A stretch of 64,000 nt of DNA, taken from the NCBI GenBank assembly GCA_050125095.1, contig JASFEA010000001.1, positions 1,389 to 65,388 of the forward strand, given 5' to 3'. Below are positions 1 to 64,000 of this stretch, piece after piece (position 1 is the first letter of the stretch; each line of letters opens with the position of its first letter). This stretch comes from a bacterium (GTDB lineage Bacteria > Arandabacterota > Arandabacteria > Arandabacterales > JALGWA01). The notes beneath the pieces are model-generated. The model did not search any database, was not told the DNA's origin, and was given only the letters and a program-made list of their open reading frames with translations. The translations under genes and the position numbers were made by a program.

Positions 1-48
1 AACACGGAGGAGAGCAGCCGCTATTAACGTATGTGTTGGGGGAATACC

Positions 49-498
49 GTGAGCGACATTCTGGTCGTGAGGCCGTACAAGCCCGCAGACGAGAAGCACG
101 TTATCGACCTCTGGTTTCGATGCAATCTAGTCGTGCCATGGAATAATCCGAAGCGGGACATAGAGCGGAAGCTCAGGGTCAATCCCGACCTCTTCCTCGT
201 CGGCGAACTCGGCGGGAGGCTTGTGGCGACATGCATGGCCGGCTACGAGGGCCACAGGGGATGGATCAATTACCTTGCCACCGATCCAGATTGCCGGCGA
301 CGGGGCATCGCCGCCAGGATGATGGAGGCGGCGGAGGAGAGGCTTCTCGCGATGGGCTGTCCCAAGATCAACCTCCAGGTCCGGGCCGGGAACGACAGCG
401 CCATAAAGTTCTATGAGGCCATTGGCTATAAGCTTGACGATGTACGCAACATGGGTAAACCCCTTACCGAGGATGAGCCCTACAGTCGAGAGCAATAA
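49..498 (+). CDS. ypeA: GNAT family N-acetyltransferase, YpeA-like
   Basis: Translation VSDILVVRPYKPADEKHVIDLWFRCNLVVPWNNPKRDIERK...GYEGHRGWINYLATDPDCRRRGIAARMM...GCPKINLQV is colinear over its full length with E. coli YpeA, including the acetyl-CoA binding R-R-R-G-I-A segment. The ORF track frame opens at 31. GTG at 49 matches the YpeA N-terminus. Confidence 0.8.
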   Translation: MSDILVVRPYKPADEKHVIDLWFRCNLVVPWNNPKRDIERKLRVNPDLFLVGELGGRLVATCMAGYEGHRGWINYLATDPDCRRRGIAARMMEAAEERLLAMGCPKINLQVRAGNDSAIKFYEAIGYKLDDVRNMGKPLTEDEPYSREQ

Positions 499-511
499 AC
501 CGGGGGTAAGC

Positions 512-1210
512 GTGAAGTTCATTGAGATAGCCAACCTCAGGAAGGTTTATCGCAAGGGAAGCGTGAAGATCCCAGCGTTGAGGGGAGTGTCGCTTGAAGT
601 CGAGCGGGGCGAGTTCATATCAATTGTGGGGAGATCGGGTTCGGGGAAGTCAACCCTCCTCAACCTGGTCGGCGGCCTGGACACGGCGACCTCGGGCAGC
701 ATCGTCGTGGACGGGACCGACCTCGCCGGCATGGACCGTTCCGGACTGGCAAGGCACAGGCGCCATACGGTGGGCATGGTCTTCCAGTCTTTCAACCTCA
801 TCTCTCACCGGTCGGCGCTCGAAAACGTCATGCTGGCTCTCACCTTCGGGGGCGTGCCGCGCGGCGAAAGAAGGCCGAGAGCCACGAATCTCCTGAGGCG
901 GGTCGGCCTGGGACGGCGGCTCGACCACAATCCCTCCGAGCTCTCCGGGGGAGAGGCGCAGCGGGTGGCCCTTGCGCGCGCGCTAGCCAACGGGCCGGAT
1001 GCCCTGCTCCTCGACGAACCCACCGGAAACCTGGACAGCTCCACGGCAAGGGAGATCATCGACCTCATTGCCGGCCTCAACAGGGACGCCGGCCTCACGG
1101 CGATCATGGTCACGCATGAACAGGCCCTTGCGCGCGAAGTCTCGAGCCGGATTGTGGAACTCCTGGACGGCCGGGTCGTGGGAAGCGGGGAGGAGGGTAG
1201 GGCCTCGTGA
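512..1210 (+). CDS. ABC transporter ATP-binding protein (LolD/MacB-type)
   Basis: Walker A GRSGSGKST, Q-loop, ABC signature LSGGEAQRVALARAL, Walker B LLLDEPTGNLD and H-loop VTHE are all present. The in-frame GTG at 512 gives the typical N-terminus VKFIEIANLRKVYRKG. The track ORF from 413 would overlap the upstream gene. Confidence 0.85.
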   Translation: MKFIEIANLRKVYRKGSVKIPALRGVSLEVERGEFISIVGRSGSGKSTLLNLVGGLDTATSGSIVVDGTDLAGMDRSGLARHRRHTVGMVFQSFNLISHRSALENVMLALTFGGVPRGERRPRATNLLRRVGLGRRLDHNPSELSGGEAQRVALARALANGPDALLLDEPTGNLDSSTAREIIDLIAGLNRDAGLTAIMVTHEQALAREVSSRIVELLDGRVVGSGEEGRAS

Positions 1211-2619
1211 ATCTCCTCGACATGGTGGAGCTGGGCTTCGACAACCTGAGGCGCACCAAGCTGAGGACCGCGCTGACCACGCTCGGCGTCATAATCGGCA
1301 TCGGCGCGCTTACTTCGATGGTGTCCTTCGGCACGGGGATGCAGAAGAACATCACCGAGACCTTCGAAGAGAACGACCTATTCACGAGCCTCTTCGTTAC
1401 TGCGGCCGACGTCGAGGAAATGGCTGAGGCCGATCCCGGCCGGGTGCGTGAGATGATGGAGGAGGTCCCCGAGCCCCTCACCGACGAGACCCTGGAGGAC
1501 ATTCGCGGTGTCGGAGGAGTGGAGCTTGCCTTTCCCGAACTGCGTTTTCCCGTGAGGATCCAGGTGAATGGGAGCGAGACGAGAACCATGCTCAGGGCGC
1601 TGCCGGCCTCCATGGGCGCCTACAAGCCGTTCAGCGAGACCGCCTACGGCCGTTTCTATGACGATGACGAGTCGAATGAGGTGGTAGTGAGATGGCAGAC
1701 GCTTGAGCGCATGGGCATACTGGTGGAGGAGGAACCCAGCGGGGCCGCCGGGAGAGATACAACGGGCAAGACCCGCTCGGTTCACCCGGATTCCATTCTG
1801 GGGACTGAAATAGTCGTAATATCCTCAACCCTTGACGTGTCACGCATACCGACCAATCCCCTGGAGGCGTTTTCTCTCGTCAGGGATATCCCGGTTAAGG
1901 AGGTAGAGACCAGGCTCACTATCGGCGGCATCATGAAGCGCTCCGCCGCCTTCGGCAGCAACGCGTGGAACGCGGGACTGCTCATCCCCATGGAGACCGG
2001 AAAGCGAATTCCCAGCCTTGGTTTCTCCAGCATATGGGAAATCCTCAGAAGGCAGCGAAGGGGAGATGCCTACGCGTCGATTTATGTCCGCGTCGGCGAC
2101 GTGCGCAATGTCGAAGCCGCGCGGGACAGCATTGAGAGCATGGGGCTCAATGTTTTCTCGATTGCCGACCAGCTCGAGGATATCAAGAAGGGATTCATGA
2201 TCATGGACGCGGTGCTTGGCGCGGTGGGTACTATCGCGCTGGTCGTCGCGGCCCTCGGCATCATAAACACCATGGTCATGTCCATACTGGAGCGGAGGCG
2301 CGAGATCGGAGTGATGAAAGCCATAGGCGGGAGCGAAAACGACATCAAGATGATCTTCGTTGTGGAGGCCGGGGCCATCGGTTTTGTCGGGGCTCTACTG
2401 GGTCTCCTCTTGGGCTGGGTTGTGACCAAGATAGCCAATTTCGTGGCCAACTCCTATCTGCTGCCTGACGATGCTCCCTTCATCAACTTCTTCCATTTTC
2501 CCGCGTGGCTCATACTGGGCGCGGTGGCGTTCTCGGTGGTGGTGAGCCTGGCTGCCGGGCTCTATCCGGCCGTGCAGGCGGCCAGGGTTGACCCTGTCAC
2601 CGCTCTGAGGCATGACTAG
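1207..2619 (+). CDS. ABC transporter permease, FtsX/MacB/LolC-type (N-terminal TM, periplasmic domain, C-terminal FtsX 3-TM bundle)
   Basis: N-terminal LRRTKLRTALTTLGVIIGIGALTSMVSFGTG is the classic MacB/LolCE opening helix. The C-terminus has FtsX-like TMs (ILERRREIGVMKAIGGSENDI...). The 4-nt overlap with the ATPase gene indicates an operon. Confidence 0.8.
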   Translation: MNLLDMVELGFDNLRRTKLRTALTTLGVIIGIGALTSMVSFGTGMQKNITETFEENDLFTSLFVTAADVEEMAEADPGRVREMMEEVPEPLTDETLEDIRGVGGVELAFPELRFPVRIQVNGSETRTMLRALPASMGAYKPFSETAYGRFYDDDESNEVVVRWQTLERMGILVEEEPSGAAGRDTTGKTRSVHPDSILGTEIVVISSTLDVSRIPTNPLEAFSLVRDIPVKEVETRLTIGGIMKRSAAFGSNAWNAGLLIPMETGKRIPSLGFSSIWEILRRQRRGDAYASIYVRVGDVRNVEAARDSIESMGLNVFSIADQLEDIKKGFMIMDAVLGAVGTIALVVAALGIINTMVMSILERRREIGVMKAIGGSENDIKMIFVVEAGAIGFVGALLGLLLGWVVTKIANFVANSYLLPDDAPFINFFHFPAWLILGAVAFSVVVSLAAGLYPAVQAARVDPVTALRHD

Positions 2620-4465
2620 CGCCATGCGGATACTGCACGTCCTCTCTCAGATTTTCACCTCGGGCCCCGAGTTCTATGTCTCCGCACTTTCCGAGAAGCA
2701 CGCCGCGCTGGGCCACAAGATATTCGTTGTGTCGGATACCCTGACGGCCCCCGTGCGGGGTGAGTTCTACAGCCGGCCAATAGCCAACCGCAGGTACCCG
2801 CAGCGCCTCAAGAACATCTGGTTCCTGAGACAATTAATCAGGGAAAGGGGCATCGACATAGTCCATGCCCACTCGCGGGCCGCGAGCTGGGTAGCTTACT
2901 ACGCCACCCGGGGGAGCGGCGTACCTCTTGTTTCAACTGTCCACGGCAGGCAGTTCCCGCATGCCTCGGCCCGGTGGTTCGACATATACGGCGACCGGGT
3001 CATCGCCGTGTGCGAGAACCTGCGGGAGCATCTGGTCAATGAAATGCGCATGAAGCGCAGCAAGATTGAGCTTATCCGCAACGGGCTCGATTTTTCGACG
3101 CTCGGCTCTTCCCGTGCGAGTGAGACCGGCCCCCCCGTTAGCGGCCGGACGATAGCCATAGTCGGCAGAACGAACGGTCCCAAGGGAGAAAATATAGTGA
3201 AGGTGGTGGAAGAGGTAATAGATCCACTGCTTGCCGAGAATGACGATCTCAAGGCATTCATACTGGGGGGTGACGCCGGAGACCTCCCGGGTGACGGCTA
3301 CCGGCGCGTGAAGAAGGTGTCGGAAAAACACGGCGGTCGTCTCGAGACTCCGGGCTTCGTCGATGATCTTGCCGCGTGGATCGCACGCAGCAGTGTTGTA
3401 GTCTGCGCCGGGAGAGTCGCGGTTGAGGCGCTTTACCTGGGCCGCCCTGTCGTCGCGGTCGGCGAAGACGTCTCGCACGGCGTGGTGACGGAAGCGAACC
3501 TCGAGGATGCCATGGCGTCCAACTTCGGCGACATTCTGCCCACCTCCGTCAGGAAGGAGCCCGACTTCGATCTTATAAGGACGCATGCCCGGTCGTTGCT
3601 GACGGCGCCGGTTGCCGCGCCGTCCCTGCGCAGCAAGGTCGTCCGGGAGTACGACGCCGAAAGCGTCTCCCGAGACGTGATGAGGGTATACGAATCGGCG
3701 CGCATGAAGAAACGCTATCCGCGGCACATACCGGTGCTCATGTATCACAAGATACCCGATGAGCCTTTCGAAACCGAGCACGGGGTCTACATAACAAGGG
3801 CGAATTTCAGGAGGCATCTCGAGTACTTCCGGAGAAGGGGATTCACTGCCATCACCTTCAGGGAATACGGTGAATTCGCAAGCGGTATGAGGGACATGAG
3901 CGACTTCCCGCGCCGCCCCATTATCCTGACTTTCGATGACGGCTACCGGGATAATTTCACCAATCTCCTTCCCATGATGAATGAGTTCGGATTCAGGGGC
4001 GTCCTGTTCCTGTTGGGAGACAATTCGGCGGACTACAATTTCTGGGACGCCGACCGCGGTGACCACTATGACCCGCTGATGACGCTTGAGGAGAAGAAGG
4101 CGTTTCTTCAGGCGGGCTGGGAGATTGGAGCCCATTCCATGACGCATCCGGACCTCACGGCCATGGACTACGGCCAGGCGAAATGGGAGATCGAAGAGAG
4201 CAGGAGGCGCCTTGAGGCCGACCTCGGGGCGGAGATCGTTTCCTTCGCCTATCCGGGCGGGCGCGTGGACGAGCGCGTCAAGAGGCTGACGCAGCAGGCC
4301 GGCTTCGTCTTCGGCATATCAACAGACACGGGCGGACTTCATATCGAGGACGACCGTTTCCAGGTCTTCAGGGTCAACATGTTTCCGGGCGACGCGGATT
4401 TCCAGCTTTGGAAGAAGTCGTCTTCCTGGTACCGGAGGTACTACAGGCATAAGAGGGGCAAGTGA
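2612..4465 (+). CDS. Fusion protein: GT4 glycosyltransferase (N-terminal) plus polysaccharide deacetylase/CE4 (C-terminal)
   Basis: N-terminal half has GT-B/GT4 hallmarks (MRILHVLSQIF..., VHAHSRAASW, C-terminal nucleotide-sugar-binding region). C-terminal half has NodB/CE4 deacetylase motifs (ILTFDDGYRDN, GWEIGAHSMTHPDL, FAYPGG). It is a single uninterrupted 617-codon ORF. Confidence 0.75.
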   Translation: MTSAMRILHVLSQIFTSGPEFYVSALSEKHAALGHKIFVVSDTLTAPVRGEFYSRPIANRRYPQRLKNIWFLRQLIRERGIDIVHAHSRAASWVAYYATRGSGVPLVSTVHGRQFPHASARWFDIYGDRVIAVCENLREHLVNEMRMKRSKIELIRNGLDFSTLGSSRASETGPPVSGRTIAIVGRTNGPKGENIVKVVEEVIDPLLAENDDLKAFILGGDAGDLPGDGYRRVKKVSEKHGGRLETPGFVDDLAAWIARSSVVVCAGRVAVEALYLGRPVVAVGEDVSHGVVTEANLEDAMASNFGDILPTSVRKEPDFDLIRTHARSLLTAPVAAPSLRSKVVREYDAESVSRDVMRVYESARMKKRYPRHIPVLMYHKIPDEPFETEHGVYITRANFRRHLEYFRRRGFTAITFREYGEFASGMRDMSDFPRRPIILTFDDGYRDNFTNLLPMMNEFGFRGVLFLLGDNSADYNFWDADRGDHYDPLMTLEEKKAFLQAGWEIGAHSMTHPDLTAMDYGQAKWEIEESRRRLEADLGAEIVSFAYPGGRVDERVKRLTQQAGFVFGISTDTGGLHIEDDRFQVFRVNMFPGDADFQLWKKSSSWYRRYYRHKRGK

Positions 4466-4466
4466 G

Positions 4467-5144
4467 ATGAGGGGCAGGAGACGAATCGAAGAGATGAACG
4501 CCTATTACGACAAGGTGGCGCCGCTGCATGACAAGTTCATGGGGTACACGACCAACGAGGCCATGGAGGAGCTGCTTGCGCCCATAATCGAGTGGGTCGA
4601 GCCCTTCGTCAGTGACAGGGACGTGCTCGAGATCGCGTGCGGCACAGGTAACTGGACCCAGGTCCTCTCCAGGCGCGCAAAGGCGGTTGTCGCCACCGAC
4701 CGGAGTCCGGCCTACCTCCGGATTGCCCGGTCGAAGACCTATGCACGGGACAATGTCACTTTCCTCAATGAGGACGCATACTCGCTCGAAGGAGTGAAGG
4801 GTGAATTCGACACGGCATTCGCCGCGGACTGGTGGTCGCATATTCCCCGGTCCCATGTGCCGGTGTTTGCCCGTAGCATGATGGAGAAGCTCCGGCGGGG
4901 AAGCGCAGTGGTTCTTCTCGATATGTTGCCGAGCCCCGGTCTTGACGCCATGTTCTCGCATTACGATGAAGACGGGAACTGCATTCATATGCGGAGATTC
5001 GACGACGGCACCGAATTCGAGGTCGTCAAGAACTTCCCTGCGGAGTCTGAGCTCCGCGAGGCGCTGGGCGAATATGCCGATGAAATGGAGTACAGAGAGC
5101 ACGACGGGCTTCGCCGTTGGGTGCTGACCCTGAAAGTGAGGTGA
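4467..5144 (+). CDS. Class I SAM-dependent methyltransferase
   Basis: Motif I VLEIACGTGNWT followed by an acidic residue (VVATDRS) marks a Rossmann-fold methyltransferase. The start codon is 2 nt after the upstream stop. Confidence 0.7.
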   Translation: MRGRRRIEEMNAYYDKVAPLHDKFMGYTTNEAMEELLAPIIEWVEPFVSDRDVLEIACGTGNWTQVLSRRAKAVVATDRSPAYLRIARSKTYARDNVTFLNEDAYSLEGVKGEFDTAFAADWWSHIPRSHVPVFARSMMEKLRRGSAVVLLDMLPSPGLDAMFSHYDEDGNCIHMRRFDDGTEFEVVKNFPAESELREALGEYADEMEYREHDGLRRWVLTLKVR

Positions 5145-5362
5145 GTGGCAGCCTGGGCGATTTCTTTCAAACCGTATTCATGGTCATGCTCTTCATGATC
5201 TTCATGGTATTGCTGCCGGTGGCCCTGGTGGTTGCCACGCCTTTCGTGCTTCTCTGGCCCGGAAAAAGGCTTCCCGGCGGCGGACGGGCGAAGCGCGATA
5301 TCGAAGGAAGGTATAGAAAGATCCTCAGCGTCTGGATAGAACTGGGAAAGGGGATCGCCTGA
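5117..5362 (+). CDS. Small hydrophobic protein (hypothetical)
   Basis: 81-codon ORF with one strongly hydrophobic helix (FFQTVFMVMLFMIFMVLLPVALVVATPFVLLW). No homology recognised. It overlaps the end of the upstream gene. Confidence 0.3.
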   Translation: MGADPESEVSGSLGDFFQTVFMVMLFMIFMVLLPVALVVATPFVLLWPGKRLPGGGRAKRDIEGRYRKILSVWIELGKGIA

Positions 5363-5422
5363 AGAGAGCGCCGCTACCCGCGGGCAACGGCGCTTCTCTT
5401 CTATGAATCTTGTGTTTCTGCC

Positions 5423-5977
5423 TTACTTGGGCGGAAAACCGGCCAGGATTCTGTCGACGACCTTGTCTATGTTCTTCTGTGCGTCCTCGGGAGTGCTGTA
5501 GCCCTTCACTATGGCGGTCCCCAGTCCCCTCCAGGCCAGCTCCTTGGTCCCGACGTCCACGAAGTCGATAACAAGGGTGCCTTCGGTGTAGTAGCTGACG
5601 TCTGTGTGGCCGCCATAGGGTCCCCACCACGGGTCGTAACTGTAATATCCGGAGTAGCCCCCGTAATTGGTAACCTGCATTTTCTCCTGGGTGCCCGCGT
5701 GAATCACTACCGCGAAGTCGGCGTTCTCGGGGTCGTCCACCATGGCAAAACCCCTGGCCTTCAGGTCCCTGTTCACGGACTCGGCGACGCGCTTGGCGAC
5801 CAGCGGGTAATCGGCCAGTGAGCTTCCTTCAATGACTCCGCTGTCTCCGACCCAGGCGTAAGTCTTGTACTTGCTGAAATCGACGTCCGGGTCGTAATCG
5901 GTCTTGACATCGACTGACGAACACCCGGCCAGCATAGCCAGTAAGAGGAAGGCTGAAGCTGCGGCAACCAGTCTCAT
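5423..5977 (-). CDS. DUF4136 family lipoprotein
   Basis: Lipoprotein signal MRLVAAASAFLLLAMLAGCSS, then the DUF4136 signature (DYDPDVDFSKYKTYAW ... ADFAVVIH ... GTLVIDFVD). The internal Met after a track ORF extension was chosen as the start. Confidence 0.7.
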   Translation of the reverse strand: MRLVAAASAFLLLAMLAGCSSVDVKTDYDPDVDFSKYKTYAWVGDSGVIEGSSLADYPLVAKRVAESVNRDLKARGFAMVDDPENADFAVVIHAGTQEKMQVTNYGGYSGYYSYDPWWGPYGGHTDVSYYTEGTLVIDFVDVGTKELAWRGLGTAIVKGYSTPEDAQKNIDKVVDRILAGFPPK

Positions 5978-6082
5978 TTTAATACCTCCTTGCTTTCCAT
6001 CGACTTGCCCCGGTGGATCCTGTGCGCGCTTATTGTAAATGCGGTCCTGCAGCGTGTCAACCATAATAGCCGCGCTTTGGAT

Positions 6083-6111
6083 TGACGTCCGGAGGCCGTG
6101 AATGTAGAATA
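6083..6111 (+). promoter_or_regulatory. Sigma-70-like promoter candidate TTGACG-N17-TAGAAT
   Basis: Lies 33 nt upstream of the 6144 OMP gene start. Spacing is optimal. Confidence 0.4.
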
Positions 6112-6143
6112 CAGTCTGTCTTCTGGCATGTGGACGAGGTTAA

Positions 6144-7559
6144 ATGCTCCTGAAAACTGGCGGTTACAGGGCCGGATTCCGGCTGTCCCTGACCTTACGG
6201 GCAGCTATAGCGGCCATAGCGGTGTTGGCTCTCTCCACGCCACTGTGGGCGCAGGACTCGCACTACTGGACGCTTACCTACGGCGCAAGAGCCTCGCTCC
6301 TGGGCGGAGCTCTCATAGGTTCGGTGATGGACCTCAGCGCCACGTACTATAATCCCGGAGCGCTTCCGCTTACTGAAGACCTCGACGTCGTTATGACCTC
6401 TACGGTGTTCAACTACCCGAATGTCTGGATGAAGGACATAGGTGGCACCGACATCGACATAAGGTCATCCAATCTCAACCAGGTGCCGATCGTCGTGGCC
6501 GGTATGTTCAAAGTCGACTGGCATGGGTCGAATCGCCTGGGCTATTCGGTTCTCACCCGCCACCGCGTCCGCCTGGACTTTTACGGCAGTGTGGTCCAGG
6601 GGGTCTATGACCTGCCGGATACCATCGATCTCAGCGCTTTCGCAGGTGACCTGAACCTTAACGAAGAACTGAGTGAGACATGGGTCGGGCTGTGCTGGGC
6701 ACGGCGTCTCAGGTCCGGCATAGGGTTCGGCCTTACGGCCTACGGCACCTTCAGGAATCACGATGCAAGTCTCGGCGTGAGCACCCAGGCTCTGGACCAG
6801 CGCGGCAATCTGGCATGTACGCAGGACATCGGGTACTATAGATACTCCGACTACGGGATTCTGGTTAAGATGGGAGTCTCATTCGGTTTCCAGGGTATTT
6901 CCTGCGGGCTGACACTCACGACGCCCAATTTGAGCGTTTACAGCGACGCCAAGGTCGGCACCAACCACACGAAAGCGGGATATGAAACCGGCGATCCGCC
7001 GAATCGGGGAGATTACATGGCCGTCCGGTACCAGGAGGGGCTCAAAGCCCATCACAAGATGCCCCTCTCGCTCGGGGCCGGTGCCAACTACAGCCTGGAC
7101 AATACGAGCCTGCACTTCAGCGTGGAGTATTTTTTCCCGGTCGATGAATACGATGTCATCAGTGCCGGTGATTTCGTGGGGCAGACCCATGGAGATACTC
7201 TCAGTCAGGGGGTTACCCATGCGGCGCGCGGCGTGCTCAACTTCGGCCTGGGGATCGAGCAGACACTGGGAGAGGATGTAAAAGCCTATGCCAGCTTCTC
7301 CACGGACTTCTCATCCAAAAGAAGGGACGTCCAGACCAACCTGTCGGTGAGCGACTGGGACATTTACAGCATAATGATTGGGTCCACATTCAGGGTAATG
7401 AAGGCCCGGTTCACCCTGGGCCTGGGCCTCGGCTGGGGCTCGGAGCTGCGCGGAAGTGGTGAGCCCGTGGCCATAGGGGGCGACGAGGGCGCGAGCCTCA
7501 TAAGGGAGGCTTCCTTCAAGTACCGCATGTATAAGTTCGTACTTGGATTCTCATTCTAG
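6144..7559 (+). CDS. Predicted outer-membrane beta-barrel protein (hypothetical)
   Basis: Signal peptide ...AVLALSTPLWAQ. Alternating amphipathic beta-strand composition rich in G/Y/T/S. The C-terminal ...FVLGFSF ends in Phe as in OMP beta-barrel signatures. A promoter-like motif lies upstream. Confidence 0.55.
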   Translation: MLLKTGGYRAGFRLSLTLRAAIAAIAVLALSTPLWAQDSHYWTLTYGARASLLGGALIGSVMDLSATYYNPGALPLTEDLDVVMTSTVFNYPNVWMKDIGGTDIDIRSSNLNQVPIVVAGMFKVDWHGSNRLGYSVLTRHRVRLDFYGSVVQGVYDLPDTIDLSAFAGDLNLNEELSETWVGLCWARRLRSGIGFGLTAYGTFRNHDASLGVSTQALDQRGNLACTQDIGYYRYSDYGILVKMGVSFGFQGISCGLTLTTPNLSVYSDAKVGTNHTKAGYETGDPPNRGDYMAVRYQEGLKAHHKMPLSLGAGANYSLDNTSLHFSVEYFFPVDEYDVISAGDFVGQTHGDTLSQGVTHAARGVLNFGLGIEQTLGEDVKAYASFSTDFSSKRRDVQTNLSVSDWDIYSIMIGSTFRVMKARFTLGLGLGWGSELRGSGEPVAIGGDEGASLIREASFKYRMYKFVLGFSF

Positions 7560-7705
7560 GGCAGTTATGATCTGACATAGGTATTGAGCCGTAAAAGAGG
7601 CCTACCCCGTACATCGACGGAGGAAGTCGCGGCAAGGAGGTGATCACGCAGAAGTAACCCCCTGACGGGATTCTCCAAGTCAGTTCTTCACTGGAGGTTG
7701 AGAAG

Positions 7706-8392
7706 ATGAAGCACAATGGTTTCAGCAAGCTCAAGTTTCTTTCGGCGGGTGCGGTGGCGTCGGCTGGAGTTGTCCTCCTGCTGCTGCTCTGCTCGTGCTA
7801 TCCGAGCTCCGACTTCAACTCGGTGGCCGACTACGACGTAGTGCTGACGCTTTACGATGAGGAACAGGACTTCAACGAGTACGTCACCTACTACATGGAG
7901 GACACCGTCTACCATTACAGGGACCCGGAGGACACATCCGACGACAATCTCAGCCGGGCACATGACGCGCTCATAATAGCCACGATCAAGTCCAACATGA
8001 ATGATCTGGGGTATCAGTTCAAGGCGGACGCCGACTCGGCGGACCCATCGGACCTCTACATAGTGGTGGGAGCGTCATCAAGCGACTGGTACAGCGTATG
8101 GTACCCGTATTACCCCTCATATCCGGGCTGGGGCTGGTGGGGCCCCGGCTGGTGGTGGGGCTATCCCGGGCCGCCTCAGGTCTCCTACGCGTACACTACC
8201 GGCACGCTTTCCATAGACATGTGGGACGCCAAGAACGCCGACGAGGACTATGAGATCGTGCCCGTGCCCTGGGCTGCGACCGTGAACGGCATATTGAATG
8301 ATAAATCGGCGGGCGTGGGAAACCGGATCGAGGACAGCGTAAATCAGGCGTTCGCACAGTCACCGTACCTTGGAACGAGCGAGGGGAGGTAG
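7706..8392 (+). CDS. DUF4136-like lipoprotein, divergent paralog A
   Basis: Lipobox LLLLCSC. Contains DYDVVLTLYDEE ... IVVGASSSDW ... TGTLSIDMWD. It carries a W/G/P-rich insert (YPGWGWWGPGWWWGYPGPP). It is paralogous to the 16494-17171 gene. Confidence 0.65.
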   Translation: MKHNGFSKLKFLSAGAVASAGVVLLLLLCSCYPSSDFNSVADYDVVLTLYDEEQDFNEYVTYYMEDTVYHYRDPEDTSDDNLSRAHDALIIATIKSNMNDLGYQFKADADSADPSDLYIVVGASSSDWYSVWYPYYPSYPGWGWWGPGWWWGYPGPPQVSYAYTTGTLSIDMWDAKNADEDYEIVPVPWAATVNGILNDKSAGVGNRIEDSVNQAFAQSPYLGTSEGR

Positions 8393-8398
8393 ACAGAT

Positions 8399-8995
8399 AT
8401 GAAATACGTACTTGCGATTCTGCTGTTGCTCGCCCTCTCTTCGTCGGCGCAAGCCTTTAGTTCCATGGGAGGGGCCACCTACAACGTGTCATTCGCGCTG
8501 GGCGACACGCGGGAGTTCATAGACGCGGTGAGCTGGAGGGGCTGGAACCTCGAAGGCCGTTGGTTCCATAACGATAATCTCTCTTTCGGACTCTCCTGGC
8601 ACTGGACCACCCTTCACGAGCAGGAGACCGGCACGTGGCCCGTAGAGGGAGGTCATGTGACAGGCGGCCAGTTCAGGCGGATAAGCACATCGCCCTTCCT
8701 GGTGAATACGCACTGGCACTTCGTCAACACCCGCGACCGCTACCAGAAATACATACCCTATCTGGGAATGGGTCTTGGCGCTTACTGGATCGAGACCCGG
8801 CACGAGATAGGCGTCTTCGCATTTGAGGACCGCAACTGGCACTTCGGGCTCGCTCCCGAGGCCGGGATGTTCGTCAACCTGAAGTTCGAGACCTATCTGA
8901 TGGTAACGCTGAGATATAATTACGCATTCAAGTCGGGTAGCGCGGAGAGCATGCAGTACGTCGCGCTCATGGTGGGACTGGCTTATCTGGAGTAG
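8399..8995 (+). CDS. Small predicted outer-membrane beta-barrel protein (OmpW/OmpA-beta-barrel-like), paralog A
   Basis: Signal peptide LLLLALSSSAQA. About 180 aa of alternating beta-strand pattern. Shares the GDTREFI motif with the 17175 paralog. The C-terminal aromatic-rich strand is LMVGLAYLE. The start is 7 nt after the DUF4136-like gene. Confidence 0.55.
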   Translation: MKYVLAILLLLALSSSAQAFSSMGGATYNVSFALGDTREFIDAVSWRGWNLEGRWFHNDNLSFGLSWHWTTLHEQETGTWPVEGGHVTGGQFRRISTSPFLVNTHWHFVNTRDRYQKYIPYLGMGLGAYWIETRHEIGVFAFEDRNWHFGLAPEAGMFVNLKFETYLMVTLRYNYAFKSGSAESMQYVALMVGLAYLE

Positions 8996-9041
8996 GCGGC
9001 CTGAGGACTTGCGGTCCGGTCGGGCCGGGTGGGATAATGAA

Positions 9042-9063
9042 GGGGCGTGCTTCGGCACGCCCC
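9042..9063 (+). terminator. Stem-loop ggggcgtgc-TTCG-gcacgcccc downstream of the 8399-8995 gene
   Basis: Perfect 9-bp GC-rich stem with a TTCG tetraloop, 47 nt after the stop codon. No U-run follows, so this is a terminator-like or RNA-stability hairpin. Confidence 0.4.
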
Positions 9064-9116
9064 TCTGCCAGATGTGAGTTGACTCGAGCCCGCTTTTCGA
9101 ATACGCTGAGCGCCGG

Positions 9117-9470
9117 TTGGTATCTGAACCTCAGTCATCCTTCATCTGTGAGGTAACGTCTATGCGACGATCAGGTATAGTCTGCGGCCCCCTTGTCGTC
9201 TTTCTGGCGACAGGTATTCTCGTCGGCGCTCTCGCCGGGGACGTCCAGGCGCGCACGGAGACTGTCGGCGTTGTCAGCGATGGGCCGGTTTCGATGGCTG
9301 CTGTCACAACAATCATGGGAATGATACCGCTTCCGGGTGGCGCGTTCTCCGCCGCCATGGCTGTGACCATAATGGCGGGGTCTCGGCGTGGCCACGGTTC
9401 TGGTCCTGGTGGTCTTGCCGGTGCTCTATGCTGTAATCTTCAGGGTACCGGCGCGAGAGGCCTGGACGTA
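9117..9470 (+). pseudogene. Remnant of the C-terminus of an RND (AcrB/CzcA family) efflux permease, frameshifted
   Basis: Frame 0 encodes ...AAVTTIMGMIPLPGGAFSAAMAVTIMAG, then the +1 frame continues GLGVATVLVLVVLPVLYAVIFRV. Together these match the last TM helices of AcrB (LMTSLAFILGVMPL...GAGSGAQNAVGTGVMGG MVTATVLAIFFVPVFFVVV). The frame switches at the GGGG run near 9377. The rest of the roughly 1000-aa pump is absent. Confidence 0.5.
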
Positions 9471-9528
9471 AGCAGGCGAAGACGTCGGCTGCTTTAGTAC
9501 AGCGTGGAGTATTAGCAGGGGAGGCGTA

Positions 9529-10356
9529 TTGAGACTTACGGGCCCCGGCGGAATCCATCACTACGTGGAGCGATTCCTGCGCTCCAATTCAAGCAGATTC
9601 GCAGGAAAGACGGTCGTAGATATTCCGGCAGGGACGGGGCGTTCTTCGGACGTGTTACGGAGCCTGGGAGCCCGGGTTGAGGCCTTCGACCTCTTTCCGG
9701 AGTCGTTCGCGGTGGATGGCCTGGAATGCAGGAAGGCCGACCTATCGCGTGACATCCCTCTTATGAGCGGCGCGGCGGATTATGTGCTCTCTCAGGAAGG
9801 AGTCGAGCATATTCCCGACCAGGTCGGCATGTTCCGAGAGTTCAATCGCATTCTCAAGAAAGGCGGCGGTCTCTTAATCACAACTCCCAACTATTCCAAC
9901 CTGAGAATCAAGATCGGGCAGCTTCTTTCGGAAAGCGAATACGCGTATAAGAAGATGCCGCCCAATGAACTGGACTCGATCTGGGGGCACGGCGCCGAAT
10001 GTGGTGATGTCTATTATGGGCATGTGTTCCCTGTCGGTATACAGAAACTGCGACTGCTCGCGAGGGTGGCCGGTTTTGCGATCAAGAAGGTCCACCGTAC
10101 CCGGGTGAACGGCTCTTCACTTGCCCTGATGTTTCTTTTCTATCCCCTGATTCTGACGGTGAATTATCTCGCGTATCTGAGGGCGATCGCGAAGCGAAAG
10201 GAAATTCCAATCGAGCAAAAGAGAGAGGTGTACGGCGAGGTCCTGAGATATGGAATCGACCCGCGAATTCTCCTCGACGGCTATCTGTTTGTGGAGTTCG
10301 AGAAAGAACATGAGGTCTCCGAGGAATTCTCGCGCCTGAGGGACAGGGACGCATAG
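9529..10356 (+). CDS. Class I SAM-dependent methyltransferase
   Basis: Motif I VVDIPAGTGRSS, the acidic residue after beta-2 (EAFDL), and motif post-I/II ...NRILKKGGGLLITTPN. The ORF begins with a non-ATG or leucine codon in the track, so the start is uncertain. Confidence 0.65.
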   Translation: MRLTGPGGIHHYVERFLRSNSSRFAGKTVVDIPAGTGRSSDVLRSLGARVEAFDLFPESFAVDGLECRKADLSRDIPLMSGAADYVLSQEGVEHIPDQVGMFREFNRILKKGGGLLITTPNYSNLRIKIGQLLSESEYAYKKMPPNELDSIWGHGAECGDVYYGHVFPVGIQKLRLLARVAGFAIKKVHRTRVNGSSLALMFLFYPLILTVNYLAYLRAIAKRKEIPIEQKREVYGEVLRYGIDPRILLDGYLFVEFEKEHEVSEEFSRLRDRDA

Positions 10357-10365
10357 AGATATGTC

Positions 10366-10393
10366 TTGACGGGTTGTGGAGCGTCACTAGACT
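10366..10393 (+). promoter_or_regulatory. Sigma-70-like promoter candidate TTGACG-N16-TAGACT
   Basis: Located 44 nt upstream of the 10437 start. Follows the same TTGACR/TAGNNT pattern seen at four other intergenic sites in the window. Confidence 0.35.
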
Positions 10394-10436
10394 CTGAGAC
10401 ATAGATGTCGGATTTAAGACAGGGAGAGATACACAT

Positions 10437-11279
10437 ATGACAATCCGGAAGACTTCGCTAGTGCTGCTTGCTTTACTGGTCTGTTTCTGTCCCGCGCTGG
10501 CTGCTGATGACGGCGTGGCAGAGCTGCCCTGGGAGAAGGGGTCCGTGAACCTGGGCGCGTACATGGCCGACCTCAACAGCTCTTTTCGCCTGGGGCTCGA
10601 CAATGTGGGACTCGGTCTCATTCTCGATACTGAGAAGTTTCTCGGGATGAAGGCCAATGACTACGCCTTCCGCGTCGGGGGCGCATACCGTATGGGCGAG
10701 AGCATGCGGCATAAGTTCGAGTTCGTATGGTTCAGCTTCGACCGGCGCTCTGAGAAGGAGATCACTGAAGATATAGAGCTGCCCCCGGAGCTGGGCGGAG
10801 ACACGCTCTACGTGGGCACGACGATCACCAGCACCTTCAAGTTCGACATAATAAAGGCCAAGTACAAGTATTCGATTGTACTCGACAACCGGGTCGACAT
10901 GAATGTCGGGTTGGGCTTTTATGTAATGCCGGTGACGATAGGTCTCGGGAAGAAGGGTGAGGAGCTCAAGTCTCAGGACATCACCGCGCCGCTCCCGGTT
11001 TTCGGTCTTGGCGTCGATGTGATCCTCACGCCCCGCTGGTTGCTCAAACAGAACCTGGACATCTTCTTCCTTAAGATCGGCAATTTCAGGGGGTCCATAC
11101 TGAACGCCCAAATGGCGCTCGAATACTCCAGATGGAAACACTGGGGAGTGGGGGCGGGCGTCGACGGGCTGCAGCTCAAGGTAGAGGCAGACGGCGACGA
11201 CTACCCGCTTATGGATTTCGTCGGGTCCCTTCAATTCTCTTATTTCGGCGCCCAGCTGTATGTCAAGTTCCTGTATTGA
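10437..11279 (+). CDS. Predicted secreted/outer-membrane beta-barrel protein (hypothetical)
   Basis: Signal peptide LVLLALLVCFCPALAADDG. Beta-strand-rich composition. C-terminal LYVKFLY has terminal aromatic residues. Confidence 0.5.
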   Translation: MTIRKTSLVLLALLVCFCPALAADDGVAELPWEKGSVNLGAYMADLNSSFRLGLDNVGLGLILDTEKFLGMKANDYAFRVGGAYRMGESMRHKFEFVWFSFDRRSEKEITEDIELPPELGGDTLYVGTTITSTFKFDIIKAKYKYSIVLDNRVDMNVGLGFYVMPVTIGLGKKGEELKSQDITAPLPVFGLGVDVILTPRWLLKQNLDIFFLKIGNFRGSILNAQMALEYSRWKHWGVGAGVDGLQLKVEADGDDYPLMDFVGSLQFSYFGAQLYVKFLY

Positions 11280-11315
11280 TCTGGCAGGTTTCAGGTCTGC
11301 CGCTGTGACGCGCAT

Positions 11316-11344
11316 TTGACACGCGGACGCGGTCTGGATATATT
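11316..11344 (+). promoter_or_regulatory. Sigma-70-like promoter candidate TTGACA-N17-TATATT
   Basis: The spacing is optimal (17 nt). Located about 25 nt upstream of the 11369 start. Confidence 0.4.
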
Positions 11345-11368
11345 CTGCCAGGGGCACTCCTTTCCAAT

Positions 11369-12478
11369 ATGCGGAAGGTCGGTATGAAGAGAATCTTGCT
11401 GCTTGCCGTGTTCCCGATTGTTCTCGCCTTAACCGTTCCCGCCCGCACCGCTACTCCGGATGAAAACCTGGAGGAGGCCATCGATTACCTGGTGGAGTTC
11501 GTCCGGACTTCGGATGTCGTATTCATACGTAACGACAAGGAGCACAATCCGGAAGAGGCGGCCTCGCATATGCTCAAGAAATACAAGTACGCAAAGAGGA
11601 AGGTGAAGACCCCCGAGGATTTCATCAGGTACTGCGCCACCGAGAGCACGATGAGCGGGAAGCCCTACCGTGTGAGGCTTGAGGACGGCAGAACCATTAC
11701 GTCTGAGGAGTGGCTGCTCGCGGCGCTCGAAGACTACAGGAGAGCCGACGGGGGTGAGGGTTTCGTCTTCGAGATGAGGGAGTTCCGCAAGCAGTATGGC
11801 ACCTGTCCGGCGCCGCAGGAGGACTGCGCGTCGGTAGTGGTGCGCTACCCGGAAATAAGCGGGGCGGACGCGAATTCCGCCATGGGAGCGATCGCCCGCG
11901 ATATCATGGCGCGCCTGGTGGCTCCCGTGTATGAGGATACGGAGCCCGGCACTCTTGCGGAGCTGGCCGATACCTTCATTGGGGCCTACAAGAACATGCA
12001 GACCGATTTCCCGGACTACAGGCTGGGCTGGATGCTCGAAAGAGAGGCCTCGGTCGAGTTCACGTGTGACTCTCTTGTCTCCATCGCCTACACCGAGATG
12101 TCCTTTGCGGGGGGCGCCCATCCCAACTCCAGGAAGAGATTCGCCAACTACCGGATGTCGGACGGCTCGTTGATCGATCTTAAGGATATCCTGGTTGAAG
12201 GGTACCGGAAGCAACTCACGAGGGCGGCGGAGATGGCCTTCAGGGCGGACAGACAACTGGATGAAGACGACAGCCTCGAGGAGGCCGGCTTCTGGTTCGA
12301 GGGCGGCGAGTTTGATCTGAATGACAACTTCGGTATCGCTGCCGGCGGACTCGTTTTTCACTTCGGTTATTACGAGATCGCGCCCTATGCTATGGGGCCG
12401 ACGGAGATTGTCGTGCCTTACGATAAGATATCTTCATTTATACGGGCGGACGGGCTTCTAAAAGGAGTTGTCAGGTGA
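11369..12478 (+). CDS. Exported hypothetical protein with DUF3298-like (RsiV-type, GGAHP motif) C-terminal region
   Basis: Signal peptide ILLLAVFPIVLALTVPA. The C-terminal region contains ...YTEMSFAGGAHPNS..., which is reminiscent of DUF3298/DUF4163. The N-terminal domain is unassigned. Confidence 0.5.
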   Translation: MRKVGMKRILLLAVFPIVLALTVPARTATPDENLEEAIDYLVEFVRTSDVVFIRNDKEHNPEEAASHMLKKYKYAKRKVKTPEDFIRYCATESTMSGKPYRVRLEDGRTITSEEWLLAALEDYRRADGGEGFVFEMREFRKQYGTCPAPQEDCASVVVRYPEISGADANSAMGAIARDIMARLVAPVYEDTEPGTLAELADTFIGAYKNMQTDFPDYRLGWMLEREASVEFTCDSLVSIAYTEMSFAGGAHPNSRKRFANYRMSDGSLIDLKDILVEGYRKQLTRAAEMAFRADRQLDEDDSLEEAGFWFEGGEFDLNDNFGIAAGGLVFHFGYYEIAPYAMGPTEIVVPYDKISSFIRADGLLKGVVR

Positions 12479-14844
12479 AATCTATTATCACTGCTTTGAC
12501 GGTGGTGGTGGGCCTGGCCGGCCCGTCGACTGCATCGGGCGCGATAGAGTGGCCTCAGCAGATCGACACGGCCGAGGCCACTATTGTCATATACCAGCCC
12601 CAGCTGGAGTCATTTGAGGGGAACAAACTGTCCGCGCGGGCGGCCGTTTCGGTTAAGGGCCGCGAAGCCCAGGAGCCCGTCTTCGGGGCCGCCTGGGTGG
12701 ACGCCAGGGTATCGACAGACACCGATGAGAGGACAGTGCATCTGATATCGGCTGAAGTCACGGCGGTCAAGTTCCCCGAGGCGACGGACGAGCAGGTCGA
12801 GTGGTTCAAAGGGGTGGTGAAGGCGGAGATCGAGAGCTGGGGTCTGACGATGTCGCTTGACCAGCTCATAGCTGACCTAGACCTCACGGAGAAGGAGATA
12901 GCAGCCTCCGAGAACCTCAAAAACGATCCCCCCCGGGTCATTTACAGAACCGAGCCCGCGGTCCTGGTCCTGATCGACGGCGACCCGGTTCTACAGGATG
13001 TCGAGGAAGGCCTCAAGGCGGTCGTGAACACGTCATTCTTCATAGTCTACGACACGCAATCTGAGACGTATTATCTGACGGGAGGCGATTACTGGTACTC
13101 GACCAATAACCTCGAAGGTGAGTGGAGGCAGATCGATTCGCCGCCGAAGAAAATCAGCGACCTGGCCGCTGAGATGCAGATGATGTCAGAGGACGACATG
13201 GAGAAGGTCTCCGCGGCGATGGACAGCGCGGGTTTCTCGGCCGATGTCGCCCCTGAGATCGTCGTTGCCGACGAGCCCGCAGAGCTCATCGTCTCTGACG
13301 GAGCCGCAGATTTCGCGCCGATTGAGGGGACGGGTCTCCTCTATATGACCAACTCCGAGACGGACATCATAATGGTGATAGACAGCCAGAAGTACTACGT
13401 GCTTCTGGCCGGCCGCTGGTATGCGTCGGAAAAAATGTCGGGGGGTACCTGGGCTTTCGTTCCCCCGGACGATCTGCCGGAGGACTTTGCAAGCATCCCC
13501 GAGGACTCGGACATCGGAGAAGTGAGGGCGAGCGTCCCGGGCACGGTGGAGGCCAAGGAGGCCGTGCTCGAGAACCAGATCCCGCAGACGGCGGCGGTGC
13601 ACCGAGACAGCGCGGCGGTGGAGGTCACCTATGACGGAGATCCGGAGTTCGAGAAGTGCGGCGACTCGGGTGTTTATTATGCGAAGAATACCGACAAAGC
13701 CGTGCTCATGATTGACAGGACCTATTACTGCTGTGACGACGCGGTCTGGTTCGTATCCGGCTCGCCCGACGGACCTTACGAGGTAGCGGACGAAGTGCCC
13801 GATGAGATAAGGACGATGGGCCCGGAGTGCCCTCACTATAACGTCAAGTATGTCTATATATATGATTCCACGCCTGAAGTCGTCTATGTGGGTTACACGC
13901 CCGGATACACCTGCTCTTATGTGTACGCGGGGACAGTCGTCTACGGCACGGGATGGTGGTACCGGCCATGGTGGGGCACATATTATTATCCGAGGCCTGT
14001 GACCTGGGGGTTCGGAGTCCACTACAATCCCTATACCGGCTGGGGCTTTTCCTTCGGTATGAGCTTCGGGTGGGTGGGATGGCGTTGGGGTTGGTGGGGA
14101 CCGCATTATGGCGGTTGGTGGGGACCGGGGGGTTATCGATGGGGTTACAGGCACGGCTATCGGCACGGATATTATCATGGTTACCGCCATGGATACTATG
14201 CCGGACGACGCGCGGGCTATGTTCATGGTCGCGCCGACGCCGCGCTCCGTAATCATAATAACATTTACAGAAACAAGCCGGGAGTGAGGCCGGCGGACCG
14301 CCCCGTTACGCGGCCGTCCACCCGACCGTCGACGCAGCCATCGACCCGGCCGTCGACCCGGCCGTCCACGCAGCCATCGACGCGGCCGTCCACGCAGCCG
14401 TCCACCCGGCCGTCGACGCAGCCATCGACCCGGCCGTCGACGCAGCCATCGACGCGGCCGTCGACGCAGCCATCGACCCGGCCGTCGACAATGCCGGCAT
14501 CCCCTGCGGATGGTTCGACTATGGACAGGAGTAGACCTGCCCAGACTCAGAATAATGTGTTTGCCGACAAGAACGGCAATGTCTACAGAAAGACCGACAG
14601 CGGGTGGCAGTCGCGGGACGGGGGCAACTGGAACAGCCCCGACAGGTCCTCGCCGAGTACGAGGCAGAATTTCAATAGCAATAGATCAGATCTCAACCGG
14701 CAGTCCATGGCGCGCGACCGTGGGAATCAGAGGACCCAGACCTATAATAACTGGCAGAGCACCCAGCCCGCGGGCCGGCAACGGCCCCAGACCCAGCAGC
14801 GGCCGAGCGGCGCAAAGGGCGGGAGCAACCGCACGCGCAGGTGA
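12475..14844 (+). CDS. Large secreted hypothetical protein with a Trp/Gly/Tyr-rich segment, PST[RQ]P tandem repeats and an N/Q/R-rich tail
   Basis: Signal peptide VVVGLAGPSTASGA, a 789-codon ORF, and 4-nt overlap with the upstream gene. The composition is described under the findings. Confidence 0.6.
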   Translation: MKSIITALTVVVGLAGPSTASGAIEWPQQIDTAEATIVIYQPQLESFEGNKLSARAAVSVKGREAQEPVFGAAWVDARVSTDTDERTVHLISAEVTAVKFPEATDEQVEWFKGVVKAEIESWGLTMSLDQLIADLDLTEKEIAASENLKNDPPRVIYRTEPAVLVLIDGDPVLQDVEEGLKAVVNTSFFIVYDTQSETYYLTGGDYWYSTNNLEGEWRQIDSPPKKISDLAAEMQMMSEDDMEKVSAAMDSAGFSADVAPEIVVADEPAELIVSDGAADFAPIEGTGLLYMTNSETDIIMVIDSQKYYVLLAGRWYASEKMSGGTWAFVPPDDLPEDFASIPEDSDIGEVRASVPGTVEAKEAVLENQIPQTAAVHRDSAAVEVTYDGDPEFEKCGDSGVYYAKNTDKAVLMIDRTYYCCDDAVWFVSGSPDGPYEVADEVPDEIRTMGPECPHYNVKYVYIYDSTPEVVYVGYTPGYTCSYVYAGTVVYGTGWWYRPWWGTYYYPRPVTWGFGVHYNPYTGWGFSFGMSFGWVGWRWGWWGPHYGGWWGPGGYRWGYRHGYRHGYYHGYRHGYYAGRRAGYVHGRADAALRNHNNIYRNKPGVRPADRPVTRPSTRPSTQPSTRPSTRPSTQPSTRPSTQPSTRPSTQPSTRPSTQPSTRPSTQPSTRPSTMPASPADGSTMDRSRPAQTQNNVFADKNGNVYRKTDSGWQSRDGGNWNSPDRSSPSTRQNFNSNRSDLNRQSMARDRGNQRTQTYNNWQSTQPAGRQRPQTQQRPSGAKGGSNRTRR
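14305..14492 (+). repeat. In-frame tandem repeat, 15-nt unit (PSTRP/PSTQP) about 12 copies, equal to a 30-nt unit about 6 copies
   Basis: DNA ccgtcgac[cg]c[ag]gcc[ga]tc... repeats in phase with the ORF, giving RPSTRPSTQPSTRPSTRPSTQPST.... The opposite-strand track ORF 14306-14500 is its shadow. Confidence 0.85.
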
Positions 14845-14867
14845 AATGTCGGCGGGTCCTGAGGACG

Positions 14868-14920
14868 TTGCGCATTTTCAGACCTGACCCCGGCTGTTGT
14901 GCATTTTCAGACCTGACCCC
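14868..14920 (-). repeat. Two direct copies of a 24-nt element (minus-strand reading GGGGTCAGGTCTGAAAATGC[GA]CAA) with period 29
   Basis: Plus strand has TTGCGCATTTTCAGACCTGACCCC at 14868-14891 and TTGTGCATTTTCAGACCTGACCCC at 14897-14920. The same element recurs at 50473-50497, see findings. Confidence 0.7.
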
Positions 14921-14981
14921 TACGATGACCACGTCTATTCTCTCCTGCGGCCGGCGGGGAAGCCGGGGGGAGAACGACCGC

Positions 14982-16106
14982 CTATTTCCGGGGACGCGTA
15001 GCGACCCGGTAAGCGGCGAGCCCGGCGAAGATGGCCCCGATGAGTATCAGGCCCCTCCAGAAGGCGTGGTCCACCACCGCTCTTGTGCGGGCCTCGTAAT
15101 CTGCCGCGGCGCCGTCCACAGTCTTCTGGAGCTCGGCGAGCACCGGTTCCAGGTCGGTGCTCAGGCCCGCGAAAGCCTCAATCCTCTGGTTTCGGATTCC
15201 GTCGACAAGCGTCACTCCCAGCCTGTCGAATCCACCCGAGATGGACGAGTTGACGTCGTCTATTGACCCTGCAGTCCTTCCGAAACCCCCTGACAGGGAG
15301 TTGTCCATCCTGTCGAGGCTCCCGCGTAGCTCGGAGATGTCCCTGAAAGCGACCTGGATGTCCTCGACCTCCATGAGGCCCAGCGAGGCGAGCTCCAGCT
15401 GCCACTGAACCTGCCTGGGGATTATGTCGGTGTAAACGGTCAGGCGCATCCGCAGCTCCTGGACGCTCTCCTCCAGGGACTCGAAACCCGCGGTCCAGTC
15501 CGGCTTCTGGGCGACCATCACCCCGGCGACAAGGGGAATGACCGAGTCGCGAATGAAGAAGTGACTCTGAACGGGGTGATCCTGGGCCCAGCCATAGACG
15601 TCATGTCTTACCGCGGCAACCCCGTCATCGCCCAGTGCCAGCGCTGCAATGCCGGCGAGTTCCCTCTCCATGCCTTCGGCCGCCTCGAGGGCGATGGCCT
15701 GCCCCTCGCCGAAGGCCCCGGCTCCCGGGCCGGTGGCGAAGTAGTCCCTCATCTGTACGGTGAGCACCCACGTATCGATGAGCGCCGCATAGGGGTCCAG
15801 CCTGAACATGGCCTTGTGATAGGCCGGTATGGCATAGATCTTCCACAGCAGTGCCTGCTTATAGATCTCGGGGTCGTCCGTCCCCGCGTCTATCCTGTAG
15901 GCGGCCTCCTCGATCAGAACAGGATAGCGCACCGCGAATTCGTGCATCCTTATCCTGAGTTCGGCCGCCGACATGTCCCTGACACCGGCATGCTCCATGA
16001 GGGGCGTCATGCCGGGGGACGAAGAGCAGGCCGATACACAAAGCAAGGCGATTGCGGTCAAGGCCCTCACAGGGGCCTGCCCGTGGAGCCTCAAGGACGC
16101 ATTCAT
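14982..16106 (-). CDS. Hypothetical lipoprotein/membrane-associated protein
   Basis: The internal start MNASLRLHG... gives a lipoprotein-like signal (ALLCVSACSS). Contains repeated SxSGGF[GD]R segments and a C-terminal TM helix GLILIGAIFAGLAAY. The track ORF extends to 16181. Confidence 0.5.
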   Translation of the reverse strand: MNASLRLHGQAPVRALTAIALLCVSACSSSPGMTPLMEHAGVRDMSAAELRIRMHEFAVRYPVLIEEAAYRIDAGTDDPEIYKQALLWKIYAIPAYHKAMFRLDPYAALIDTWVLTVQMRDYFATGPGAGAFGEGQAIALEAAEGMERELAGIAALALGDDGVAAVRHDVYGWAQDHPVQSHFFIRDSVIPLVAGVMVAQKPDWTAGFESLEESVQELRMRLTVYTDIIPRQVQWQLELASLGLMEVEDIQVAFRDISELRGSLDRMDNSLSGGFGRTAGSIDDVNSSISGGFDRLGVTLVDGIRNQRIEAFAGLSTDLEPVLAELQKTVDGAAADYEARTRAVVDHAFWRGLILIGAIFAGLAAYRVATRPRK

Positions 16107-16493
16107 ATGTATCCTCCCGCGATATGCTCTTTGTTGCGCTTCCTGCTCTTTATAGCACAGAAGCCCGGAGTTTGCGAGCACCTAATGCCTCAGGCCAGCC
16201 ATCGCTCATCAAGGGGTCACCGCTTCCGTAGACAGGACGCCGTGGATCGGTGTATCGTTACCGGAAAGGGCTTGTCACATATGACCTACCGGGGCAAGGT
16301 GTATATACTGGCCTGGATGTTGTCATTGACGGCCCATCTATCGGCGTGAGCTTCTTCTGTTGAGGGCGGCGGGAGGGGCCGCCCGGCCGCGGAACGGAGC
16401 TGTTCCGGATTCGCTCGAGTCCGTCTTGGTTCTGGACGATTCTTTATGCATGGGTTAGTGTTAGGGTAAGTGGTGGTGAAGGAGGATGGCCAT

Positions 16494-17171
16494 ATGAGAA
16501 TCAGAGGGCTCAGAATTTGCGCCATCAGGGCCGCCGTCGGCCTGATTGCGGCTGCCCTGGGAAGCGTCATGCTCGCGTCGTGCACCCCCGAGGGCGCCTT
16601 CCAGAACGCCGAGGACTATGATGTCGTGGTGACGCTCTACGATAAGGAAACCGATTACGGCTCCATACGGACTTACCTTATGCCCGATTCGGTGGTGCAT
16701 TTCCAGGATCCCCAGAATCCGGGCCAGTCTCTCACGCATGACTACGATGACCTCATTCTCGAGAGGGTGGAGTATAATCTCCAGGCAATAGGCTACAGGA
16801 GGGAGAGTGACCCCGAGAACGAGGACCCCGACATAATCGTCATGGTCTCGGCCACTTCGTCCGACTGGCAGGCGTATAGTTACCCCTGGCTTCCCAGGTG
16901 GGGATGGTGGGGCCAGTGGCCTGGCGGAACCACAGACTGGTATTACCAGAGTCCGTACTACGGCAGCGGAGGCGTGTATACTTTCTCAACGGGCACGCTT
17001 CTTATCGACATGGGTGACATCAGGGAAGCGGATGAGGAAGAGGAGATGAAGGGGATCTGGACGGCCGCCATGAACGGCGTGCTTATGGAGGAAGCCTCGG
17101 GCGCTCCCCAGAGACTGGTCGACTTCATCGACCGGGCTTTCAGCCAGTCGCCATACCTAGGAGCGGACTGA
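16494..17171 (+). CDS. DUF4136-like lipoprotein, divergent paralog B
   Basis: SD AAGGAGGA lies 7 nt upstream of ATG 16494. Lipobox MLASCT. Contains DYDVVVTLYDKE ... IVMVSATSSDW ... PRWGWWGQWPGG ... TGTLLIDMGD. Colinear with the 7706-8392 gene. Confidence 0.65.
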   Translation: MRIRGLRICAIRAAVGLIAAALGSVMLASCTPEGAFQNAEDYDVVVTLYDKETDYGSIRTYLMPDSVVHFQDPQNPGQSLTHDYDDLILERVEYNLQAIGYRRESDPENEDPDIIVMVSATSSDWQAYSYPWLPRWGWWGQWPGGTTDWYYQSPYYGSGGVYTFSTGTLLIDMGDIREADEEEEMKGIWTAAMNGVLMEEASGAPQRLVDFIDRAFSQSPYLGAD

Positions 17172-17174
17172 TAG

Positions 17175-17780
17175 ATGAAGAACAACCTGCTGGCCGCACT
17201 GATTGCGTTGCTCATATTGATTTCCTCGGCACCTGCCGCCGTCGGCCAGGGATCGCTTACGAGCCTGTCCTGGGACCCGTCGTTTCCCACGGGCGATACC
17301 CGGGAGTTTATAGGCAAGTTCTCCTGGCGAAGTTTCGGTCTCGACGTCAAGGGGTTCATGACGCCGCGTTTTGCAATGGGCGCGTCTTTTGACTGGCGCC
17401 TATTCAACGAAGTGAGCAGCAAGACAATAGAGATCGAGGACGGCCATGTGAGCGGCACCCAGACACGCCGGCTGTATGCGATTCCCGTGCTTCTCACCAC
17501 GAGCTATTACTTCGGTTCATTCAGGGACTATCCCCGGTTTATACCCTATATCGGGGGCGGGGGAGGGGCGTACTATATAGAGGAGAAACTCGAAATCGGC
17601 GTCTATACGATGAAGCAGAAAGCCTGGAACTTCGGGCTCTGCGCCGAGATCGGGACGCTTTTCCAGTTCTCCTATGGATACGCCATGCTGCGGTTCAAGT
17701 ATCACTATGCATTCGAAAGTGAGGACGTCGCTCCGGTCTCGTGGTGGAGCGTGGGGATAGGCATAGTGGACACGCATTAG
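17175..17780 (+). CDS. Small predicted outer-membrane beta-barrel protein, paralog B
   Basis: Signal peptide ALLILISSAPAAVGQ. Shares the GDTREFI motif and is colinear with the 8399-8995 gene. The start is 4 nt after the DUF4136-like gene, the same cassette arrangement as paralog A. Confidence 0.55.
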   Translation: MKNNLLAALIALLILISSAPAAVGQGSLTSLSWDPSFPTGDTREFIGKFSWRSFGLDVKGFMTPRFAMGASFDWRLFNEVSSKTIEIEDGHVSGTQTRRLYAIPVLLTTSYYFGSFRDYPRFIPYIGGGGGAYYIEEKLEIGVYTMKQKAWNFGLCAEIGTLFQFSYGYAMLRFKYHYAFESEDVAPVSWWSVGIGIVDTH

Positions 17781-17868
17781 CCGGCTTCCGTATCAGGCAG
17801 CCGGAACCGGCCCTTCCGCAGGGATCACACAAAAGGCCTCTTCGCCTGCTTGGTCCCGAACATCCTCA

Positions 17869-18432
17869 TCACTGGGCCTGCCCCGTGGGCGGGTAGAGCG
17901 CCATGACTTCCCGGACGATGTCTTTGATCATCTGGTCGGCCTCCTCCGGCGTCAGATTCTCAAGCACCTTCTGCGCCGAACCCCTCCAGACCAGCACCTT
18001 GGTGTTGGCGTCCACGAAATCTATTATGAGCGTGCCCTCCTGGTATTCATAAGTGTCCACGTTCCTAGTATTCCATCCCCAGTAGCGCCCGGTTGAGGCG
18101 TAGGAGTAGCCCCAGTCGGTGACGTCCACTTTATCTTCGACGCCGACGTGGTAGAACACGACGATGTCCGGGCTGGACGTCGTGGCGGTGAAACCCTTGG
18201 CCGCCATCTCGCTGTCTACCGCGCTTCGGATGCGCATGTCGGTTATATCGCCGGCGGTCCTCAGGTGCTCGGGGATCTTGTCCGGCGGCAGGACTTCATC
18301 GAGCCAGGCATAGGTCCTGTATACCGAGAAGTCCGCGGAGGTATCGTAGTCGGCGTTTACGGCTGTCTGCTGCGAGCAGGTCAATGCCACGGCAGCGAGG
18401 CAGAATAGCGCGAGGCAGGCGGCGAGTTTCAT
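17869..18432 (-). CDS. DUF4136 family lipoprotein
   Basis: Lipobox AVALTCSQ. Contains DYDTSADFSVYRTYAW ... DIVVFYH ... GTLIIDFVD. Colinear with the 5423-5977 gene. Confidence 0.7.
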   Translation of the reverse strand: MKLAACLALFCLAAVALTCSQQTAVNADYDTSADFSVYRTYAWLDEVLPPDKIPEHLRTAGDITDMRIRSAVDSEMAAKGFTATTSSPDIVVFYHVGVEDKVDVTDWGYSYASTGRYWGWNTRNVDTYEYQEGTLIIDFVDANTKVLVWRGSAQKVLENLTPEEADQMIKDIVREVMALYPPTGQAQ

Positions 18433-18592
18433 GCAATCCTCCTTGGGTGAGCGAGCGTTTCCAGATTATAGGCGTGTCCTCCGGGGGTTGTCAATGCCGG
18501 GCTTGTGTCGCCGTTCTCCAGGCCACTTGCCGGTTGACAATGACGGGGATATGGTCGAGATTCCATATATTGAGGTCTTGAACGGGGGGATT

Positions 18593-19447
18593 ATGAGGGG
18601 TCCACGAGGTTCGGCACTCGCATCACTCGCGATTATTATGGCGCTGACAGCCGCATCCTGTGGAATGCGGAGGACGTACACCGAACCCGGCGGGCCGGTG
18701 TATGAAGGTGACTTTCGCTCCGAGACGGCGGAGTTCTCGGGAACCGCCAAAGTCGTCTCCTATAACGTGGCCCTGGCCGAGCGAATCGATCTGGCGATTG
18801 CTGAACTGCGCGGATTCCCCGAGCTCAGCGGCGCCGACATTATTCTGCTGCAGGAGATGGACCCTGAAGGCGTCTCGGCAATCGCGGAGAGCCTCGGCTG
18901 CGAATACGTTTACTACCCCTCGGTTGTCCATGCAAAACACGGCAAGGAATTCGGGACGGCCATACTCTCAAAGCTGCCGATCATATCCCACAGAAAGGTC
19001 GTGCTTCCATATGAGGATCCCGTCCGAAAGTCACGCAGGGCCGTCACGGTCGCGGAGGTTGCCGCCGGAGTCAACAGGGTACTTGTAGTCAGCAGTCATA
19101 CGGAAAGCGCCCTGATGAATATTGACACCAGGGTGGCGCAGGCCGACTCGCTCGTCAGGAGCCTCATGAGCGAACACCGCTTCGCCATAGTGGGGGGCGA
19201 TTTCAATACGGTGTCACGGGAAGCCCTGGATGCCCTTGACGCCATGTTCTACTGGGTGGGCTTCGAGCGCGCCACCGCCGGAGTGGGCGCCACCGCCAGG
19301 TGGGGTCCGCAGGGAATAGTCGAGCTGGAGCTGGATCATATCTATGTCAAGGGATTCGACGTCCTGGAGTCCGGCAAAGTCTGGGAAGCCGACGCCAGCG
19401 ACCACAAGCCCATATGGGCCGTGCTCGAACTGCGCGCTCCAGATTGA
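18593..19447 (+). CDS. Endonuclease/exonuclease/phosphatase (EEP) family lipoprotein
   Basis: Lipoprotein signal ...LTAASCG from ATG 18593. EEP motifs: VVSYNV, LQEM, GGDFN, SDHKPIWAVL. The track ORF extends upstream to 18431. Confidence 0.7.
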   Translation: MRGPRGSALASLAIIMALTAASCGMRRTYTEPGGPVYEGDFRSETAEFSGTAKVVSYNVALAERIDLAIAELRGFPELSGADIILLQEMDPEGVSAIAESLGCEYVYYPSVVHAKHGKEFGTAILSKLPIISHRKVVLPYEDPVRKSRRAVTVAEVAAGVNRVLVVSSHTESALMNIDTRVAQADSLVRSLMSEHRFAIVGGDFNTVSREALDALDAMFYWVGFERATAGVGATARWGPQGIVELELDHIYVKGFDVLESGKVWEADASDHKPIWAVLELRAPD

Positions 19448-19520
19448 TCACCCCGCATGCCGCCTGCGCCCGTCCTCTCCGGTTCGCTCCAGCGGGCCGC
19501 GCACCTGAGACATGCCTTTC

Positions 19521-19539
19521 ACCCGCCGGCCGGCGGCGG
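19521..19539. terminator. GC-rich hairpin cccgccgg-cc-ggcggcggg between convergent genes
   Basis: Inverted repeat in the 95-nt gap between the 18593-19447 gene (+) and the 19543-22611 gene (-). Candidate bidirectional terminator. No strong U-run. Confidence 0.35.
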
Positions 19540-19542
19540 GCC

Positions 19543-22500
19543 CTAGAGTGCCGTCTTGAGCCAGCGGCCCAGCCATTCCTTGAAGCCGCCGTACCTCGGC
19601 ATCAGGTCTTGAAGTTCCTCGATGCTGTTGACCCAGGTGGTCGTGGAGATCATGCCCAGAAAGTCAAGATAGGCCAGCATGGCCCCCCGCTGGCCCACGA
19701 CATAAAGCACTTCGGCATCCATGAACTTGCCGCGGTAGTTCTGGTTGTGTGAGCCCAGAGTGAGGTATATGACCATTCTCTCTATTTCCGCGGGCGTGTG
19801 CGCCTGGAAGAAGGCCGTCGTGACCCTGCCGGTGTCGTCAGACAGCTCGTCCCGGAGGTCTTCTGTGCTAACATACTCGTCCCTGCGGCTCGTCTGCTCC
19901 GCTCTGGCCAGGAAGTAGCTGAGTATAAGCTCACGCCAGCCCTCAACTCCGAGTATCCCGTCAAGGGCTTCCTGGGACACGAAGAACTGCGTTTTGAGAT
20001 GAAGCTTGGGCTTCCGGTTCTCGACGTCGGCCACGAGGTAGACCGGCTCGTAGCCCTGGGCGACCAGGCGGTCGACTAGCTCATTGAGGACCCCGCGCAC
20101 GGACGGCTGGAAGGGCATGAGGTCGAGCAGCCAGGGGTTCTTCTTGAGCCCCTCCTGGACGCCCTCCGCATGAGCGATCTGGTTGCCGACGTCGACGTCA
20201 AGGTTGTAAACGCCTGTCCTGAAAAGCCCCCCGGCATGAGCTATGTCCTCTGCCATCTCCTCCTGTATCACCACAAACTTGGTGAAGAGCTCATTGGCGC
20301 GTGACATCTGGGGGACTCCGCTCGAGGGGGCGTTCTCGAGCGAAGGCGCGATCACGAGCACCTTGCATCCCCGGAAGGCGGCCCCGACGAGCATCCCTCC
20401 CCAGAAGGGGCTGTTCCAGAGGGAGTCCGGTATGTACATATGCGAGCCGGCTGGCATGAGATTGTACAGCACGGCCTTTACGAGGTTGGCGTGCTTGGGA
20501 TGGAGGTAGCCCGTGGCGTTGTGTGCCTGCATGGCTTGCTGAGTCCATCCCCGGGCAACCAGGTCCCCGACCATGTCAGTGTAATTGTCGGGCCTCCGAA
20601 TGGGGCGGAGGCAGGGAGGAATCTCACCCGGCTTGAATCCCTGCGAAAGGAGGACCTCTCGCGCCGCATGCTTGGTATAAACGGCGGCGGGCCCTCGAAC
20701 CAGCAGCGCCCTGTCGTCCCAGGTGGGCCCGGAGTAATGCTCGCCCACTCCCATCCCGGTGAACATTGACTCGCCGCGGCCGGGGTCGCGTTCGGTGACG
20801 TCGTAGAAACTTATCTTCCTGTGGTCCCTCATCACGTTGTCGGGCGCAAGCGGGAAGTAGTCAAAGAGATGGGAGGCCCTGAACGAAAGGTCCGAGGGGT
20901 TGGTGATATTCACATGCACTTTTATCTTGTTATAGAGCCAGTCCTTGCCGTATATCCTGAGTCCATTCTGCAGCTCTTCCGATTCGGCCACGGCCTTGCG
21001 CAATTCATCCTGTAGACTGAGTATCTCTTCTTCCCACCCCTCAAAGCCCCCGGGGAGGCTCATCCTGTGCCTAAGCGGGTCCGCGAGGAGCTCGAGCCAG
21101 AGCGCGCCGTCATTGACGGCGTAATAGAACTCGTCGATTATGATGATATATGTAGGTATTTTGCCCGTCTTATCGAACTCCCTGACCTTGTCGATGAGGG
21201 CCCGCATATATCCTTCAGTGGTCATGGCGTAGCCGACGGTGTCCGGCGTGCCGGCCGCGTTCACGCCCTTGTAGTCGTGAATCCAGAGGACGTGATAGTC
21301 CTCCGCCGCGTGTATCATGCGGTGGAGCTCCCACTGGAACTGCTCATTGATGATATAGTGAATGTCATTGCCCGTGGTCATCTCGGACTCGAGGAACTTC
21401 TCGAGAATGGCGTCAATCTCGCTCTGGGTGTCGTGGTCCTCAATTGTGAAAACGTAGTGGAGCGGCAGCCAGACCACCCGGGGCGTCCGCCAGAGCTTGC
21501 GCTGCCGGGCCCTGCTCTCATCCATGATCTCGATAAGGCGGTGAAAGACGTATTCGGCCGCCCTCACTTGCTCCCCGGGGAGGCCGGATGCCTCAAGCAG
21601 GTAATCGTGGAAGGCTTCTTCCGCCTCTGCCCCCAGTCCAAGCAGAGTGTCATTGGCCTTCCACTGGCCCAGGAGCCGGTTATAGGGAAGCACGACCTCC
21701 TCTAAGAGTATCTCCCTCGCCCTTACCGCGAGAGCGCTTCCGGCCTCTTCGCTGCCTGCGGCCAGGGTGAAGGCATGAATGAGGTTCCTGTGGTAGAACC
21801 GTATCTCGGCTTCGAAGGTGTGCCCCCCGGGGAAGTCCTCGTCGGTGGCGTAGTATTTCTCGCGGGCCTGAGCCAGCGCCTTCCGGAATTCAACGATGTC
21901 GCCCTCGTCGGAGCCGCGCTTGCGGTCGAGGAAAGGAGACGTGAAGTAGGTGATTTCTTCGGCTCCTTCGGAGATGTTGGCGAGCGCTTCCGCCAGTTCG
22001 GCCGACGGCCGGTATGGCTTCTCGAATGTGCGCCCGGGTTCGGGCGGCAGCGTCACATGGGCCAGCCGCGGCCGAGTCCTGCCCATATACGGCTGGCGGA
22101 GAGGCGTGACTATGCCGAAGTTATAGGACCTCCCGCGGCCTCCCGAAACGATGTCAAGCCGGAAGTCGCCGCCGCGCTGTATGGGCCCGCCCCTCCACAT
22201 GGGGAGCTGTATGTTCCAGATGAATCTCAGCGTCTCCTCCCTGAAGGAATAGTCCGCGCCGATGCCCAGGAGAAACGTCTTTACCGTGAAAAAACCGCGA
22301 AGGCCCCCGTCGGCTTCGGATTCTATCGCGGCGAGGTAAGCCTCGCCCATGAGGCCTATGCCCATGTTGGGATTTCCCAGGTCGCGGTAAACGCCCAGAA
22401 GGACCTCGCCGCCCCCGCGGGATTCCTCCTCGCGCCGGTCCCACTTGAGCATGGCCCCGGCGTAGGGCTTGTACTTGGAATGGAATCCCATGGACTTGAT

Positions 22501-22611
22501 TTCTTCGCCGCGCTCGGGCCAGCCGGCGTCATCCTGTCCGAATGCCGGCGCCGCCGCGCCGGCGACCAGTGAGGCTGCAAGAAGAACCGCCAGAGTTCCC
22601 GCTTTCTTCAT
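19543..22611 (-). CDS. Large secreted hypothetical protein (1022 aa)
   Basis: Signal peptide MKKAGTLAVLLAASLVAGAAAPAFGQ. Uninterrupted 1022-codon ORF with coding-like composition. No domain confidently recognised. Confidence 0.6.
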   Translation of the reverse strand: MKKAGTLAVLLAASLVAGAAAPAFGQDDAGWPERGEEIKSMGFHSKYKPYAGAMLKWDRREEESRGGGEVLLGVYRDLGNPNMGIGLMGEAYLAAIESEADGGLRGFFTVKTFLLGIGADYSFREETLRFIWNIQLPMWRGGPIQRGGDFRLDIVSGGRGRSYNFGIVTPLRQPYMGRTRPRLAHVTLPPEPGRTFEKPYRPSAELAEALANISEGAEEITYFTSPFLDRKRGSDEGDIVEFRKALAQAREKYYATDEDFPGGHTFEAEIRFYHRNLIHAFTLAAGSEEAGSALAVRAREILLEEVVLPYNRLLGQWKANDTLLGLGAEAEEAFHDYLLEASGLPGEQVRAAEYVFHRLIEIMDESRARQRKLWRTPRVVWLPLHYVFTIEDHDTQSEIDAILEKFLESEMTTGNDIHYIINEQFQWELHRMIHAAEDYHVLWIHDYKGVNAAGTPDTVGYAMTTEGYMRALIDKVREFDKTGKIPTYIIIIDEFYYAVNDGALWLELLADPLRHRMSLPGGFEGWEEEILSLQDELRKAVAESEELQNGLRIYGKDWLYNKIKVHVNITNPSDLSFRASHLFDYFPLAPDNVMRDHRKISFYDVTERDPGRGESMFTGMGVGEHYSGPTWDDRALLVRGPAAVYTKHAAREVLLSQGFKPGEIPPCLRPIRRPDNYTDMVGDLVARGWTQQAMQAHNATGYLHPKHANLVKAVLYNLMPAGSHMYIPDSLWNSPFWGGMLVGAAFRGCKVLVIAPSLENAPSSGVPQMSRANELFTKFVVIQEEMAEDIAHAGGLFRTGVYNLDVDVGNQIAHAEGVQEGLKKNPWLLDLMPFQPSVRGVLNELVDRLVAQGYEPVYLVADVENRKPKLHLKTQFFVSQEALDGILGVEGWRELILSYFLARAEQTSRRDEYVSTEDLRDELSDDTGRVTTAFFQAHTPAEIERMVIYLTLGSHNQNYRGKFMDAEVLYVVGQRGAMLAYLDFLGMISTTTWVNSIEELQDLMPRYGGFKEWLGRWLKTAL

Positions 22612-22789
22612 TACTGATTACTCCCTGTGTGAAATGCACGGAGGGTCCACGGTAGCCATTATCAGATGTCTTTATTGTATTCGCCGGGAGGTATATTTCA
22701 ACCTAAATCAACTGCGAATAATGTGGCAGGGCGAAGGGATGCGTTATAAGATATTGAATGACAGCCAAACAGACGATACGGAGGGCGGA

Positions 22790-24184
22790 ATGCCGAAAGC
22801 CAGGTTCATCTCGGTCATACTCTTAGTGCTTGCGCTTCTGTCGGGATGCGGTGCGGACCGTGGAAGCGACCTCGTCCTGGGACTCTGGGAGGGCAGGCTC
22901 CAGTACCCGGGCGTTGAAGTCAGAATAGTCTTCAAGATAGAGAAATCGCCGGTCGGGACTCTGACGGCGTTCCTCATGACCCCTGACCAGGATGACAGGG
23001 AAGTGCTGGCGAACAGGATCGTCTATCAGGACCGTGATATACACATCGAAGTCGCCACCGTCGCCGGGTCCTTCAACGGCACCGTACTCGAGTCGGACAA
23101 TGTGATAGAGGGCGTATGGACCCAGGCCCGAGTCACGCAGCCGCTTGTCCTGGCCAGGGTACCTGAGATTTTCAAGCACCCGAGGCCCCAGGAGCCGCGG
23201 CCGCCTTTCCCCTATGATGTCGAGGAGGTCGGGTTCGAGAACCGTGAAGCCGGAGCCGAGTTCGGCGCGACTCTCACCATACCGCTTGAGGGCAGGCCGG
23301 TGCCCGCGGCCGTCCTCATTTCGGGCGGCGGTGCCCAGGACAGGGACGCGACCATGCTGCGTCACCGGCCGTTTCTCGTGCTGGCCGATCACCTGGCCAG
23401 GAATGGCATTGCAGTGCTGCGATACGACGACCGCGGAGTGGGTGAGTCCACCGGCGACCGGTCGAAGGCTACGACCGGGGACTATGCGGGTGACGCCGCC
23501 GCGGCGCTGGCCTATCTCAGGTCACGTCCGGAGATCGACTCCGGGCGAATCGGCCTTATCGGGCACAGCGAGGGGGGGCTCATAGCGCCCATGGTGGCTG
23601 AGCGGCACCGGGATATCGCCTTCATCGTAATGCTGGCGGCGCCGGGCCTTCCCGGCGACGAGTACAACTACCAGTACGAGGAGTCGGCGGGAAGAGCTTT
23701 CGGGATGAGCGAGGACGTCATCGCGGCCAAGCGCGAGATGCAGGAGCGCATGTATGCGGTACTGCTTTCGGATGACAGCGACGAAGCCGCGGCACAGAAG
23801 ATAAGGGACATAATGCTGGAAATGGATCCCAACACCCCGCCTTCGAGGATGGAGAACGCGATTCAGAGGTTCATATCCCCGTGGTTCAGGTTCGCGCTCG
23901 CCTACGACCCCGGCGCCGCTCTTAAGAAGGTAAGGTGCCCGGTGCTGGCTCTTTATGGAGAAAAGGACATACAGGTTCCGCCAGAGGGCAACACCGACGC
24001 GGTCGAGCGCGCTCTCAGGGCGGGCGGCAACAGGGACTACCGGGTGGAGGTCGTCCCCGGTCTCAACCACATTTTCCAGACCGCCCGGACCGGCCTTCCG
24101 GACGAGTACGGCAAGATAGACGAGACCTTCGCGCCGGCCGCTCTGGACACGATTACCAGGTGGATCGTCGAGAGGGTGAAATAG
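22790..24184 (+). CDS. Alpha/beta hydrolase lipoprotein (S9/dienelactone hydrolase-like serine hydrolase)
   Basis: Lipoprotein signal LVLALLSGCGA from the ATG at 22790. Nucleophile elbow LIGHSEGG. A late GEKD...NHIF segment supplies the Asp/His. The track ORF extends upstream to 22469. Confidence 0.7.
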   Translation: MPKARFISVILLVLALLSGCGADRGSDLVLGLWEGRLQYPGVEVRIVFKIEKSPVGTLTAFLMTPDQDDREVLANRIVYQDRDIHIEVATVAGSFNGTVLESDNVIEGVWTQARVTQPLVLARVPEIFKHPRPQEPRPPFPYDVEEVGFENREAGAEFGATLTIPLEGRPVPAAVLISGGGAQDRDATMLRHRPFLVLADHLARNGIAVLRYDDRGVGESTGDRSKATTGDYAGDAAAALAYLRSRPEIDSGRIGLIGHSEGGLIAPMVAERHRDIAFIVMLAAPGLPGDEYNYQYEESAGRAFGMSEDVIAAKREMQERMYAVLLSDDSDEAAAQKIRDIMLEMDPNTPPSRMENAIQRFISPWFRFALAYDPGAALKKVRCPVLALYGEKDIQVPPEGNTDAVERALRAGGNRDYRVEVVPGLNHIFQTARTGLPDEYGKIDETFAPAALDTITRWIVERVK

Positions 24185-24197
24185 CCCTGCCGGCCTG

Positions 24198-26033
24198 TCA
24201 GTCTATGTAACCAATGGCTTTCAGCTTCCGGCGCAGTTCTTCCTGCTTTTCATCGAGGGCGGTGGGCTGGCTGCCCGGGTCCACCCAGAAGACCACCAGG
24301 TCCGCCGGGGTCTCGGCGAATACGCGGCCAAGGTCCCGACGGCCCACCCTGGCCTCATCCGGACGCAGCGTCACCGGGAACGAGAGTTCGCGCAGCTGGT
24401 TTCCCACCTGCGTCATGACTTTTCCGGAGCCCGTGACCTCTATGTCGAAGCCGGCCTCTGCAGCACCGGCCATGCGGAGTTCGACGCCTTCCCATGTCCG
24501 GCCGAGCTGGCTGCCGAAGGTTACAGTTCTTCTGTCAGGGGATGTCGCCAGGGCGTCGACATGACTGTCGACGTCCGGGAGTATATTGTGGCCGGCCGTC
24601 TCTATCAGGCCCGCCGGGATCTGGACGCTGCCTTCGATTCGGCCCCTCGCGTTCTGGTTTCTCCAGGCGATGCCCCAGCCCCCGGGGTAATATGACTCCA
24701 TGGCGGTCAGCAGGAGATCCACAAGCTGGTCCGCCATGTCCGGATTGGCGGGGGAGATGTCGCTGGTCTCCCGCGGGTCCGTATCGAGGTTGTACACCTC
24801 GGTTGACCCGAAGAAGGGATCGAATATGAGCTTGTATGGCGGACAGCGCAGGGCCTTCCTCTCGGGCCGGTGGGCAATGGACTCGGCCAGGTAGCATGAA
24901 TATGGAAGCCCGCCCGGGCGCAGGCCGTCCTCGCTGTTTTCGAATCTATCCGACATGAAGGGCATGAGACTCCTCCCCTCGAAGTGCCCGGGCACATCTA
25001 TGCCCGCCGATTGGAGGACGGTGGGGCCCAGGTCGATCAGGCCCACCTGCTCGGGCACCCTGCGGCCCGCCTCCACGCATGATGGAGCGAATACCACCAG
25101 CGGCACCCTGAGGCTCTCGTCATAAACCGTCTGCCCGTGGTCCAGGCTCCCGTGCTCCAGGAATTCCTCGCCGTGGTCGGCCGTGATTATTATCATCGCC
25201 CTGTCGAGCCTGCCCCAGGCCTCGAGCGAATCCACCAGCGCACCTATGGATGAGTCAGTGCGGACAATCTCGCAGTCGTAAAGCGCCTTGATATGCCGCA
25301 TGTCGCCGTCTGTGAGCCCGATCTCCGACAGCCTCCCTATTCTGGCCTTCTTGAGTATTCTCAATGATGAATCGCCGAACCTGAGGCGGTACTCCCCGTT
25401 ATATTCGGGATCGAAGCGGTTTATGCATGCGGCGCTGGCTCTGTATGGATAGTGCGTATCGTAATGGTGGACAAGGAGGAAGCACTTCTCCTCCCGCTGG
25501 CGGCGCAACCACTTTATGGCGGCCCCGGAGAGTTCCATTGCGGCGATTTTCTCAAGTACGTCTTTCGTGCCCCCGATCACATACGATTCATCGAAGCCCT
25601 GTTTGAGGCCGAGCGCCGGTTTGTAGAGTTCGGCCGTGCTCATTGCGCAGGTCTTGTAGCCGCTCGCGGCCAGCACTTCCACGAAAGTATTCTCGCCCGT
25701 CTTCAGGGGTACGTTCTTGCCCTCGCGCCTCCTTGCGCCGTGCTGGGACGGAAAGGTGGATGACAGCAACGTCGCCACCGACGGCAGCGTCCACGGCGCC
25801 TGCGAAACGGCGCCCTCAAACAGGGTTCCCCGGGCGGCGAGGTCGTCGATCCTGGGGCTTGTGTCGCGCTCGTAACCATAGCAGCCCAGGTGGTCGGGTC
25901 TCACGGCGTCCATTATGATGAGGATGACGTACTGGGGAGGACCGGAGCGCCCCCGGAGCAGGTAGGCGGCCGCGGTCACCGCCACGAGCGCGACCAATAT
26001 GAGCGCGATTACATGTGCTCTCCGCATGGGCAC
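24198..26033 (-). CDS. Sulfatase-like hydrolase/transferase (alkaline phosphatase superfamily, PF00884-type)
   Basis: N-terminal TM then YVILIIMDAVRPDHLGCYG (metal-binding Asp). The nucleophile region is APWTLPSVATLLSS, aligned to sulfatase APVCSPSRAALLTG. Thr sits at the Cys/Ser position, suggesting a phosphotransferase or LtaS/EptA-type chemistry rather than a formylglycine sulfatase. Confidence 0.7.
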   Translation of the reverse strand: MPMRRAHVIALILVALVAVTAAAYLLRGRSGPPQYVILIIMDAVRPDHLGCYGYERDTSPRIDDLAARGTLFEGAVSQAPWTLPSVATLLSSTFPSQHGARRREGKNVPLKTGENTFVEVLAASGYKTCAMSTAELYKPALGLKQGFDESYVIGGTKDVLEKIAAMELSGAAIKWLRRQREEKCFLLVHHYDTHYPYRASAACINRFDPEYNGEYRLRFGDSSLRILKKARIGRLSEIGLTDGDMRHIKALYDCEIVRTDSSIGALVDSLEAWGRLDRAMIIITADHGEEFLEHGSLDHGQTVYDESLRVPLVVFAPSCVEAGRRVPEQVGLIDLGPTVLQSAGIDVPGHFEGRSLMPFMSDRFENSEDGLRPGGLPYSCYLAESIAHRPERKALRCPPYKLIFDPFFGSTEVYNLDTDPRETSDISPANPDMADQLVDLLLTAMESYYPGGWGIAWRNQNARGRIEGSVQIPAGLIETAGHNILPDVDSHVDALATSPDRRTVTFGSQLGRTWEGVELRMAGAAEAGFDIEVTGSGKVMTQVGNQLRELSFPVTLRPDEARVGRRDLGRVFAETPADLVVFWVDPGSQPTALDEKQEELRRKLKAIGYID

Positions 26034-26085
26034 ATTGTAATCGGGGCCGCCTCCATAGTCAAGAGTGGCAGGGGGGGCGATATTT

Positions 26086-26094
26086 TGGTAGAAT
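26086..26094 (+). promoter_or_regulatory. Extended -10 promoter candidate TGgTAGAAT
   Basis: TG-N-TAGAAT lies about 70 nt upstream of the 26162 start. No good -35 is present, consistent with an extended -10 promoter. Confidence 0.35.
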
Positions 26095-26161
26095 AGAAGG
26101 TGGCAGCTTGTGTCTGCGTCCCGATACTGAGTGAATGATCGTGTTGTGAAAGGAGCACGAG

Positions 26162-29100
26162 ATGAACAGGGGTCTCACTCTCGGTTTAGTCATCGTTCTC
26201 GTATCCGCATTCTCCGCGGGAGCCGCGGCCGTAAAGCAGACCGCGCATGACCAGATGGTGATCGATCTGACCTTCGAAAGCGGCCAGTTCTCTTTCGATA
26301 AGGTCGACGGTTACGACCTTATAAGCGCCGACGGCATGGCCTGCCTTGCCGAAGAGGGCGCGCCCTCCCTGCCCAGGTATCCGGTGCATATCACGGTGCC
26401 ATACAATACCCGGGTAGAGCGGGTGCGCGTGGAAAGCGCGCATGAGGTGGAACTCGAAGACCGCTTCAATGTAATGGCGACTCAGCCGCCCACCGCGCTG
26501 GGCTCAGTGCCCGCGCGCTATGCGGACCCGGATCCGTCCATATACGGCGCCAATGCATATTATCCCTACCAGCTCCTCGGCGGAATTAAAGAAGGCTTCA
26601 TGGGCAACAGTCATGTAGTGAGTTTCTACGTGTCTCCGCTTCGCTATAATCCCATTACGCGCTCCATGATGCTGATAGATGAGATGACCGTGAGCATCTC
26701 GCTGGCTGACGCGAGGCCGGAGCGGCCCGTACGCCGCGTCGCCGGCAGCCGGGACCCGGTGGGGGAGACAGTGCGGGGCATGGTGTCGAACCCGCGAGAC
26801 GTAGACAGGTTCGCGCCCGATTTTGTCCCCGCGGCCGCTACTCAACTGCCGGCCGGCGACTTCGAATACGTCATAATCACCGTGGATTCGCTGGTCGCAG
26901 CTTTCCAGCCCCTGGTCGACTGGAAGACCGAGAAGGGCGTGCCGGCCACATGCGTGACGCTTGATTTCATCGAAGTCAATTACACGGGTGACAACACGGC
27001 CGAGAAGATCAAGGCATGCATTATCGACGCCTACGAGAACTGGGGGGCGGCCTATGTGCTGCTGGGAGGGGACACCGAGCTCATCACGGGCCGCTGGGCC
27101 TTTGCGATGGACTGCGAGATGGGCCTCACGGGCAACAGAATACGGGCCGACCTCTTCTATGGCGATCTGGACAATTACTGGAACGATAACGGCGTGGCTC
27201 CATACGGCGAGGTGGACGACAATGTCGACATGCTGCCGGACGTATTCGTGGGCAGGGCTCCGGCCGAATGCGTCGCCGAAGCGGAGACTTTCGTCGACAA
27301 GGTGCTTCTCTACGAAAAGAACCCGCCTTCCGACTACGTCCTCAAGATGCTGATGGCAGGAGAGGTTCTCTGGACGAACCCGTTTACGGACGCCGGAATC
27401 GGTCTCGACAGGATAGACGAGGAGTGCGTGCCGCCCAGGTTCGATCCCATCCTCAAGCTCTACCAGACCCTTGGCAACGAGTCGCCCGAGACCGTTATCG
27501 CGGCCATGAACGCAGGCCAGAACTTCATTATACACGACGGGCATTGCTATTACTACGTGATGGGGGCGGGCGACGGTTCCATTTACATTCCCGACGCCGA
27601 CAGCGTCACCAACTATCCCCGCAACTTTATTCTGACATCCATAGGGTGCTGGCCCGCGGCCATCGAAACCGACTGCATCGCCGAGCACTTCATGAACAAT
27701 CCAAACGGCGGATGCGTGGCCTTCCTGGGCAATTCCAGGTACGGCTGGGGATCTCCCGGGAATCCGGGTATGGGCTACTCGGACATCATCCAGCATGAAT
27801 TCGTGCGGCGGGTGTTCGTTGAGGAAGATGTTCACATAGGACATGCCCACGGACTTGCGAAGGCGCGCTATGTGCCTTTCGCCGCAGGCGAGAACGTCTT
27901 CCGGTACTGCGAGTACCAGTACAACCTGCTGGGCGACCCGGAGATGATGATGTGGACGGATGAGCCGCTGGCCTTCAGCGTCGACCTCCCCGGGAACGTA
28001 ATGGCTACGGGGGGCGGCCTGAGGGTCACGGTGAGCGACGCGGGCGGCGCCTGCGAAGGAGCGGTTGTCTGCGTTTCAAACGGCGCGGATGTCTATCTCA
28101 GAGAAAATACCGGCGTTTCCGGCTCGGTCGACTTCGCCGTCGATACCGCCAGCCCCGACTCGCTGCTTGTCACTGTGAGCGCCTACAACCACTTACCCTT
28201 CCAGGAGCGCGTCAATGTTGTGACGGCGGGCATACATCTGGCATGGACGGCATGCGACGTACTGGACGGCGCCGACGGGATGGCGAACCCGGGAGAGACC
28301 GCGGAGGTAGATGTCACGGTCAAGAACTTCGGCACGATAGACGCCGAGGGTGTCTCCGGCGTCCTGCGTTCCAAAGACATGGACTGCTCGGTGACAGACA
28401 GCGTCTTCTACTACGGCACCGTGGGAGCCGGCCAGGAAGTGCACTCCAACGGATTCGAGATCTCCCTGGGCGGCGGCCTCGAGAACGGAGACGTGGTTGC
28501 GCTGGAGCTCGCTCTGGAAGATACACTATCGAACGAATGGACCGTCCAGGTACCGGTCGTGGTCGCCGCGCCGGTGCTCGAAGTGGTTTCATACGGCATG
28601 GACGAAATCGTGGGCGACGGCGACTTCATAATCGAGCCCGGAGAGGAGATACTGATCACGCTGCAGGTGATGAACCGCGGTCTCACCTACTGCACGGCCA
28701 CCGCGACCGCCTCCACGACAGACCCCCATTTCTCGGTCACGGACTCGGTCACGGCGACGGGCAACATAGACGCAGGTTCAACGGGATTCTCGCTCCACAG
28801 ACTGGCGGTCACGGGCGGCGCTCCCGAGCCCCATGTCGGAGTGGTCACGGTCGACCTCGATGCTTCGGACGGCTCCGGCTTCACCGACAGCATATACGTC
28901 AACGTGGGCGACCTGTGGTTCGCCGACGACTGCGAGGCGGGAGACGGCAACTGGACAAGGGCCGGCTCACCGGACCTCTGGCACCTCTCGGACTACCGCG
29001 CCCATTCGGGGGATCACTCCTGGTACTTCGGCGTCGATTCCACCCACTATTATCCGCGGAACGCCGACGGCAGCATAACGTCGGTGAACTTCATGGCCGG

Positions 29101-29707
29101 TGAGGAGAACGAGTTCAGCTTCTGGTACTGGTACGACCTGACCACCTACGGCAGCGACGGGGTATATGTAATCATACACGCCGGGGGAGAGGCCGATACG
29201 GTGGAGTTCATCGGGTCCGGAGGAGCGCTCAATAACCCGCCGCAGGAGCCGCTGAATATCTACTCGGACTGGGTCGAGTGGAGCACGGACATACCGGAAC
29301 TCACTCCCGGTGACCTGTTCTGGGTTGAGTTCGCCTTTTACAGCGACCACGATGACGAGGCCGAGGGCGTATATCTCGACGACATATCGATCCGGTCGTG
29401 GACTCCGGAGAAAACAGGTGTCGGCGACCTGCCCGGCGCGGCAGTCAAAGACGTTCTGGCGATTCTCCCCAATCCCGTTCGCGACGAGGTGAGTATACTC
29501 ATGGCACCTCATACAGAGGCCATGTCGCTCTGCATATATGACGTGGAGGGACGATTCATAAGCGAGCTCGCCAAGCCGGCGGGCGCACAATCGGTGTCCT
29601 GGGACCTCAGGGACGCCGGCGGGCGCCGCGTGGCGCCGGGAATTTACCTTGCAAAGATAAAAGGCGGCGCCTATTCTTCGACCAGGAAGATAGTCGTACT
29701 TCGTTAG
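26162..29707 (+). CDS. Peptidase C25 (gingipain-like cysteine protease) with Ig-like repeats and T9SS-type C-terminal sorting domain
   Basis: Signal peptide. Catalytic His HDGHCYYY and Cys LTSIGCWPAA typical of C25. The final about 80 aa (NPVRDEVSI...IYDVEGRFI...GIYLAKIKGGAYSSTRKIVVLR) match the Por/T9SS C-terminal secretion-domain pattern. Confidence 0.8.
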   Translation: MNRGLTLGLVIVLVSAFSAGAAAVKQTAHDQMVIDLTFESGQFSFDKVDGYDLISADGMACLAEEGAPSLPRYPVHITVPYNTRVERVRVESAHEVELEDRFNVMATQPPTALGSVPARYADPDPSIYGANAYYPYQLLGGIKEGFMGNSHVVSFYVSPLRYNPITRSMMLIDEMTVSISLADARPERPVRRVAGSRDPVGETVRGMVSNPRDVDRFAPDFVPAAATQLPAGDFEYVIITVDSLVAAFQPLVDWKTEKGVPATCVTLDFIEVNYTGDNTAEKIKACIIDAYENWGAAYVLLGGDTELITGRWAFAMDCEMGLTGNRIRADLFYGDLDNYWNDNGVAPYGEVDDNVDMLPDVFVGRAPAECVAEAETFVDKVLLYEKNPPSDYVLKMLMAGEVLWTNPFTDAGIGLDRIDEECVPPRFDPILKLYQTLGNESPETVIAAMNAGQNFIIHDGHCYYYVMGAGDGSIYIPDADSVTNYPRNFILTSIGCWPAAIETDCIAEHFMNNPNGGCVAFLGNSRYGWGSPGNPGMGYSDIIQHEFVRRVFVEEDVHIGHAHGLAKARYVPFAAGENVFRYCEYQYNLLGDPEMMMWTDEPLAFSVDLPGNVMATGGGLRVTVSDAGGACEGAVVCVSNGADVYLRENTGVSGSVDFAVDTASPDSLLVTVSAYNHLPFQERVNVVTAGIHLAWTACDVLDGADGMANPGETAEVDVTVKNFGTIDAEGVSGVLRSKDMDCSVTDSVFYYGTVGAGQEVHSNGFEISLGGGLENGDVVALELALEDTLSNEWTVQVPVVVAAPVLEVVSYGMDEIVGDGDFIIEPGEEILITLQVMNRGLTYCTATATASTTDPHFSVTDSVTATGNIDAGSTGFSLHRLAVTGGAPEPHVGVVTVDLDASDGSGFTDSIYVNVGDLWFADDCEAGDGNWTRAGSPDLWHLSDYRAHSGDHSWYFGVDSTHYYPRNADGSITSVNFMAGEENEFSFWYWYDLTTYGSDGVYVIIHAGGEADTVEFIGSGGALNNPPQEPLNIYSDWVEWSTDIPELTPGDLFWVEFAFYSDHDDEAEGVYLDDISIRSWTPEKTGVGDLPGAAVKDVLAILPNPVRDEVSILMAPHTEAMSLCIYDVEGRFISELAKPAGAQSVSWDLRDAGGRRVAPGIYLAKIKGGAYSSTRKIVVLR

Positions 29708-29720
29708 ACCTGGAGACGAG

Positions 29721-30125
29721 TTGACGGCAAGCCACAGGAGCACGGCATTGAGAGCGGTTGCGGCCGCTCTGGTCTTGCTGCTCCTTTCCGCGGGCGCTGC
29801 CCCTGCCGGGGAATTGCGCCTTCCCTTCTCGCGATACAGGCTTCCGCACGTGTCCCAGGTGGGCGAGGTCGATGAAGAGTCCGATAAGGGCAATCAGGTT
29901 CTCATCGGGGAAGAGAAGGAAGAAGGCTCCGACACGGGCAAGAAGATCGCCGGCGCAGTTATGTTCGGGAGTGGCGTGTTCCTCTGTTCATGGGGGATAG
30001 TGGACTGGCAGTTTTCCGACGCCCAGTGCTGCCCCGCCCGTAACACCGAAAACGTGGCCAAGATCGTGGTGGGCGTCGTGCTCATCAACGCCGGGCTCGT
30101 TTACCTGATCGCAGGCGGTCTTTAG
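29721..30125 (+). CDS. Small membrane protein (hypothetical)
   Basis: Signal/TM at the N-terminus and two C-terminal hydrophobic helices (AVMFGSGVFLCSWGIV, VVGVVLINAGLVYLIAGGL). Lies between the C25 gene and the GT-C gene. The start codon is unclear. Confidence 0.35.
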   Translation: MTASHRSTALRAVAAALVLLLLSAGAAPAGELRLPFSRYRLPHVSQVGEVDEESDKGNQVLIGEEKEEGSDTGKKIAGAVMFGSGVFLCSWGIVDWQFSDAQCCPARNTENVAKIVVGVVLINAGLVYLIAGGL

Positions 30126-30140
30126 CCCGGGGGTATACTG

Positions 30141-31664
30141 ATGGGCGACACCTCCGGCAGGGAACTAAAGGCGGGCATACTGCTTCTCGTGTGTTCGGTG
30201 CTCATCCTGTTTTTTCACGCATACTCCTACAATTACGTGGTCGACGACGCTTACATTTCCTACCGCTACGCGCGCAATCTCGTGGACGGGCACGGGCTCG
30301 TTTTCAATCCCGGGGAGAGGGTCGAGGGCTATACCAACTTCCTGTGGGTGATGATCACGGCACTGGGCATGCAGGCCGGCATCGCCCCGGTGCTGCTGAC
30401 CAAGACGCTCTGCTTCGCTTTCTCGGCCTTGACGCTGGTGGTTCTGTACCGCTATGCCGGCCCGGTCTTCGGGCTCAAGGGCCCCTTGAGGGCGCTTCCG
30501 CCGCTCCTCGCGGCCGCGAGCCCGGCTATGGCCGTCTGGAGCCTGGGCGGGCTCGAGACCACGTTTTTCGCATTCCTGGTGACGCTGGCAGTGCTGTCCC
30601 ACCTGAGCGGCGTGCAGCGCGGGAGAGTCCCTATGGCCTCTTCGGCATGTGCCCTCATAGCTTCGCTCACCCGCCCGGAGGGCATTCTCATCGCCGCGAT
30701 TCTCTTCGTTGACCTGCTCTGGCGCCGGCCGGGAGCCCGGGCGCTGTGGCTCTGGCTCATCCCCCTCGCCGCCGGCTACATTCCATACTTCGTCTGGCGC
30801 TATTCATACTATGGCTTTCTGTTTCCCAACACCTTCTATGCCAAGACGGGCGGCGGGCTGTACCACGCGGCACGGGGCCTGTCCTATGCGAAGGGCTACT
30901 TCATCTCCCCGGGCGGGTGGTTGTTTATGTTGGCGATTGTACCGCTGATCGCCTGCCGCAGAAAATGGGGCCTTGTCCTTGCAATATGCGCGGCCTGGAT
31001 CGCCTATGTCGTCGCGGTCGGAGGGGACGGCCTGGCCATGCACCGCTTCTTCGTACCCGTTATTCCCCTCCTCTTCCTGCTGGCCGCCGGGGGGGCGCGC
31101 GAAGTCTCACGGCGCCTGGCCGGCTCGCTCGGCCCGCGGGCCTCAGCCGGCCTAATCGCAGTCATTTCAGCACTGGGCCTTCTCACCACTCTCTACCCGT
31201 CGATGTCGAGCGCCGATAGGGACTTCGTGATCGAGGACCGGATAAGGGTGCAGGGCAACTGGGTCCCCATAGGCAAATGGCTGAGGGACTATGCCCGGCC
31301 GGGGGATTCCATAGCCGTCACGGCGGCGGGCGCACTTCCATATTACTCGGGCCTTTATACCATTGACATGCTCGGCATCAACGACGTCCATATCGCCCAC
31401 CGCGATATGCCCGCCGGCGGAGGGGGCATTGCCGGTCACGAGAAGCATGACATGGAGTATGTTCTCCTGAAAAGGCCCACCTATATCTTCCACTACCCGT
31501 TCTTCACCGGGCGCCCGGTCATAACGCGCGACCAGTTCGTGACCGAATGGAATCCCGGGATGATACTCCTCTTCGAGTCGGAGGACTTCAGGCGCAATTA
31601 CGAGCCGGTGAGTGAGAGATTCGGTGAAGCCGTCCTCAACTTCTTCAGGCTCAGGGCGGGATAG
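30141..31664 (+). CDS. Integral-membrane GT-C glycosyltransferase (ArnT/PMT-like, GT83/GT39-type)
   Basis: About 11 predicted TM helices. First periplasmic loop VVDDAYISYRYARNL matches the ArnT/PMT D-E/D...RYA catalytic signature. Confidence 0.7.
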   Translation: MGDTSGRELKAGILLLVCSVLILFFHAYSYNYVVDDAYISYRYARNLVDGHGLVFNPGERVEGYTNFLWVMITALGMQAGIAPVLLTKTLCFAFSALTLVVLYRYAGPVFGLKGPLRALPPLLAAASPAMAVWSLGGLETTFFAFLVTLAVLSHLSGVQRGRVPMASSACALIASLTRPEGILIAAILFVDLLWRRPGARALWLWLIPLAAGYIPYFVWRYSYYGFLFPNTFYAKTGGGLYHAARGLSYAKGYFISPGGWLFMLAIVPLIACRRKWGLVLAICAAWIAYVVAVGGDGLAMHRFFVPVIPLLFLLAAGGAREVSRRLAGSLGPRASAGLIAVISALGLLTTLYPSMSSADRDFVIEDRIRVQGNWVPIGKWLRDYARPGDSIAVTAAGALPYYSGLYTIDMLGINDVHIAHRDMPAGGGGIAGHEKHDMEYVLLKRPTYIFHYPFFTGRPVITRDQFVTEWNPGMILLFESEDFRRNYEPVSERFGEAVLNFFRLRAG

Positions 31665-31670
31665 CCGGGA

Positions 31671-32513
31671 CTACAGGGTCTCGGCGAACCACCTCACGGT
31701 GGCGCCTATCACCTGTTCCTCCCAGTGACCGCTGTTGAAGTTGTGGTCCGCTCCGTCCACAACCACGAGCAGCTTCTGACCCTTCGCGCTCTCGTTGAGA
31801 AGCTGGCTGTTGATGAGCGAAACGCCCTGGTCCTCGCTGCCGTGCAGGAGCAGAAGGGGGCCGGAGTATTCTGATACCGCGCTCAGGGGGTCGTAGAACC
31901 TTATGCTCTCGAAGAAGGCCTTGCCCCGGGTGAAGCCCCCAATGTCGACGCTGCCCTTCTTCTCCAGGGCGCCGCGGTATTCGTCCGGGAGCCATATATA
32001 AGGGTCCTTGAAGGTCTCGCCGTCTTTTTCGACGAGATAGTCGGCGAAAGCCGTGGCGGCCCAGAGGGCGACCGAGGCGGCTTCGCATTCGGCGGCGATG
32101 CAGGCTGCAACGCATCCGCCGAGGTCGTGGCCCAGCAGGGCGACCCTTTTCGCGTCGATCTCGGGCAGAGCCCTTACCAGCTTGAGCGCCTCAAGGGCGT
32201 CGCTTATCTCGCTCTCCACGCTGATGTCCTTGAAGTCGCCCTCGCTCTCCCCCGAACCCCTGAAATCGAAACGGAAGACCGCCATGCCGTTGCGCGCGAG
32301 CTCGCGCGCAGCCTTCACGAATATGAAGTGCTCGCCGACCCGGTTTCCCGTATAACCGTGGAGCATGACCACGCATGGTTTGGCGCCCTTGCCCCGGGGA
32401 AGGTGCAGCATGCCGAAGAGCTTCATGCCCTCGTTTTCAAACTGGATACATCTCTCTTCCAAGATGATACCTCCGGTCTGATTCTCATTGACGCCCGTCG
32501 CGTTGTCCAGCAA
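31671..32513 (-). CDS. Alpha/beta hydrolase fold protein
   Basis: Oxyanion-hole VVMLHGYTGN. Nucleophile elbow LLGHDLGG has Asp, not Ser, confirmed at DNA level (gac). C-terminal HGSEDQ..ADHNF. Confidence 0.7.
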   Translation of the reverse strand: MLDNATGVNENQTGGIILEERCIQFENEGMKLFGMLHLPRGKGAKPCVVMLHGYTGNRVGEHFIFVKAARELARNGMAVFRFDFRGSGESEGDFKDISVESEISDALEALKLVRALPEIDAKRVALLGHDLGGCVAACIAAECEAASVALWAATAFADYLVEKDGETFKDPYIWLPDEYRGALEKKGSVDIGGFTRGKAFFESIRFYDPLSAVSEYSGPLLLLHGSEDQGVSLINSQLLNESAKGQKLLVVVDGADHNFNSGHWEEQVIGATVRWFAETL

Positions 32514-32530
32514 TTAGTTGACAGGGCCCG

Positions 32531-33412
32531 TTGAATCTGGGAAACTCCAGTTGCCAATCTTGTGTTCGGAGGTCAATCGGAGTGAGAATTCTGGGGATTG
32601 CAGCGTCCGGCCGCAAATGGGGGAACAGCGAGTGCTCCGCGAGTATGATATTGAACTCGGCCCGCGCGGCGGGCGCGGAGACCGAATTCCACCGTCTCAC
32701 GGACTTCGATCTGCTTCATTGCATGGGCTGCCTCAAATGCGTCTATAAGGACGGCTGCCCGCTCGAGGACGACCTCTATAAACTGCTCGATCTTTGTGAA
32801 GCCGCCGACGCGCTGGTACTTGCCGCGCCGGTCTACTTCCTTGCCCCGAACTCCCTTCTTACCGCGCTCATGGACAGGCTGCTCACGACCGACGCCCTGC
32901 CCTCCGACCGCGCGGGCCGGCCGGCGGTCACCGTGAATGTGCTCGGCAAGAGGGAGTGGAGGGGCGTCGGGCGGAGCTATCTCAACATGACGGCCTGGCT
33001 GCTGGGCTTCAAAGTGGAACAATGTCTCGACATCGTCGCCGAGGGGCCCGGCGATGTGCTCATGCACAGGGTCAATTGCGACAGGCTCGAGAAGACGGGC
33101 GCGGCCCTCACAGGGAGCGCCGGCTTCCCCGTAGAAAGGGATAAAGCCCTGTGCCCGGGCTGCATGAGCGATTTCTTCCGAATCGAGCCGCCCTTCATAG
33201 TCTGCCCGGTATGCGGTTATCGCGGGAACCTCGCCGTCTATACCGGGCGCGGGGAGTTTGAAGACGCCGGCTCGAAACCGAGGATAGGAAGAGAGTGGCT
33301 CAAGTGGCACATCGACGACTGGCTGAGGCCCTCGGCCGCGAGGTACATGAAACGAAGACGCGAAGTGCTCCGCAGGCTGCGCAGCCTCAAGAGCGCGAGC
33401 GAGGCTGACTAG
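32531..33412 (+). CDS. Iron-sulfur flavoprotein (Isf)/NADPH-dependent FMN reductase-like with C-terminal zinc-ribbon extension
   Basis: Flavodoxin-like start ILGIAASGRKWGNS. Compact Cys motif HCMGCLKCVYKDGCP (CX2CX2CX5C) characteristic of Isf. An extra C-terminal CPGC...CPVC pair is present. The track start is TTG 32531, with alternative GTG 32582. Confidence 0.65.
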   Translation: MNLGNSSCQSCVRRSIGVRILGIAASGRKWGNSECSASMILNSARAAGAETEFHRLTDFDLLHCMGCLKCVYKDGCPLEDDLYKLLDLCEAADALVLAAPVYFLAPNSLLTALMDRLLTTDALPSDRAGRPAVTVNVLGKREWRGVGRSYLNMTAWLLGFKVEQCLDIVAEGPGDVLMHRVNCDRLEKTGAALTGSAGFPVERDKALCPGCMSDFFRIEPPFIVCPVCGYRGNLAVYTGRGEFEDAGSKPRIGREWLKWHIDDWLRPSAARYMKRRREVLRRLRSLKSASEAD

Positions 33413-33428
33413 GGAGGAGACAGGTCTG

Positions 33429-33845
33429 ATGATCAAGAAGATACTCGTTGCGTCCGACGGGTCGAGCCCCGCAATGGAAGCGGCCCGGGCGGCAGCGCGG
33501 ATCGCCGGGGCTTTCGACGCGGAGTTGACTGTGGTAACGGTCGCCAACATTCCCAGGATGTATAAGGTGGACCTCGGCGATGAGATGGAGAGAGCTTACA
33601 TTGAGGACTGGGAACATGCGCTGAAGGATACCGTGCGCGCAATAGGCGATGTCGTGAAGCCGCGGGCCAAGCTTCTCAGGGAGGATTCGCCTGCGGAAGC
33701 CATACTCGCCGAGGCCGAGAGCGGCGGGTACGACCTGATAGTGGTGGGCAGCACGGGAGCCGGCAATCCCGGCGAAAGGGCCATGGGCAGCGTGGCGGCG
33801 AGGGTGGGGGCGGGGGCGCATTGCAGCGTCCTCGTTATAAGGTAG
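33429..33845 (+). CDS. Universal stress protein (UspA family)
   Basis: MIKKILVASDGS... and ATP-binding motif GYDLIVVGSTGAGNPGERAMGSVA. Confidence 0.8.
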   Translation: MIKKILVASDGSSPAMEAARAAARIAGAFDAELTVVTVANIPRMYKVDLGDEMERAYIEDWEHALKDTVRAIGDVVKPRAKLLREDSPAEAILAEAESGGYDLIVVGSTGAGNPGERAMGSVAARVGAGAHCSVLVIR

Positions 33846-33871
33846 TATAAGGGCAGAGGCAAGGAGGGAGG

Positions 33872-34942
33872 ATGAGTCTGATACTGGTGATCAATCCCGG
33901 CGGAGGGTCAACCAAGATCGCCGTTTACGACGGCGGGGAATGCGTCATGAGCCGGAAGATCTCACACCCGCCGGAGGTACTCGGCGAATTCCCCGACACT
34001 TTCTCCCAGAGGGAATACCGGGAGGAGTGCATCATGGATGCCCTGGGGGAGGAGAATATCGACCTGGCGAATCTGGACGCCGTGGTCGGCCGAGGCGGCG
34101 CGCTCAAGCCGCTGGAGAGCGGCACGTATGAGGTGAACGAGCTCCTCGTCGAGGACGTGAAGAACGGCATCGTGCAGACGGATCATGCGTCCAACCTGGG
34201 CGCGCTCATGGCCTTCGAGATGGCGGCGCCGCTGGGGAAGCCCGCCTACATGGTTGACCCGGTTTCGGTTGACGAGTTTATCGATGAGGCGAGAATCTCG
34301 GGCCATCCCAGGATGGAACGCAAGAGCCTCGACCATCCGCTTAACGCCAAAATGGTGGCGAGAAAGGCGGCGAGAGAACTCGGAACGCGGTATGAAGACA
34401 TGAACGTCATAGTCGCCCATCTCGGAACGGGCATTTCCATCAGCGTTCACGAGAAGGGCAGGATAATAGACGTCAATTGCGCGCATGACGGCGGGCCGTT
34501 TTCAACGCAACGCACCGGCACGCTTCCGGTGACCCAGCTCATGGACTGGTGCTATTCGGGGGAGCTGACGCGGGACGAAATGTTCGCCCAGTTGACGAGC
34601 AAGGGCGGGCTACTGGCCTATACGGGCACGGACGACGCAGCCCGGGTCGAGGAGATGGCGAGGGGGGGCAACGCTGAGGCCGGGCTGGTGCTCCGCGCAA
34701 TGGCATATCAGATAGCGAAGGAAATCGGGGGCGCAGCGACCGCGCTCAGGGGGAAAGTGGACGCTATCATATATACGGGCGGCGTCGCGCATTCGGATTT
34801 CATAGTGGGCCTGGTGAGGGAACGCGTCGACTTCATCACGCCCAGCGTATTCCTCTATCCCGGCGAGCATGAAATGGACTCGATGGCCCAGGGGGCCCTG
34901 CGCGCGCTTCGGGGCGAAGAGAAGCCGAAGCAGTACAGGTGA
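33872..34942 (+). CDS. buk: Butyrate kinase
   Basis: ASKHA-fold kinase with the butyrate-kinase N-terminus LILVINPGGGSTKIAVYDG. Length 356 aa. Internal motifs VVGRGGALKP, IVAHLGTGISISVHEKGRIID, IIYTGGVAHSDF. No adjacent ptb gene. Confidence 0.8.
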   Translation: MSLILVINPGGGSTKIAVYDGGECVMSRKISHPPEVLGEFPDTFSQREYREECIMDALGEENIDLANLDAVVGRGGALKPLESGTYEVNELLVEDVKNGIVQTDHASNLGALMAFEMAAPLGKPAYMVDPVSVDEFIDEARISGHPRMERKSLDHPLNAKMVARKAARELGTRYEDMNVIVAHLGTGISISVHEKGRIIDVNCAHDGGPFSTQRTGTLPVTQLMDWCYSGELTRDEMFAQLTSKGGLLAYTGTDDAARVEEMARGGNAEAGLVLRAMAYQIAKEIGGAATALRGKVDAIIYTGGVAHSDFIVGLVRERVDFITPSVFLYPGEHEMDSMAQGALRALRGEEKPKQYR

Positions 34943-35844
34943 GACGTTCATCCCACATAGCCGTCCTCATGACGGTTCTTGCCGCCCTGCTCTGGGCGAC
35001 GTCTTTCAGCGTCATAAAGGTCGGGCTGCGGAGTATCGAACCCTACACATTCCTATTCCTCAGGTTCGTCATCGCCACTGCCCTGCTTGTTCCGGGCGTG
35101 CTGGCCGCGCGCAAGGGGCGCCTTCTCCTTAAGTATATCGCGGGCAGGTACCCGGCGCTTCTCGGCCTTGCGCTTGCGGCGAGCTTCGGCTTCCAGTTCC
35201 GCGCTCAGACCGAAATACCCGCTTCAACCGCCGCCATCATCATAAACTCGAGCACCTTGCTCGTCGCGCCCCTGTCGGCCGCACTCCTTACCGAACGCAT
35301 CGGGATAAGGAAGGTCATAGCGCTGGTTCTGGGGATGGCGGGAGTGTATCTCATAACCGCGAGGTCCGCCGGAGGCGGTGCCGGTGGCACCTTGCTCGGC
35401 AATCTGCTGATATCGGCGTCGGCGGTGTCCACCGCCATATACATAGTGGTGACGAAGAAGGCGCTCAGCGAAAAGAGGCTGGAGGAATTTCCGCTTATCA
35501 CCGCCGTTTTCATCTGGACCCTGCCGGTGTATCTTGTGCTGGCCGCGCCCGCCCTTCGGCGGGGCGTGGACATTACGGGGGAGGCCTGGGTCGCCATTAT
35601 TTACCTTGCCGTTTTCTGCACGGCGCTGGCCTTCATGCTCTGGGCCAGGGCCATAAGGAGGATCGGGGCCCTCACCTCTGCCATAGTGCTGCTCTCTGAG
35701 CTGGTGTTCGGCGTGCTGATCGCCCGCATCTTCCTGGCCGAGGCGCTTCCCGTGCCGACCCTTGCCGGCTGCGCGCTCATAGGCCTCGGCATCTTCGTAG
35801 TCGGAGTGAGGGAGCAGGACGAACGGGCCTCAGTCGCCGCTTAA
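34939..35844 (+). CDS. EamA/DMT-family transporter
   Basis: Ten hydrophobic helices in two EamA repeats (LLWATSFSVIKVGL..., FCTALAFMLWARAIRRIGA). 4-nt overlap with buk. Confidence 0.75.
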   Translation: MRRSSHIAVLMTVLAALLWATSFSVIKVGLRSIEPYTFLFLRFVIATALLVPGVLAARKGRLLLKYIAGRYPALLGLALAASFGFQFRAQTEIPASTAAIIINSSTLLVAPLSAALLTERIGIRKVIALVLGMAGVYLITARSAGGGAGGTLLGNLLISASAVSTAIYIVVTKKALSEKRLEEFPLITAVFIWTLPVYLVLAAPALRRGVDITGEAWVAIIYLAVFCTALAFMLWARAIRRIGALTSAIVLLSELVFGVLIARIFLAEALPVPTLAGCALIGLGIFVVGVREQDERASVAA

Positions 35845-37713
35845 GATGTTCCTTAAGTTGTCGGTGATTTCCTCTATTTCTTCGTCCTCGAGGGCACGGC
35901 CCTGGTGTGCGAGCCGGTACAGAACCAGCCTGTAGTCTTCGCCGTCGTATATGACCGAGGACTCAGCGCCCGAACCGTCCAGCAGCTTGACGACGCCGAC
36001 CAGGCTGGGCGACGCGGGCCGCTGCACCACGGCGATGAGCGTATAGGAGGAACCCCGGCCGGCCGAGCTCATCTCTATGTTGCGCCACCTGACCTGCGGG
36101 ACTCTACTGCCCGATTCCTTCCAGTCGCCGACCGTACTGACGCCGGTCTCCACCTGCGCGAAGACCTCGTCGTCGCTGACCGTGGGCGAGAGTATGAGCC
36201 TGTCCCCGAACCGGCCCATGACCTGGCGCGTCAGGTCCGCGTCCAGGCCCCGGTCAGCCGCCATTGCCGTAATTCGCTCGGTGCGCACCCTGCGGAGCTG
36301 TCTGCCCGTCCTGTCGAATATGCGCAGGCGCGGTCCGATATCCCTCGCCCGCCTCAGCGCCTCCTCTATGGCTATAAGAATGAGCTCGTCATCGTAAGGC
36401 CCCCGGGGCGTCCCGAAAAAGGCCTCGAAATTTATCCATACGTCGATGATGGCGACTTCCTGCAAGCCCGCGGAGGCGCCGTCGCCATGCTGAACAATAG
36501 ACGGCGGGTCGGGCATAGCGGCCTCCAGCCCCTTGATCTTGTTAATCTCCTCGATGCACTTGAAGGCCTGGCCCCTGTCGTTGCCGGACGCCACGATAAT
36601 CACCTTCACATTGGACCTGCTGTGCGGATGCATGTACACCTGCGGGATGTGTATCTCGCGTTCCTCTTCGAGCATCGCGGGGCATATCTTCCTCCCGACG
36701 AGTTCCACGCCGGGCGAGAGCCTGTTGCAGGCGGGGGCCTCCTTGAAGGCGAGTATTTTCTGCACGAGTTCAACCCGATGGTCATGCGTGAGCGGCATCC
36801 CCTTGGCGTCCACGAATTCGATTCTCATGACATTGATGCCTTCGCCCGTTATGAAGGCCTTGTCGTATTTGCGCTGGTAACCGGGCGCCACTTCCTCTAT
36901 GAGCCGGAACACGTCCCCCATTGAGAGGTCGTGACCGTATGCGGCCACCGAGATGCCCGTGAGGTCTCCCGCGGGGGTGCTCACGTTGCCCGAGTTGGCG
37001 TAGATCTTCCCGGTTTCCCTGACCCCTCTTATGAATGCGAAGTTGTCATGTATCTGTTCGGCGAGGTCCTTGGGGTCCCTTTCGGTGAGGTAGGCGAAGG
37101 TCCTTGCGGCGAAGAACCGCACTGCCTCCCCCTTGCGGCCGAAGAAGGCCTGGTAGTCGGACGGGTCGCCTATCGACTTGAGCTCCTTGGCGACCAGCGA
37201 GTACTGCTCGGCCTTTCTGGTCTCCAGAATCAGCAGCTCGTCCTTGCCGGTTTCCGCGGCGGCCGCCCTTATGAGGCTCTGCTGTATCTCGCCTTCCATG
37301 CTCAGAAGGTGTTCGAACTCCTCCTTGTCGCCGGCCTCGATCTCCATGAAGACGAGGCCCACCCGCTTGTCGGGCTCGTCGATGACGATGGCCTCGCAAA
37401 AGGCGACGTTGAAGCCCTTCTCATGGAGGGTTCCTGTGCAGGAGTTGAGAAGGCCGGGCCAGTCCAGCGCCAGCACGGCGAAGGTCACAGACGGCATGCC
37501 CACGGCGTGCTTGCGCGGTTTCTCGCTTATATGAATCTGGACGCGGCCCGGGTTCTTGAGATCGCGCTCGATGAGCTCAATGGCAATGGCGAGATAGGGG
37601 GGCGGCATTTTCGCCGGGTATTTACCCGAGCCCTTTATGAGCTCGTAGGTCTTCTCTACCGTCTCCTCGTCAATGCCTTTGCCCTTTAGAATCTGCTTGA
37701 CTCTTATGAGCAA
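35830..37713 (-). CDS. ACT-domain-containing hypothetical protein (627 aa)
   Basis: ACT-like beta-alpha-beta-beta-alpha-beta segments at both ends (N-terminal VTFAVLALDWPGLLNSCTGTLHEKGFNVAFCEAIVID, C-terminal YTLIAVVQRPASPSLVGVVKLLDGSGAESSVIYD). The central about 350 aa is unassigned. Confidence 0.5.
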   Translation of the reverse strand: MLIRVKQILKGKGIDEETVEKTYELIKGSGKYPAKMPPPYLAIAIELIERDLKNPGRVQIHISEKPRKHAVGMPSVTFAVLALDWPGLLNSCTGTLHEKGFNVAFCEAIVIDEPDKRVGLVFMEIEAGDKEEFEHLLSMEGEIQQSLIRAAAAETGKDELLILETRKAEQYSLVAKELKSIGDPSDYQAFFGRKGEAVRFFAARTFAYLTERDPKDLAEQIHDNFAFIRGVRETGKIYANSGNVSTPAGDLTGISVAAYGHDLSMGDVFRLIEEVAPGYQRKYDKAFITGEGINVMRIEFVDAKGMPLTHDHRVELVQKILAFKEAPACNRLSPGVELVGRKICPAMLEEEREIHIPQVYMHPHSRSNVKVIIVASGNDRGQAFKCIEEINKIKGLEAAMPDPPSIVQHGDGASAGLQEVAIIDVWINFEAFFGTPRGPYDDELILIAIEEALRRARDIGPRLRIFDRTGRQLRRVRTERITAMAADRGLDADLTRQVMGRFGDRLILSPTVSDDEVFAQVETGVSTVGDWKESGSRVPQVRWRNIEMSSAGRGSSYTLIAVVQRPASPSLVGVVKLLDGSGAESSVIYDGEDYRLVLYRLAHQGRALEDEEIEEITDNLRNILSGD

Positions 37714-37724
37714 AGCCTGCCTCC

Positions 37725-38531
37725 TCAGTCCTCCTCTTCAGGGGGCGGGGGAGGGGGCAGGGTAGACAGCGTTGACTGCGCCTCTCGCGCCTCCATCGTC
37801 GTGGGGTACCTCGAGACCACTATCTTGAAGTACTCCCTGGCGGTCTCTATATCATCTATCTCGATATAGCAGAGTCCGAGATTGTACATGGCCGGCGGCA
37901 CCCGGTCTCCCGACGGGTAATTGTCCAGCACCTTGCGGAATTCGACTATGGCGTCGTCATAATCACCGAGGAGGAAGTGGGACCGGCCTATCATGAACTG
38001 CGCGTCGTCCGAAAAGTCGGTCATGGGAAAGCCGCTGACGAAGTCCGAGAAACCCGCGATTGCGGACTCGAAGTCGCCCTTGGTAAAATCCACGTAGGCG
38101 GTCTCGAAGAGATGCTGCGCGAGCGACGCCTGCATCATCACCGAGTCTTCCCCCGCCGGAGTTGCGGCCCCGGCTCCGATGCCGGCCCCGACCCCGGCTC
38201 CCGCGCCGCCCCTCAAGGTGGCCTGCGAGATGCGATACCTGTTCTCCTTTACAAGGGACTCGAGTATTTCGACCCTCGTCTGGAGCTCGTCCATCCTGGT
38301 TCCCATGTCGGCTCTGCGCGTGCGGTACGGAACGGATTCCCTTCCCACCAGCGAATCGAGATCGGCTATGGCCCGGCGGCTCATGGCCAGTGAGTCCTCA
38401 AGCGCCTCGATGACCCTCTCCTGCCTGGCCGCCTGGGTTTCGAGTTCGTAGATTTTCTTTCCGTAGCAGCCGCAGAGCAGCAGGATCCCCGCGAAGAGGA
38501 AAAGCAGAACCAGCAGTCTCCTTCTTATCAT
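37725..38531 (-). CDS. cpoB: Tol-Pal system protein CpoB/YbgF (coiled-coil plus TPR)
   Basis: Single N-terminal TM/signal, coiled-coil (LETQAARQERVIEALEDSLAMSRRAIADLD...), Gly/Ala linker, C-terminal TPR repeats (AIAGFSDFVSGFP...AQFMIGRSHFLLGDYDDAIVEFRKVLDNYP...AMYNLGLCY). It sits immediately downstream of pal, as in the canonical operon. Confidence 0.7.
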   Translation of the reverse strand: MIRRRLLVLLFLFAGILLLCGCYGKKIYELETQAARQERVIEALEDSLAMSRRAIADLDSLVGRESVPYRTRRADMGTRMDELQTRVEILESLVKENRYRISQATLRGGAGAGVGAGIGAGAATPAGEDSVMMQASLAQHLFETAYVDFTKGDFESAIAGFSDFVSGFPMTDFSDDAQFMIGRSHFLLGDYDDAIVEFRKVLDNYPSGDRVPPAMYNLGLCYIEIDDIETAREYFKIVVSRYPTTMEAREAQSTLSTLPPPPPPEEED

Positions 38532-38559
38532 TGTGGCTTCCCCTGTCAGGTTCCCGGCC

Positions 38560-39087
38560 CTACTTGGTTACGACGAACCGGGCCCTTCGATTCTTCGCCC
38601 AGGCTTCCTCGTTGTGCCGGGGATCCACCGGCTTTTCCTCACCATAGCTTATTACGGATATGCGGTCTTTCGCAATCCCGAATCCCACGAGGTAGTCCCT
38701 CGCCGCGAGAGCGCGCTTCTCGCCGAGGGCGAGGTTGTAGTCCTCCGTGCCTCTCTCGTCACAGTGCCCCTCGATGAGGATACTGAAGCTCGAGTGCTCC
38801 ATCATGATGCTCGCGTTCGCCGAGAGCGTCATCTTGGACTCGGGGGTGAGGTCGTACTTGTCGAACTCGAAGTAGATGTTGTCCAGCTTTATGTCCTCGG
38901 GCCGGACGGGCACGACCGGTTCGACTTCGCGCTCGGGGAGCTTGGGCTCCTTGGCGGCCTCGGCCTCGCGCGCGGCCCTTTCGGCCGCCTCGCGTTCGGC
39001 GTCGATGTCGGGTTCGGCCTTCTTCTTGCCGCAGCCCACGATGGTAACGGCCAGCGCTATTACCAGCAAAATCGCAATGACTCTCAT
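38560..39087 (-). CDS. pal: Peptidoglycan-associated lipoprotein Pal (OmpA-family)
   Basis: Lipobox TIVGCG. OmpA-like domain with the peptidoglycan-binding motif (IEGHCDERGTEDYNLALGEKRALAARDYL) and C-terminal NRRARFVV. Confidence 0.85.
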   Translation of the reverse strand: MRVIAILLVIALAVTIVGCGKKKAEPDIDAEREAAERAAREAEAAKEPKLPEREVEPVVPVRPEDIKLDNIYFEFDKYDLTPESKMTLSANASIMMEHSSFSILIEGHCDERGTEDYNLALGEKRALAARDYLVGFGIAKDRISVISYGEEKPVDPRHNEEAWAKNRRARFVVTK

Positions 39088-39102
39088 GATTCCTCCTTGT
39101 CG

Positions 39103-40434
39103 TTACTCCGCCGCGAGGCCCTGTGTCCTCTGGTGGCCCGGCAGGGTCGCCCAGCTGGGGCTCCGCGGTCCCACGAGTCCGTCGAATATCTTGGTCTTGT
39201 TCCCGCCGTCACGGTTCATAATGTAGATAGCGGAATTGCCTGCTGCTGTCGAGCAAAAAACCAGATGCATGCCGTCCGGCGACCAGCCGGGGTCCTCGTT
39301 GTTTCCGCCGGACGTGAGCTGGGTCGAGGAAATTCCGAACGGGTCGGCCGCGAATATCTGAAAACGTCCCTCCACTCTCGACACATAAGCTATGAGATCC
39401 CCCTCCGGCGACCACGCCGGGGAGGTGTTGTAATAGCTGCCGTAGCTTATGCGCCTGGGGGAGAGGCCCTGGACGTCCGTCACGAATATGTGGGGCGAAC
39501 CCGCGCGGTCGGAGGTGAACGCGAGCTCGATGCCGTTGGGGGCCCAGGTAGGGGACGTGTCTATTCCTGAATAGTAGGTGAGTCGCTTTCTCGTCATGCC
39601 GTCTAAGGAGATTATGTAGACTTCGGGATTGCCGTCCTTGCTCAGGGTGAGCGCGATCCTATCCCCGTCCGGCGCCCATGCGGGGGAGGAGTTGAGGCCC
39701 TCGAACGAGGAGAACCTGGTCCTCGCCATGGTCATGACGTTGAGTATATAGACGGCGGGCACCCCGCTTTCATAGGAGAGGTATGCGATCCTTGTCCCGT
39801 CCGGCGACCATGCTGGCCCCATGACTATGCTCGGGGTCTCGGTGAGTCGTTCAAGATTCCTGCCGTCGATGTCGACCATATACAGATGAGATTTGCCCTT
39901 CTCGCCCGCCACGAAGGCGATCCTCGTATTGGCGATACCGTGCCTCCCGGTGAGGGCGTACACGATGTCGTCGGCGACCGTATGGGTCAGCTTGACGATC
40001 TCGCCGGCCGGCTCCCGGTACCTGCGGCTGAAGACGGAGGCCTTGGAGTTGAAGTCGGCGAGCTTGACACCCGCGGTTACGTCTCCTCCGGCCAGTGCGA
40101 TTTCCGACTCGACCACGGCGTGCATGTCGCCATCCTTGACGTCCACGATCTCGAAGTAGCCGGTCAGCTTGAGGTCCTTTTCCAGCGTTTCGATATAGGT
40201 CTCGTATTTCTCCCGGGCTTCCCCGGTCGGCTTCCTGGAGGGCTCGGCGAAGCCGATCTTGATCCGGCTGAATGAGTCCGACGTGATCCTCAGGTGGACG
40301 TCCTTCTGCCCGAGGCAGGGGCAGGCGGCCCCCGCCACGAGCAGAAACAGGCTCAAGGCACATAACGCTTTGAAGGGCGAATGCCGATTCGACTTGCGTC
40401 TTTCAGGGCTGCTCGGATGTCTGTTCGAATTCAA
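39103..40434 (-). CDS. tolB: TolB periplasmic beta-propeller protein
   Basis: N-terminal TolB domain followed by repeated WSPDG/WAPDG/WAPNG/WSPEG propeller blades. Located between tolA and pal. Confidence 0.8.
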   Translation of the reverse strand: MNSNRHPSSPERRKSNRHSPFKALCALSLFLLVAGAACPCLGQKDVHLRITSDSFSRIKIGFAEPSRKPTGEAREKYETYIETLEKDLKLTGYFEIVDVKDGDMHAVVESEIALAGGDVTAGVKLADFNSKASVFSRRYREPAGEIVKLTHTVADDIVYALTGRHGIANTRIAFVAGEKGKSHLYMVDIDGRNLERLTETPSIVMGPAWSPDGTRIAYLSYESGVPAVYILNVMTMARTRFSSFEGLNSSPAWAPDGDRIALTLSKDGNPEVYIISLDGMTRKRLTYYSGIDTSPTWAPNGIELAFTSDRAGSPHIFVTDVQGLSPRRISYGSYYNTSPAWSPEGDLIAYVSRVEGRFQIFAADPFGISSTQLTSGGNNEDPGWSPDGMHLVFCSTAAGNSAIYIMNRDGGNKTKIFDGLVGPRSPSWATLPGHQRTQGLAAE

Positions 40435-41062
40435 AGTGAACTCCCAACCATTTGCTCTTGTAACCCGCCGGCAGCGGCGGCAGCGGGTCGCACAGTTTAA
40501 TTGCTCTCACGGCGGCCTTGTCGAACAGGTCGTATCCGGATTTCCTCTCGACCTTGGTGTCGGCGATGCCGCCCGACTTGGAGATTCTGAAGTATATGAC
40601 GGACGAGGTCGGACTTCCCGAGCCGGAAATGGGAGGGGGGGACCAGTTCGAGCCCACCCGCTCCCTGATGATCTCAAGGTAGTAGGCGAACTTGAAGTCC
40701 GGGTCGTCCACCGTCACGGCGGACCCCGCGGCGGCCGCGGACGGCTTCTTTTCGGGCTCGGCCTTCTTGGCCGTGCTCTCCGGCTTGGGCTCGGTCTTCT
40801 TCTTCGTCGTCTTCTTCTCGGGTTTATAGGTCATCTTGGGCTCGGCCTTCTTCTCGGGTTCCGGAGCCTTCTCTTCCTTGACGACCTCGGGCTTCTTCTC
40901 GGGCGCGGGTTTGGGGGGCGCGGGCCTGGGTTTCTCTTCCGCGATGAGTTTGACGTTCATCACCTGTGTCGTGACCGTCTTCCCCGTCCAGAGCGCCGGC
41001 AATACGATGACGCCGAGGAAGACCGCGTGAGCGATGAGAGAGGTCAGCAGGGAAGATCTCAA
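40403..41062 (-). CDS. tolA: TolA-like protein (TM anchor, Lys/Pro/Glu-rich linker, TonB/TolA C-terminal domain)
   Basis: N-terminal TM HAVFLGVIVLPALW, a low-complexity EKKPE/PKPE linker, and a C-terminal domain with ...YYLEIIRERVGSNW...GYDLFDKAAVRAIKLCDPLPPLP typical of the TonB_C/TolA fold. Position follows tolR. Confidence 0.6.
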   Translation of the reverse strand: MRSSLLTSLIAHAVFLGVIVLPALWTGKTVTTQVMNVKLIAEEKPRPAPPKPAPEKKPEVVKEEKAPEPEKKAEPKMTYKPEKKTTKKKTEPKPESTAKKAEPEKKPSAAAAGSAVTVDDPDFKFAYYLEIIRERVGSNWSPPPISGSGSPTSSVIYFRISKSGGIADTKVERKSGYDLFDKAAVRAIKLCDPLPPLPAGYKSKWLGVHFEFEQTSEQP

Positions 41063-41463
41063 CGTCTTGCTTCCTCCTCCAGTTCCGTCACGAGACCGAC
41101 CTCGACTATCCCATGTTTCCTCGCGGCGTCGAGCACCTTCACCACCGCGCCGTACGGCACCTGCTGGTCGGCCCTTATGAGCACGCCCTTGGCCCCCCTG
41201 GCCCTGGCTCTCTCCAGGCTCTGCCCTAGAGCTGCGAGGGGCACCAGCTCCCCTGCTATCGAGAGCGCGCCGTCCTTGCGCACGGTTATTGTCAGGGTTT
41301 CCCTCTTCTCTATGGGCTTGGCAGACGCCTTGGGCAGATTGACCTCGATCCCCAGCTGCATCAGGGGGGAAGTGATCATGAAGATGATGAGCAGAACGAG
41401 AGTCACGTCCACCAGCGATGTCACGTTTATCTCAGAGAGTAACTTCTTCTCGCTCAATTTCAC
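41059..41463 (-). CDS. tolR: TolR/ExbD biopolymer transport protein
   Basis: ExbD/TolR signature INVTSLVDVTLVLLIIFMITSP and a periplasmic domain. 4-nt overlap with tolA. Confidence 0.8.
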   Translation of the reverse strand: MKLSEKKLLSEINVTSLVDVTLVLLIIFMITSPLMQLGIEVNLPKASAKPIEKRETLTITVRKDGALSIAGELVPLAALGQSLERARARGAKGVLIRADQQVPYGAVVKVLDAARKHGIVEVGLVTELEEEARR

Positions 41464-42163
41464 CTTGTATCTCCCTTTCCGCGCGGTTGGATACGCGAGA
41501 GATGAATGAGTCCATGAGAGAGGCCTCGCGGCGCACGCGGGCCACGAAGTAGTTGTAGATAATGAGCGCCGGTATGGCCGCGCCGAGACCGAAGACGGTG
41601 GTTATGAGGGCCTCCGCGATGCCCGAGCCCACGACGGTAATGCTCGCCGACCCGGCGGCCCCCATGCTGAGAAACGAGTTCATGACGCCCCATACCGTTC
41701 CGAAAAGGCCGAGGAACGGCGCGACACTGGCCGTCGTGGCGAGCACGGTGAGATTGCGCTCCATATCCTCGAGTATCTCGCCTGCCTTGCGCTCCATTGC
41801 CCCGCGCGCGGCGTCGGTGAGCGTGCGCGAGGTGTCGGCCCGTATTTCCTTTATTGCCCCGACCTCGTCGTTCAGGGTCTCTTCCCCCGAGAGCATGATG
41901 CGGCCGAGGCTCGAGCTCTTGTATTTCTCGACATAGCGCCTGGCTTCGAAAACCGAGAATTCCCTGGGAAGCCCGGCCAGGAAGCCCTTGTTGAGGGCGG
42001 CGTTGCTCCTCAAGCGCCTGAACTTGTCGATGGCGATCGCCCAGGAGATCATAGAGAGTACCGCGAGAATCAGGAGAACGATCGTTGCGACAAGCCCGGA
42101 ATTGAGAATGATGTCGCCGACTCCGGGCTTGGATGTAATTAGAACGGCGAGAATAGAATTCAC
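41432..42163 (-). CDS. tolQ: TolQ/ExbB (MotA/TolQ/ExbB proton-channel family)
   Basis: Three TM helices with the conserved ...APFLGLFGTVWGVMNSF...GIAEALITTVFGL. The proposed start is a GTG (VNSILAV...) preceded by AAGGAAGG at 8 nt. The track ORF extends to 42196. Confidence 0.8.
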   Translation of the reverse strand: MNSILAVLITSKPGVGDIILNSGLVATIVLLILAVLSMISWAIAIDKFRRLRSNAALNKGFLAGLPREFSVFEARRYVEKYKSSSLGRIMLSGEETLNDEVGAIKEIRADTSRTLTDAARGAMERKAGEILEDMERNLTVLATTASVAPFLGLFGTVWGVMNSFLSMGAAGSASITVVGSGIAEALITTVFGLGAAIPALIIYNYFVARVRREASLMDSFISRVSNRAEREIQGEIEREEVTL

Positions 42164-42223
42164 GTCTGGCACCTTCCTTGACGTCGGAACGTCCAAGTTG
42201 GCGCCGCTTCGAAGGGCAAGCCG

Positions 42224-42252
42224 ACTTTAGCCATTCGGAACGGATTTGTCAA
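42224..42252 (-). promoter_or_regulatory. Promoter candidate for the tol-pal operon: TTGACA-N17-TAAAGT (minus strand)
   Basis: Minus-strand reading ttgacaaatccgttccgaatggctaaagt sits 60-90 nt upstream of tolQ. The spacer is optimal at 17 nt. Confidence 0.35.
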
Positions 42253-42322
42253 GCCAATTCAGGCGCTCTTTTTTAAATGACGGTCCGGGTCGCCAGAGAC
42301 CCGGGTATGGCTTATAAACGGG

Positions 42323-42352
42323 TTGACAAAAGCGGGGTTGAAGTGATAGCTT
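42323..42352 (+). promoter_or_regulatory. Promoter candidate for the hdrCBA-sdhBA operon: TTGACA-N18-TAGCTTCC
   Basis: Lies 55 nt upstream of the hdrC ATG. The same -10 octamer TAGCTTCC follows a TTGACA at 48262-48290. A perfect 7-bp hairpin (ccgggtc-gccaga-gacccgg, 42285-42304) lies just upstream. Confidence 0.35.
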
Positions 42353-42411
42353 CCCTTGAATGTGTCAGGCCTTTTTTTTGCGTATAGGGCGGTTTCAAGG
42401 AGAATTGCAGC

Positions 42412-42831
42412 ATGGGTGATACACGCGTCAGGTTGTCCAGAGACAGGGTAATGAGTGACTTCGTAAAGCGCGTAAACGAAATAAGCGGTCAGAACGTCCT
42501 CAACTGCTATCAATGCGGCAGGTGTTCTTCCGGATGTCCCCTGACCTTCGCAATGGACCTTCTCCCGAGCCAGGTGATCAGGCTCGTTCAGCTGGGTCTG
42601 GAAGAGGAAGCTCTCGAGGGAAACACGCAGTGGCTCTGCGCATCATGCCTGACCTGTCATGCAAGATGCCCCAGGGGCGTTGATCTGGCCAAGGTAATGG
42701 AGGCGCTGAGAGCTCTCAAGCTGAGGCCGGGTAAGGAAAGCCGCATAAAGATAGAGGATATTCCCAAAGAGCAGCTGGCGAAGATGCCTCAGCAGGGTAT
42801 TGTCAGTGGTTTCAGGAAACTCACCGGTTAA
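42412..42831 (+). CDS. hdrC: Heterodisulfide reductase subunit C-like (HdrC; two [4Fe-4S] ferredoxin motifs)
   Basis: CYQCGRCSSGCP and CASCLTCHARCP motifs with the HdrC-type spacing. SD AAGGAGA lies 9 nt upstream of ATG 42412. Confidence 0.8.
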   Translation: MGDTRVRLSRDRVMSDFVKRVNEISGQNVLNCYQCGRCSSGCPLTFAMDLLPSQVIRLVQLGLEEEALEGNTQWLCASCLTCHARCPRGVDLAKVMEALRALKLRPGKESRIKIEDIPKEQLAKMPQQGIVSGFRKLTG

Positions 42832-42855
42832 GAGTCAGTGTCCCAGGAGGATATC

Positions 42856-43785
42856 GTGAAGGTAGCTTACTTTCCCGGTTGTACGCTCAAGACCAAGGCG
42901 AAGGGACTCGACGACTCGGTCGTGGACACCGCCAGGGCCCTGGGGTACGACCTCGAAGAGGTCCCGGACTGGACCTGCTGCGGGGCGACATTCAACCTTT
43001 CGGTTGACAACATCATGGCCCTCGCGCCGCCCATCCGCATACTCGCCAACGCGCAACAGATAGGAAAAGAAGTCGTGACGGTCTGCGCCGGTTGCTACAA
43101 CGTCCTCAAGCGCGCGAATTACACCGTCCGGAACGACCCCGAGAAACTCCAGAAGATCACCGATTTTATCGAACTCGATTACAACGGAGATACGGAGGTG
43201 CTCCACTACCTGGAGTTCCTGAGAGACAGGGTGGGGTTCGAGAAGATATCGAAGAACTTGAAGAGGGATCTTGGCGAGCTCAAGGTCGTACCCTATTACG
43301 GCTGCCAGCTCCTGAGGCCGCATGAGGAAGTCCTCCTGGACGATCCCGAGAATCCCATGATACTGGACAACATGCTCGAGGCCATCGGCTGCGATGTCCT
43401 CGAGTTTCCGCATAAGGGCGAGTGCTGCGGCGCGTTTCTCACCGTCTGCAGCAACCTCGAGGCCCGCCTGGCCGAGCCCGGCGACAGGCCGGACAACGCC
43501 GTCAGCGACTGCTCCTACACCATAGTGAACTCGGCCGGCAAGAGAGGGGCGGACCTCATCGTTCTGTCATGCCCGCTCTGCCAGTACAATATCGATTACT
43601 CGCAGGAGCGGATCATAAAGGAGCATTACGGCTTCAAGCAGGTGCCTTCGCTTTATTTCTCGCAGCTTCTGGCGCTTGCCCTCGGCCTCGACATGAACAA
43701 GTATTCTCTTGATGATAAGCATCATTTCATTAATCCCAAAGGAGTCATAGAACAGAAAGTCCTGTCTCAACGTGAGGTAGCCTGA
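42856..43785 (+). CDS. hdrB: Heterodisulfide reductase subunit B-like (HdrB; two CCG Cys-rich domains)
   Basis: Two CCG domains (YFPGCTL...WTCCGATF...CAGCY and YYGCQL...GECCGAFL...SCPLCQYN). Proposed GTG start at 42856 is preceded by AGGAGG at 6 nt. The track ORF is from 42838. Confidence 0.8.
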   Translation: MKVAYFPGCTLKTKAKGLDDSVVDTARALGYDLEEVPDWTCCGATFNLSVDNIMALAPPIRILANAQQIGKEVVTVCAGCYNVLKRANYTVRNDPEKLQKITDFIELDYNGDTEVLHYLEFLRDRVGFEKISKNLKRDLGELKVVPYYGCQLLRPHEEVLLDDPENPMILDNMLEAIGCDVLEFPHKGECCGAFLTVCSNLEARLAEPGDRPDNAVSDCSYTIVNSAGKRGADLIVLSCPLCQYNIDYSQERIIKEHYGFKQVPSLYFSQLLALALGLDMNKYSLDDKHHFINPKGVIEQKVLSQREVA

Positions 43786-45758
43786 TGAAAAGGATAGGCG
43801 TTTTCGTTTGCTGGTGCGGATCCAATATAGCTTCTACGGTCGACGTCGGCAAGGTGGTCGAGGCCGCGAAGAAGATGCCGGGTGTCGTGCACGCGGAGGA
43901 CTACAAGTACCTGTGCTCCGATCCCGGTCAGAACATAGTACAGAAGGCGATCGCGGACCACAACCTCGATGCCGTGGTCATAAGCGCTTGCACTCCGAGC
44001 CTCCACGAGCCCACGTTCAGGAAGGCCTGCGAGCTCTCGGGGCTCAACCCCTATCAGTGCGAGATAGCCAACATCCGCGAGCAGTGCAGCTGGGTGCACG
44101 ACGATCCGGAAGCCGCGACCAGGAAGGCGGTTCTGGTCATAAGGTCGATTGTAGAGAAGGTCAAGCTCAACGAGTCTCTCGATCCGATTACCGCGCCGCT
44201 CACGAAGCGCGCGATGGTGATCGGAGCCGGCATAAGCGGCATACAGTCCGCGCTTGACATCGCCAACGCCGGCTATGAGGTCGTTCTGGTCGAGCGCGAG
44301 CCGGCCATCGGCGGCCACATGGCGCAGCTATCGGAGACATTCCCGACGCTCGATTGCTCCCAGTGTATCCTCACTCCCAAGATGGTGGAAGTAAGCCGCC
44401 ATCCCAATATCAAGCTCATGACCTACAGCGAGGTCCTTGAGGTATCCGGCTTTGTGGGCAACTTCACCGCGAAGATACTCAAGAAGCCCAGGTACGTCAA
44501 AGAAGACGTGTGCACAAACTGCGGAGACTGCTCGGACGTATGCCCCGTGGTCGTGCCCAACGAGTTCGACCGGGGCCTTTCCTCCAGGCACGCCATATAC
44601 GTGCCTTTCCCGCAGGCCGTGCCCGCGATCTACACGCTGGACGCGAACTCATGTCTCGGGCTCTTCCCGCTGGCCTGCGAGAACTGCCGCAATGCATGCG
44701 AGGTCGACGCGATAGACTATGACATGGAACCCGAGGTCGTCGAAGAGCAGGTCGGAGCCATAGTGGTCGCCACCGGCTTCGACGTCTTTCCCATCGAGGA
44801 GATCAAGGAATACGGCTACGGCAAGTGCCCGGACATAATAGACGGGCTGCATTTCGAGCGGCTTCTCTCGGCCTCCGGTCCCACGCAGGGCGAGGTCAGG
44901 AGGCCTTCGGACGGCAAGGTTCCCAAGGAAGTGGTGTTCGTCCAGTGCGCCGGCTCGAGGGACACCGAACGCGGCAAGCCCTATTGCTCCAAGATATGCT
45001 GCATGTACACGGCCAAGCACGCGATGCTCTACAAGCACAAGGTGCATGACGGCCAGGCGTATATCTTCTATATCGACGTTCGCGCAGCCGGCAAGAACTA
45101 CGAGGAGTTCTACCAGCGCGGCGTCGAAGAGGACGGGACCATGTACTTGAGGGGCAAGGCCTCCAAGATCTTCGAGGAGGACGGCAAGGTCTATGTCTGG
45201 GGCTCTGATACGCTCACGGGCAAGAAGATCGAGATAGCCGCGGACATGGTAGTGCTGGCGGCCCCCATCATCCCGAGCGTGGGCACCGCCGAGCTCGCCA
45301 AGAAGCTCAGGATCCAGACCGATATAAACGGCTTCCTCTCGGAAGTGCATCCCAAGCTCAGGCCCGTGGAAAGTATCACTGCCGGGTACTTCCTGGCAGG
45401 CGCGGGGCAGGCTCCCAAGGACATTCCGGAGGCCGTCGCCCAGGCGAGCGGCGCCGCGAGCAAGGTGCTCGACCTCTTCAGCCAGAACGAGGTGCATCAC
45501 GACCCCATGATCGTCGGCATAGACGAGGACCTCTGCAGCGGCTGCGGCGTATGCGTCGGCGTATGCCCGTACTCGGCGAGGGAGCTGGATACCGAGCGCA
45601 AGAAGGTAAGGGTGATTGAGGTTCTCTGTGAAGGCTGCGGCGCCTGCGGGGCGGCCTGTCCCACAGGGGCGGCCCAGCAGAGGAACCTGACTGACAGGCA
45701 AGTTGCGACAATGGTCGGGGCCACGCTCGACACGTTAACAGAGGAAACAGAAGAGTAA
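43785..45758 (+). CDS. hdrA: Heterodisulfide reductase subunit A-like (HdrA; FAD plus multiple Fe-S clusters)
   Basis: HdrA N-terminal 4-Cys region (GVFVCWCGSNI...CSDPG...ISACTPS...REQCSW), FAD-binding GAGISGIQSALDIA, inserted ferredoxin CTNCGDCSDVCP, and C-terminal CSGCGVCVGVCP/CEGCGACGAACP. The start overlaps the hdrB stop (TGATG). Confidence 0.85.
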   Translation: MKRIGVFVCWCGSNIASTVDVGKVVEAAKKMPGVVHAEDYKYLCSDPGQNIVQKAIADHNLDAVVISACTPSLHEPTFRKACELSGLNPYQCEIANIREQCSWVHDDPEAATRKAVLVIRSIVEKVKLNESLDPITAPLTKRAMVIGAGISGIQSALDIANAGYEVVLVEREPAIGGHMAQLSETFPTLDCSQCILTPKMVEVSRHPNIKLMTYSEVLEVSGFVGNFTAKILKKPRYVKEDVCTNCGDCSDVCPVVVPNEFDRGLSSRHAIYVPFPQAVPAIYTLDANSCLGLFPLACENCRNACEVDAIDYDMEPEVVEEQVGAIVVATGFDVFPIEEIKEYGYGKCPDIIDGLHFERLLSASGPTQGEVRRPSDGKVPKEVVFVQCAGSRDTERGKPYCSKICCMYTAKHAMLYKHKVHDGQAYIFYIDVRAAGKNYEEFYQRGVEEDGTMYLRGKASKIFEEDGKVYVWGSDTLTGKKIEIAADMVVLAAPIIPSVGTAELAKKLRIQTDINGFLSEVHPKLRPVESITAGYFLAGAGQAPKDIPEAVAQASGAASKVLDLFSQNEVHHDPMIVGIDEDLCSGCGVCVGVCPYSARELDTERKKVRVIEVLCEGCGACGAACPTGAAQQRNLTDRQVATMVGATLDTLTEETEE

Positions 45759-45773
45759 AAAGGTGAGGTAACG

Positions 45774-46556
45774 ATGGCAGCGAAGAAAGCAGCTACTAAG
45801 CCCAAGACGAAGAAGGCAGCCAAAGACGCCGGGCCCGAGATGATTCCAATTTACATCATGGGCAAAAGGTACGACGTGCCCAAGGGCCTTACCATACAGA
45901 AGGCGCTTGAGTACGCGGGTATGACGCTTCTGCGCGGCTGCGGTTGCAGGGGTGGGTTCTGCGGCGCCTGCGGTACCGTTTACAGGACCAAAGGCGACTA
46001 CAAGCTCAAGGTCGCCCTGGCCTGCCAGACCGTCGTTGAAGACGGCATGTACCTTACCCAGATACCTTTCTATCCGGCTAACAAGGCCACGTACGATATC
46101 GAGAAACTCGGGCCCGTGCTCGAGGATGTTGTGCAGTGCTATCCCGAGCTCATGCGATGCGTGCAGTGCGGGACCTGCACCAAGGTGTGCCCGCAGGACA
46201 TCGACGTGATGCAGTACATGGCGACGGCCATGCGCGGAGACATCTCCCGCACGGCCGACCTCTCTTTCGACTGCATCATGTGCGGGCTCTGCGCGAGCCG
46301 CTGCCCGGCGGAGACGGTGCAGTACTACGTGGGCATCCTCAACAGGCGCCTCTACGGCAAGTATGTCGCGCCCGCGGCCAAGCACGTGCAGGAGAGAATC
46401 AAGGAGCTTGAGGCCAGCAAGTATGATAAGGAAATCGCCGACTACATGAAGATGGACAAAAAAGAACTTCAGAAAATATACGAATCAAGAGATATCGAAC
46501 CGGAAGACCTGAGTGTGGAGCCCGCTTTGACGGCTTCCGGCGAGAAGAACGACTGA
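45774..46556 (+). CDS. Succinate dehydrogenase/fumarate reductase iron-sulfur subunit-like protein (SdhB/FrdB/TfrB-type)
   Basis: Lys-rich N-terminal tail (KKAATKPKTKKAAKD), then a 2Fe-2S-type Cys pattern CGCRGGFCGACG and two ferredoxin-type motifs CVQCGTCTKVCP / CIMCGLCASRCP. No membrane-anchor gene is nearby. Confidence 0.7.
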   Translation: MAAKKAATKPKTKKAAKDAGPEMIPIYIMGKRYDVPKGLTIQKALEYAGMTLLRGCGCRGGFCGACGTVYRTKGDYKLKVALACQTVVEDGMYLTQIPFYPANKATYDIEKLGPVLEDVVQCYPELMRCVQCGTCTKVCPQDIDVMQYMATAMRGDISRTADLSFDCIMCGLCASRCPAETVQYYVGILNRRLYGKYVAPAAKHVQERIKELEASKYDKEIADYMKMDKKELQKIYESRDIEPEDLSVEPALTASGEKND

Positions 46557-46575
46557 ATTAAGGAGGAGAGTTGAG

Positions 46576-48243
46576 ATGGCACTGCAGCCGGGAGCTGACC
46601 CTTATCCCAAGTCAATGCGTGAGACCATAAAGAAGGTCGAAGCGACCCGTTCTCGCCGGATGTCAGAGGAGTTCGACCGGATTACCGCCGACCAGAAGGC
46701 GGACCTCTTGGAGAAGTACCATCCCGACCATAAAAGGGGCGAAATGGTCGAGATAAAGGTTGGCATTAGCAAGGGCGAGAAGACTCCCAAGGAAGTCGAG
46801 AACATACTGCAGGCATATAGCCGCCTCGACCCCAAGAGCTTCGACCTCAGCCGGGTCGACTTCGATGTCGACGTGCTCGTCATAGGCGGCGGCGGCGCCG
46901 GAGCGTCCGCGGCCCTTATGGCGCATGAGCAGGGCGCCAAGGTTCTGCTCACCACCAAGCTCCGTCTGGGCGATGCCAACACCATGATGGCGCAGGGCGG
47001 TATCCAGGCCGCCGACAAGCCCAATGATCCGCCGTCGAGGCACTATCTGGACGTCATAGGCGGCGGCGGATACTACAATATCCCCGAGCTCGTGAAGGCG
47101 CTCGTACTTGACGCGCCCCGCGTCATAGACTGGCTCCAGGGGCTCGGCACCATGTTCGACAAGACGGCCGACGGTACTTACGTCACGATACACGGCGGCG
47201 GCACGTCGAGAAGAAGGATGCACGCCGCGCGCGACTACAGCGGCGCCGAGATAATGAGAACGCTGAGGGACGAGGTCCTGAACCGGGGAATAGAGGTCGT
47301 CGAGTTCACAGCGGCCATCGAACTCCTGAAGGACGATGAAGGCAAGTGCGCCGGCGCCGTGCTCTATAATATGGAAACAGAAGAGCATTTCGTCTGCCGC
47401 GCCAAGACCACGGTGATAGCCACGGGCGGCGCCGGAAGGCTCCATGTCCAGGGCTTCCCGACTACCAACCATTACGGGGCGACGGCCGACGGGCTCGTTC
47501 TCGCCTATCGCGCGGGCGCTCCGTTCATATTCATGGACGCAATTCAGTACCACCCCACCGGGGCCGCATTTCCGGAGCAGATCCTGGGGCTCCTGGTAAC
47601 CGAGAAAGTGCGCGGCATGGGCGCCCAGCTGGTCAACATCGAAGGGGATCAGTTCATTTATCCCCTGGAGACCAGGGACGTTGTTGCGTCGGGCATCATA
47701 CGCGAGTGCGGCGAGAGGAAGAAGGGCATAAGCACGAACACCGGCATGGTCGGCGTGTGGCTGGACTCGCCCATGATAGACCTGAAGCACGGCCCGGGCT
47801 CGGTGAAGCGCGCGCTTCCCGCCATGGTCCGGCAATACGAGCGCTGCGACATAGACATGACCAAGGACCCGATCCTCGTCTTCCCTACGCAGCACTACCA
47901 GAACGGCGGTGTCCTCATCAACGACAAGGCCGAGGCCGGGTTGGCGAACCTCTTCATCGGTGGCGAGGCGGCCGGCGGCATTCACGGCCGTAACAGGCTG
48001 ATGGGGAACTCGCTGCTGGACATACTCGTATTCGGCAGGCGCGCGGGACTCAACGCTGCGGCGCTTTCCAAGAAGACCAAGATAGGCAAACTCACCCTCA
48101 AGCATGTTGGGGAATATCATAAGGATCTCGAGGCGGCAGGCGTTCCGAAGGAGAAGGTCTCGCCGATGCTGCTGCCCGACTACCGCACGCCTGAGACCAA
48201 GGAGAGGCAGAAAGGCCAGGTGCCGCTGGGCGGGGCTGTCTAG
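46576..48243 (+). CDS. Fumarate reductase/succinate dehydrogenase flavoprotein-family FAD oxidoreductase (FrdA/SdhA/TfrA-like), non-covalent FAD type
   Basis: FAD motif DVLVIGGGGAGASAA, QYHPTG (cf. QFHPTG), and active-site GEAAGGIHGRNRLMGNSLLDILVFGRRAG (cf. HGANRLGGNSLLD). There is no His at the covalent-FAD position (GDANTMMAQGG). There is a 90-aa N-terminal extension. SD AAGGAGGAG. Confidence 0.75.
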   Translation: MALQPGADPYPKSMRETIKKVEATRSRRMSEEFDRITADQKADLLEKYHPDHKRGEMVEIKVGISKGEKTPKEVENILQAYSRLDPKSFDLSRVDFDVDVLVIGGGGAGASAALMAHEQGAKVLLTTKLRLGDANTMMAQGGIQAADKPNDPPSRHYLDVIGGGGYYNIPELVKALVLDAPRVIDWLQGLGTMFDKTADGTYVTIHGGGTSRRRMHAARDYSGAEIMRTLRDEVLNRGIEVVEFTAAIELLKDDEGKCAGAVLYNMETEEHFVCRAKTTVIATGGAGRLHVQGFPTTNHYGATADGLVLAYRAGAPFIFMDAIQYHPTGAAFPEQILGLLVTEKVRGMGAQLVNIEGDQFIYPLETRDVVASGIIRECGERKKGISTNTGMVGVWLDSPMIDLKHGPGSVKRALPAMVRQYERCDIDMTKDPILVFPTQHYQNGGVLINDKAEAGLANLFIGGEAAGGIHGRNRLMGNSLLDILVFGRRAGLNAAALSKKTKIGKLTLKHVGEYHKDLEAAGVPKEKVSPMLLPDYRTPETKERQKGQVPLGGAV

Positions 48244-48261
48244 GCCGGGAAAGCACGGCGC

Positions 48262-48290
48262 TTGACACATGCGGTAGGGAATGCTAGCTT
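48262..48290 (+). promoter_or_regulatory. Promoter candidate TTGACA-N17-TAGCTTCC upstream of the EF-G-like gene
   Basis: Same -35 hexamer and identical -10 octamer as the hdr operon promoter candidate. Lies 70 nt upstream of the TTG start. Confidence 0.35.
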
Positions 48291-48358
48291 CCACGCTGGC
48301 CATCCGAGTTCCACCACACGGAAGCTTATCTTAGGCTATTACGAATGGGGGAAGGGAA

Positions 48359-50446
48359 TTGAAGGAGTATAACACTGCTGACATTCGCAACGTGGTAACG
48401 GTGTCCCATGGAGGTGCAGGCAAGACTTCTCTTGCCGAATCATTGCTATTCGCCGGCAAGGCGACCTCCAGATTCGGCAAGGTCGATGACGGGAGCTCTG
48501 TGCTCGACTACGGCGAGGACGAGGCCGAAAGGAAAATCACCTTAAATCTCGCTGTCGCTCATATCGAGTATAAGAACACAAAGATCAACCTCATCGATAC
48601 GCCCGGCTACGCCGACTTCTACGGCGACACCAAGGCGGGGATCCGCGCGGCGGACGCGGCCCTGGTGCTGGTAAGGGCCGACGCGGGCATCGAAGTCGGC
48701 ACCGACAAGGTATGGGAGTTCACCGGGGAAGTCGGAATTCCCAGGCTCATAGTCATGAATCGCATGGACAAGGAGCACGCCGACTTCGACAAGGTGCTGG
48801 CCCAGCTGCAGGACCATTACGGGACCTCCGTTGCGCCGATGCATATACCGGTGGGCGCCGGTGATGGCTTCAGCGGCGTGGTCGACCTCCTCACAATGAA
48901 GTACTACAAGTACGAGCGCGGCAAGCCCGGAGCCGGGCTCATGCAGGACATCCCCGGCGACCTCAGCGACCGGGCGAAGTCCATGAGGGAGAAGCTCATA
49001 GAGAGCATAGCCGAGTCCAGCGACGAACTCCTTGAAGCTTATCTCGAAGGCAAGGACATACAGCAGGACGCCCTGGTCGGCGCGCTTCAGGCCGGCTTCA
49101 AGATGGGCAAGATCGTCCCCGTATTCTGTTCGGCGGCCGTTCACGGCATAGGCGCCCAGCAGATACTGGATGCCATTGCCGGCTTCTTTCCGTCGCCCCT
49201 GGATGCCGGCGAGTTCAAATGCACCAAGCCGGGATCCACTGAGGAGATTACGAGGAAGATCTCGGTCGACGACCCCTTCGCTGCGCTGGTCTTCAAGACC
49301 ATATCCGAGCCCCACCTGGGAGACATGTCCATATTCAAGGTATATAGCGGCGCCTTCAAGGAGGGCACCGAGGTCCAGAACTCGGTCAAGGGCTCTTCCG
49401 AGAAGGTCACCCAGCTCTACAGCCTGATGGGCAAGGAGAGGAGAGAGGTGAACAAGGTGGTGGCGGGCGACATCGGCGCCACGGTGAAGCTGAGGGACAC
49501 CTCGACCAACGATACGCTCTGCCAGAAGGGCAATCAGGTCATCATAGACCCCATCAAGTTCCCCAGGCCCGTCGTCAGGGAGGCGCTCTTCCCCAAGAAC
49601 AAGGGTGAAGAGGACAAGGTGTCGAGCGGAATGGCCAGGCTGCTCCAGGAGGACCCGACATTTACCATGGTCGTGGACCCCGAGATCAAGCAGACCATCG
49701 TCTCGGGCCTCGGCGAGCTCCACCTCGCGGTAATACTCGAAAGGCTCAAGAAGCGCTCGGGCGTTGAAGTATTACTCGAGAAGCCGCGGATTCCCTACAG
49801 GGAGACCATCAAGGGCAAAGCCGAGAAGCAGGGGAAGTACAAGAAACAAACCGGAGGCCGCGGGCAGTACGGCGACGTCTGGCTTCGCATAGAGCCCATG
49901 CCCAGGGGAGAGGGCTTCGAGTTCGCCGACGAGATTGTGGGCGGGGCGGTTCCCTCCAAATTCGTGCCGGCCGTGGAGAAGGGCGTCAAGGAGACCATGG
50001 AGAAGGGCGCCTACGCCGGATACAACGTCGTAGACGTCAAGGCCATAATATATGACGGGTCGTTCCACCCGGTAGACTCATCCGATATGGCTTTCAAGGT
50101 GGCTGCTTCCATGGCTTTCAAGAAGGCGTTTCTCGAAGCCAAGCCGATTCTCTTAGAGCCCATCATGAACATCACGGTCACGGTGCCCGAGGAGAACCTG
50201 GGCGACGTCATGGGCGACGTATCGAGCCGCAGGGGCAAGATCCAGGGTGTCGAAGGCAAAGGCAACCTCCAGGTCGTGAGGGCGTCGGTGCCGCTTGCGG
50301 AGCTCTACAAGTACTCCACCCAGCTCCGGTCGATGACTCAGGGCAGGGGCATGTACGAGAACGAGTTCTCTCATTATGAAGAGGTGCCCCACGAGATCGC
50401 CCAGAAGATAGCCGAAGAGCACCAGACCCAGGCGGCCGAGAAATAG
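48359..50446 (+). CDS. Elongation factor G paralog (EF-G-like translational GTPase) with His to Tyr substitution in the G3 motif
   Basis: Five-domain EF-G architecture (695 aa). G1 SHGGAGKTS, G2 RKITL and G4 NRMD are present, but G3 reads DTPGYADF (DNA acg ccc ggc tac gcc gac) instead of DTPGHVDF. TTG start preceded by GGGGGAAGGG. Confidence 0.75.
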   Translation: MKEYNTADIRNVVTVSHGGAGKTSLAESLLFAGKATSRFGKVDDGSSVLDYGEDEAERKITLNLAVAHIEYKNTKINLIDTPGYADFYGDTKAGIRAADAALVLVRADAGIEVGTDKVWEFTGEVGIPRLIVMNRMDKEHADFDKVLAQLQDHYGTSVAPMHIPVGAGDGFSGVVDLLTMKYYKYERGKPGAGLMQDIPGDLSDRAKSMREKLIESIAESSDELLEAYLEGKDIQQDALVGALQAGFKMGKIVPVFCSAAVHGIGAQQILDAIAGFFPSPLDAGEFKCTKPGSTEEITRKISVDDPFAALVFKTISEPHLGDMSIFKVYSGAFKEGTEVQNSVKGSSEKVTQLYSLMGKERREVNKVVAGDIGATVKLRDTSTNDTLCQKGNQVIIDPIKFPRPVVREALFPKNKGEEDKVSSGMARLLQEDPTFTMVVDPEIKQTIVSGLGELHLAVILERLKKRSGVEVLLEKPRIPYRETIKGKAEKQGKYKKQTGGRGQYGDVWLRIEPMPRGEGFEFADEIVGGAVPSKFVPAVEKGVKETMEKGAYAGYNVVDVKAIIYDGSFHPVDSSDMAFKVAASMAFKKAFLEAKPILLEPIMNITVTVPEENLGDVMGDVSSRRGKIQGVEGKGNLQVVRASVPLAELYKYSTQLRSMTQGRGMYENEFSHYEEVPHEIAQKIAEEHQTQAAEK

Positions 50447-50448
50447 CC

Positions 50449-50497
50449 GGGGTCAGGTCTGGGGTCAGGTCTGGGGTCAGGTCTTGAAATGCACAGG
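50449..50497 (+). repeat. 3 x 12-bp tandem GGGGTCAGGTCT followed by TGAAATGCACA; this is the third copy of the dispersed element at 14868-14920
   Basis: Begins 2 nt after the EF-G-like stop codon. The last unit plus its tail (GGGGTCAGGTCTTGAAATGCACA) matches the minus-strand copies at 14.9 kb with one position shifted. Confidence 0.7.
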
Positions 50498-50577
50498 CCC
50501 CGGATGCACAGCCAAACATATGCCCCTTCCGGGCTCGGAGCCCGGGAGGGGTAGTTTTATCAGCCGAAGGACTCCAC

Positions 50578-51516
50578 ATGCCGTCTGAAGCGCAGCCGCT
50601 CGGGATATCGACGGCCTGGAACGCCGCCAGCCTCAGGGACGGCGAGAAGGTAATCGGCGAGATCCTGCGGGTCGGCTTCCGCTCGATTGAAGTTGACTAT
50701 CGACTGAGCGAAAACGCCGTTCCGCTTCTCAAGCAATACATCCGCGAGGGCAGGCTGACAGTCTCGAGCGTACACAATTTCGCCCCCCTGCCCAGGGGAG
50801 AGGACCCGAAGAATACGGGAGGCGACAAGCTGTCGCTGGCCTCCACGGATGAGGCGGAGAGGCAGGATGCCGTGGCCCTCACGAGGACGACCATAGACCT
50901 CGCAAGAGACCTCGGCGCACGGGCCGTAGTGCTTCACATAGGCCATGTCGAGGTAGGCATACGTTACTTCCAGGAGATCTCGGACATCTGCCGGGTAGAG
51001 GGCGTCAACTCAAAAAAGGCCATGCAGATGAGGGACATGGTGAGGAAGATGCGCAAAGACCTGCGGCCGCCCCACATGGACAGTGTGACGAGGAGCCTCA
51101 AGGAGCTCGTCGCTTATGTCGGCGAGGATGATTTGACGCTCTGTATCGAGAACCGGTATTTTTTCCACCAGATACCGCTCCCGGTCGAGGTTCTCTTTCT
51201 CATTGACGAGATATCCTCCGACCGGCTCAAGTACTGGCACGACATCGGCCACGCGCATGTGCTCGAGGTGCAGGGCTGGCTCCCGCATCTGCCCGCTCTG
51301 GACACTCTGAAGCAGCATCTCTTCGGAGTGCACATTCACGACTCGGTCTTCACCGGAGACCACATAGCGCCCGGCACGGGCGAGATCGACTTCGAGCCGA
51401 TATTCCGCCGGGTGCCCCCCGGGGCCATAAAGGTGATGGAGCTCTCCCCCAAGGTGAGTGAAGATGAGGTATTGAATTCAATAGACTTCCTCTCGAAGTT
51501 CGGCCTGAAGCCCTAG
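50578..51516 (+). CDS. Sugar phosphate isomerase/epimerase (xylose-isomerase-like TIM barrel)
   Basis: AP-endonuclease-2/xylose-isomerase-like TIM-barrel pattern: GFRSIEVDY, VVLHIGH, metal-binding E/D/H spacing (IENRYF...WHDIGHAHV...HIHD). Confidence 0.6.
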   Translation: MPSEAQPLGISTAWNAASLRDGEKVIGEILRVGFRSIEVDYRLSENAVPLLKQYIREGRLTVSSVHNFAPLPRGEDPKNTGGDKLSLASTDEAERQDAVALTRTTIDLARDLGARAVVLHIGHVEVGIRYFQEISDICRVEGVNSKKAMQMRDMVRKMRKDLRPPHMDSVTRSLKELVAYVGEDDLTLCIENRYFFHQIPLPVEVLFLIDEISSDRLKYWHDIGHAHVLEVQGWLPHLPALDTLKQHLFGVHIHDSVFTGDHIAPGTGEIDFEPIFRRVPPGAIKVMELSPKVSEDEVLNSIDFLSKFGLKP

Positions 51517-51898
51517 GTGCGGATCCCGCCCGGTGAGCCCAAAAACCGCGAGCGGTTCCGGCTTCGGCTTGAATCTCAAGAACCCCTGGACATGAGCGTG
51601 GGGCGTTTGCCGCTCGACGGCGCGATTAGCAGTACGAGGGTTACGGCCGGGACCGGCAGCGCCGAGACCTGGCCGCGCGCCGCTTGCTATTTCAGTGAGG
51701 CGGCACAAAAAAAAGCTTGAAAGAGCGGCCCGACTATACTAAATTCTTTCGCTGTATGCCGTCTGCCGTTGGTGCCGCCAGGAAGTGGACGGCGTTCCGG
51801 CGGATTGTGTACGGGCCCCGCCGTTAATGCCCATGGAGACAAGAAGCGTCCAGGGGTGTGACCGCGGCGGCAGTAAGACAGGAACAGAGGAATGTGCT

Positions 51899-52165
51899 GT
51901 GTTGAGCTATGAGAAGATCAGCGAGATTCTCAAGGCAATAGCGCATCCTACACGTATGGAGATAATCGTCCGGCTCAGGGAGGACGGCTGCAATGTCTCG
52001 GAGATACAGAAAAATCTCGGGCTGCCGCAGTCGACAATATCCCAGCATCTCAGAATACTGAAGAACGCTGGTGTTCTCTCGAGCCGAAGGGAAGGGACGA
52101 AGGTCTGCTACAACGTGGAGATGAAAGAAATCATCAGCATGATAGAAGCACTTGGGAGAGACTGA
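51899..52165 (+). CDS. ArsR/SmtB-family transcriptional regulator (candidate thiol/persulfide-responsive repressor)
   Basis: wHTH: LKAIAHPTRMEIIVRL...CNVSEIQKNLGLPQSTISQHLRILKNAGVLSSRREG. Cys in alpha-3 (DGCNVSE, position equivalent to BigR/SqrR Cys) and a second Cys in the wing (KVCY). The GTG/TTG start at 51899/51902 was chosen. The track ORF from 51785 is far longer than ArsR proteins. Confidence 0.7.
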   Translation: MLSYEKISEILKAIAHPTRMEIIVRLREDGCNVSEIQKNLGLPQSTISQHLRILKNAGVLSSRREGTKVCYNVEMKEIISMIEALGRD

Positions 52166-52174
52166 TTTTTTTTG

Positions 52175-52224
52175 CCCATTTCCACCGTATTATCCTAATA
52201 GACAGATTAGCCGGTGGAAGTGGT
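52175..52224 (+). promoter_or_regulatory. Imperfect 12-bp inverted repeat (CCATTTCCACCG...CGGTGGAAGTGG) enclosing TATTAT and a nested CTAAT/ATTAG palindrome: candidate ArsR operator and tusA-yeeE promoter
   Basis: Arms match 11/12 and are separated by 24 nt. Located between the arsR stop (52165) and the tusA start (52347). A -10-like TATTAT sits at 52188-52193. Confidence 0.4.
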
Positions 52225-52346
52225 GCGCGATGCGGGAGCGTCAAGCAAGCGCAGTTATGCAGCCGGATGATTCCGGCAGTATAAGGAGAAGTAAGGGAAG
52301 TGGTTTGAAACCGCCTGGTCAGATTGCCAGAAAGGGGAGGTAACAG

Positions 52347-52580
52347 ATGGACGTCAATGTTGACAAGACACTGGACTGCAAGGGCCTTTCCTGTCCCATG
52401 CCGATTCTGAAGCTCGCCAAAGAGATCAAGACGATGGAGAGCTCACAGGTCCTCGAGCTCCTTGGCACCGATCCCGGGTCCAAGGCCGATGTTCCCGGTT
52501 GGTGTGAGAAGACCGGAAACGAGTTCCTCGGTATGGAGGAAGAAGAGGGCGTCTACAAGTTCTATATCCGGAAGTCGTGA
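52347..52580 (+). CDS. tusA: TusA-family sulfur carrier protein
   Basis: 77 aa. LDCKGLSCPMPILKLAKEI contains the CPxP persulfide-carrying motif. Confidence 0.85.
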   Translation: MDVNVDKTLDCKGLSCPMPILKLAKEIKTMESSQVLELLGTDPGSKADVPGWCEKTGNEFLGMEEEEGVYKFYIRKS

Positions 52581-52639
52581 TTCGGGAAGACCTGCCGTCA
52601 CGGCAGGATAGGGCTCTGTCCACTTCGAGAAGGAGCTGA

Positions 52640-53854
52640 TTGATGGGAAACGATGAAAAGGGAGCCTGGCGCCAGCTGTGGAACACGTTCTTCGGCAAGA
52701 CATGGCCGATGTGGGCCGCAGGCATTTTGCTCGCTTTGCTCAACGTCTGTCTGTTCCTGGTTAAATCTCCATGGGGTGGAAGCGGGACGTACATTAACTG
52801 GGGGGAGAACATCTACAGCGGACTCAAGTTGTTTGGCCTCTCCGGCATCAAGCCGGTTCTCTCGCATACCTATGGCCTGCTGGGGTTGTTGACCCTGCTC
52901 GGGGCTTTTGCGGGGGCGCTGTTGGGGCGCGAGTTCGCGCTCAGGATCCCGCCGCCCGGAGAGATGTTTAAAGGGCTCCTGGGCGGCATCCTCATGGCGC
53001 TCGGTGCGACCCTGGGAATCGGCTGCACGATAGGCGGCTTCTTAAGCGGATGGGCAGCCCTCTCGGGCGGCGCCATCATCCTCGCGGTAGGATTCGTAAT
53101 AGGCACCTATATCGCCCTGCGTTATCTGCTCTGGGAGATGGAAAACCTCCCCAGGATGAGTACGGGCAAGAGCTACACCTGGCTGGCGGCTAAGGCAGGC
53201 GGCGGCGTCTGGCAACCCATACTGGGGGTTATGCTGACGGTCTTCCTTCTCGTCCTGTTCGGCCGGCGTTTCCAGAACGACAACGTACTGGCGATGTTCG
53301 CGATTATCGGCCTGGTGATCGGAATCATCCTCCAGCGTTCCCGTTTCTGCATTGTGAGGGCGTTCAGGGAGCCTTTCATGACGGGTGAATCCGAAGCCCC
53401 TCTGGGCGTCATGGTGGCGCTGGCTGTCGGGATATTCGGTTTTACCGTGATCAAATACATGGGCGTGGGCACTTCGACCCCGGGGGCGGCAAGGGTTCTC
53501 GCCATGACCTGGGTGTATCCCCACTTCTGGCTGAGGGCTCTGATCGGCGGAACCATCTTCGGCCTCGGGATGACAGTGGCCGGGGGATGCGCCATCGGCA
53601 CCATATGGAGGGCCGGCGAGGGACAGGTCAAGCTCTGGTTCTCGGCGCTCGGATTCATGCTGTTCGCCCCGATATCGAAGAAGTTCATCGTTCCGGGATT
53701 CGCCCACATTCTCCCTGAGTGGGCCCAGCAGAAAGTGTTCCTTCCTGATTGGTTCGGGTACTGGGGGGCGATGCTTTTATTCTTCGTCCTGATAGTGCTC
53801 TGGTACGTGTTCGTAAAGTGGAATGAGCGGACCGGCAGGTTTTCGGCTGTATAA
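52640..53854 (+). CDS. YeeE/YedE-family inner-membrane transporter (thiosulfate uptake, TsuA-like)
   Basis: Two YeeE/YedE repeats of about 9 TMs, with conserved Cys-containing loops LGIGCTIGGF and AGGCAIGTIWRAGEG. Directly downstream of tusA, the canonical tsuA-tsuB/yeeE-yeeD pairing. Confidence 0.8.
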   Translation: MMGNDEKGAWRQLWNTFFGKTWPMWAAGILLALLNVCLFLVKSPWGGSGTYINWGENIYSGLKLFGLSGIKPVLSHTYGLLGLLTLLGAFAGALLGREFALRIPPPGEMFKGLLGGILMALGATLGIGCTIGGFLSGWAALSGGAIILAVGFVIGTYIALRYLLWEMENLPRMSTGKSYTWLAAKAGGGVWQPILGVMLTVFLLVLFGRRFQNDNVLAMFAIIGLVIGIILQRSRFCIVRAFREPFMTGESEAPLGVMVALAVGIFGFTVIKYMGVGTSTPGAARVLAMTWVYPHFWLRALIGGTIFGLGMTVAGGCAIGTIWRAGEGQVKLWFSALGFMLFAPISKKFIVPGFAHILPEWAQQKVFLPDWFGYWGAMLLFFVLIVLWYVFVKWNERTGRFSAV

Positions 53855-53860
53855 GATGAG

Positions 53861-54382
53861 GTGAGAATGATGAGAATATTCGCACTCATATCGCTGCTTG
53901 CTCTTGTTGTGGCGCTTGCCGGCTGCGGGGGCGCGGGGACCGAAGGGAGAGGGCCCGCTGCATGCTCGGACGCCAAGGAAATGGTCGCCCATGCGAGGGC
54001 GGGAGTGGACGAGATACTGATCGACGAGTTCAATGCCCTGCTGGATAGCGATGAGTACTTCACCATTATCGACGTTCGCGAGCCGGACGAGTACGATGAA
54101 GGGTGCATCCCCGGCGCAATCAACATCCCGCGCGGCATATTGGAGTTCAAGATCGCCGACGAGAAGTACTGGGACAGCGAAGGCCTGTTCGTGCCCGAGA
54201 AGGACGAAGTCTTAATCGTCTACGGCCACAAGGTAGACCGCGGCGTGCTCGCGGCTGAGTCGCTGGTAAGGCTCGGTTACGGCAATGTCAGGCATCTCTA
54301 CGGGGGATGGGTCGTGTGGACCGAGGGTCCGGAGGCTGTGGAAGTAGAGGAAGTGGTTGAAGAGGGCGGTTGCGGAGGCTAG
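53861..54382 (+). CDS. Rhodanese-homology-domain lipoprotein lacking the catalytic Cys (predicted inactive)
   Basis: Lipobox LAGCGG. Single rhodanese fold (IDVREPDEYDEGCIPGAINIP...LIVYGHKVDRG...LYGGWVVW). The active-site loop has Gly where Cys is expected (DNA tac ggc cac). Ends with EEGGCGG. Confidence 0.7.
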   Translation: MRMMRIFALISLLALVVALAGCGGAGTEGRGPAACSDAKEMVAHARAGVDEILIDEFNALLDSDEYFTIIDVREPDEYDEGCIPGAINIPRGILEFKIADEKYWDSEGLFVPEKDEVLIVYGHKVDRGVLAAESLVRLGYGNVRHLYGGWVVWTEGPEAVEVEEVVEEGGCGG

Positions 54383-54586
54383 CCGGCCGACCCGCGGCAG
54401 CCGGGCAGACAGCAGAACGTGAAATAAAGCATGAATGGATGTAGTAGGTGTCGAGATAGAGCGTTGGCCTGCGGAATGGAATTAAAAAGGGGGTATCGTG
54501 GCCGGTTCCCAAGGGGACCGATTCCGCTCTGCAGCAGATTCAAGGATGGGTTAATCGGCAGTGGACCGCTTAATAGGAGGACAACA

Positions 54587-55555
54587 ATGAGAAGTGCGGC
54601 CAGATATTTCCTGGTCTCGATGGCCCTGGTGGCTGTGATCCTGGCCGGTTGTTCCGAGAACACGACCGCGCCCGGAGGTGACGCTTCAGCCACCCTGCGA
54701 GCCTATCTTGAAGACAATGATCTTGACCTTCCCGACATTCTAACCAGCTGGACAATACTGGCTTCCGAAGTGGAGACGAATCCCGCGGCATACTACATCA
54801 TGGACATCCGTCCTGACACGACGTATGCGAGGGGGCATATCGCCGGAGCCGTCAATTCCACGCTTGGCGATATCCTCGACGACGCGGCCAATAGCGGCGG
54901 CAAGCCCATAGTCGTCGCCTGTCTCACGGGCCAGTCCGCGGGGCATGCGATGTTGGCTCTGCGCTTGAGCGGATACCCCGACGCCAGGATCCTGAAGTGG
55001 GGTATGAGCTCGTGGAATGAGGACTTCGACAAGTGGACGGCCAACACCGCCAGTATCGCGGTGGGTCACTCAAACTGGTCTATGGACGCGACGCCGTCCC
55101 CGGGCACCTATGATTATCCGACGCTGATTACCACCGCCACCGACGGGCCGGGCATTCTGGCCGAGCGCGTGGAGGAAATGCTGTCCGGCGGCTTCAAGGG
55201 TGTAGAACCCGACGACGTTCTCGAATCGCCCGGAGACTACTATATCAACCTCTACTGGGAAGAGGATGACGTCACGACTTTCGGTCACATAGACGGCGCT
55301 TACAGGATACAGCCGCTCAGCCTGGCCGGCGACACGTTCAAGCACTACGACCCGGATGAGACCGTCGTCACGTACTGCTGGACGGGTCAGACCTCGTCAG
55401 TGATCACGGCGTACCTCAATATACTCGGGTACGACGCCAGGAGCCTCAAGTTCGGGGCCAATGCGCTCATATACAGCGAGCTGACCAAGCAGTACTGGGA
55501 AGGCTCAGAGGATTTCGAATACACGGTCTCATCACTGGCCTCGATGGCTGAGTGA
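54587..55555 (+). CDS. Tandem-rhodanese-domain lipoprotein (both domains with active-site Cys)
   Basis: AGGAGG lies 6 nt upstream of ATG 54587. Lipobox ILAGCSE. Domain 1 loop VVACLTGQSAG, domain 2 loop VTYCWTGQTSS. The track ORF extends to 54431. Confidence 0.75.
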   Translation: MRSAARYFLVSMALVAVILAGCSENTTAPGGDASATLRAYLEDNDLDLPDILTSWTILASEVETNPAAYYIMDIRPDTTYARGHIAGAVNSTLGDILDDAANSGGKPIVVACLTGQSAGHAMLALRLSGYPDARILKWGMSSWNEDFDKWTANTASIAVGHSNWSMDATPSPGTYDYPTLITTATDGPGILAERVEEMLSGGFKGVEPDDVLESPGDYYINLYWEEDDVTTFGHIDGAYRIQPLSLAGDTFKHYDPDETVVTYCWTGQTSSVITAYLNILGYDARSLKFGANALIYSELTKQYWEGSEDFEYTVSSLASMAE

Positions 55556-55670
55556 GCGGTTGTTGAGGGCGAGACCAACAGGAACTGTAAGTAAGCGATC
55601 AAGTGATGGTTCATAAGAGAGTGACAGTAGGGCCCGAAGAACTTCGGCTCGTGTCGAAAGGAGAGGGACT

Positions 55671-56714
55671 ATGAGGAAGCCGTGGATCTTGCTGCTGATT
55701 GCAGCGCTGGCTTTACCCGTGGCGGCATCGGGGCAGGGTTGCATGGGGGGTGGATCCGAGGAAGGCGTGAACGTCATAGGGTTCATTCAGCCTCAGTTTG
55801 AGTATCATCCGAATTACGATGACAGCGACCTGTCGGAGCTGACTTTCACATTCCTGAGAGCGAGGCTGGGCGTGACGGGCACTGTTCCCTATGACATCAG
55901 CTACTACTTCGTGATGGAGTTCGGTCCGTTTATGTCGGGCGAGCCGCCGTACATGCTTGACGCGTTCATAACTTATACGCGCCTGCCCTACGCGAATATC
56001 ACGTTGGGGCAATATAAGCAGCCTTTCAGCATGGAGAGGAATATCGCGTGCCATAAGCTGCATACGGTACGACGGGCGAATTTCGTAGAAGCGCTGGCAA
56101 TGGACAGGGACATAGGCCTCATGGCTTTCGGAGAAGTGGCGGAGGGACTCAACTACCACCTGGCATTGATGAACGGCACCGGGAAGAACACGGAAGACGA
56201 CAACAAGGGCAAGGATATTATCGGCCGCGTGACCTATGAGCCGATGGCGTACGTCACACTCGGGGCCGGATTCGTGTCGGGCAACTCCGCGACCGATGTG
56301 GAAGGCGCCGACGACAACACCAAGACGAGATACGGGGCCGATATCGAAGTGCGCTACAGGGACTTTCTTGCTCAGGGCGAGTACATATACGGCAAGGATG
56401 TGGGGGCCTATACGGAAGGCGGAGGCTGCGGCGGCGACCCGGTGGTCAAAGAGGGCTCCATCAAGAGAGACGGCTACTTCATCCTGCTGCTCTACAGGAC
56501 GGAGTATAACCTCGAGCCCGTGGTCAAGTACGAGAGATACAATGCGGACAAAGACGATGCCGAAGACGTGTGGCACGCCTGGACCTTTGGATTCAACTAC
56601 TTCATGAACGACTGGACCAGGATTCAGGCCAATTACATTCGCAGAATAGAGGATTTCGTGCCCGCGCTGAACAACGATGAATTCGTGGTCCAGTTGCAGG
56701 TGGTAATGCAGTAA
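55671..56714 (+). CDS. Anion-selective porin of the OprO/OprP (Porin_O_P) family
   Basis: Signal peptide. LRARLGVTG, LALMNGTGKN and C-terminal ...TRIQANYIRR... match the phosphate/polyphosphate porin family. 16-strand-sized barrel. Confidence 0.65.
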   Translation: MRKPWILLLIAALALPVAASGQGCMGGGSEEGVNVIGFIQPQFEYHPNYDDSDLSELTFTFLRARLGVTGTVPYDISYYFVMEFGPFMSGEPPYMLDAFITYTRLPYANITLGQYKQPFSMERNIACHKLHTVRRANFVEALAMDRDIGLMAFGEVAEGLNYHLALMNGTGKNTEDDNKGKDIIGRVTYEPMAYVTLGAGFVSGNSATDVEGADDNTKTRYGADIEVRYRDFLAQGEYIYGKDVGAYTEGGGCGGDPVVKEGSIKRDGYFILLLYRTEYNLEPVVKYERYNADKDDAEDVWHAWTFGFNYFMNDWTRIQANYIRRIEDFVPALNNDEFVVQLQVVMQ

Positions 56715-56761
56715 GGACGACGTTGTCATGCAGATGATGCCTGAAAGGAAGGAGGTCTGAC

Positions 56762-57628
56762 GTGAAGAAGTTGAGCCGTTACGCGGCGATACTCGTCATG
56801 TCGCTTTTGGTTTCGCAGGCGGCACTTGCCCAGCTCGTGACAGTCGACGAGCTCGCAGAGATGATGGAAAAGGGCGAAGTGGTCGTTGTGTCGGCGAGAT
56901 CGCCCAAGGACTATGAGAAAGTGCATATACCGGGCGCCGTGAATCTCTGGCACAAGGACCTGTATAAAGAGGGCGATATCCAGGCGCTTCTTAAGAGCCC
57001 CGAGGAGATAGCGGAAATACTCGGAAGCCTGGGGATAAGCGCGGATAAGACCATCGTCGTCTATGACAGCGGCAAGGCCAAATTCGCCGGGCGGATTTAC
57101 TGGATTCTCAAATACATGGGCGCACAGGACGTCAATATACTCGACGGCCATATGAAGATGTGGCGGAAGGGGCGCAAGCCGGTCACCAAGGATGTAACGG
57201 AAATTACCGCGGCCGAGTTCGTCCCCGCCCCGGTGAATTCGATTTACGCGTCGATAGATTACGTGAAGTCTCATCTCGGCAAGCCGGATTTCGTGTTGCT
57301 CGACGCCAGAGCCGAGGATGAATACGACGGCAAGAAGGGCGAGACCAAGAGGAAGGGGCATATACCCGGGTCTGTGCGCCTGGATTATGTGGAAGTCCTG
57401 AATGAGGACGGCACCATGAAGTCGAAGGCCGACCTCACCAAGGTCTTCGCCGACGCCGGGATCACACCCGACAAGGATGTTGTCATATATTGCGAGACAA
57501 GCGTGCGCGCGGGAATCGTGTTCCTGGCCCTGGACTCTATACTCGGTTATCCCAAAGTCAGGGTGTACGACGGCGCGCTGTATGAATGGTCCGCCGATGC
57601 CGGCAATGAGGTCGAAGCAAAGAAATAG
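56762..57628 (+). CDS. Periplasmic two-domain rhodanese (thiosulfate sulfurtransferase-like)
   Basis: GTG start. Signal peptide ILVMSLLVSQAALAQ. Inactive N-domain (VVYDSGKAKFAG) plus catalytic C-domain with a 6-residue loop IYCETSVRAG, as in TST/SseA-type enzymes. Confidence 0.8.
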   Translation: MKKLSRYAAILVMSLLVSQAALAQLVTVDELAEMMEKGEVVVVSARSPKDYEKVHIPGAVNLWHKDLYKEGDIQALLKSPEEIAEILGSLGISADKTIVVYDSGKAKFAGRIYWILKYMGAQDVNILDGHMKMWRKGRKPVTKDVTEITAAEFVPAPVNSIYASIDYVKSHLGKPDFVLLDARAEDEYDGKKGETKRKGHIPGSVRLDYVEVLNEDGTMKSKADLTKVFADAGITPDKDVVIYCETSVRAGIVFLALDSILGYPKVRVYDGALYEWSADAGNEVEAKK

Positions 57629-57654
57629 AACGGCCTGGAAGGGAGACAACCTAA

Positions 57655-58014
57655 ATGGGCAAAACGGCAATCACCATCAATGGTGCGGGCGTGCAGAACG
57701 TATTTCCGGCTGTCACCATAGCCGTCTCGGCGGCTGCAAGCGGTGACGAGGTCATTCTCTTCTTCACCCCCGGCGGGGCTCCCGCGATGGTAAAGGGAGC
57801 GCTGGAGAAGCTGAATGAGGAAGCCAAGAATCTGCCGGATCTGATGGAGATGATAGAGGGTCTTAAGATGCTCAATGCCAGATTCCTGGTATGCGAGCTG
57901 GCCTTCGGGGTACACGGATTCGGTGAAGAGGATCTAAGGGAAGGCGCTGAAGTTGTCGGCGCGACCACGTTCGTGGGCGCGGCCGATGGCGCAGGCCTGA
58001 CGCTTTCTTTCTGA
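57655..58014 (+). CDS. DsrE/DsrF-like sulfur-relay protein
   Basis: 119 aa, DsrE fold pattern. TINGAG...VILFFT...ARFLVCELAF with the conserved Cys in the CxxAF context. Confidence 0.7.
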   Translation: MGKTAITINGAGVQNVFPAVTIAVSAAASGDEVILFFTPGGAPAMVKGALEKLNEEAKNLPDLMEMIEGLKMLNARFLVCELAFGVHGFGEEDLREGAEVVGATTFVGAADGAGLTLSF

Positions 58015-58044
58015 AGTGGTCTCTAGTTGTAGGAGGAACGCAGA

Positions 58045-58269
58045 ATGGCGACAGAACAACTCGATTGTCTGGGACTGAAGTGCCCGCAGCCTATACTGAA
58101 AGTCGTGGCGAAGATACCGTCCATGCAGGCGGGCGACATCCTTGAAGTTCTGGCGGACTGCCCGTCCTTCCCGACGGACATGAAGGCCTGGTGCGAGAAG
58201 ACGGGCAAGGTCCTGCTCATGCTCACGACCGACGGGGCAGGCAAGCATACGGCGCAGATCCAGCTATAA
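58045..58269 (+). CDS. TusA-family sulfur carrier protein (second copy)
   Basis: 74 aa. LDCLGLKCPQPILKVVAKI CPxP motif. 30 nt downstream of the DsrE-like gene, the dsrE-tusA pairing known from sulfur-oxidiser hdr loci. Confidence 0.8.
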   Translation: MATEQLDCLGLKCPQPILKVVAKIPSMQAGDILEVLADCPSFPTDMKAWCEKTGKVLLMLTTDGAGKHTAQIQL

Positions 58270-58391
58270 GTTCATTCTGCCGGTTGGCACCGGGGGACAG
58301 GAAGGCGGCGGGATGCGGCTGTGAGAGCATCGACGGGCGCTGTGTCGTCGCCATTTCAGGATCCCGCTGCCCTTGAGAGAGAATTGTTGAT

Positions 58392-58832
58392 ATGAGCGAA
58401 GGTCAGCAAAAAGCGGAGTTCACCCCGAAGATAGTGGGTTTTCTCTGCAACTGGTGCACTTACGCGGCCGCCGATCTCGCCGGTTCGACCAAACTCGAGA
58501 TATCGCCGTCCCTCACCGTGATCCGGGTGATGTGCTCCAGCCGGGTAGACCATAACCTGGTTCTCACGACCTTTTTCCGGGGGGCGGACGGCATTCTGAT
58601 AGCGGGCTGTCATCCCGGTGACTGCCATTACGGCAAGGGCAATTATTACGCTAGACGCAGGTACGCGGTGCTCAAGAGGGTGATGGAGGGGCTGGGGCTG
58701 GAGCCGGAGAGACTCCAATTGTCGTGGGTATCGGCCTCTGAAGGCAATCGCTATGCCGATGTAGTGAACGCATTTTCGGAGAAGATAAAGGCGCTGGGGC
58801 CGAATCCCATAAGCGGCAGGGCGGACTTCTGA
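58392..58832 (+). CDS. MvhD-like (methyl-viologen-reducing hydrogenase delta subunit family) Fe-S protein
   Basis: FLCNWCTYAAADLAG...VMCSSRV...GADGILIAGCHPGDCHY is the MvhD/FlxD signature. Confidence 0.8.
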   Translation: MSEGQQKAEFTPKIVGFLCNWCTYAAADLAGSTKLEISPSLTVIRVMCSSRVDHNLVLTTFFRGADGILIAGCHPGDCHYGKGNYYARRRYAVLKRVMEGLGLEPERLQLSWVSASEGNRYADVVNAFSEKIKALGPNPISGRADF

Positions 58833-58847
58833 CGGAGGATACGCGAG

Positions 58848-60176
58848 ATGCACCATGAGAATGTAGTTGTGGTGGGAGCCGGACTCGCCGGGATGAAGGC
58901 GAGCCTCCTGCTTGCCCAGGCGGGCAAGAAGGTCCATCTCGTTGAGACTCTTCCCCTGATAGGCGGCAAGACCATCAAGAATGAGGAGAGCTTCCCGAAC
59001 CTGGAATGCTCGACATGCCTCGTGGCGCCCATACAGCAGGCCGTGCTTCAGAATCCGGACATAGAAGTCATGACGATGAGCGCTGTGGAGAAGGTAGAGG
59101 GAGACGAGGGCGACTACACCGTGACAGTCAAGAAGTCCGCGAGGTACGTGAAGGTGGCGGACTGTATCGGTTGTGGGATGTGTTATGAGCCGTGCCCCGT
59201 TTCCGTGTCCAACGAATGGGAAGAAAACCTTGGTGAGAGAAAGGCGATTTACGTGCCGTGCCCGGGTTCGCTGCCCAATGTGCCGACCGTGGATCCGGAA
59301 CACTGCCTGAAACTGAGCGGCAAGGGGGAATGCACCGCCTGTGTGGAGGCCTGCATGTTCGGAGCCGTCAATCTGGAGGACAGGGACGAGACAGTCAAAA
59401 TAGAGGCCGGCGCCATGATCGTGTCCACCGGCGCTGGCGTCTTCGACGTTTCGAAGCTCCCCGACCTCGGCTACGGCGAGTATCCCGGGGTCTACACGCC
59501 CTTCGAGTTCGAGAGGCTTTTCGCCTCAAACGGCCCCACGCTCGGGGAACTCAAGTTGCGGGGCACGGAGAACGCGCCCGGGAAGATAGCGATCATCCAC
59601 TGCGTGGGCCGGAAAGAGTGCGGGTACTGCTCGGGCGTATGCTGTATGTATTCTTTCAAGTTCGCGCACTTCCTCAAGAAGAAACTGCCGGAGGCGTCGG
59701 TTTACAATCTGCACTCGGATATCTGCGTGCCCGACAAGACCTATCAGAAGTTCTTCGATGGCGTCAACGGCAAGCATTCGGAGATGATTTACAACTCGTC
59801 GATGGAGAGTCTCAAGGTAACGGGTTCGGGCGACGGCCTGCAGGTCACCTATCTCGACGAGGCCGGCGCGGAGAAGAACCTCGAGGTCGATATGGTCATA
59901 TTGGCCGCCGCCATGGTCCCGGAAGAAGGGACACGGAATCTGGCCGAAGTGCTCGGGATAGACCTGGACGCCGCGGGCTTCTTCAAAGTGCGTGACGACG
60001 ACATAGCCTCGGTGGAGACCTCCAGGAAGGGGATATTCGTTGCCGGCACGGCTGAGGGCCCCAAGGACAGCCAGTCTTCCGTAATACAGGCCGATGCGGC
60101 CGTGGGCAAGGTCCTGGCCTTTCTGGAGTCCTTGAAGCCGCAGCCGGAAGAGGCGGCGGCGGGGGGACAGGGTTGA
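58848..60176 (+). CDS. HdrA/QmoA-like FAD oxidoreductase with one ferredoxin insert (no N-terminal 4-Cys domain)
   Basis: FAD-binding VVVVGAGLAGMKASLLLAQAGKKVHLVE...IGG. Ferredoxin motifs CIGCGMCYEPCP and CTACVEACMFGAV. HdrA-type motif HCVGRKECGYCSGVCCMYSFK. Confidence 0.75.
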   Translation: MHHENVVVVGAGLAGMKASLLLAQAGKKVHLVETLPLIGGKTIKNEESFPNLECSTCLVAPIQQAVLQNPDIEVMTMSAVEKVEGDEGDYTVTVKKSARYVKVADCIGCGMCYEPCPVSVSNEWEENLGERKAIYVPCPGSLPNVPTVDPEHCLKLSGKGECTACVEACMFGAVNLEDRDETVKIEAGAMIVSTGAGVFDVSKLPDLGYGEYPGVYTPFEFERLFASNGPTLGELKLRGTENAPGKIAIIHCVGRKECGYCSGVCCMYSFKFAHFLKKKLPEASVYNLHSDICVPDKTYQKFFDGVNGKHSEMIYNSSMESLKVTGSGDGLQVTYLDEAGAEKNLEVDMVILAAAMVPEEGTRNLAEVLGIDLDAAGFFKVRDDDIASVETSRKGIFVAGTAEGPKDSQSSVIQADAAVGKVLAFLESLKPQPEEAAAGGQG

Positions 60177-60190
60177 TGCAGGAAGCGTCT

Positions 60191-61873
60191 ATGAAAGCGA
60201 AAATCGGAGTATATGTCTGCGAATGCGGGCCCAATATCGGCCAGAGCATTGACATACCGAGGGTTCTCGAGTCGATTCCAGCCCTGGAAGGCTATGAGGA
60301 CGTAGAACTTGTCCCGAAGAGTTACGGCCTGCTCTGCTCTCCGGACGGCAAGGAACACCTGAAGAAGGAAATCCAGGAGAACGGATACACGCATCTTGTC
60401 ATAGCGGCCTGTTCGCCAAGGGACCACGATTCGACCTTCATGGGCATATGCAAGCAGGCCGGACTCAATCCCTATCTCTATAAGATCATAAACATACGCG
60501 AGCACTGCGGCTGGATAATACATGACAAAGACGCGGCAACCGAAAAGGCGATCCAGTACATAAGCGGGGGCATCAGCAGGGTCCTATATCAGTCGGAGCT
60601 CTTCGAGAGGCAGCTTGAGATTACCCCCGACGTGCTCGTCATAGGCGGCGGCGTGGCGGGCATAGAAACGGCGCTCTCGCTCGCCGGCGAGGACAGGAAA
60701 GTCTATCTGGTGGAGAGGGCGGAAGAACTGGGGGGAAGCGCGGCCCGGTTCGCCTCGCTTCTTCCCCGCCAGCAAGGCGGAGCGGACCTGATAAGAAGCA
60801 AAATCGAGGCGGTCGGAGAGAACGAGCATATCCGGGTCCTCCTCAATACCGAGGTCGAGAGCTCGATAGGGTTCCTGGGCAATTTTGAGGTTGTGCTTGC
60901 AGGCAAAAGTGACGGCGAGAAGACAGATATCAAGGTCGGGGCGATAGTGGTGGCCACGGGCTGCCGCATGTCGGACCCGAGGAGCTTCGCGGGCATAGAA
61001 TACGCCGACTCGGATGAGGTCTATACGTCGCCTGAGGTTGAGAAGATGAATACCGGCGGGGCGATTACCCTCCGCTCGGGCGAGAAGCCTGCATCGGTGG
61101 CGCTTGTCCACTGCGTGGGCCGGGGCGAGAAGGGCTACTGCTCACGGGTCTGCTGCAACTACATGATGAAGATCGCCGGCTATTTCAAGAAACAGTCGAA
61201 GGAAACCAAAGTAACTGAGTTCTTCGTTGATATGTGCGTTCCCCACAAGGCCGACCAGAAATTCTTCGACGAATCGGCGCGCCTTGGTATCGATTTCAAG
61301 CGTGTCCGTAAGATCGGACTTTCCGGCACCAGAGTCGAATTCAAGGGGATGGACGGCAAAAAGCAGCAAATGGACTTCGATATGGTTGTCCTGGCTTCGG
61401 CGTTGGAGCCCTCCGAGGGCACGGAGGCGCTGGCAGGGCTTCTGGAGATAGACCTCGATGATAGGGGATTCTACCGGGAGGCGCATCATACCACCGATCC
61501 GGTGGCCACTTCCATCGACGGCATTTTCGTGGCCGGTGCCTCACAGGGCCCCAGGGACATATCCGATTCGATATTGCTGGCCCAGGCCTCGGCGGGGCGA
61601 ATCCGCGCCCAGCTGATACCGGGAGGCAAGATAGTGCCCGAAGTCAAGGTGTCCGAGATCCTCGAAGCCTATTGCACGGGATGCAAGACCTGTCTCGAAG
61701 TGTGCGGTTATGGCGCAATCTACTTCGACGATCAGAAGGGAATATCGGTGGTGAACGAGGCGGTTTGCAGGGGTTGCGGCAATTGCTTCGGCAGTTGCCC
61801 GTCCGGGGCCCTCCGGACGAAGCACTTCACGAACAGCCAGCTCCTGCGGGAGGTAACCGAGGCGCTGAAATAG
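60191..61873 (+). CDS. HdrA-like FAD/Fe-S oxidoreductase (second copy, with N-terminal Cys cluster and C-terminal ferredoxin)
   Basis: KIGVYVCECGPNI...LLCSPDG...IAACSPRD...REHCGW (HdrA N-domain), FAD motif VLVIGGGVAGIETAL, HCVGRGEKGYCSRVCCNYMMK, C-terminal CTGCKTCLEVCG/CRGCGNCFGSCP. The ATG at 60191 is preceded by AGGAAG. The track ORF is from 60173. Confidence 0.8.
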   Translation: MKAKIGVYVCECGPNIGQSIDIPRVLESIPALEGYEDVELVPKSYGLLCSPDGKEHLKKEIQENGYTHLVIAACSPRDHDSTFMGICKQAGLNPYLYKIINIREHCGWIIHDKDAATEKAIQYISGGISRVLYQSELFERQLEITPDVLVIGGGVAGIETALSLAGEDRKVYLVERAEELGGSAARFASLLPRQQGGADLIRSKIEAVGENEHIRVLLNTEVESSIGFLGNFEVVLAGKSDGEKTDIKVGAIVVATGCRMSDPRSFAGIEYADSDEVYTSPEVEKMNTGGAITLRSGEKPASVALVHCVGRGEKGYCSRVCCNYMMKIAGYFKKQSKETKVTEFFVDMCVPHKADQKFFDESARLGIDFKRVRKIGLSGTRVEFKGMDGKKQQMDFDMVVLASALEPSEGTEALAGLLEIDLDDRGFYREAHHTTDPVATSIDGIFVAGASQGPRDISDSILLAQASAGRIRAQLIPGGKIVPEVKVSEILEAYCTGCKTCLEVCGYGAIYFDDQKGISVVNEAVCRGCGNCFGSCPSGALRTKHFTNSQLLREVTEALK

Positions 61874-61950
61874 GTCTGCCCGGGACGCCGCCCGTAAGGG
61901 GAGGGCCGGGCATGGAGATTGAGAGTGGTTAGAGCATTTGGAGAGGCGAT

Positions 61951-63117
61951 TTGATAAGCGATCCTGAAAAGCAAGGTGCCGCCATGAAGGCCGCCGGGGG
62001 GATAGAGGACGCAGTGCGGGGCTTCCTGCGCGAGGCGCTCAAGAGCTCCGCGGCCGATGCCGTGCTCGTGCCTGTGAGGACCCCGGCTGAGGATTCTTAC
62101 GCCTGGATACTGACCAATAATCCCTCGGTTCTGGACAATGCCAGGCCCGCGGCCCCCACGATGCCCGTTCAGGGCGCCAAGGCCCTTAAGAGCCTTACCA
62201 GGAAGGGAGAGGGCAAGGCCAGGATCATAGCCGTCATGAGACCCTGCGAGATCAGAGCGGCCATCGAGCTGTACAAGCTCAACCAGGTGCATCTGGACAA
62301 TATCACCCTCATAAGCTATGACTGTGTCGGAGCTGTCCCTCTTCAGGATTACATAAGTGACCCTGCGGGCAGTGAAAAGCGCTTCGATTCGATGCTCAAG
62401 GCAGGGAAGACGGATGACTCCGCGGTCAAACCCGTATGCAGGATATGCGTCGACTTCTCTCTGGTGGATTCGGACATACATATCGGGCTCATCGGGCAGT
62501 CGGGCGGTTCGGCCCTGCTGGTTCCCAACAGCGAGAAGGGGCAGGCCCTGCTCGAATCCATGGGAATGGCCTGCGGGGAGGACATCTCCGGATGGACCAA
62601 GACCGTAGCCCAGATGAAGGTGGAGAGAGAGGGCGCCAGAGCCAGGGCGCTCGCGGAAATGGGGACGAGGCTTCAGGGCTTCGACGGGCTCAGCGCGACT
62701 TTCGCGGATTGTATCGGTTGCCATAATTGCCAGAGCGTGTGCCCCATCTGTTACTGCAGGCAGTGCTACTTCGACTCCGATGCGTCAAGGCAGGACGCGG
62801 CCTCTATTCTGGATACCGCGATCGAACGCGGCGGCGTAGCTTTCCCGGGCAACAGGGTAATGTTCCATACAGGGAGAATGGCGCATATGAGCCTCTCCTG
62901 CGTTTCATGCGGGCAGTGCTCTGACGCTTGCCCGGTCTCTATTCCGGTAGCCGACATCTTCAGTTATATGGCCGGCCTCACACAGCCGACCTTCGAATAC
63001 ACGGCGGGCAGGAACGACGGCGAGCCGCTTCCTCTCAGGCATTTCAAGGAAAAAGAAGTCGAAAAAGTCCACGAAATCGTCAAGGGCGCCGAGGAAGAGG
63101 AGGTAGCTCATGAGTAG
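61951..63117 (+). CDS. FrhB/FdhB-family (coenzyme F420 hydrogenase/dehydrogenase beta-subunit-like) Fe-S flavoprotein
   Basis: FrhB N-domain followed by the C-domain Cys pattern CIGCHNCQSVCPICYC and CVSCGQCSDACP. Confidence 0.7.
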   Translation: MISDPEKQGAAMKAAGGIEDAVRGFLREALKSSAADAVLVPVRTPAEDSYAWILTNNPSVLDNARPAAPTMPVQGAKALKSLTRKGEGKARIIAVMRPCEIRAAIELYKLNQVHLDNITLISYDCVGAVPLQDYISDPAGSEKRFDSMLKAGKTDDSAVKPVCRICVDFSLVDSDIHIGLIGQSGGSALLVPNSEKGQALLESMGMACGEDISGWTKTVAQMKVEREGARARALAEMGTRLQGFDGLSATFADCIGCHNCQSVCPICYCRQCYFDSDASRQDAASILDTAIERGGVAFPGNRVMFHTGRMAHMSLSCVSCGQCSDACPVSIPVADIFSYMAGLTQPTFEYTAGRNDGEPLPLRHFKEKEVEKVHEIVKGAEEEEVAHE

Positions 63118-64000
63118 AGTCAGGATCGACATGAGCTCCTCGGAGGGTGCTGTCGCCTTCCTGAAGCACCTGCTTGGGTCCGGCAAGGTGAGCGCCATTC
63201 TCACGATGCGGAAGAATCCGGGCACGGGGGCCTATGACATAGGTCTTATCGCCGATGAGGCCGGCCTCGATAATGCGGCGCCGGTCGCCCCGGTGATGGT
63301 GGCCAATACCGGACGGGTTCTCTCCTCGCTGACGCCCGCGGCGAAGCCCCTGGCAGTGATGCTGAAGCCCTGCGAACTCCGCGCGTTTGTGGAGCGCGTT
63401 AAGCGGGACCAGGGTTCATTCGAGAACCTGCTGATCATATCCTATACATGCGGAGGGGTTTTCCCTCTGGATGAGGCCATCGGGGAGCACTTCCAGGATT
63501 CGATTCCCGATTATTTCAGACGCGTCGCCTCGGGCGAGATCGTAGAAGGCGTTCGGGAGACCTGCAAGGCATGCGAGCACTTTGTGCCCACCTGCGCCGA
63601 CGTGACCATCTCCATAGCGGGCGACCGGGATTCGACCTCGGGCTGCTCCATTTACCTCAATACCGACAGGGCCAGGGAAATGGCGGAAGGCCTCGAAGGA
63701 AAGCAGTCGGACGACGAATTCGATCCAGCCGTGACTGCGGAACTGGCCGTGAAGCGGACGGCGGAGAAGAAAAAGGTCTTTGATTCCCTCGCTCCGGCCG
63801 GTGACGGCCTGGACGGTCTTATAGAGATTTTCGGGAAGTGCGTGGGATGCCACGGTTGCGGGCACGTCTGCCCCATCTGTTACTGCGTCCTGTGTGATTT
63901 TGAATCGCATAGCTTCGATTACAATCTGCCCTACTTCGAAAAGGAGCTCTCCGAGAAGGGTTCCCTGAGGCTGCCGCCCGACACGATTTTCTTCCACCTG
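63110..64000 (+). CDS. Second FrhB/FdhB-family Fe-S flavoprotein, 3'-truncated by the window end
   Basis: The ATG at 63110 overlaps the upstream stop (ATGAGTAG). The in-frame ORF stays open to position 64000. Contains CKACEHFVPTCADV and CVGCHGCGHVCPICYC. Absent from the ORF track because no stop falls in the window. Confidence 0.7.
   Translation, partial: MSRVRIDMSSSEGAVAFLKHLLGSGKVSAILTMRKNPGTGAYDIGLIADEAGLDNAAPVAPVMVANTGRVLSSLTPAAKPLAVMLKPCELRAFVERVKRDQGSFENLLIISYTCGGVFPLDEAIGEHFQDSIPDYFRRVASGEIVEGVRETCKACEHFVPTCADVTISIAGDRDSTSGCSIYLNTDRAREMAEGLEGKQSDDEFDPAVTAELAVKRTAEKKKVFDSLAPAGDGLDGLIEIFGKCVGCHGCGHVCPICYCVLCDFESHSFDYNLPYFEKELSEKGSLRLPPDTIFFHL

Follow-up and report, generated by a model that had tools for sequence, protein, structure and literature searches.

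The sHdr system of sulfur oxidizers is, according to PMC11094781, always accompanied by sets of TusA, DsrE and rhodanese genes. A cluster of the kind described here was briefly noted in 2021 in Cloacimonadota MAGs and, in Candidatus Stygibacter (locus L061 of our sample), was read as sulfur oxidation (PMC8542988; Williams et al. 2021).

The 64,000 nucleotides analyzed here (the window) come from an uncultured, anaerobic relative of Candidatus Eisenbacteria. Its cluster unites an envelope sulfur uptake and carrier chain with methanogen-style electron-splitting flavoproteins. Related clusters are found in several little-known phyla, and the two-part system is conserved in anaerobic FCB-group bacteria. 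Its parts, conserved cysteines and gene linkage are known from the sequence. As the original prediction held, the layout is unlike the canonical sHdr, Qmo, Flx or Mvh-Hdr arrangements.

Gene content and transcription units

All 21 plus-strand ORFs between positions 42412 and 64000 display coding-type GC3 and match the families named in the original prediction: HdrC, HdrB and HdrA, an SdhB-like Fe-S protein, a TfrA-like flavoprotein, ArsR, two TusA proteins, YeeE/YedE, three rhodaneses, a Porin_O_P porin, DsrE, MvhD, two HdrA-like and two FrhB/FdhB-like proteins. Family calls from Pfam agreed with NCBIfam and PDB profile searches, and all domain calls were confirmed. All features described below lie on the plus strand. 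Refined starts were obtained for arsR (51899, giving 88 aa), yeeE (52643), rhd1 (53870), rhd2 (54587) and hdrA565 (60176); an rhd2 start at 54431 proved spurious and was replaced by 54587.

The region had been proposed to form one 22-kb locus, but it comprises about three transcription units, separated by two genes, an EF-G paralogue and a TIM barrel, and by a strong hairpin that resembles a terminator. The EF-G paralogue (48359–50446; all five EF-G domains by Pfam) is, judged by its position, co-transcribed, and is probably no functional part of the system. Neither it nor the xylose-isomerase-like TIM barrel (50578–51516) is a sulfur or redox gene. The hairpin (50521–50553) has a 15-bp stem with 10 GC pairs followed by a T run, and closes the first unit.

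The upstream module begins with a 139-aa HdrC-like 2x[4Fe-4S] protein (42412–42831; Pfam Fer4_8/9/17), which scored 69.5 bits with the NCBIfam HdrC model and 71.5 bits with the N-terminal part of QmoC, both below cut-off. The 315-aa HdrB-like protein (42838–43785) has two complete CCG domains (Pfam, 66.8 bits) with two copies of the C..CCG..CxxC motif, and matched HdrB (166 bits) and the SdhE/Mfr anchor (157 bits). Next comes a full-length HdrA of 657 aa (43785–45758), which matches the NCBIfam HdrA2 profile from position 1 to 643 with 834.6 bits. Its FAD core carries an inserted ferredoxin domain and is flanked by an N-terminal domain and a C-terminal ferredoxin domain; Cys motifs are readable in the sequence. 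It is followed by a 260-aa SdhB/TfrB-N-like Fe-S protein with 2Fe-2S and 2x4Fe-4S clusters (45774–46556; Pfam Fer2_4, Fer2 and Fer4 families) and by a 555-aa TfrA-like flavoprotein of the fumarate reductase family (46576–48243; FAD_binding_2, 235.8 bits; TfrA, 333 bits, below the TfrA cut-off). Alignment of the latter to 7d6v revealed that the fumarate-site motifs HPTG, VRG, HY.NGG and NRL.GNSL are kept, and that the covalent-FAD His is replaced by Asn, which points to a non-covalent FAD type. The SdhB-like gene adjoins the flavoprotein gene both in the window and in Cloacimonadota loci. Moreover, because in Cloacimonadota the module is split or wrapped around the same core that follows downstream in the window, we consider the two truly linked. 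The proposed linkage of the hdrCBA-sdhBA module thus stands, but its membership in a single unit does not, given the hairpin in between.

Import block, regulator and DsrE–TusA2 pair

TusA1 (52347–52580; Pfam TusA, 95.7 bits) has a CPMP active site within the segment GLSCPMPI, invariant in 12 orthologues. It is the partner of a 403-aa inner-membrane sulfur transporter of the YedE/YeeE family (52643–53854; Sulf_transp, 159 bits), in which, as judged by alignment to 6leo, the three cysteines essential in S. thermophila YeeE are all kept. Its matches to the named NCBIfam models YedE/FdhT (120 bits) and TsuA (94 bits) fall below cut-off.

Rhd1 (53870–54382; Rhodanese, 66 bits) is a lipoprotein (lipobox LAGC) of rhodanese fold that has an acidic linker and ends in GGCGG. 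In this organism its catalytic Cys is absent; in nine syntenic orthologues the tail is invariant and the active-site position is occupied by G, S or C. In 54 of its best 56 database homologues the sequence closes with GGCG(G), in the other two with GGC. The tail resembles the carrier arm of SoxY, and Rhd1 is accordingly predicted to be a sulfur carrier. Rhd2 (54587–55555), a lipoprotein with a lipobox and two Rhodanese domains, has a Cys in both (CLTGQ and YCWTGQTS), each conserved in orthologues. The outer-membrane porin (55671–56714; Porin_O_P, 53 bits; ExtI model, 41 bits, below cut-off) contains QGCM and N..C..L.T..RS motifs that are invariant in orthologues and a mostly conserved GGGCGG loop. 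Rhd3 (56762–57628; Rhodanese, 134 bits) is a secreted two-domain protein of SseA/TST architecture with a signal peptide; the SseA (129 bits) and ExtH (75 bits) models both scored below cut-off, and the Cys of its catalytic YC..S.RAG motif is invariant in orthologues. The translations of the envelope proteins show recognizable signal peptides and lipoboxes. The rhodanese fold proposed for three proteins is therefore present in all of them, but only Rhd2 and Rhd3 keep a catalytic Cys here.

The ArsR/SmtB regulator (51899–52165; 88 aa; HTH_5, 51.4 bits) scored 87 bits with a metalloregulator subfamily model. Its two cysteines, at the start of helix α3 and in the β-wing, are invariant in 12 of 12 orthologues. 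A BigR/SqrR-positioned Cys had been suggested, but neither residue aligns with the BigR cysteines and at 55 bits the BigR model stayed below its cut-off of 155. In Fermentibacteria loci arsR lies directly 5′ of mvhD.

The DsrE-family protein (57655–58014; 119 aa; DrsE_2, 38 bits; DsrE, 30 bits) matched the PDB entries 2qs7, 3pnx and 3mc3 at the profile level. Its single Cys (L.CEL) is invariant in 30 orthologues and aligns with 2qs7 and 3pnx. The adjoining TusA2 (58045–58269; Pfam TusA, 65.6 bits; top PDB profile match, E. coli TusA) has, besides the Cys of CPQP, another one that is invariant (ADC.SFP; 38 orthologues) and a third in AWC. The second Cys, beside the active-site loop, is a feature that TusA1 lacks; it aligns to the Asp of ADDP in TusA and to DCP of E. 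coli YedF. Invariant cysteines thus recur across TusA1, YeeE (three), Rhd2, Rhd3, the porin, DsrE and TusA2. The predicted order, from porin and periplasmic or lipoprotein rhodaneses through YeeE/TusA to a cytoplasmic DsrE-TusA placed before MvhD-HdrA-HdrA-FrhB-FrhB, is as found in the sequence.

Several of these similarities would also suit a selenium (or tellurium) route, with a YedE/YedF-like pair and an ExtH/ExtI-like rhodanese and porin serving selenite uptake and reduction or Se delivery. YedE/FdhT is the top NCBIfam match of the transporter, ExtI and ExtH belong to a selenite/tellurite reduction operon, and TusA2 shares the Cys of YedF. However, all three matches are far below the curated cut-offs (YedE/FdhT 120 versus 350, ExtI 41 versus 150, ExtH 75 versus 200 bits), both TusA copies score higher with TusA than with YedF (NCBIfam), and selD, selA, selB or an in-frame TGA were not seen in the window. 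Since the source habitats are rich in sulfur and a trace element would hardly warrant a redox cluster of 35 kb, we regard this route as very unlikely.

The MvhD–HdrA–FrhB core and its proposed electron acceptor

MvhD1 (58392–58832; FlpD/MvhD, 171 bits), a [2Fe-2S] adaptor to HdrA, also matched the MvhD part at the HdrA2 C-terminus (NCBIfam, 169 bits). HdrA442 (58848–60176), aligning to residues 145–561 of 5odc_A (253–266 bits), consists of the FAD core and the inserted ferredoxin domain only. HdrA565 (60176–61873) aligns to methanogen HdrA in two stretches (277–340 bits), skipping about residues 262–317; it has the N-terminal domain, FAD core and C-terminal ferredoxin domain and lacks the inserted one. 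The two are complementary, since accessory domains missing in one are present in the other. Compared with scores of 266–340 bits for methanogen HdrA, sHdrA scored 92 bits with HdrA442 and 98 bits with HdrA565; the pair is thus of the methanogen (bifurcating) type rather than the sHdr type.

FrhB388 (61951–63117), a flavin/Fe-S subunit of the FrhB family, matched 9t1s_M, 7bkb_E and 8rvu_E in PDB (E-values 1e-19 to 1e-25). Its predicted model (pTM 0.72) was matched to 7bkb_E by Foldseek (E 3e-15, TM 0.61), and 15 cysteines are invariant in its alignment. It resembles the FdhB subunits through which Hdr is fed in 7bkb and 8rvu. FrhB364, its paralogue (63110–64000), is cut by the window end; the full 364 aa are present in locus L002. 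The pair, for which Pfam gave FrhB_FdhB_C (33 bits), represents FdhB/Elp-type Hdr input subunits. The locus runs past position 64000, as foreseen, with HydB/AsrA-like, HydG/AsrB-like, HdrC-like, FrhB, another HdrA, NuoE/NuoF-like and Fe-S/GltD-like proteins. The 35-kb cluster thus extends into Flx/HydBG-like and NuoEF/Stn-like NAD(P)H modules; neither a hydrogenase nor FdhA nor an enzyme forming sulfite was seen in this continuation. HdrB (CCG, HdrB/D-type) is not a consistent member, occurring in 12 of 83 loci, and the sole CCG protein of the window is encoded 15 kb upstream of the core in another operon.

These features bear on sulfur oxidation, in which Hdr-like proteins would convert TusA/DsrE sulfane to sulfite, with fumarate (through the Tfr-like enzyme) as acceptor of the electrons, or NAD(P)+ and ferredoxin in support of CO2 fixation, or both. 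The constant companions of sHdr named above and the reading given to Candidatus Stygibacter favor it; so do the fumarate-branch genes that repeatedly adjoin the core, and sulfane plus fumarate is thermodynamically possible by our estimate. However, because the HdrA pair is methanogen-type (266–340 versus 92–98 bits) and the FrhB pair FdhB/Elp-type, the sHdr-like precedent initially invoked is weak. Most clusters are without HdrB, a paired HdrB1B2/HdrC1C2 set is absent, the 35-kb cluster has no sulfite-handling gene, no lipoate-binding protein (LbpA) was found among the window ORFs scanned, as originally noted, and descriptions of the hosts make them anaerobes that ferment. Sulfur oxidation therefore appears unlikely.

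We tentatively favor imported sulfane sulfur, held on TusA2/DsrE, as the electron acceptor of an NAD(P)H-/ferredoxin-linked Hdr machine; we infer the substrate, originally put forward as thiosulfate or polysulfide, as well as the reaction direction and electron bifurcation. The cysteine-bearing porin would be the first step of a thiol-based route at the outer membrane. Sulfane sulfur (polysulfide, elemental sulfur or related) would be taken by two lipoprotein and one soluble periplasmic rhodanese, Rhd1 acting as a carrier with its SoxY-like arm, and would enter the cytoplasm through the YedE/YeeE channel and TusA1 before passing to the dedicated DsrE/two-Cys TusA2 pair. In the cytoplasm, asymmetric HdrA442/HdrA565, MvhD adaptors and FdhB-like flavoproteins would form a large flavin/Fe-S machine, extended beyond the window by HdrL, the Flx/HydBG-like NAD(P)H module and the NuoEF/Stn-like NADH module. 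A persulfide (or di- or trisulfide) on TusA2/DsrE may take the role of methanogen CoM-S-S-CoB: electrons from NAD(P)H would convert its sulfur to sulfide, and ferredoxin would be reduced in the coupled reaction. Fumarate could provide a second acceptor branch via the upstream HdrCB and TfrA-like module, and the system would be induced through the two-Cys ArsR repressor. In favor of this reading are the gene linkage described below, the invariant cysteines of the thiol relay, the methanogen-type HdrA pair with its FdhB-like partners, and the fumarate-branch genes around the core. Several points count against sulfur as acceptor. A catalytic site for reducing S-S or S-SH was not identified, CCG proteins are rare, and the window copy belongs to another operon. 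The sulfane/sulfide potential is about -270 mV, making it a poor high-potential partner for NADH-driven bifurcation. Finally, the characterized TusA/DsrE relays known to us all feed oxidizing enzymes.

Gene linkage across genomes

Genome loci were found via the FrhB-like gene (44 informative), and metagenome contigs by an independent search starting from TusA2 (best 80 of 401 TusA2-type genes); both samples are biased, because each was limited to the 80 relatives that scored best with its query. In 30 of the 44 informative loci mvhD1 is immediately preceded by TusA2, and 25 of these 30 also have DsrE. Among the best 80 of 401 metagenome genes, mvhD is directly 3′ of TusA2 in 61/65 and dsrE directly 5′ in 55/66, with the order mvhD-hdrA-hdrA downstream. 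Chance cannot account for so frequent an adjacency of TusA2 and mvhD. The genome loci belong to Eisenbacteria, Krumholzibacteriota, Neomarinimicrobiota, Cloacimonadota, Delongbacteria, Dehalococcoidia and one Thermoplasmatales MAG; instead of being scattered, relay and core stay together in at least seven phylum-level groups. It is barely credible, then, that independent neighboring operons merely share a strand. The region's three or more transcription units, interspersed with unrelated genes, would fit such an arrangement, as would the 14 of 44 loci whose core has neither TusA2 nor DsrE beside it (only ArsR remains in Fermentibacteria), but the association seen both ways across phyla contradicts it, and gaps from rhd3 to hdrA565 are only 16–123 nt. 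Those 14 loci indicate that the core does not need the relay, which also counts against the sulfur-acceptor reading.

A complete import block, in the order tusA1-yeeE-rhd1-rhd2-porin-rhd3, adjoins the core in eight loci (L003, L007, L008, L027, L032, L043, L045 and L058); tusA1-yeeE lies downstream of it in L041, L070 and L072, and L064 has only tusA1, where the locus ends. Most loci have DsrE-TusA2 without any import block, and one cluster (L084) ends with a second DsrE gene. The lack of the block in most loci could also be explained if TusA2/DsrE were a dithiol/disulfide shuttle, a DsrC analogue in place of CoM-SH/CoB-SH, between the HdrA machine and a Tfr-like fumarate reductase plus HdrD-linked dehydrogenases, the import block being a separate uptake route (assimilation or detoxification) that shares a regulon by chance in some lineages. 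The second Cys near the TusA2 active-site loop would suit a shuttle, and to our knowledge CoM and CoB are absent from bacteria. The core adjoins Tfr and, in other lineages, has genes for malic enzyme, fumarase or succinyl-CoA synthetase downstream, with an HdrD-like protein upstream and a GlcD-like oxidase gene alongside. However, where present, the import block always adjoins the core in four groups (Eisenbacteria, Krumholzibacteriota, Neomarinimicrobiota and Cloacimonadota), and DsrE-family proteins are, as far as we know, sulfur carriers and never disulfide shuttles. Together with the additional DsrE of L084, this makes a shuttle unlikely.

The source MAGs take their names from sites that are sulfidic or anoxic, including Zodletone, cold seeps and SMTZ, which suits the sulfur-acceptor reading.

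Gene content and extent of the locus

From position 42412 to the end of the window, a GC3-based gene call yields 21 consecutive plus-strand genes, starting directly after a divergent Tol-Pal cluster. Profile annotation of this span with Pfam and NCBIfam bore out all family assignments of the original prediction, and the weaker ones were backed by profile searches against solved structures. The redox proteins are an HdrC-like protein, an HdrB-like protein with two CCG domains, a full-length HdrA (835 bits to NCBIfam HdrA2), a 2Fe-2S/4Fe-4S protein, a fumarate-reductase-family flavoprotein, MvhD, two HdrA-like and two FrhB-family proteins. The sulfur and envelope proteins are an ArsR regulator, two TusA proteins, a YeeE/YedE transporter, three rhodanese proteins, a Porin_O_P porin and a DsrE-family protein. 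Starts were revised from the raw ORFs for arsR (51899), rhd1 (53870), rhd2 (54587) and hdrA565 (60176; numbers in such names are protein lengths in aa). The gap between rhd1 and rhd2 (54383–54586) measures 204 nt, and the ORF start at 54431 represents a spurious N-terminal extension of rhd2.

The span had been read as one continuous route, but it is not a single unit: an EF-G paralogue, a sugar-isomerase-like TIM barrel and a terminator-like hairpin lie inside it. The hairpin (50521–50553) has a 15-bp stem, is located 3' of the EF-G gene and is the strongest of its kind in the region. The EF-G paralogue is complete (48359–50446) and closes the upstream hdrCBA–FeS–flavoprotein unit; the reason for a translation GTPase there is not obvious. 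On the other side of hdrC, the divergent Tol-Pal cluster (37725–42196, minus strand) is also complete, with TolQ, TolR, a TolA-like protein, TolB, Pal and a CpoB-like protein. The 215-nt intergenic region that it shares with hdrC holds the best promoter-like match (42252–42224, minus strand); the promoter scan as a whole stayed at random level (9 sites versus 7.1 expected). Scans of the window with Rfam and for tRNA genes returned no matches.

The locus had been expected to continue beyond the window, and a 201.8-kb JGI contig (L002), colinear with the window tail and 99.4% identical to it, demonstrates that it does. On this contig FrhB364 and MvhD2 are followed by a 1020-aa double HdrA ("HdrL"), MvhD3, FrhB321, a HydB/AsrA-like Fe-S protein, a HydG/AsrB-like NAD(P)H flavoprotein, an HdrC-like protein, a true FrhB (FrhB378) and, thereafter, another HdrA fragment fused to a NuoE-like domain. 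The scores of the HydG/AsrB-like protein (226 bits to PRK08345) and of the HydB/AsrA-like protein (178 bits) indicate resemblance at the family level only. A protein search with FrhB378 led, via the 86% identical P0245, to a second contig of 108 kb (L084). In it the last genes of the cluster encode a NuoF-like protein, a 2Fe-2S/4Fe-4S/GltD-like protein of 1089 aa and, in convergent orientation, a second DsrE-family protein; the genes beyond are unrelated. The 1089-aa protein resembles Stn-type transhydrogenase subunits; the second DsrE-family gene, at the far end of the cluster past this gene and the NuoE/NuoF-like genes (17255–17797, minus strand), encodes a longer protein of 180 aa. Neither L002 nor L084 revealed a hydrogenase, a formate-dehydrogenase catalytic subunit, a sirohaem protein or HdrB in the continuation. 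From arsR to the cluster end, likewise, no hydrogenase/molybdopterin subunit and no HdrB were seen.

A methanogen-type core behind a DsrE–TusA relay

HdrA442 and HdrA565 scored 266 and 340 bits against methanogen HdrA, versus 92 and 98 bits against sHdrA (6tjr_A). As read from sequence, with domain names after the published HdrA structure, HdrA442 is limited to the FAD core with the inserted ferredoxin domain. HdrA565 contains the N-terminal domain, an FAD core devoid of the inserted ferredoxin domain, and the C-terminal ferredoxin domain. The two would combine into an asymmetric pair in which each accessory domain is present once. MvhD is recognized (171 bits), and the accessory Fe-S domains of HdrA are present but split over the two paralogues. 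The nearest solved relatives of FrhB388 are the FdhB subunits feeding Hdr via MvhD in Fdh-Hdr and Elp-Hdr complexes, and its PDB matches are 9t1s_M, 7bkb_E and 8rvu_E. Its AlphaFold model (pTM 0.72) is confident for residues 1–245 only, pLDDT being <50 in the Fe-S half, and the match of this model to 7bkb_E (Foldseek E 3e-15, TM 0.61) rests on the N-terminal flavoprotein-like domain. By these matches, FrhB388 is an FdhB/FrhB-type input subunit and a putative flavoprotein.

To see how the neighborhood is conserved, we collected 80 genome loci through relatives of FrhB388 and labeled their genes by tblastn with all cluster proteins. The core mvhD1-hdrA442-hdrA565-frhB388-frhB364-mvhD2 was present throughout these loci. 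Among the 44 loci with enough upstream sequence, 30 had tusA2 (58045–58269 in the window) directly 5' of mvhD1, and 25 of these 30 had dsrE as well. The tusA2-mvhD1 loci span Eisenbacteria, Krumholzibacteriota, Neomarinimicrobiota, Cloacimonadota, Delongbacteria, Dehalococcoidia and one Thermoplasmatales MAG. A reverse test used an independent collection, the best 80 of 401 TusA2-type genes in metagenome contigs. Here, mvhD was found directly downstream of tusA2 in 61 of 65 cases, and dsrE directly upstream in 55 of 66. Both samples consist of the 80 best-scoring relatives, with paralogues (TusA1/2, MvhD1/2/3) assigned by best hit. Given the counts of the reverse test, TusA2 is essentially dedicated to the mvhD-hdrA core. 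The co-localization in the original prediction thus proved to be conserved in related MAGs, and it is most improbable that relay and core have no functional link. A dedicated TusA/DsrE pair fixed before a methanogen-type HdrA module (among the best 80 of the 401 TusA2-type genes) points to a sulfur-linked redox reaction outside the textbook routes Dsr, Sox and sHdr.

The surroundings of the core are more varied. The import block tusA1-yeeE-rhd1-rhd2-porin-rhd3 adjoins it in 8 loci from four of the above groups; tusA1-yeeE lies downstream in 3 further loci, and tusA1 alone is found at the end of locus L064. A further possibility is that TusA2/DsrE acts as a pure dithiol/disulfide shuttle and that the uptake block is independent of it. 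We consider this quite unlikely, although the relay does accompany the core in more of the sampled loci than the import block does. In a subset of Cloacimonadota the upstream module of the window encloses the core, with hdrC-hdrB-hdrA-mvhD before it and the genes for the Fe-S protein and the flavoprotein behind it; this layout is devoid of the relay. In a third layout an HdrD-like CCG protein precedes the core with dsrE-tusA2, and the genes behind it encode malic enzyme plus fumarate hydratase or else succinyl-CoA synthetase. In Fermentibacteria, of the relay and regulator genes only arsR is kept before mvhD. CCG (HdrB-type) proteins occur in only 12 of 83 loci. A set of four genes that resembles an HdrD-linked hydroxy-acid dehydrogenase module recurs some 3–5 kb up- or downstream of the core in three loci (L025, L056 and L082). 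It encodes a GlcD-like FAD oxidase, an HdrD-like protein (Fer4 and two CCG domains), an HdrA fragment of 185 aa and an MvhD-like protein of 129 aa.

The flavoprotein of the upstream module keeps the fumarate-reductase motifs HPTG, VRG, HY.NGG and NRL.GNSL, and has Asn at the His position of covalent-FAD enzymes. These two features point to a soluble TfrA-like fumarate reductase. Methanogen TfrAB likewise unites an SdhB-like Fe-S protein and CCG domains with a flavoprotein whose FAD is non-covalent. Here, however, an HdrB-like protein of its own carries the CCG domains, and the module comes with hdrC and a full hdrA.

Envelope sulfur proteins and the ArsR regulator

The YeeE/YedE transporter (Sulf_transp, 159 bits) has tusA1 (52347–52580) 60 nt upstream. 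It keeps three cysteines that align with the essential ones of Spirochaeta thermophila YeeE, C22, C91 and C293. It does not reach the curated NCBIfam cut-offs for TsuA (94 versus 400 and 73 versus 645 bits) or YedE/FdhT (120 versus 350 bits). As for an involvement in selenium handling, every selenium-family match fell far below its cut-off; this rival is therefore a minor one, and very unlikely. The profile of the DsrE-like protein matches the DsrE-family structures 2qs7, 3pnx and 3mc3, and in the alignments shown, those with 2qs7 and 3pnx, its Cys is aligned. TusA2 matches E. coli TusA, and a second Cys is invariant in it (ADC.SFP), where E. coli TusA reads ADDP and E. coli YedF reads DCP. 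TusA1 is devoid of this second Cys, having GTDPGSK at that position.

Three periplasmic or lipoprotein rhodaneses had been proposed, and this stands: all belong to the rhodanese family, two have a lipobox (LAGC) and the third a signal peptide. The catalytic Cys is present in Rhd3 and in both domains of Rhd2. Rhd1 has a rhodanese body (Pfam, 66 bits), and in the window organism it is devoid of the catalytic Cys (YGHKVDRG). It belongs to a distinct family of 155–184 aa with a rhodanese fold, a lipobox in most members and a terminal G-G/S-C-G(-G) after an acidic or Ser/Pro-rich linker. The acidic linker and the GGCG(G) end are found in 9 of 9 syntenic orthologues, and of the best 56 homologues (P0121–P0176) 54 end in GGCG(G) and 2 in GGC. 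The family also occurs in Bacteroidales and Paludibacter sequences. Its members have G, S or C at the catalytic position, so the rhodanese Cys is apparently dispensable. Generic 126-aa rhodaneses have no GGCGG tail. A Gly-Gly-Cys-Gly-Gly C-terminal arm is the swinging-arm motif of SoxY. The Rhd1 tail, invariant across its family, resembles this arm, but the body of Rhd1 is a rhodanese and not the SoxY fold, and there is no SoxZ.

Two cysteines are invariant in the porin (55671–56714), and a GGGCGG loop is conserved for the most part. Its Cys motifs, QGCM just past the signal peptide and N..C..L.T..RS, are kept across phyla; conserved cysteines are unusual in an outer-membrane porin. An outer-membrane porin gene beside periplasmic or lipoprotein rhodaneses and an inner-membrane YeeE/YedE recalls ExtH-ExtI of the Geobacter selenite/tellurite operon and Desulfurivibrio dismutans, in which a porin, a lipoprotein sulfurtransferase and YeeE are co-localized (PMC12142623). 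In the parts of that paper covered here, neither a GGCGG-tailed rhodanese nor a Cys-bearing porin is described for D. dismutans. In contrast to these systems, there is no multihaem cytochrome here, and the curated cut-offs are not reached for ExtI (41 versus 150 bits) or ExtH (75 versus 200 bits). We also considered the YTD cluster (yeeE-tusA-dsrEFH type II) of Desulfobacterota and cable bacteria (PMC13293266), which likewise brings together a YedE/YeeE-like transporter, TusA and a DsrE-like gene. It was rejected, since only a single 119-aa DsrE-family gene is present here, followed by tusA2 and mvhD, with no DsrF/H-like partners. In addition, mvhD-hdrA takes the place of DsrC/DsrAB service, and the porin and periplasmic rhodaneses are added.

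BigR/SqrR repressors use a Cys pair in helices alpha-2 and alpha-5. The 88-aa ArsR protein of the locus has two invariant cysteines, one where alpha-3 starts and the other in the wing. The suggestion that it carries a Cys at the BigR/SqrR position was not upheld, because the BigR Cys (LMLVCTL) aligns to a Val. BigR/SqrR-type persulfide sensing was therefore rejected on Cys position; the BigR model gave 55 bits against a cut-off of 155. The arsR-tusA1 intergenic region contains two imperfect inverted repeats, at 52176–52223 (19-nt arms, 79% complementary) and 52255–52284 (13-nt arms, 85%), which are possible operator or attenuator sites.

Known relatives and a possible reaction

The layout had been described as unlike canonical sHdr, Qmo, Flx and Mvh-Hdr, and comparison with each of them revealed differences in defining parts. 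Like sHdr-LbpA of Hyphomicrobium, Aquifex and Acidithiobacillus, the locus has a cytoplasmic TusA and DsrE-family relay directly beside Hdr-like genes, with rhodaneses and an ArsR-type regulator nearby. However, its HdrA proteins are of the large methanogen type with ferredoxin domains, whereas sHdrA has ~350 aa and none of these domains. There is no HdrB1B2/HdrC1C2 set, the one hdrC-hdrB pair of the window being 15 kb upstream in another operon, and three MvhD, four FdhB-like proteins, HdrL and NAD(P)H modules are added. The predicted lack of a lipoate-binding protein, which together with its maturation genes belongs to sHdr, also stands: the window ORFs scanned with Pfam and the continuation gave no GcvH/lipoyl match and no LbpA. 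Membership in sHdr was rejected on HdrA type, HdrB1B2 and LbpA.

In sequence and fold, HdrA442, HdrA565, MvhD and FrhB388 are matched best by the methanogen Fdh-MvhD-HdrABC and Elp-Hdr complexes (PDB 7bkb, 8rvu), which also share the wiring from an FdhB-like flavoprotein through MvhD to HdrA. On the other hand, FdhA or hydrogenase is absent here, most clusters have no HdrBC, two complementary paralogues take the place of a single HdrA, and sulfur-relay genes are present where no methanogen has them. Lacking a primary dehydrogenase, the locus was not assigned to Mvh/Fdh-Hdr. The hosts, being bacteria, have neither CoM nor CoB.

Desulfovibrio FlxABCD-HdrABC is an NADH dehydrogenase/heterodisulfide reductase thought to act on DsrC. 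The resemblance, at the family level, lies in the NAD(P)H-binding AsrB/HydG-like and AsrA/HydB-like subunits and in MvhD next to HdrA; in both cases, too, a sulfur-carrier protein is conceived of as the 'heterodisulfide'. The gene order differs (HdrL-MvhD3-FrhB321-HydB-HydG-HdrC-FrhB378-HdrA, as against flxABCD with hdrABC directly behind it) and there is no HdrB, on which grounds this system was rejected too. The locus differs further by its FrhB-like proteins and HdrL, and TusA2/DsrE would stand in for DsrC as the carrier. With QmoABC of sulfate reducers the likeness is in layout: two unlike adjacent HdrA paralogues (~440 aa and longer) in a sulfur context. Gene content speaks against membership, as a membrane QmoC and aprAB are absent; the QmoC model matches only by its N-terminal HdrC-like part (71–75 bits, cut-off 300), the HdrC-like proteins here are soluble (139–156 aa), and MvhD is a separate gene. 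Overall, the system works most like a hybrid, in which methanogen FdhB/Elp-MvhD-Hdr supplies parts and wiring and a carrier protein may serve as the Hdr substrate, by analogy with the idea of Flx-Hdr with DsrC and sHdr with TusA/DsrE.

The sequences show a cysteine-rich series of secreted, membrane and cytoplasmic sulfur-carrier proteins, and a tight operon link of DsrE/TusA2 to a methanogen-type HdrA/MvhD/FdhB-like module that continues into two pyridine-nucleotide modules. From this gene content we tentatively propose that imported sulfane sulfur would end as a persulfide, or a di-/trisulfide, on TusA2/DsrE, and that the loaded carrier would oxidize the Hdr machine in place of CoM-S-S-CoB. 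NAD(P)H would be the donor, ferredoxin would be co-reduced, and fumarate could be an alternative oxidant via HdrCB and the TfrA-like enzyme. Against this proposal, no S-S-reducing site was seen, the sulfane/sulfide potential is low for NADH-driven bifurcation, and the core occurs without the relay in many lineages. In the opposite direction, sulfane would be oxidized to sulfite as in sHdr, possibly with fumarate accepting the electrons; given the methanogen-type HdrA proteins, this is unlikely. It is the reading given for Ca. Stygibacter in a 2021 paper, which reported that Hdr genes of Cloacimonadota MAGs form a cluster with genes for TusA, a transporter and a secreted sulfurtransferase, and assumed such oxidation (PMC8542988).

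A more extended version of our proposal, doubtful as one joint claim, is an uncharacterized mode of energy conservation in fermentative FCB-group anaerobes. Sulfane would be passed covalently from thiol to thiol, from the cysteine-lined porin through the SoxY-tailed rhodanese lipoprotein, YedE/TusA1 and DsrE to the two-Cys TusA2. The loaded carrier would replace CoM-S-S-CoB as the high-potential acceptor of an NAD(P)H-fed, electron-bifurcating HdrA heterodimer, and sulfur (or fumarate) reduction would yield reduced ferredoxin without a membrane respiratory chain.

The energy metabolism of candidate phyla such as Cloacimonadota, Neomarinimicrobiota, Fermentibacterota, Krumholzibacteriota and Eisenbacteria, which are common members of sulfidic sediments and digesters, is mostly a matter of guesswork. 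If carrier-bound sulfur is indeed the Hdr substrate, it would be the 'heterodisulfide' that has long been sought for bacterial HdrA complexes of these lineages, and the sulfur cycle would gain a cytoplasmic, chain-independent process of sulfur reduction (or oxidation). Concrete and testable parts of the proposed sulfur hand-over at the outer membrane, so far undescribed, are the Cys-bearing porin and the rhodanese lipoprotein with its GGCGG tail. In the open-access literature, we found no paper on the TusA, HdrA and FrhB combination and, judging from titles and abstracts, none on a GGCGG-tailed rhodanese lipoprotein; a 2025 survey of Cloacimonadota described only MvhADG-HdrABC. Several features appear to be undescribed so far: how widely the association occurs, the dedication of a two-Cys TusA2 to it, the splitting of HdrA into a pair, the family of rhodaneses with a SoxY-like tail, the cysteines of the porin, and the link to fumarate-branch enzymes.

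As to the source lineage, the closest genomes for FrhB388 are Candidatus Eisenbacteria MAGs (78% amino-acid identity). A gingipain-like C25 peptidase of 1181 aa, encoded at 26162–29707 of the window, has a T9SS sorting domain at its C-terminus, which fits an FCB-group origin; a sulfatase gene adjoins it (24198–26033, minus strand). Four DUF4136 paralogues lie within 13 kb, at 5423–6064 (minus), 7706–8392 (plus), 16470–17171 (plus) and 17869–18432 (minus), and the ORFs between them at 6144–7559, 8399–8995, 12475–14844, 14982–16181 and 17175–17780 have no Pfam match. Three minus-strand ORFs selected by the GC3 filter (22823–23392, 23522–24070 and 32573–33550) have unusually high first-position GC (0.75–0.79) and may be either Gly/Ala-rich proteins or false calls.

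Follow-up and report, generated by a model that had tools for sequence, protein, structure and literature searches.

Described systems closest to the locus

A FlxABCD-HdrABC NADH dehydrogenase/heterodisulfide reductase was reportedly described by Ramos et al. in 2015, and Miura et al. (2008, as cited in PMC13147460) are said to have described a soluble five-subunit NADH-dependent fumarate reductase of Hydrogenobacter thermophilus. The genes of the latter enzyme are scattered in the genome, and we know of no bifurcation reported for it. The idea of an Hdr-coupled fumarate reductase is already published as a hypothesis, and the gene cluster type is discussed in two papers in which fumarate reduction was proposed to be coupled to ferredoxin reduction (PMC7282089; PMC6315080). 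In Pseudoclostridium thermosuccinogenes, the "succinate operon" comprises fumarase, seven Flx-Hdr, two fumarate reductase, and transporter genes and responds to CO2 limitation as one unit (PMC7282089); the joining of FlxABCD-HdrABC to a two-subunit fumarate reductase in this species is also attributed to a preprint by Koendjbiharie and van Kranenburg (2019, as cited in PMC7282089). The same idea was proposed for tubeworm symbionts (Endoriftia) (PMC6315080; PMC11636981; PMC13147460). Fumarate induces FrdABEF of Syntrophobacter fumaroxidans, an enzyme without a transmembrane subunit (PMC5947623), and TfrAB of Methanothermobacter is cited as a thiol:fumarate reductase (Heim et al. 1998, as cited in PMC6315080). 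The literature that we searched contained no biochemical test of an Hdr-linked fumarate reductase. The operon described here adds a member to this proposed kind of system.

Gene content of the operon

The window (the whole stretch of 64,000 nucleotides of bacterial DNA that was analyzed) carries five plus-strand ORFs at 42412-48243 (Table 1). The preliminary description had given the order as HdrC, HdrB, and HdrA followed by a subunit with one 2Fe-2S and two 4Fe-4S motifs (FeS) and by a flavoprotein of the FrdA family (Flav), which domains and motifs confirmed. Its figure of 1 to 20 nt between the genes was essentially right, the spacings in order being 6, -1 (a 1-nt overlap), 15, and 19 nt. 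None of the five proteins has a convincing transmembrane segment, in agreement with the claimed absence of a membrane anchor.

Table 1. Features of the operon region (positions in the window)
Feature	Position	Strand	Description
Candidate promoter	42323..42352	+	TTGACA, 18-nt spacer, TAGCTT; ~60 nt 5' of hdrC
hdrC-like gene	42412..42831	+	139 aa, ferredoxin-type subunit
hdrB-like gene	42838..43785	+	315 aa, two CCG domains
hdrA-like gene	43785..45758	+	657 aa, flavoprotein
FeS gene	45774..46556	+	260 aa, iron-sulfur subunit
Flav gene	46576..48243	+	555 aa, FrdA/TfrA-like flavoprotein

The Hdr and FeS subunits

The HdrC-like protein has two [4Fe-4S] motifs (C32xxCxxCxxxCP and C76xxCxxCxxxCP) and matches the NCBIfam models CoB_CoM_SS_C (69.5 bits) and qmoC (71.5 bits), both under their cutoffs. 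In the HdrB-like protein, Pfam CCG matches two stretches, which are predicted to bind two non-cubane [4Fe-4S] clusters; the solved HdrB chains 8rvv_B (133 bits) and 5odc_B (122 bits) match it with all 10 Cys conserved. The HdrA-like protein aligns with 5odc_A over its full length (714.5 bits; residues 3-639 to 5-641). It is predicted to hold FAD and multiple [4Fe-4S] clusters, and it has two ferredoxin-type domains and no fused MvhD domain: its match to NCBIfam HdrA2 (834.6 bits) covers profile positions 1-643 of 777 and thus leaves the MvhD part uncovered. Its length and domain order are those of the electron-bifurcating HdrA of methanogens, and judged by sequence it appears to be of the full bifurcating type, a homologue of the structurally solved protein. 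The full-length HdrA match, the 10 Cys of HdrB, and the two [4Fe-4S] motifs of HdrC are shared with MvhAGD-HdrABC (PDB 5ODC etc.), although the window Hdr proteins score under the NCBIfam equivalog cutoffs, the operon adjoins neither MvhD nor a hydrogenase, and the proposed acceptor is fumarate via FeS-Flav, not CoM-S-S-CoB.

In FeS, Cys58/63/66/84 provide the site of a [2Fe-2S] cluster, and CxxCxxCxxxCP at 129-140 and 167-178 the sites of two [4Fe-4S] clusters. It had been called SdhB-like, which holds for the order of the clusters but not for the sequence (29 bits against the SdhB family model cutoff of 88); by the same order it resembles FrdB and the N-terminal part of TfrB. Its N-terminal tail, of ~22 aa, is Lys-rich, and its C-terminal tail is acidic. 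The Lys-rich tail, which had been noted before, is confined to the window sequence and its nearest relative (L001); the epithet "histone-like" given to it describes a compositional resemblance only.

The flavoprotein

FAD_binding_2 matches Flav at residues 99-480, while the domain search gave no Succ_DH_flav_C match, and the C-terminal region is much shorter than that of SdhA. Both motifs claimed to bind the substrate are present, QYHPTG at 324-329 and HGRNRLMGNSLLD at 470-482. The His for covalent FAD is indeed missing, since Asn135 aligns with that site (His45 of Escherichia coli SdhA), and Flav is predicted to bind FAD non-covalently. All six catalytic and dicarboxylate-binding residues of SdhA/FrdA are present (H326, T342, E343, R367, H440, and R474) and are invariant across 56 family members, T342 nearly so. 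The N-terminal extension, put earlier at about 90 aa, is a domain of 95 aa that is conserved in and specific to the family.

Among curated models, TfrA scored best against Flav (333 bits), followed by SdhA/FrdA (278 bits) and NadB (261 bits; cutoff, 453); no AprA model was among the 25 best listed. The best structural matches were SdhA/FrdA, with NadB ranking 47th. The clustering with NadB or AprA against which the preliminary description had weighed its assignment was therefore not seen. No operon protein reached a curated family cutoff, so FeS-Flav is not an orthologue of TfrAB.

TfrAB resembles the window proteins in being cytoplasmic, without a membrane anchor, and in combining a flavoprotein similar to SdhA with a partner that has Fe-S and CCG domains. 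It differs in that the window has the Fe-S and CCG parts on separate polypeptides, an extra HdrC, and an added HdrA. Scores fall far short of the cutoffs for TfrA (718) and TfrB (385), the 95-aa domain of Flav is extra, the TfrA profile past position 425 of 546 is unmatched, and this bacterium is not expected to contain the thiol donors of TfrAB, CoM-SH and CoB-SH. In type E succinate:quinone oxidoreductase/methylmenaquinol:fumarate reductase (SdhABE), an HdrB-like CCG protein, SdhE, partners an SdhAB-type pair, as here; scores are again far under the cutoffs (SdhE, 500, against 156.6 bits for the HdrB-like protein; MFR SdhA, 1100), and these enzymes, unlike the window proteins, are quinone-linked, peripheral to the membrane, and devoid of HdrA and HdrC. 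By description, the H. thermophilus enzyme is likewise a soluble, multi-subunit, quinone-free fumarate reductase; it serves a reductive TCA branch.

Related loci

The FeS gene was found in all of 80 related loci, directly 5' of the Flav gene in 79 of them. Among the 56 loci whose upstream sequence extends for 7 kb or more, 46 have same-strand hdr genes and 10 have FeS-Flav without any nearby hdr gene; 8 loci have hdrBC without hdrA (hdrC-hdrB-FeS-Flav). Neither HdrA nor Hdr is thus obligatory for the reductase. The hdr-linked layout is not unique to this contig: it recurs in both domains and in many phyla, with examples in Bacillota, Chloroflexota, Armatimonadota, Fibrobacterota, Thermoplasmata, and Bathyarchaeia, and hundreds of anaerobes share the arrangement. 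Since base composition is also continuous over the operon region, chance adjacency and misassembly are excluded. We consider it very probable that FeS-Flav is functionally linked to Hdr.

Other gene orders are FeS-hdrC-hdrB-hdrA-Flav (L002 and L003, with two different hdrCB pairs, one adjoining FeS and the other hdrA), FeS-Flav-hdrCBA-mvhD (L026), and fumAB-hdrCBA-mvhDGA-FeS-Flav (L004, a single MAG). Donor modules are interchangeable among the relatives, with FlxABCD for NADH and MvhADG hydrogenase for H2. The latter is found in L004, where mvhD-mvhG-mvhA lies between hdrA and FeS; the former accompanies FeS-Flav in Clostridia, with MvhD/FlxD and FlxCBA added, in a layout of fumarase or aspartase, seven hdr/flx genes, FeS, Flav, and a transporter. 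The P. thermosuccinogenes operon matches this layout in the number and order of its genes, and it is assigned to the family by these alone. Compared by layout, the FlxABCD-HdrABC systems of P. thermosuccinogenes and the tubeworm symbionts resemble the window in placing hdrABC beside a two-gene soluble fumarate reductase. FlxABCD-HdrABC systems have the order hdrB-C-A, whereas the window has hdrC-B-A without flxABCD or mvhD beside it, and the Clostridial Flx-type HdrB belongs to a clade different from that of the window HdrB, which in a neighbor-joining tree groups with the HdrB of the HdrA-less clusters.

No MvhD, Flx, or hydrogenase (Mvh) gene adjoins the window operon, nor the operons of the same layout in L001 and L013. 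The five genes alone are therefore insufficient for a complete bifurcating enzyme. A gene for MvhD is present 10 kb downstream, together with additional HdrA/Flx-like genes, and these could function in trans.

Class I fumarase or aspartate ammonia-lyase genes were present in 38 of the 80 loci, and one or more C4/TCA genes (malic enzyme, Mdh, SucCD, or Kor) in 50; L006 and L013 also have methylmalonyl-CoA mutase, epimerase, and carboxyltransferase genes. Given these neighbors, the substrate is almost certainly fumarate. FeS-Flav is highly likely to be a fumarate reductase. The operon's neighbors in the window include no C4-metabolism genes.

Proposed mechanism and alternatives

On balance, we favor the view that the operon encodes a cytoplasmic fumarate reductase that is coupled to Hdr and probably bifurcates electrons. 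The TfrA match, the synteny, and the neighboring genes in related loci support the earlier suggestion of a cytoplasmic, Tfr-like, possibly bifurcating reductase of the fumarate type; the bifurcation is what we infer, and that the complex truly bifurcates seems to us an even question. FeS and Flav would form a soluble two-subunit fumarate reductase, in which Flav converts fumarate to succinate and receives its electrons from FeS by way of one [2Fe-2S] and two [4Fe-4S] clusters. In a complex with the Hdr proteins, a two-electron donor would reduce the FAD of HdrA, and the flavin would then split the electron pair. One electron would go uphill to ferredoxin via the ferredoxin domains of HdrA, and the other downhill through HdrC, the non-cubane clusters of HdrB, FeS, and the FAD of Flav to fumarate (E0' ~ +30 mV), which would stand in for the CoM-S-S-CoB of methanogens.

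A rather unlikely alternative is that HdrC-HdrB-FeS-Flav works like TfrAB, HdrB oxidizing a bacterial thiol or protein dithiol and electrons passing via FeS to Flav and fumarate, while HdrA, with a donor, re-reduces the disulfide. HdrB making the disulfide that HdrA re-reduces, the thiol/disulfide pair would be a real intermediate and would not be bypassed. The NCBIfam TfrB profile is matched by the HdrC-like protein (131-221), the HdrB-like protein (259-474), and FeS (184-212), so that the three jointly cover the parts fused in TfrB. The disulfide-reductase site is complete in HdrB, the window HdrB clusters with that of the eight HdrA-less loci, and the two hdrCB pairs of L002 and L003 are how separate oxidizing and reducing sites would be expected to look. 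To our knowledge, however, these organisms are not makers of CoM or CoB, and with a single HdrCB pair in the window, one site would have to both form and cleave the disulfide. Carriers of the DsrC type have been put forward for links of this sort (PMC11636981; PMC5947623), but DsrC, thioredoxin, GcvH, and LbpA types are absent from the families annotated in the 80 loci, and the window operon contains no thiol-carrier gene. The missing donor module beside the operon in the window, L001, and L013, and the two ferredoxin-type domains of HdrA, would also suit a ferredoxin:fumarate (or other donor:fumarate) oxidoreductase in which HdrA relays electrons and no energy is conserved. We regard this as improbable, since ~480 mV would be wasted, HdrA is of the full bifurcating type, relatives attach NADH or H2 modules, and the genes 10 kb downstream could supply the donor function.

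Operation as a succinate dehydrogenase, for example in syntrophic propionate oxidation, with confurcation of reduced ferredoxin lifting electrons to NAD+, H2, or a disulfide, is very doubtful. It would fit the methylmalonyl-CoA pathway operons of L006 and L013, the relatives in syntroph-containing groups (Desulfofundulus and Syntrophomonadaceae), and the in vitro reversibility of SdhA/FrdA-type enzymes (PMC5947623). Against it, the mean for succinate (+30 mV) and ferredoxin (~-450 mV), inferred from standard potentials, is ~-210 mV, which under standard conditions is too high a potential to reduce NAD+ or H+. Fumarate reducers, rather than succinate oxidizers, typically have non-covalent FAD, and fumarate reduction is also favored by the aspartase and transporter genes near FeS-Flav in gut Clostridia and by the succinate production of P. 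thermosuccinogenes. We give hardly any credence to an enzyme of the L-aspartate oxidase type or another enoate reductase, or to an adjacency of hdr and FeS-Flav by chance or misassembly. NadB shares the catalytic residues, its models score near TfrA, and aspartase is a frequent neighbor; yet this score is under the NadB cutoff, the structural rank is low, NadB has no Fe-S partner while FeS accompanies Flav in every related locus, and the annotated recurrent neighbors include no nadA- or nadC-like family. These points, together with the synteny across phyla and domains and the continuous composition, largely refute both.

Candidate expression signals

The sequence AAGGAG, resembling a Shine-Dalgarno site, lies 8 nt before the ATG of hdrC, and the ATG of FeS is preceded by the Shine-Dalgarno-like AGGTGAGG. 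The TTGACA/TAGCTT element upstream of hdrC was read by eye and scores below the promoter-scan threshold; it is a candidate promoter of the operon. A near-identical element, TTGACA-N17-TAGCTTCC, occurs at 48262-48290, 5' of the next gene after the operon.

Operon layout

The hdrC, hdrB and hdrA genes are followed by those of an iron-sulfur protein (FeS) and of an SdhA/FrdA/TfrA-like flavoprotein (Flav), and the ORFs, spacings and domains all agree with the five-gene operon proposed in the preliminary description. The operon is preceded by tolQ on the opposite strand, with a divergent spacer of 215 nt, and followed, 115 nt past the last ORF, by a gene of the EF-G family. Base composition is even, with no break across the region. 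Promoter-like elements precede both hdrC and the EF-G-family gene, each with TTGACA, a spacer of 17 to 18 nt and TAGCTTCC, suggesting that the five genes are a transcription unit of their own, apart from the EF-G gene; the pair also gives a hint of the -10 consensus used in this lineage. Both elements were under the threshold of the consensus promoter scan and were not flagged by it, and the terminator scan gave nothing informative 3' of the Flav gene. The lack of a membrane anchor given in the preliminary description was borne out, since no convincing membrane segment was seen in the five proteins, no hydrophobic anchor subunit (SdhCD/FrdCD) is found among them, and the flanks are tolQ and the EF-G gene.

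Coordinates of features in the window and in related loci of other genomes (L handles)
Feature	Location	Strand	Description
Operon	42412-48243	+	hdrC-hdrB-hdrA-FeS-Flav; 139/315/657/260/555 aa; spacings of 6, -1, 15 and 19 nt
FeS gene	45774-46556	+
Flav gene	46576-48243	+
Promoter-like element	42323-42352	+	TTGACA-N18-TAGCTT; about 60 nt before hdrC
Promoter-like element	48262-48290		almost identical to that of hdrC; precedes EF-G-family gene
Second Hdr-type cluster	51785-64000	+	among sulfur-trafficking genes; runs past the window end
MvhD gene of second cluster	58392-58832
C25 (gingipain-type) peptidase	26162-29707	+	1181 aa; type IX secretion C-terminal sorting domain
Long ORF	6144-7559	+
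Long ORF	12475-14844	+
Long ORF	14982-16181	-
Long ORF	19543-22611	-
Long ORF	35830-37713	-
L002 locus	1876-9641		Armatimonadota-type MAG; hdrC1-hdrB1-?-FeS-hdrC2-hdrB2-hdrA-Flav
L003 locus	1989-9635		Armatimonadota-type MAG; same order as L002
L004 locus	1-9635		unclassified MAG; fumA-fumB-hdrC-hdrB-hdrA-mvhD-mvhG-mvhA-FeS-Flav; ten tightly packed genes
L006 locus	1-13646		operon-like array with C4 genes
L013 locus	72-8010		operon-like array with C4 genes
L018 ORF	1218-5687		giant HdrA-like ORF
L022 ORF	12932-17410		giant HdrA-like ORF
L047 ORF	2-4846		giant HdrA-like ORF

Flavoprotein, Fe-S subunit and Hdr proteins

PF00890 (FAD_binding_2) matched residues 99 to 480 of Flav with 235.8 bits (cutoff of 20.4), and PF02910 (Succ_DH_flav_C) gave no match. 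A Foldseek search with the AlphaFold (AF2) model of Flav (pLDDT of 81.8, pTM of 0.85) retrieved SdhA/FrdA chains at E values of about 1e-30 to 1e-24, with NadB ranking 47th. The scores of the protein models were 258 versus 567 for TIGR01812 (SdhA/FrdA), 278 versus 819 for PRK07803, 333 versus 718 bits for NF004900 (TfrA; positions 7 to 425 of 546 matched), and 261 versus a cutoff of 452.75 for TIGR00551 (NadB). A NadB identity was rejected on this score, on the structural rank and on the presence of an FeS partner in each of the 80 related loci compared. NadB is a monomeric enzyme without an Fe-S partner, and none of the annotated recurrent neighbors of the 80 loci is a nadA- or nadC-like family, which makes the aspartate oxidase alternative weak. 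AprA was rejected as well, since it was absent from the 25 best NCBIfam matches, the 50 best Foldseek chains and the 53 PDB sequence matches. The comparison with NadB and AprA, which the preliminary description had set as the test of its fumarate-type class, thus came out in favor of that class.

His45 of Escherichia coli SdhA is the site of covalent 8-alpha-N3-histidyl FAD. It aligns with Asn135 of Flav, and this asparagine is invariant in the family. Residues H326, T342, E343, R367, H440 and R474 are matched, through alignment or motif, with H242, T254, E255, R286, H354 and R399 of SdhA (1nek_A) and are invariant in 56 homologs, except for T342 (at least 90% conserved). The first description of Flav, as lacking the histidine for covalent FAD, keeping the substrate motifs and carrying an N-terminal extension of 90 aa, is therefore accurate. 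This extension (about 95 residues) is conserved across the family and confidently modeled (pLDDT of about 85 to 95); when searched alone against 1.84 billion representatives, it matched only the N termini of family members and fragments.

In FeS, the [2Fe-2S] site (CX4CX2C...C at Cys58/63/66/84) is accompanied on its C-terminal side by two complete CxxCxxCxxxCP motifs, and the four cysteines of each imply two [4Fe-4S] clusters. FeS resembles SdhB in cluster order, although the SdhB/FrdB set is [2Fe-2S], [4Fe-4S] and [3Fe-4S]. True membership in the SdhB family was rejected and the similarity is remote, as TIGR00384 (dhsB) gave 29.4 bits against a cutoff of 88 and Fer2_4 was matched by all 13 FeS homologs, compared with 4 of 13 for Fer2_3; the E value with Wolinella FrdB was 3e-7. 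The Lys-rich N-terminal tail of about 22 aa, earlier called histone-like, is present and probably translated, given the good Shine-Dalgarno sequence before the upstream ATG. It is found only in the window and its closest relative, L001, so that it is a clade-specific trait and not a family feature.

The HdrC-like protein carries two CxxCxxCxxxCP, i.e., [4Fe-4S], motifs. The HdrB-like protein has two CCG domains, aligns over its whole length with HdrB chains of solved structure and keeps 10 of their 10 cluster-binding cysteines. Residues 3 to 639 of the HdrA-like protein align (714.5 bits) with residues 5 to 641 of 5ODC_A, the HdrA of the crystallized MvhAGD-HdrABC complex, indicating that it has every domain of the bifurcating subunit (the N-terminal domain, the thioredoxin-reductase-like FAD domain, and two ferredoxin domains, one inserted and one C-terminal). 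It lacks the MvhD-like extension of HdrA2, the profile of which was matched at positions 1 to 643 of 777 only, and it is under the NCBIfam equivalog cutoffs (834.6 versus 1100 for HdrA2; 624 versus 1400).

Conservation of the gene neighborhood

A scan of species-representative genomes revealed at least 598 confirmed Flav loci. The family is large and unusually conserved. Its species-level genomes number at least several hundred, many of them of animal-gut Clostridia, and its members carry only generic annotation ("FAD-binding protein"). Cultured carriers include Sporomusa rhizae, Clostridium lacusfryxellense, Christensenella tenuis and Desulfofundulus thermobenzoicus. Flav identity is 60 to 66% between Bacillota, WOR-3, Armatimonadota, Chloroflexota, Thermoplasmata and Bathyarchaeia, spanning Bacteria and Archaea, and the nearest named relatives among the matches listed belong to Candidatus Eisenbacteria (77 to 80%). 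Neighborhoods were counted in the best 80 of the at least 598 loci, and hdr genes in the 56 of these for which 7 kb or more of upstream sequence was available. The FeS gene was found in 80 of 80 loci, directly upstream of Flav in 79. Genes for Hdr proteins were on the same strand in 46 of the 56 well-flanked loci, as HdrABC with Flx (28 loci), HdrABC (11), HdrBC only (4) or HdrA only (3), and 10 loci had none. WOR-3 and Latescibacterota are lineages in which FeS-Flav and hdrBC do not adjoin each other. Some orders are interleaved: FeS-hdrC-hdrB-hdrA-Flav in L002 and L003, and FeS-Flav-hdrC-hdrB-hdrA-mvhD in L026. The hdr linkage, the constant FeS gene and the interleaved orders exclude an assembly juxtaposition and argue for a putative functional unit of hdr and FeS-Flav genes. 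Chance adjacency was likewise rejected, given the conserved synteny and the even base composition; the synteny that was to be sought in other genomes recurs there and is not unique to this contig. Near FeS-Flav, some Bacillota and Chloroflexota encode HdrA-like ORFs of about 1490 to 1600 aa (L018, L047 and L022), presumably fusions of HdrA with more redox modules.

A fumarate-forming lyase or hydratase is encoded in 38 of the 80 loci and some C4/TCA gene in 50. Among them are class I fumarase (alpha in 23 loci, beta in 22), aspartate ammonia-lyase (13), malic enzyme (7), malate dehydrogenase (5) and succinyl-CoA synthetase (5). Other recurrent neighbors are an AspT/YidE/YbjL-type transporter (18 of 80) and 2-oxoacid:ferredoxin oxidoreductase. 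Fumarase C was rejected as the identity of the aspartate ammonia-lyase family, which scored 648.9 bits with the model of the latter (cutoff of 510). Together with the intact dicarboxylate site, these neighbors allow us to predict with high confidence that fumarate and succinate are the substrate pair of Flav. In the window, no C4/TCA gene lies beside the operon, the upstream 36 kb containing envelope and hydrolase genes, and the fumarase and aspartase of Clostridial relatives are not next to it.

Aspartate ammonia-lyase precedes Flx-Hdr-FeS-Flav in 13 loci of animal-gut and other Clostridia (L030, L036, L039, L042, L045, L046, L048, L064, L067, L069, L075, L078 and L079), and in 9 of them an AspT/YidE/YbjL-family transporter follows the cluster. 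This suggests an aspartate-to-succinate route with fumarate as a quinone-free electron sink. In L006 and L013, hdr-FeS-Flav is arrayed with genes for fumarase, succinyl-CoA synthetase, methylmalonyl-CoA mutase (and its B12 subunit), epimerase, carboxyltransferase and malate dehydrogenase, which together make up a predicted complete succinate/propionate (methylmalonyl-CoA) pathway.

Electron donor modules and HdrB clades

The donor modules appear to be exchangeable between loci. The Clostridial/Sporomusa order is (aspA or mdh)-hdrB-hdrC-hdrA-mvhD/flxD-flxC-flxB-flxA-FeS-Flav-(transporter or fumAB), with a predicted FlxABCD NADH-input module. In L004, the genes of the methanogen Mvh-Hdr enzyme are preceded by those of fumarase and followed by FeS-Flav, and this joining of a methanogen-type [NiFe] Mvh hydrogenase to Hdr and FeS-Flav implies a putative H2-driven fumarate reduction. 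Loci of Peptococcaceae, Ammonifex and Desulfofundulus are reduced to hdrC-hdrB-FeS-Flav. The window, L001 and L013 share hdrC-hdrB-hdrA-FeS-Flav without a donor module, and no electron-input module (MvhD with hydrogenase, formate dehydrogenase or Flx) was found within the window operon or directly flanking it. In an HdrB neighbor-joining tree, the window protein groups with those of the HdrA-less minimal clusters and L004, apart from the Clostridial Flx-type HdrB. The two HdrCB pairs of L002 and L003 fall one each in two separate HdrB clades and may provide separate thiol-oxidizing and disulfide-reducing sites.

MvhD and Flx-like genes occur in the window only from 58.4 kb onward, in a second Hdr-type cluster. 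It starts with ArsR, TusA, YeeE/YedE, two rhodaneses, a porin, a double rhodanese and a DsrE-like protein, followed by MvhD and by proteins that are QmoA/HdrA-like (442 aa), QmoB/HdrA-like (566 aa), FlxC-like and FlxB-like. A different contig, which shares the 442-aa protein, goes on with genes for MvhD, a 1020-aa HdrA-like protein and a second MvhD. The cluster could supply MvhD or a donor in trans to the fumarate reductase or could be an unrelated sulfur-linked system.

Comparison with known systems

No curated cutoff for Tfr, Sdh/Frd, NadB, SdhE or Hdr models was reached by the window proteins, so the system is orthologous to none of TfrAB, complex II, NadB and type E SQR. TfrAB uses CoM-SH and CoB-SH as its electron donors. 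TfrB fuses an Fe-S part and two CCG domains in one polypeptide, whereas the window has three separate proteins (41.7 bits for HdrB-like, 38.3 for FeS and 26 for HdrC-like with NF004898 [TfrB], cutoff of 385). Complex II (SdhABCD/FrdABCD) has covalent FAD, Succ_DH_flav_C and membrane anchors, all three absent here. For type E SQR/MFR (SdhABE), the scores were 156.6 versus 500 (NF042965, SdhE) and 191.5 versus 1100 (NF042982, MFR SdhA). In its working, the system comes closest to a hybrid of TfrAB and Mvh/Flx-HdrABC.

The idea of an Hdr-coupled fumarate reductase is already published, and the window has a donor-less five-gene variant of it, in what is probably an Eisenbacteria-like lineage; we equate the published operons with this family by gene count and order only. 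The "succinate operon" of Pseudoclostridium thermosuccinogenes comprises genes for fumarase, seven Flx-Hdr proteins, two fumarate reductase subunits and a putative transporter (PMC7282089). In the account of this source, which cites a 2019 preprint (Koendjbiharie and van Kranenburg), the proposed role of the operon is to link the reduction of fumarate with that of ferredoxin, and H2 addition abolishes succinate formation. A two-gene soluble fumarate reductase next to hdrABC is shared by the window, but flxABCD and fumarase/aspartase are absent beside its operon. Tubeworm symbionts (Endoriftia) have tfrAB interspersed with flx-hdr, with the same coupling proposed (PMC6315080); their Hdr-Flx and rTCA genes have expression support, with tfrAB itself off the shared expression pattern (PMC11636981). 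A 2026 survey still terms the coupling a suggestion (PMC13147460), and our literature search found no purification or assay of an Hdr-linked fumarate reductase.

Proposed mechanism and alternatives

The best-supported reading is that FeS-Flav is a soluble fumarate reductase with noncovalent FAD that would act as the high-potential electron sink of the HdrABC module. The HdrA flavin would take up an electron pair, supplied in the relatives by NADH (through Flx) or by H2 (through Mvh); one electron would pass to ferredoxin and the other through HdrC, HdrB, FeS and Flav to fumarate. The gene content, cofactor motifs, catalytic residues, conserved linkage and modular donors are observed; complex formation, bifurcation, the route through HdrB and the direction of the reaction are what we infer. 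By a hand calculation from standard potentials, the reduction of fumarate and two one-electron ferredoxins by 2 NADH is exergonic by roughly 40 kJ. The cytoplasmic Tfr-like, possibly bifurcating, fumarate-type reductase of the preliminary description thus holds by fold, residues, synteny and context, with bifurcation as the inferred part. In its most specific form, the five proteins would be one soluble supercomplex in which no disulfide is reduced, the noncubane clusters of HdrB relay electrons to FeS-Flav, and fumarate is the high-potential acceptor of bifurcation; we advance this form tentatively and consider it somewhat more doubtful than probable.

The main rival is a thiol-mediated scheme, where HdrCB-FeS-Flav would be a split TfrAB oxidizing some thiol and HdrA would re-reduce the disulfide formed. 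It is favored by the clusters without HdrA, by the intact active site of HdrB and by the two HdrCB pairs of L002 and L003, but the annotated neighbor families include no thiol-carrier gene. Of lesser weight is a plain ferredoxin:fumarate reductase, which would fit the absence of a donor module at the price of wasted energy, and also the succinate-oxidizing direction, the thermodynamics of which are poor.

As a rule, the reduction of fumarate depends on quinones and a membrane. If true, a soluble Hdr-wired fumarate reductase would explain the formation of succinate, or of propionate via methylmalonyl-CoA, in quinone-free anaerobes, their operation of reductive TCA branches and a possible gain of reduced ferredoxin in the process. 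This bears on the old question of the role of HdrABC where CoM and CoB are absent. The supercomplex, if real, would define a new bifurcating enzyme class, conserving energy from fumarate reduction in quinone-free anaerobes, including many gut Clostridia that supply it from aspartate, and would settle the purpose of "bacterial Hdr" in these lineages. The concept will not surprise a specialist, yet it gives a clean, testable answer to what bacterial HdrABC reduces, and the five-gene window version and the ten-gene L004 version are convenient constructs for a direct test. To the published idea we add how widespread and conserved the family is, how its donors vary as modules (with an Mvh-hydrogenase version among them), its association with aspartase and transporter genes in gut Clostridia and with the methylmalonyl-CoA pathway, and the HdrB clade structure.

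Other features of the window

The C25 (gingipain-type) peptidase, with its type IX secretion sorting domain, is in keeping with an FCB-group lineage such as Eisenbacteria for this contig. Five long ORFs (399 to 1022 aa) had no Pfam match at an E value of 1e-6 or below (1e-5 for that at 35830-37713). One of the five, of 627 aa, directly adjoins the Tol-Pal/YbgF cluster.
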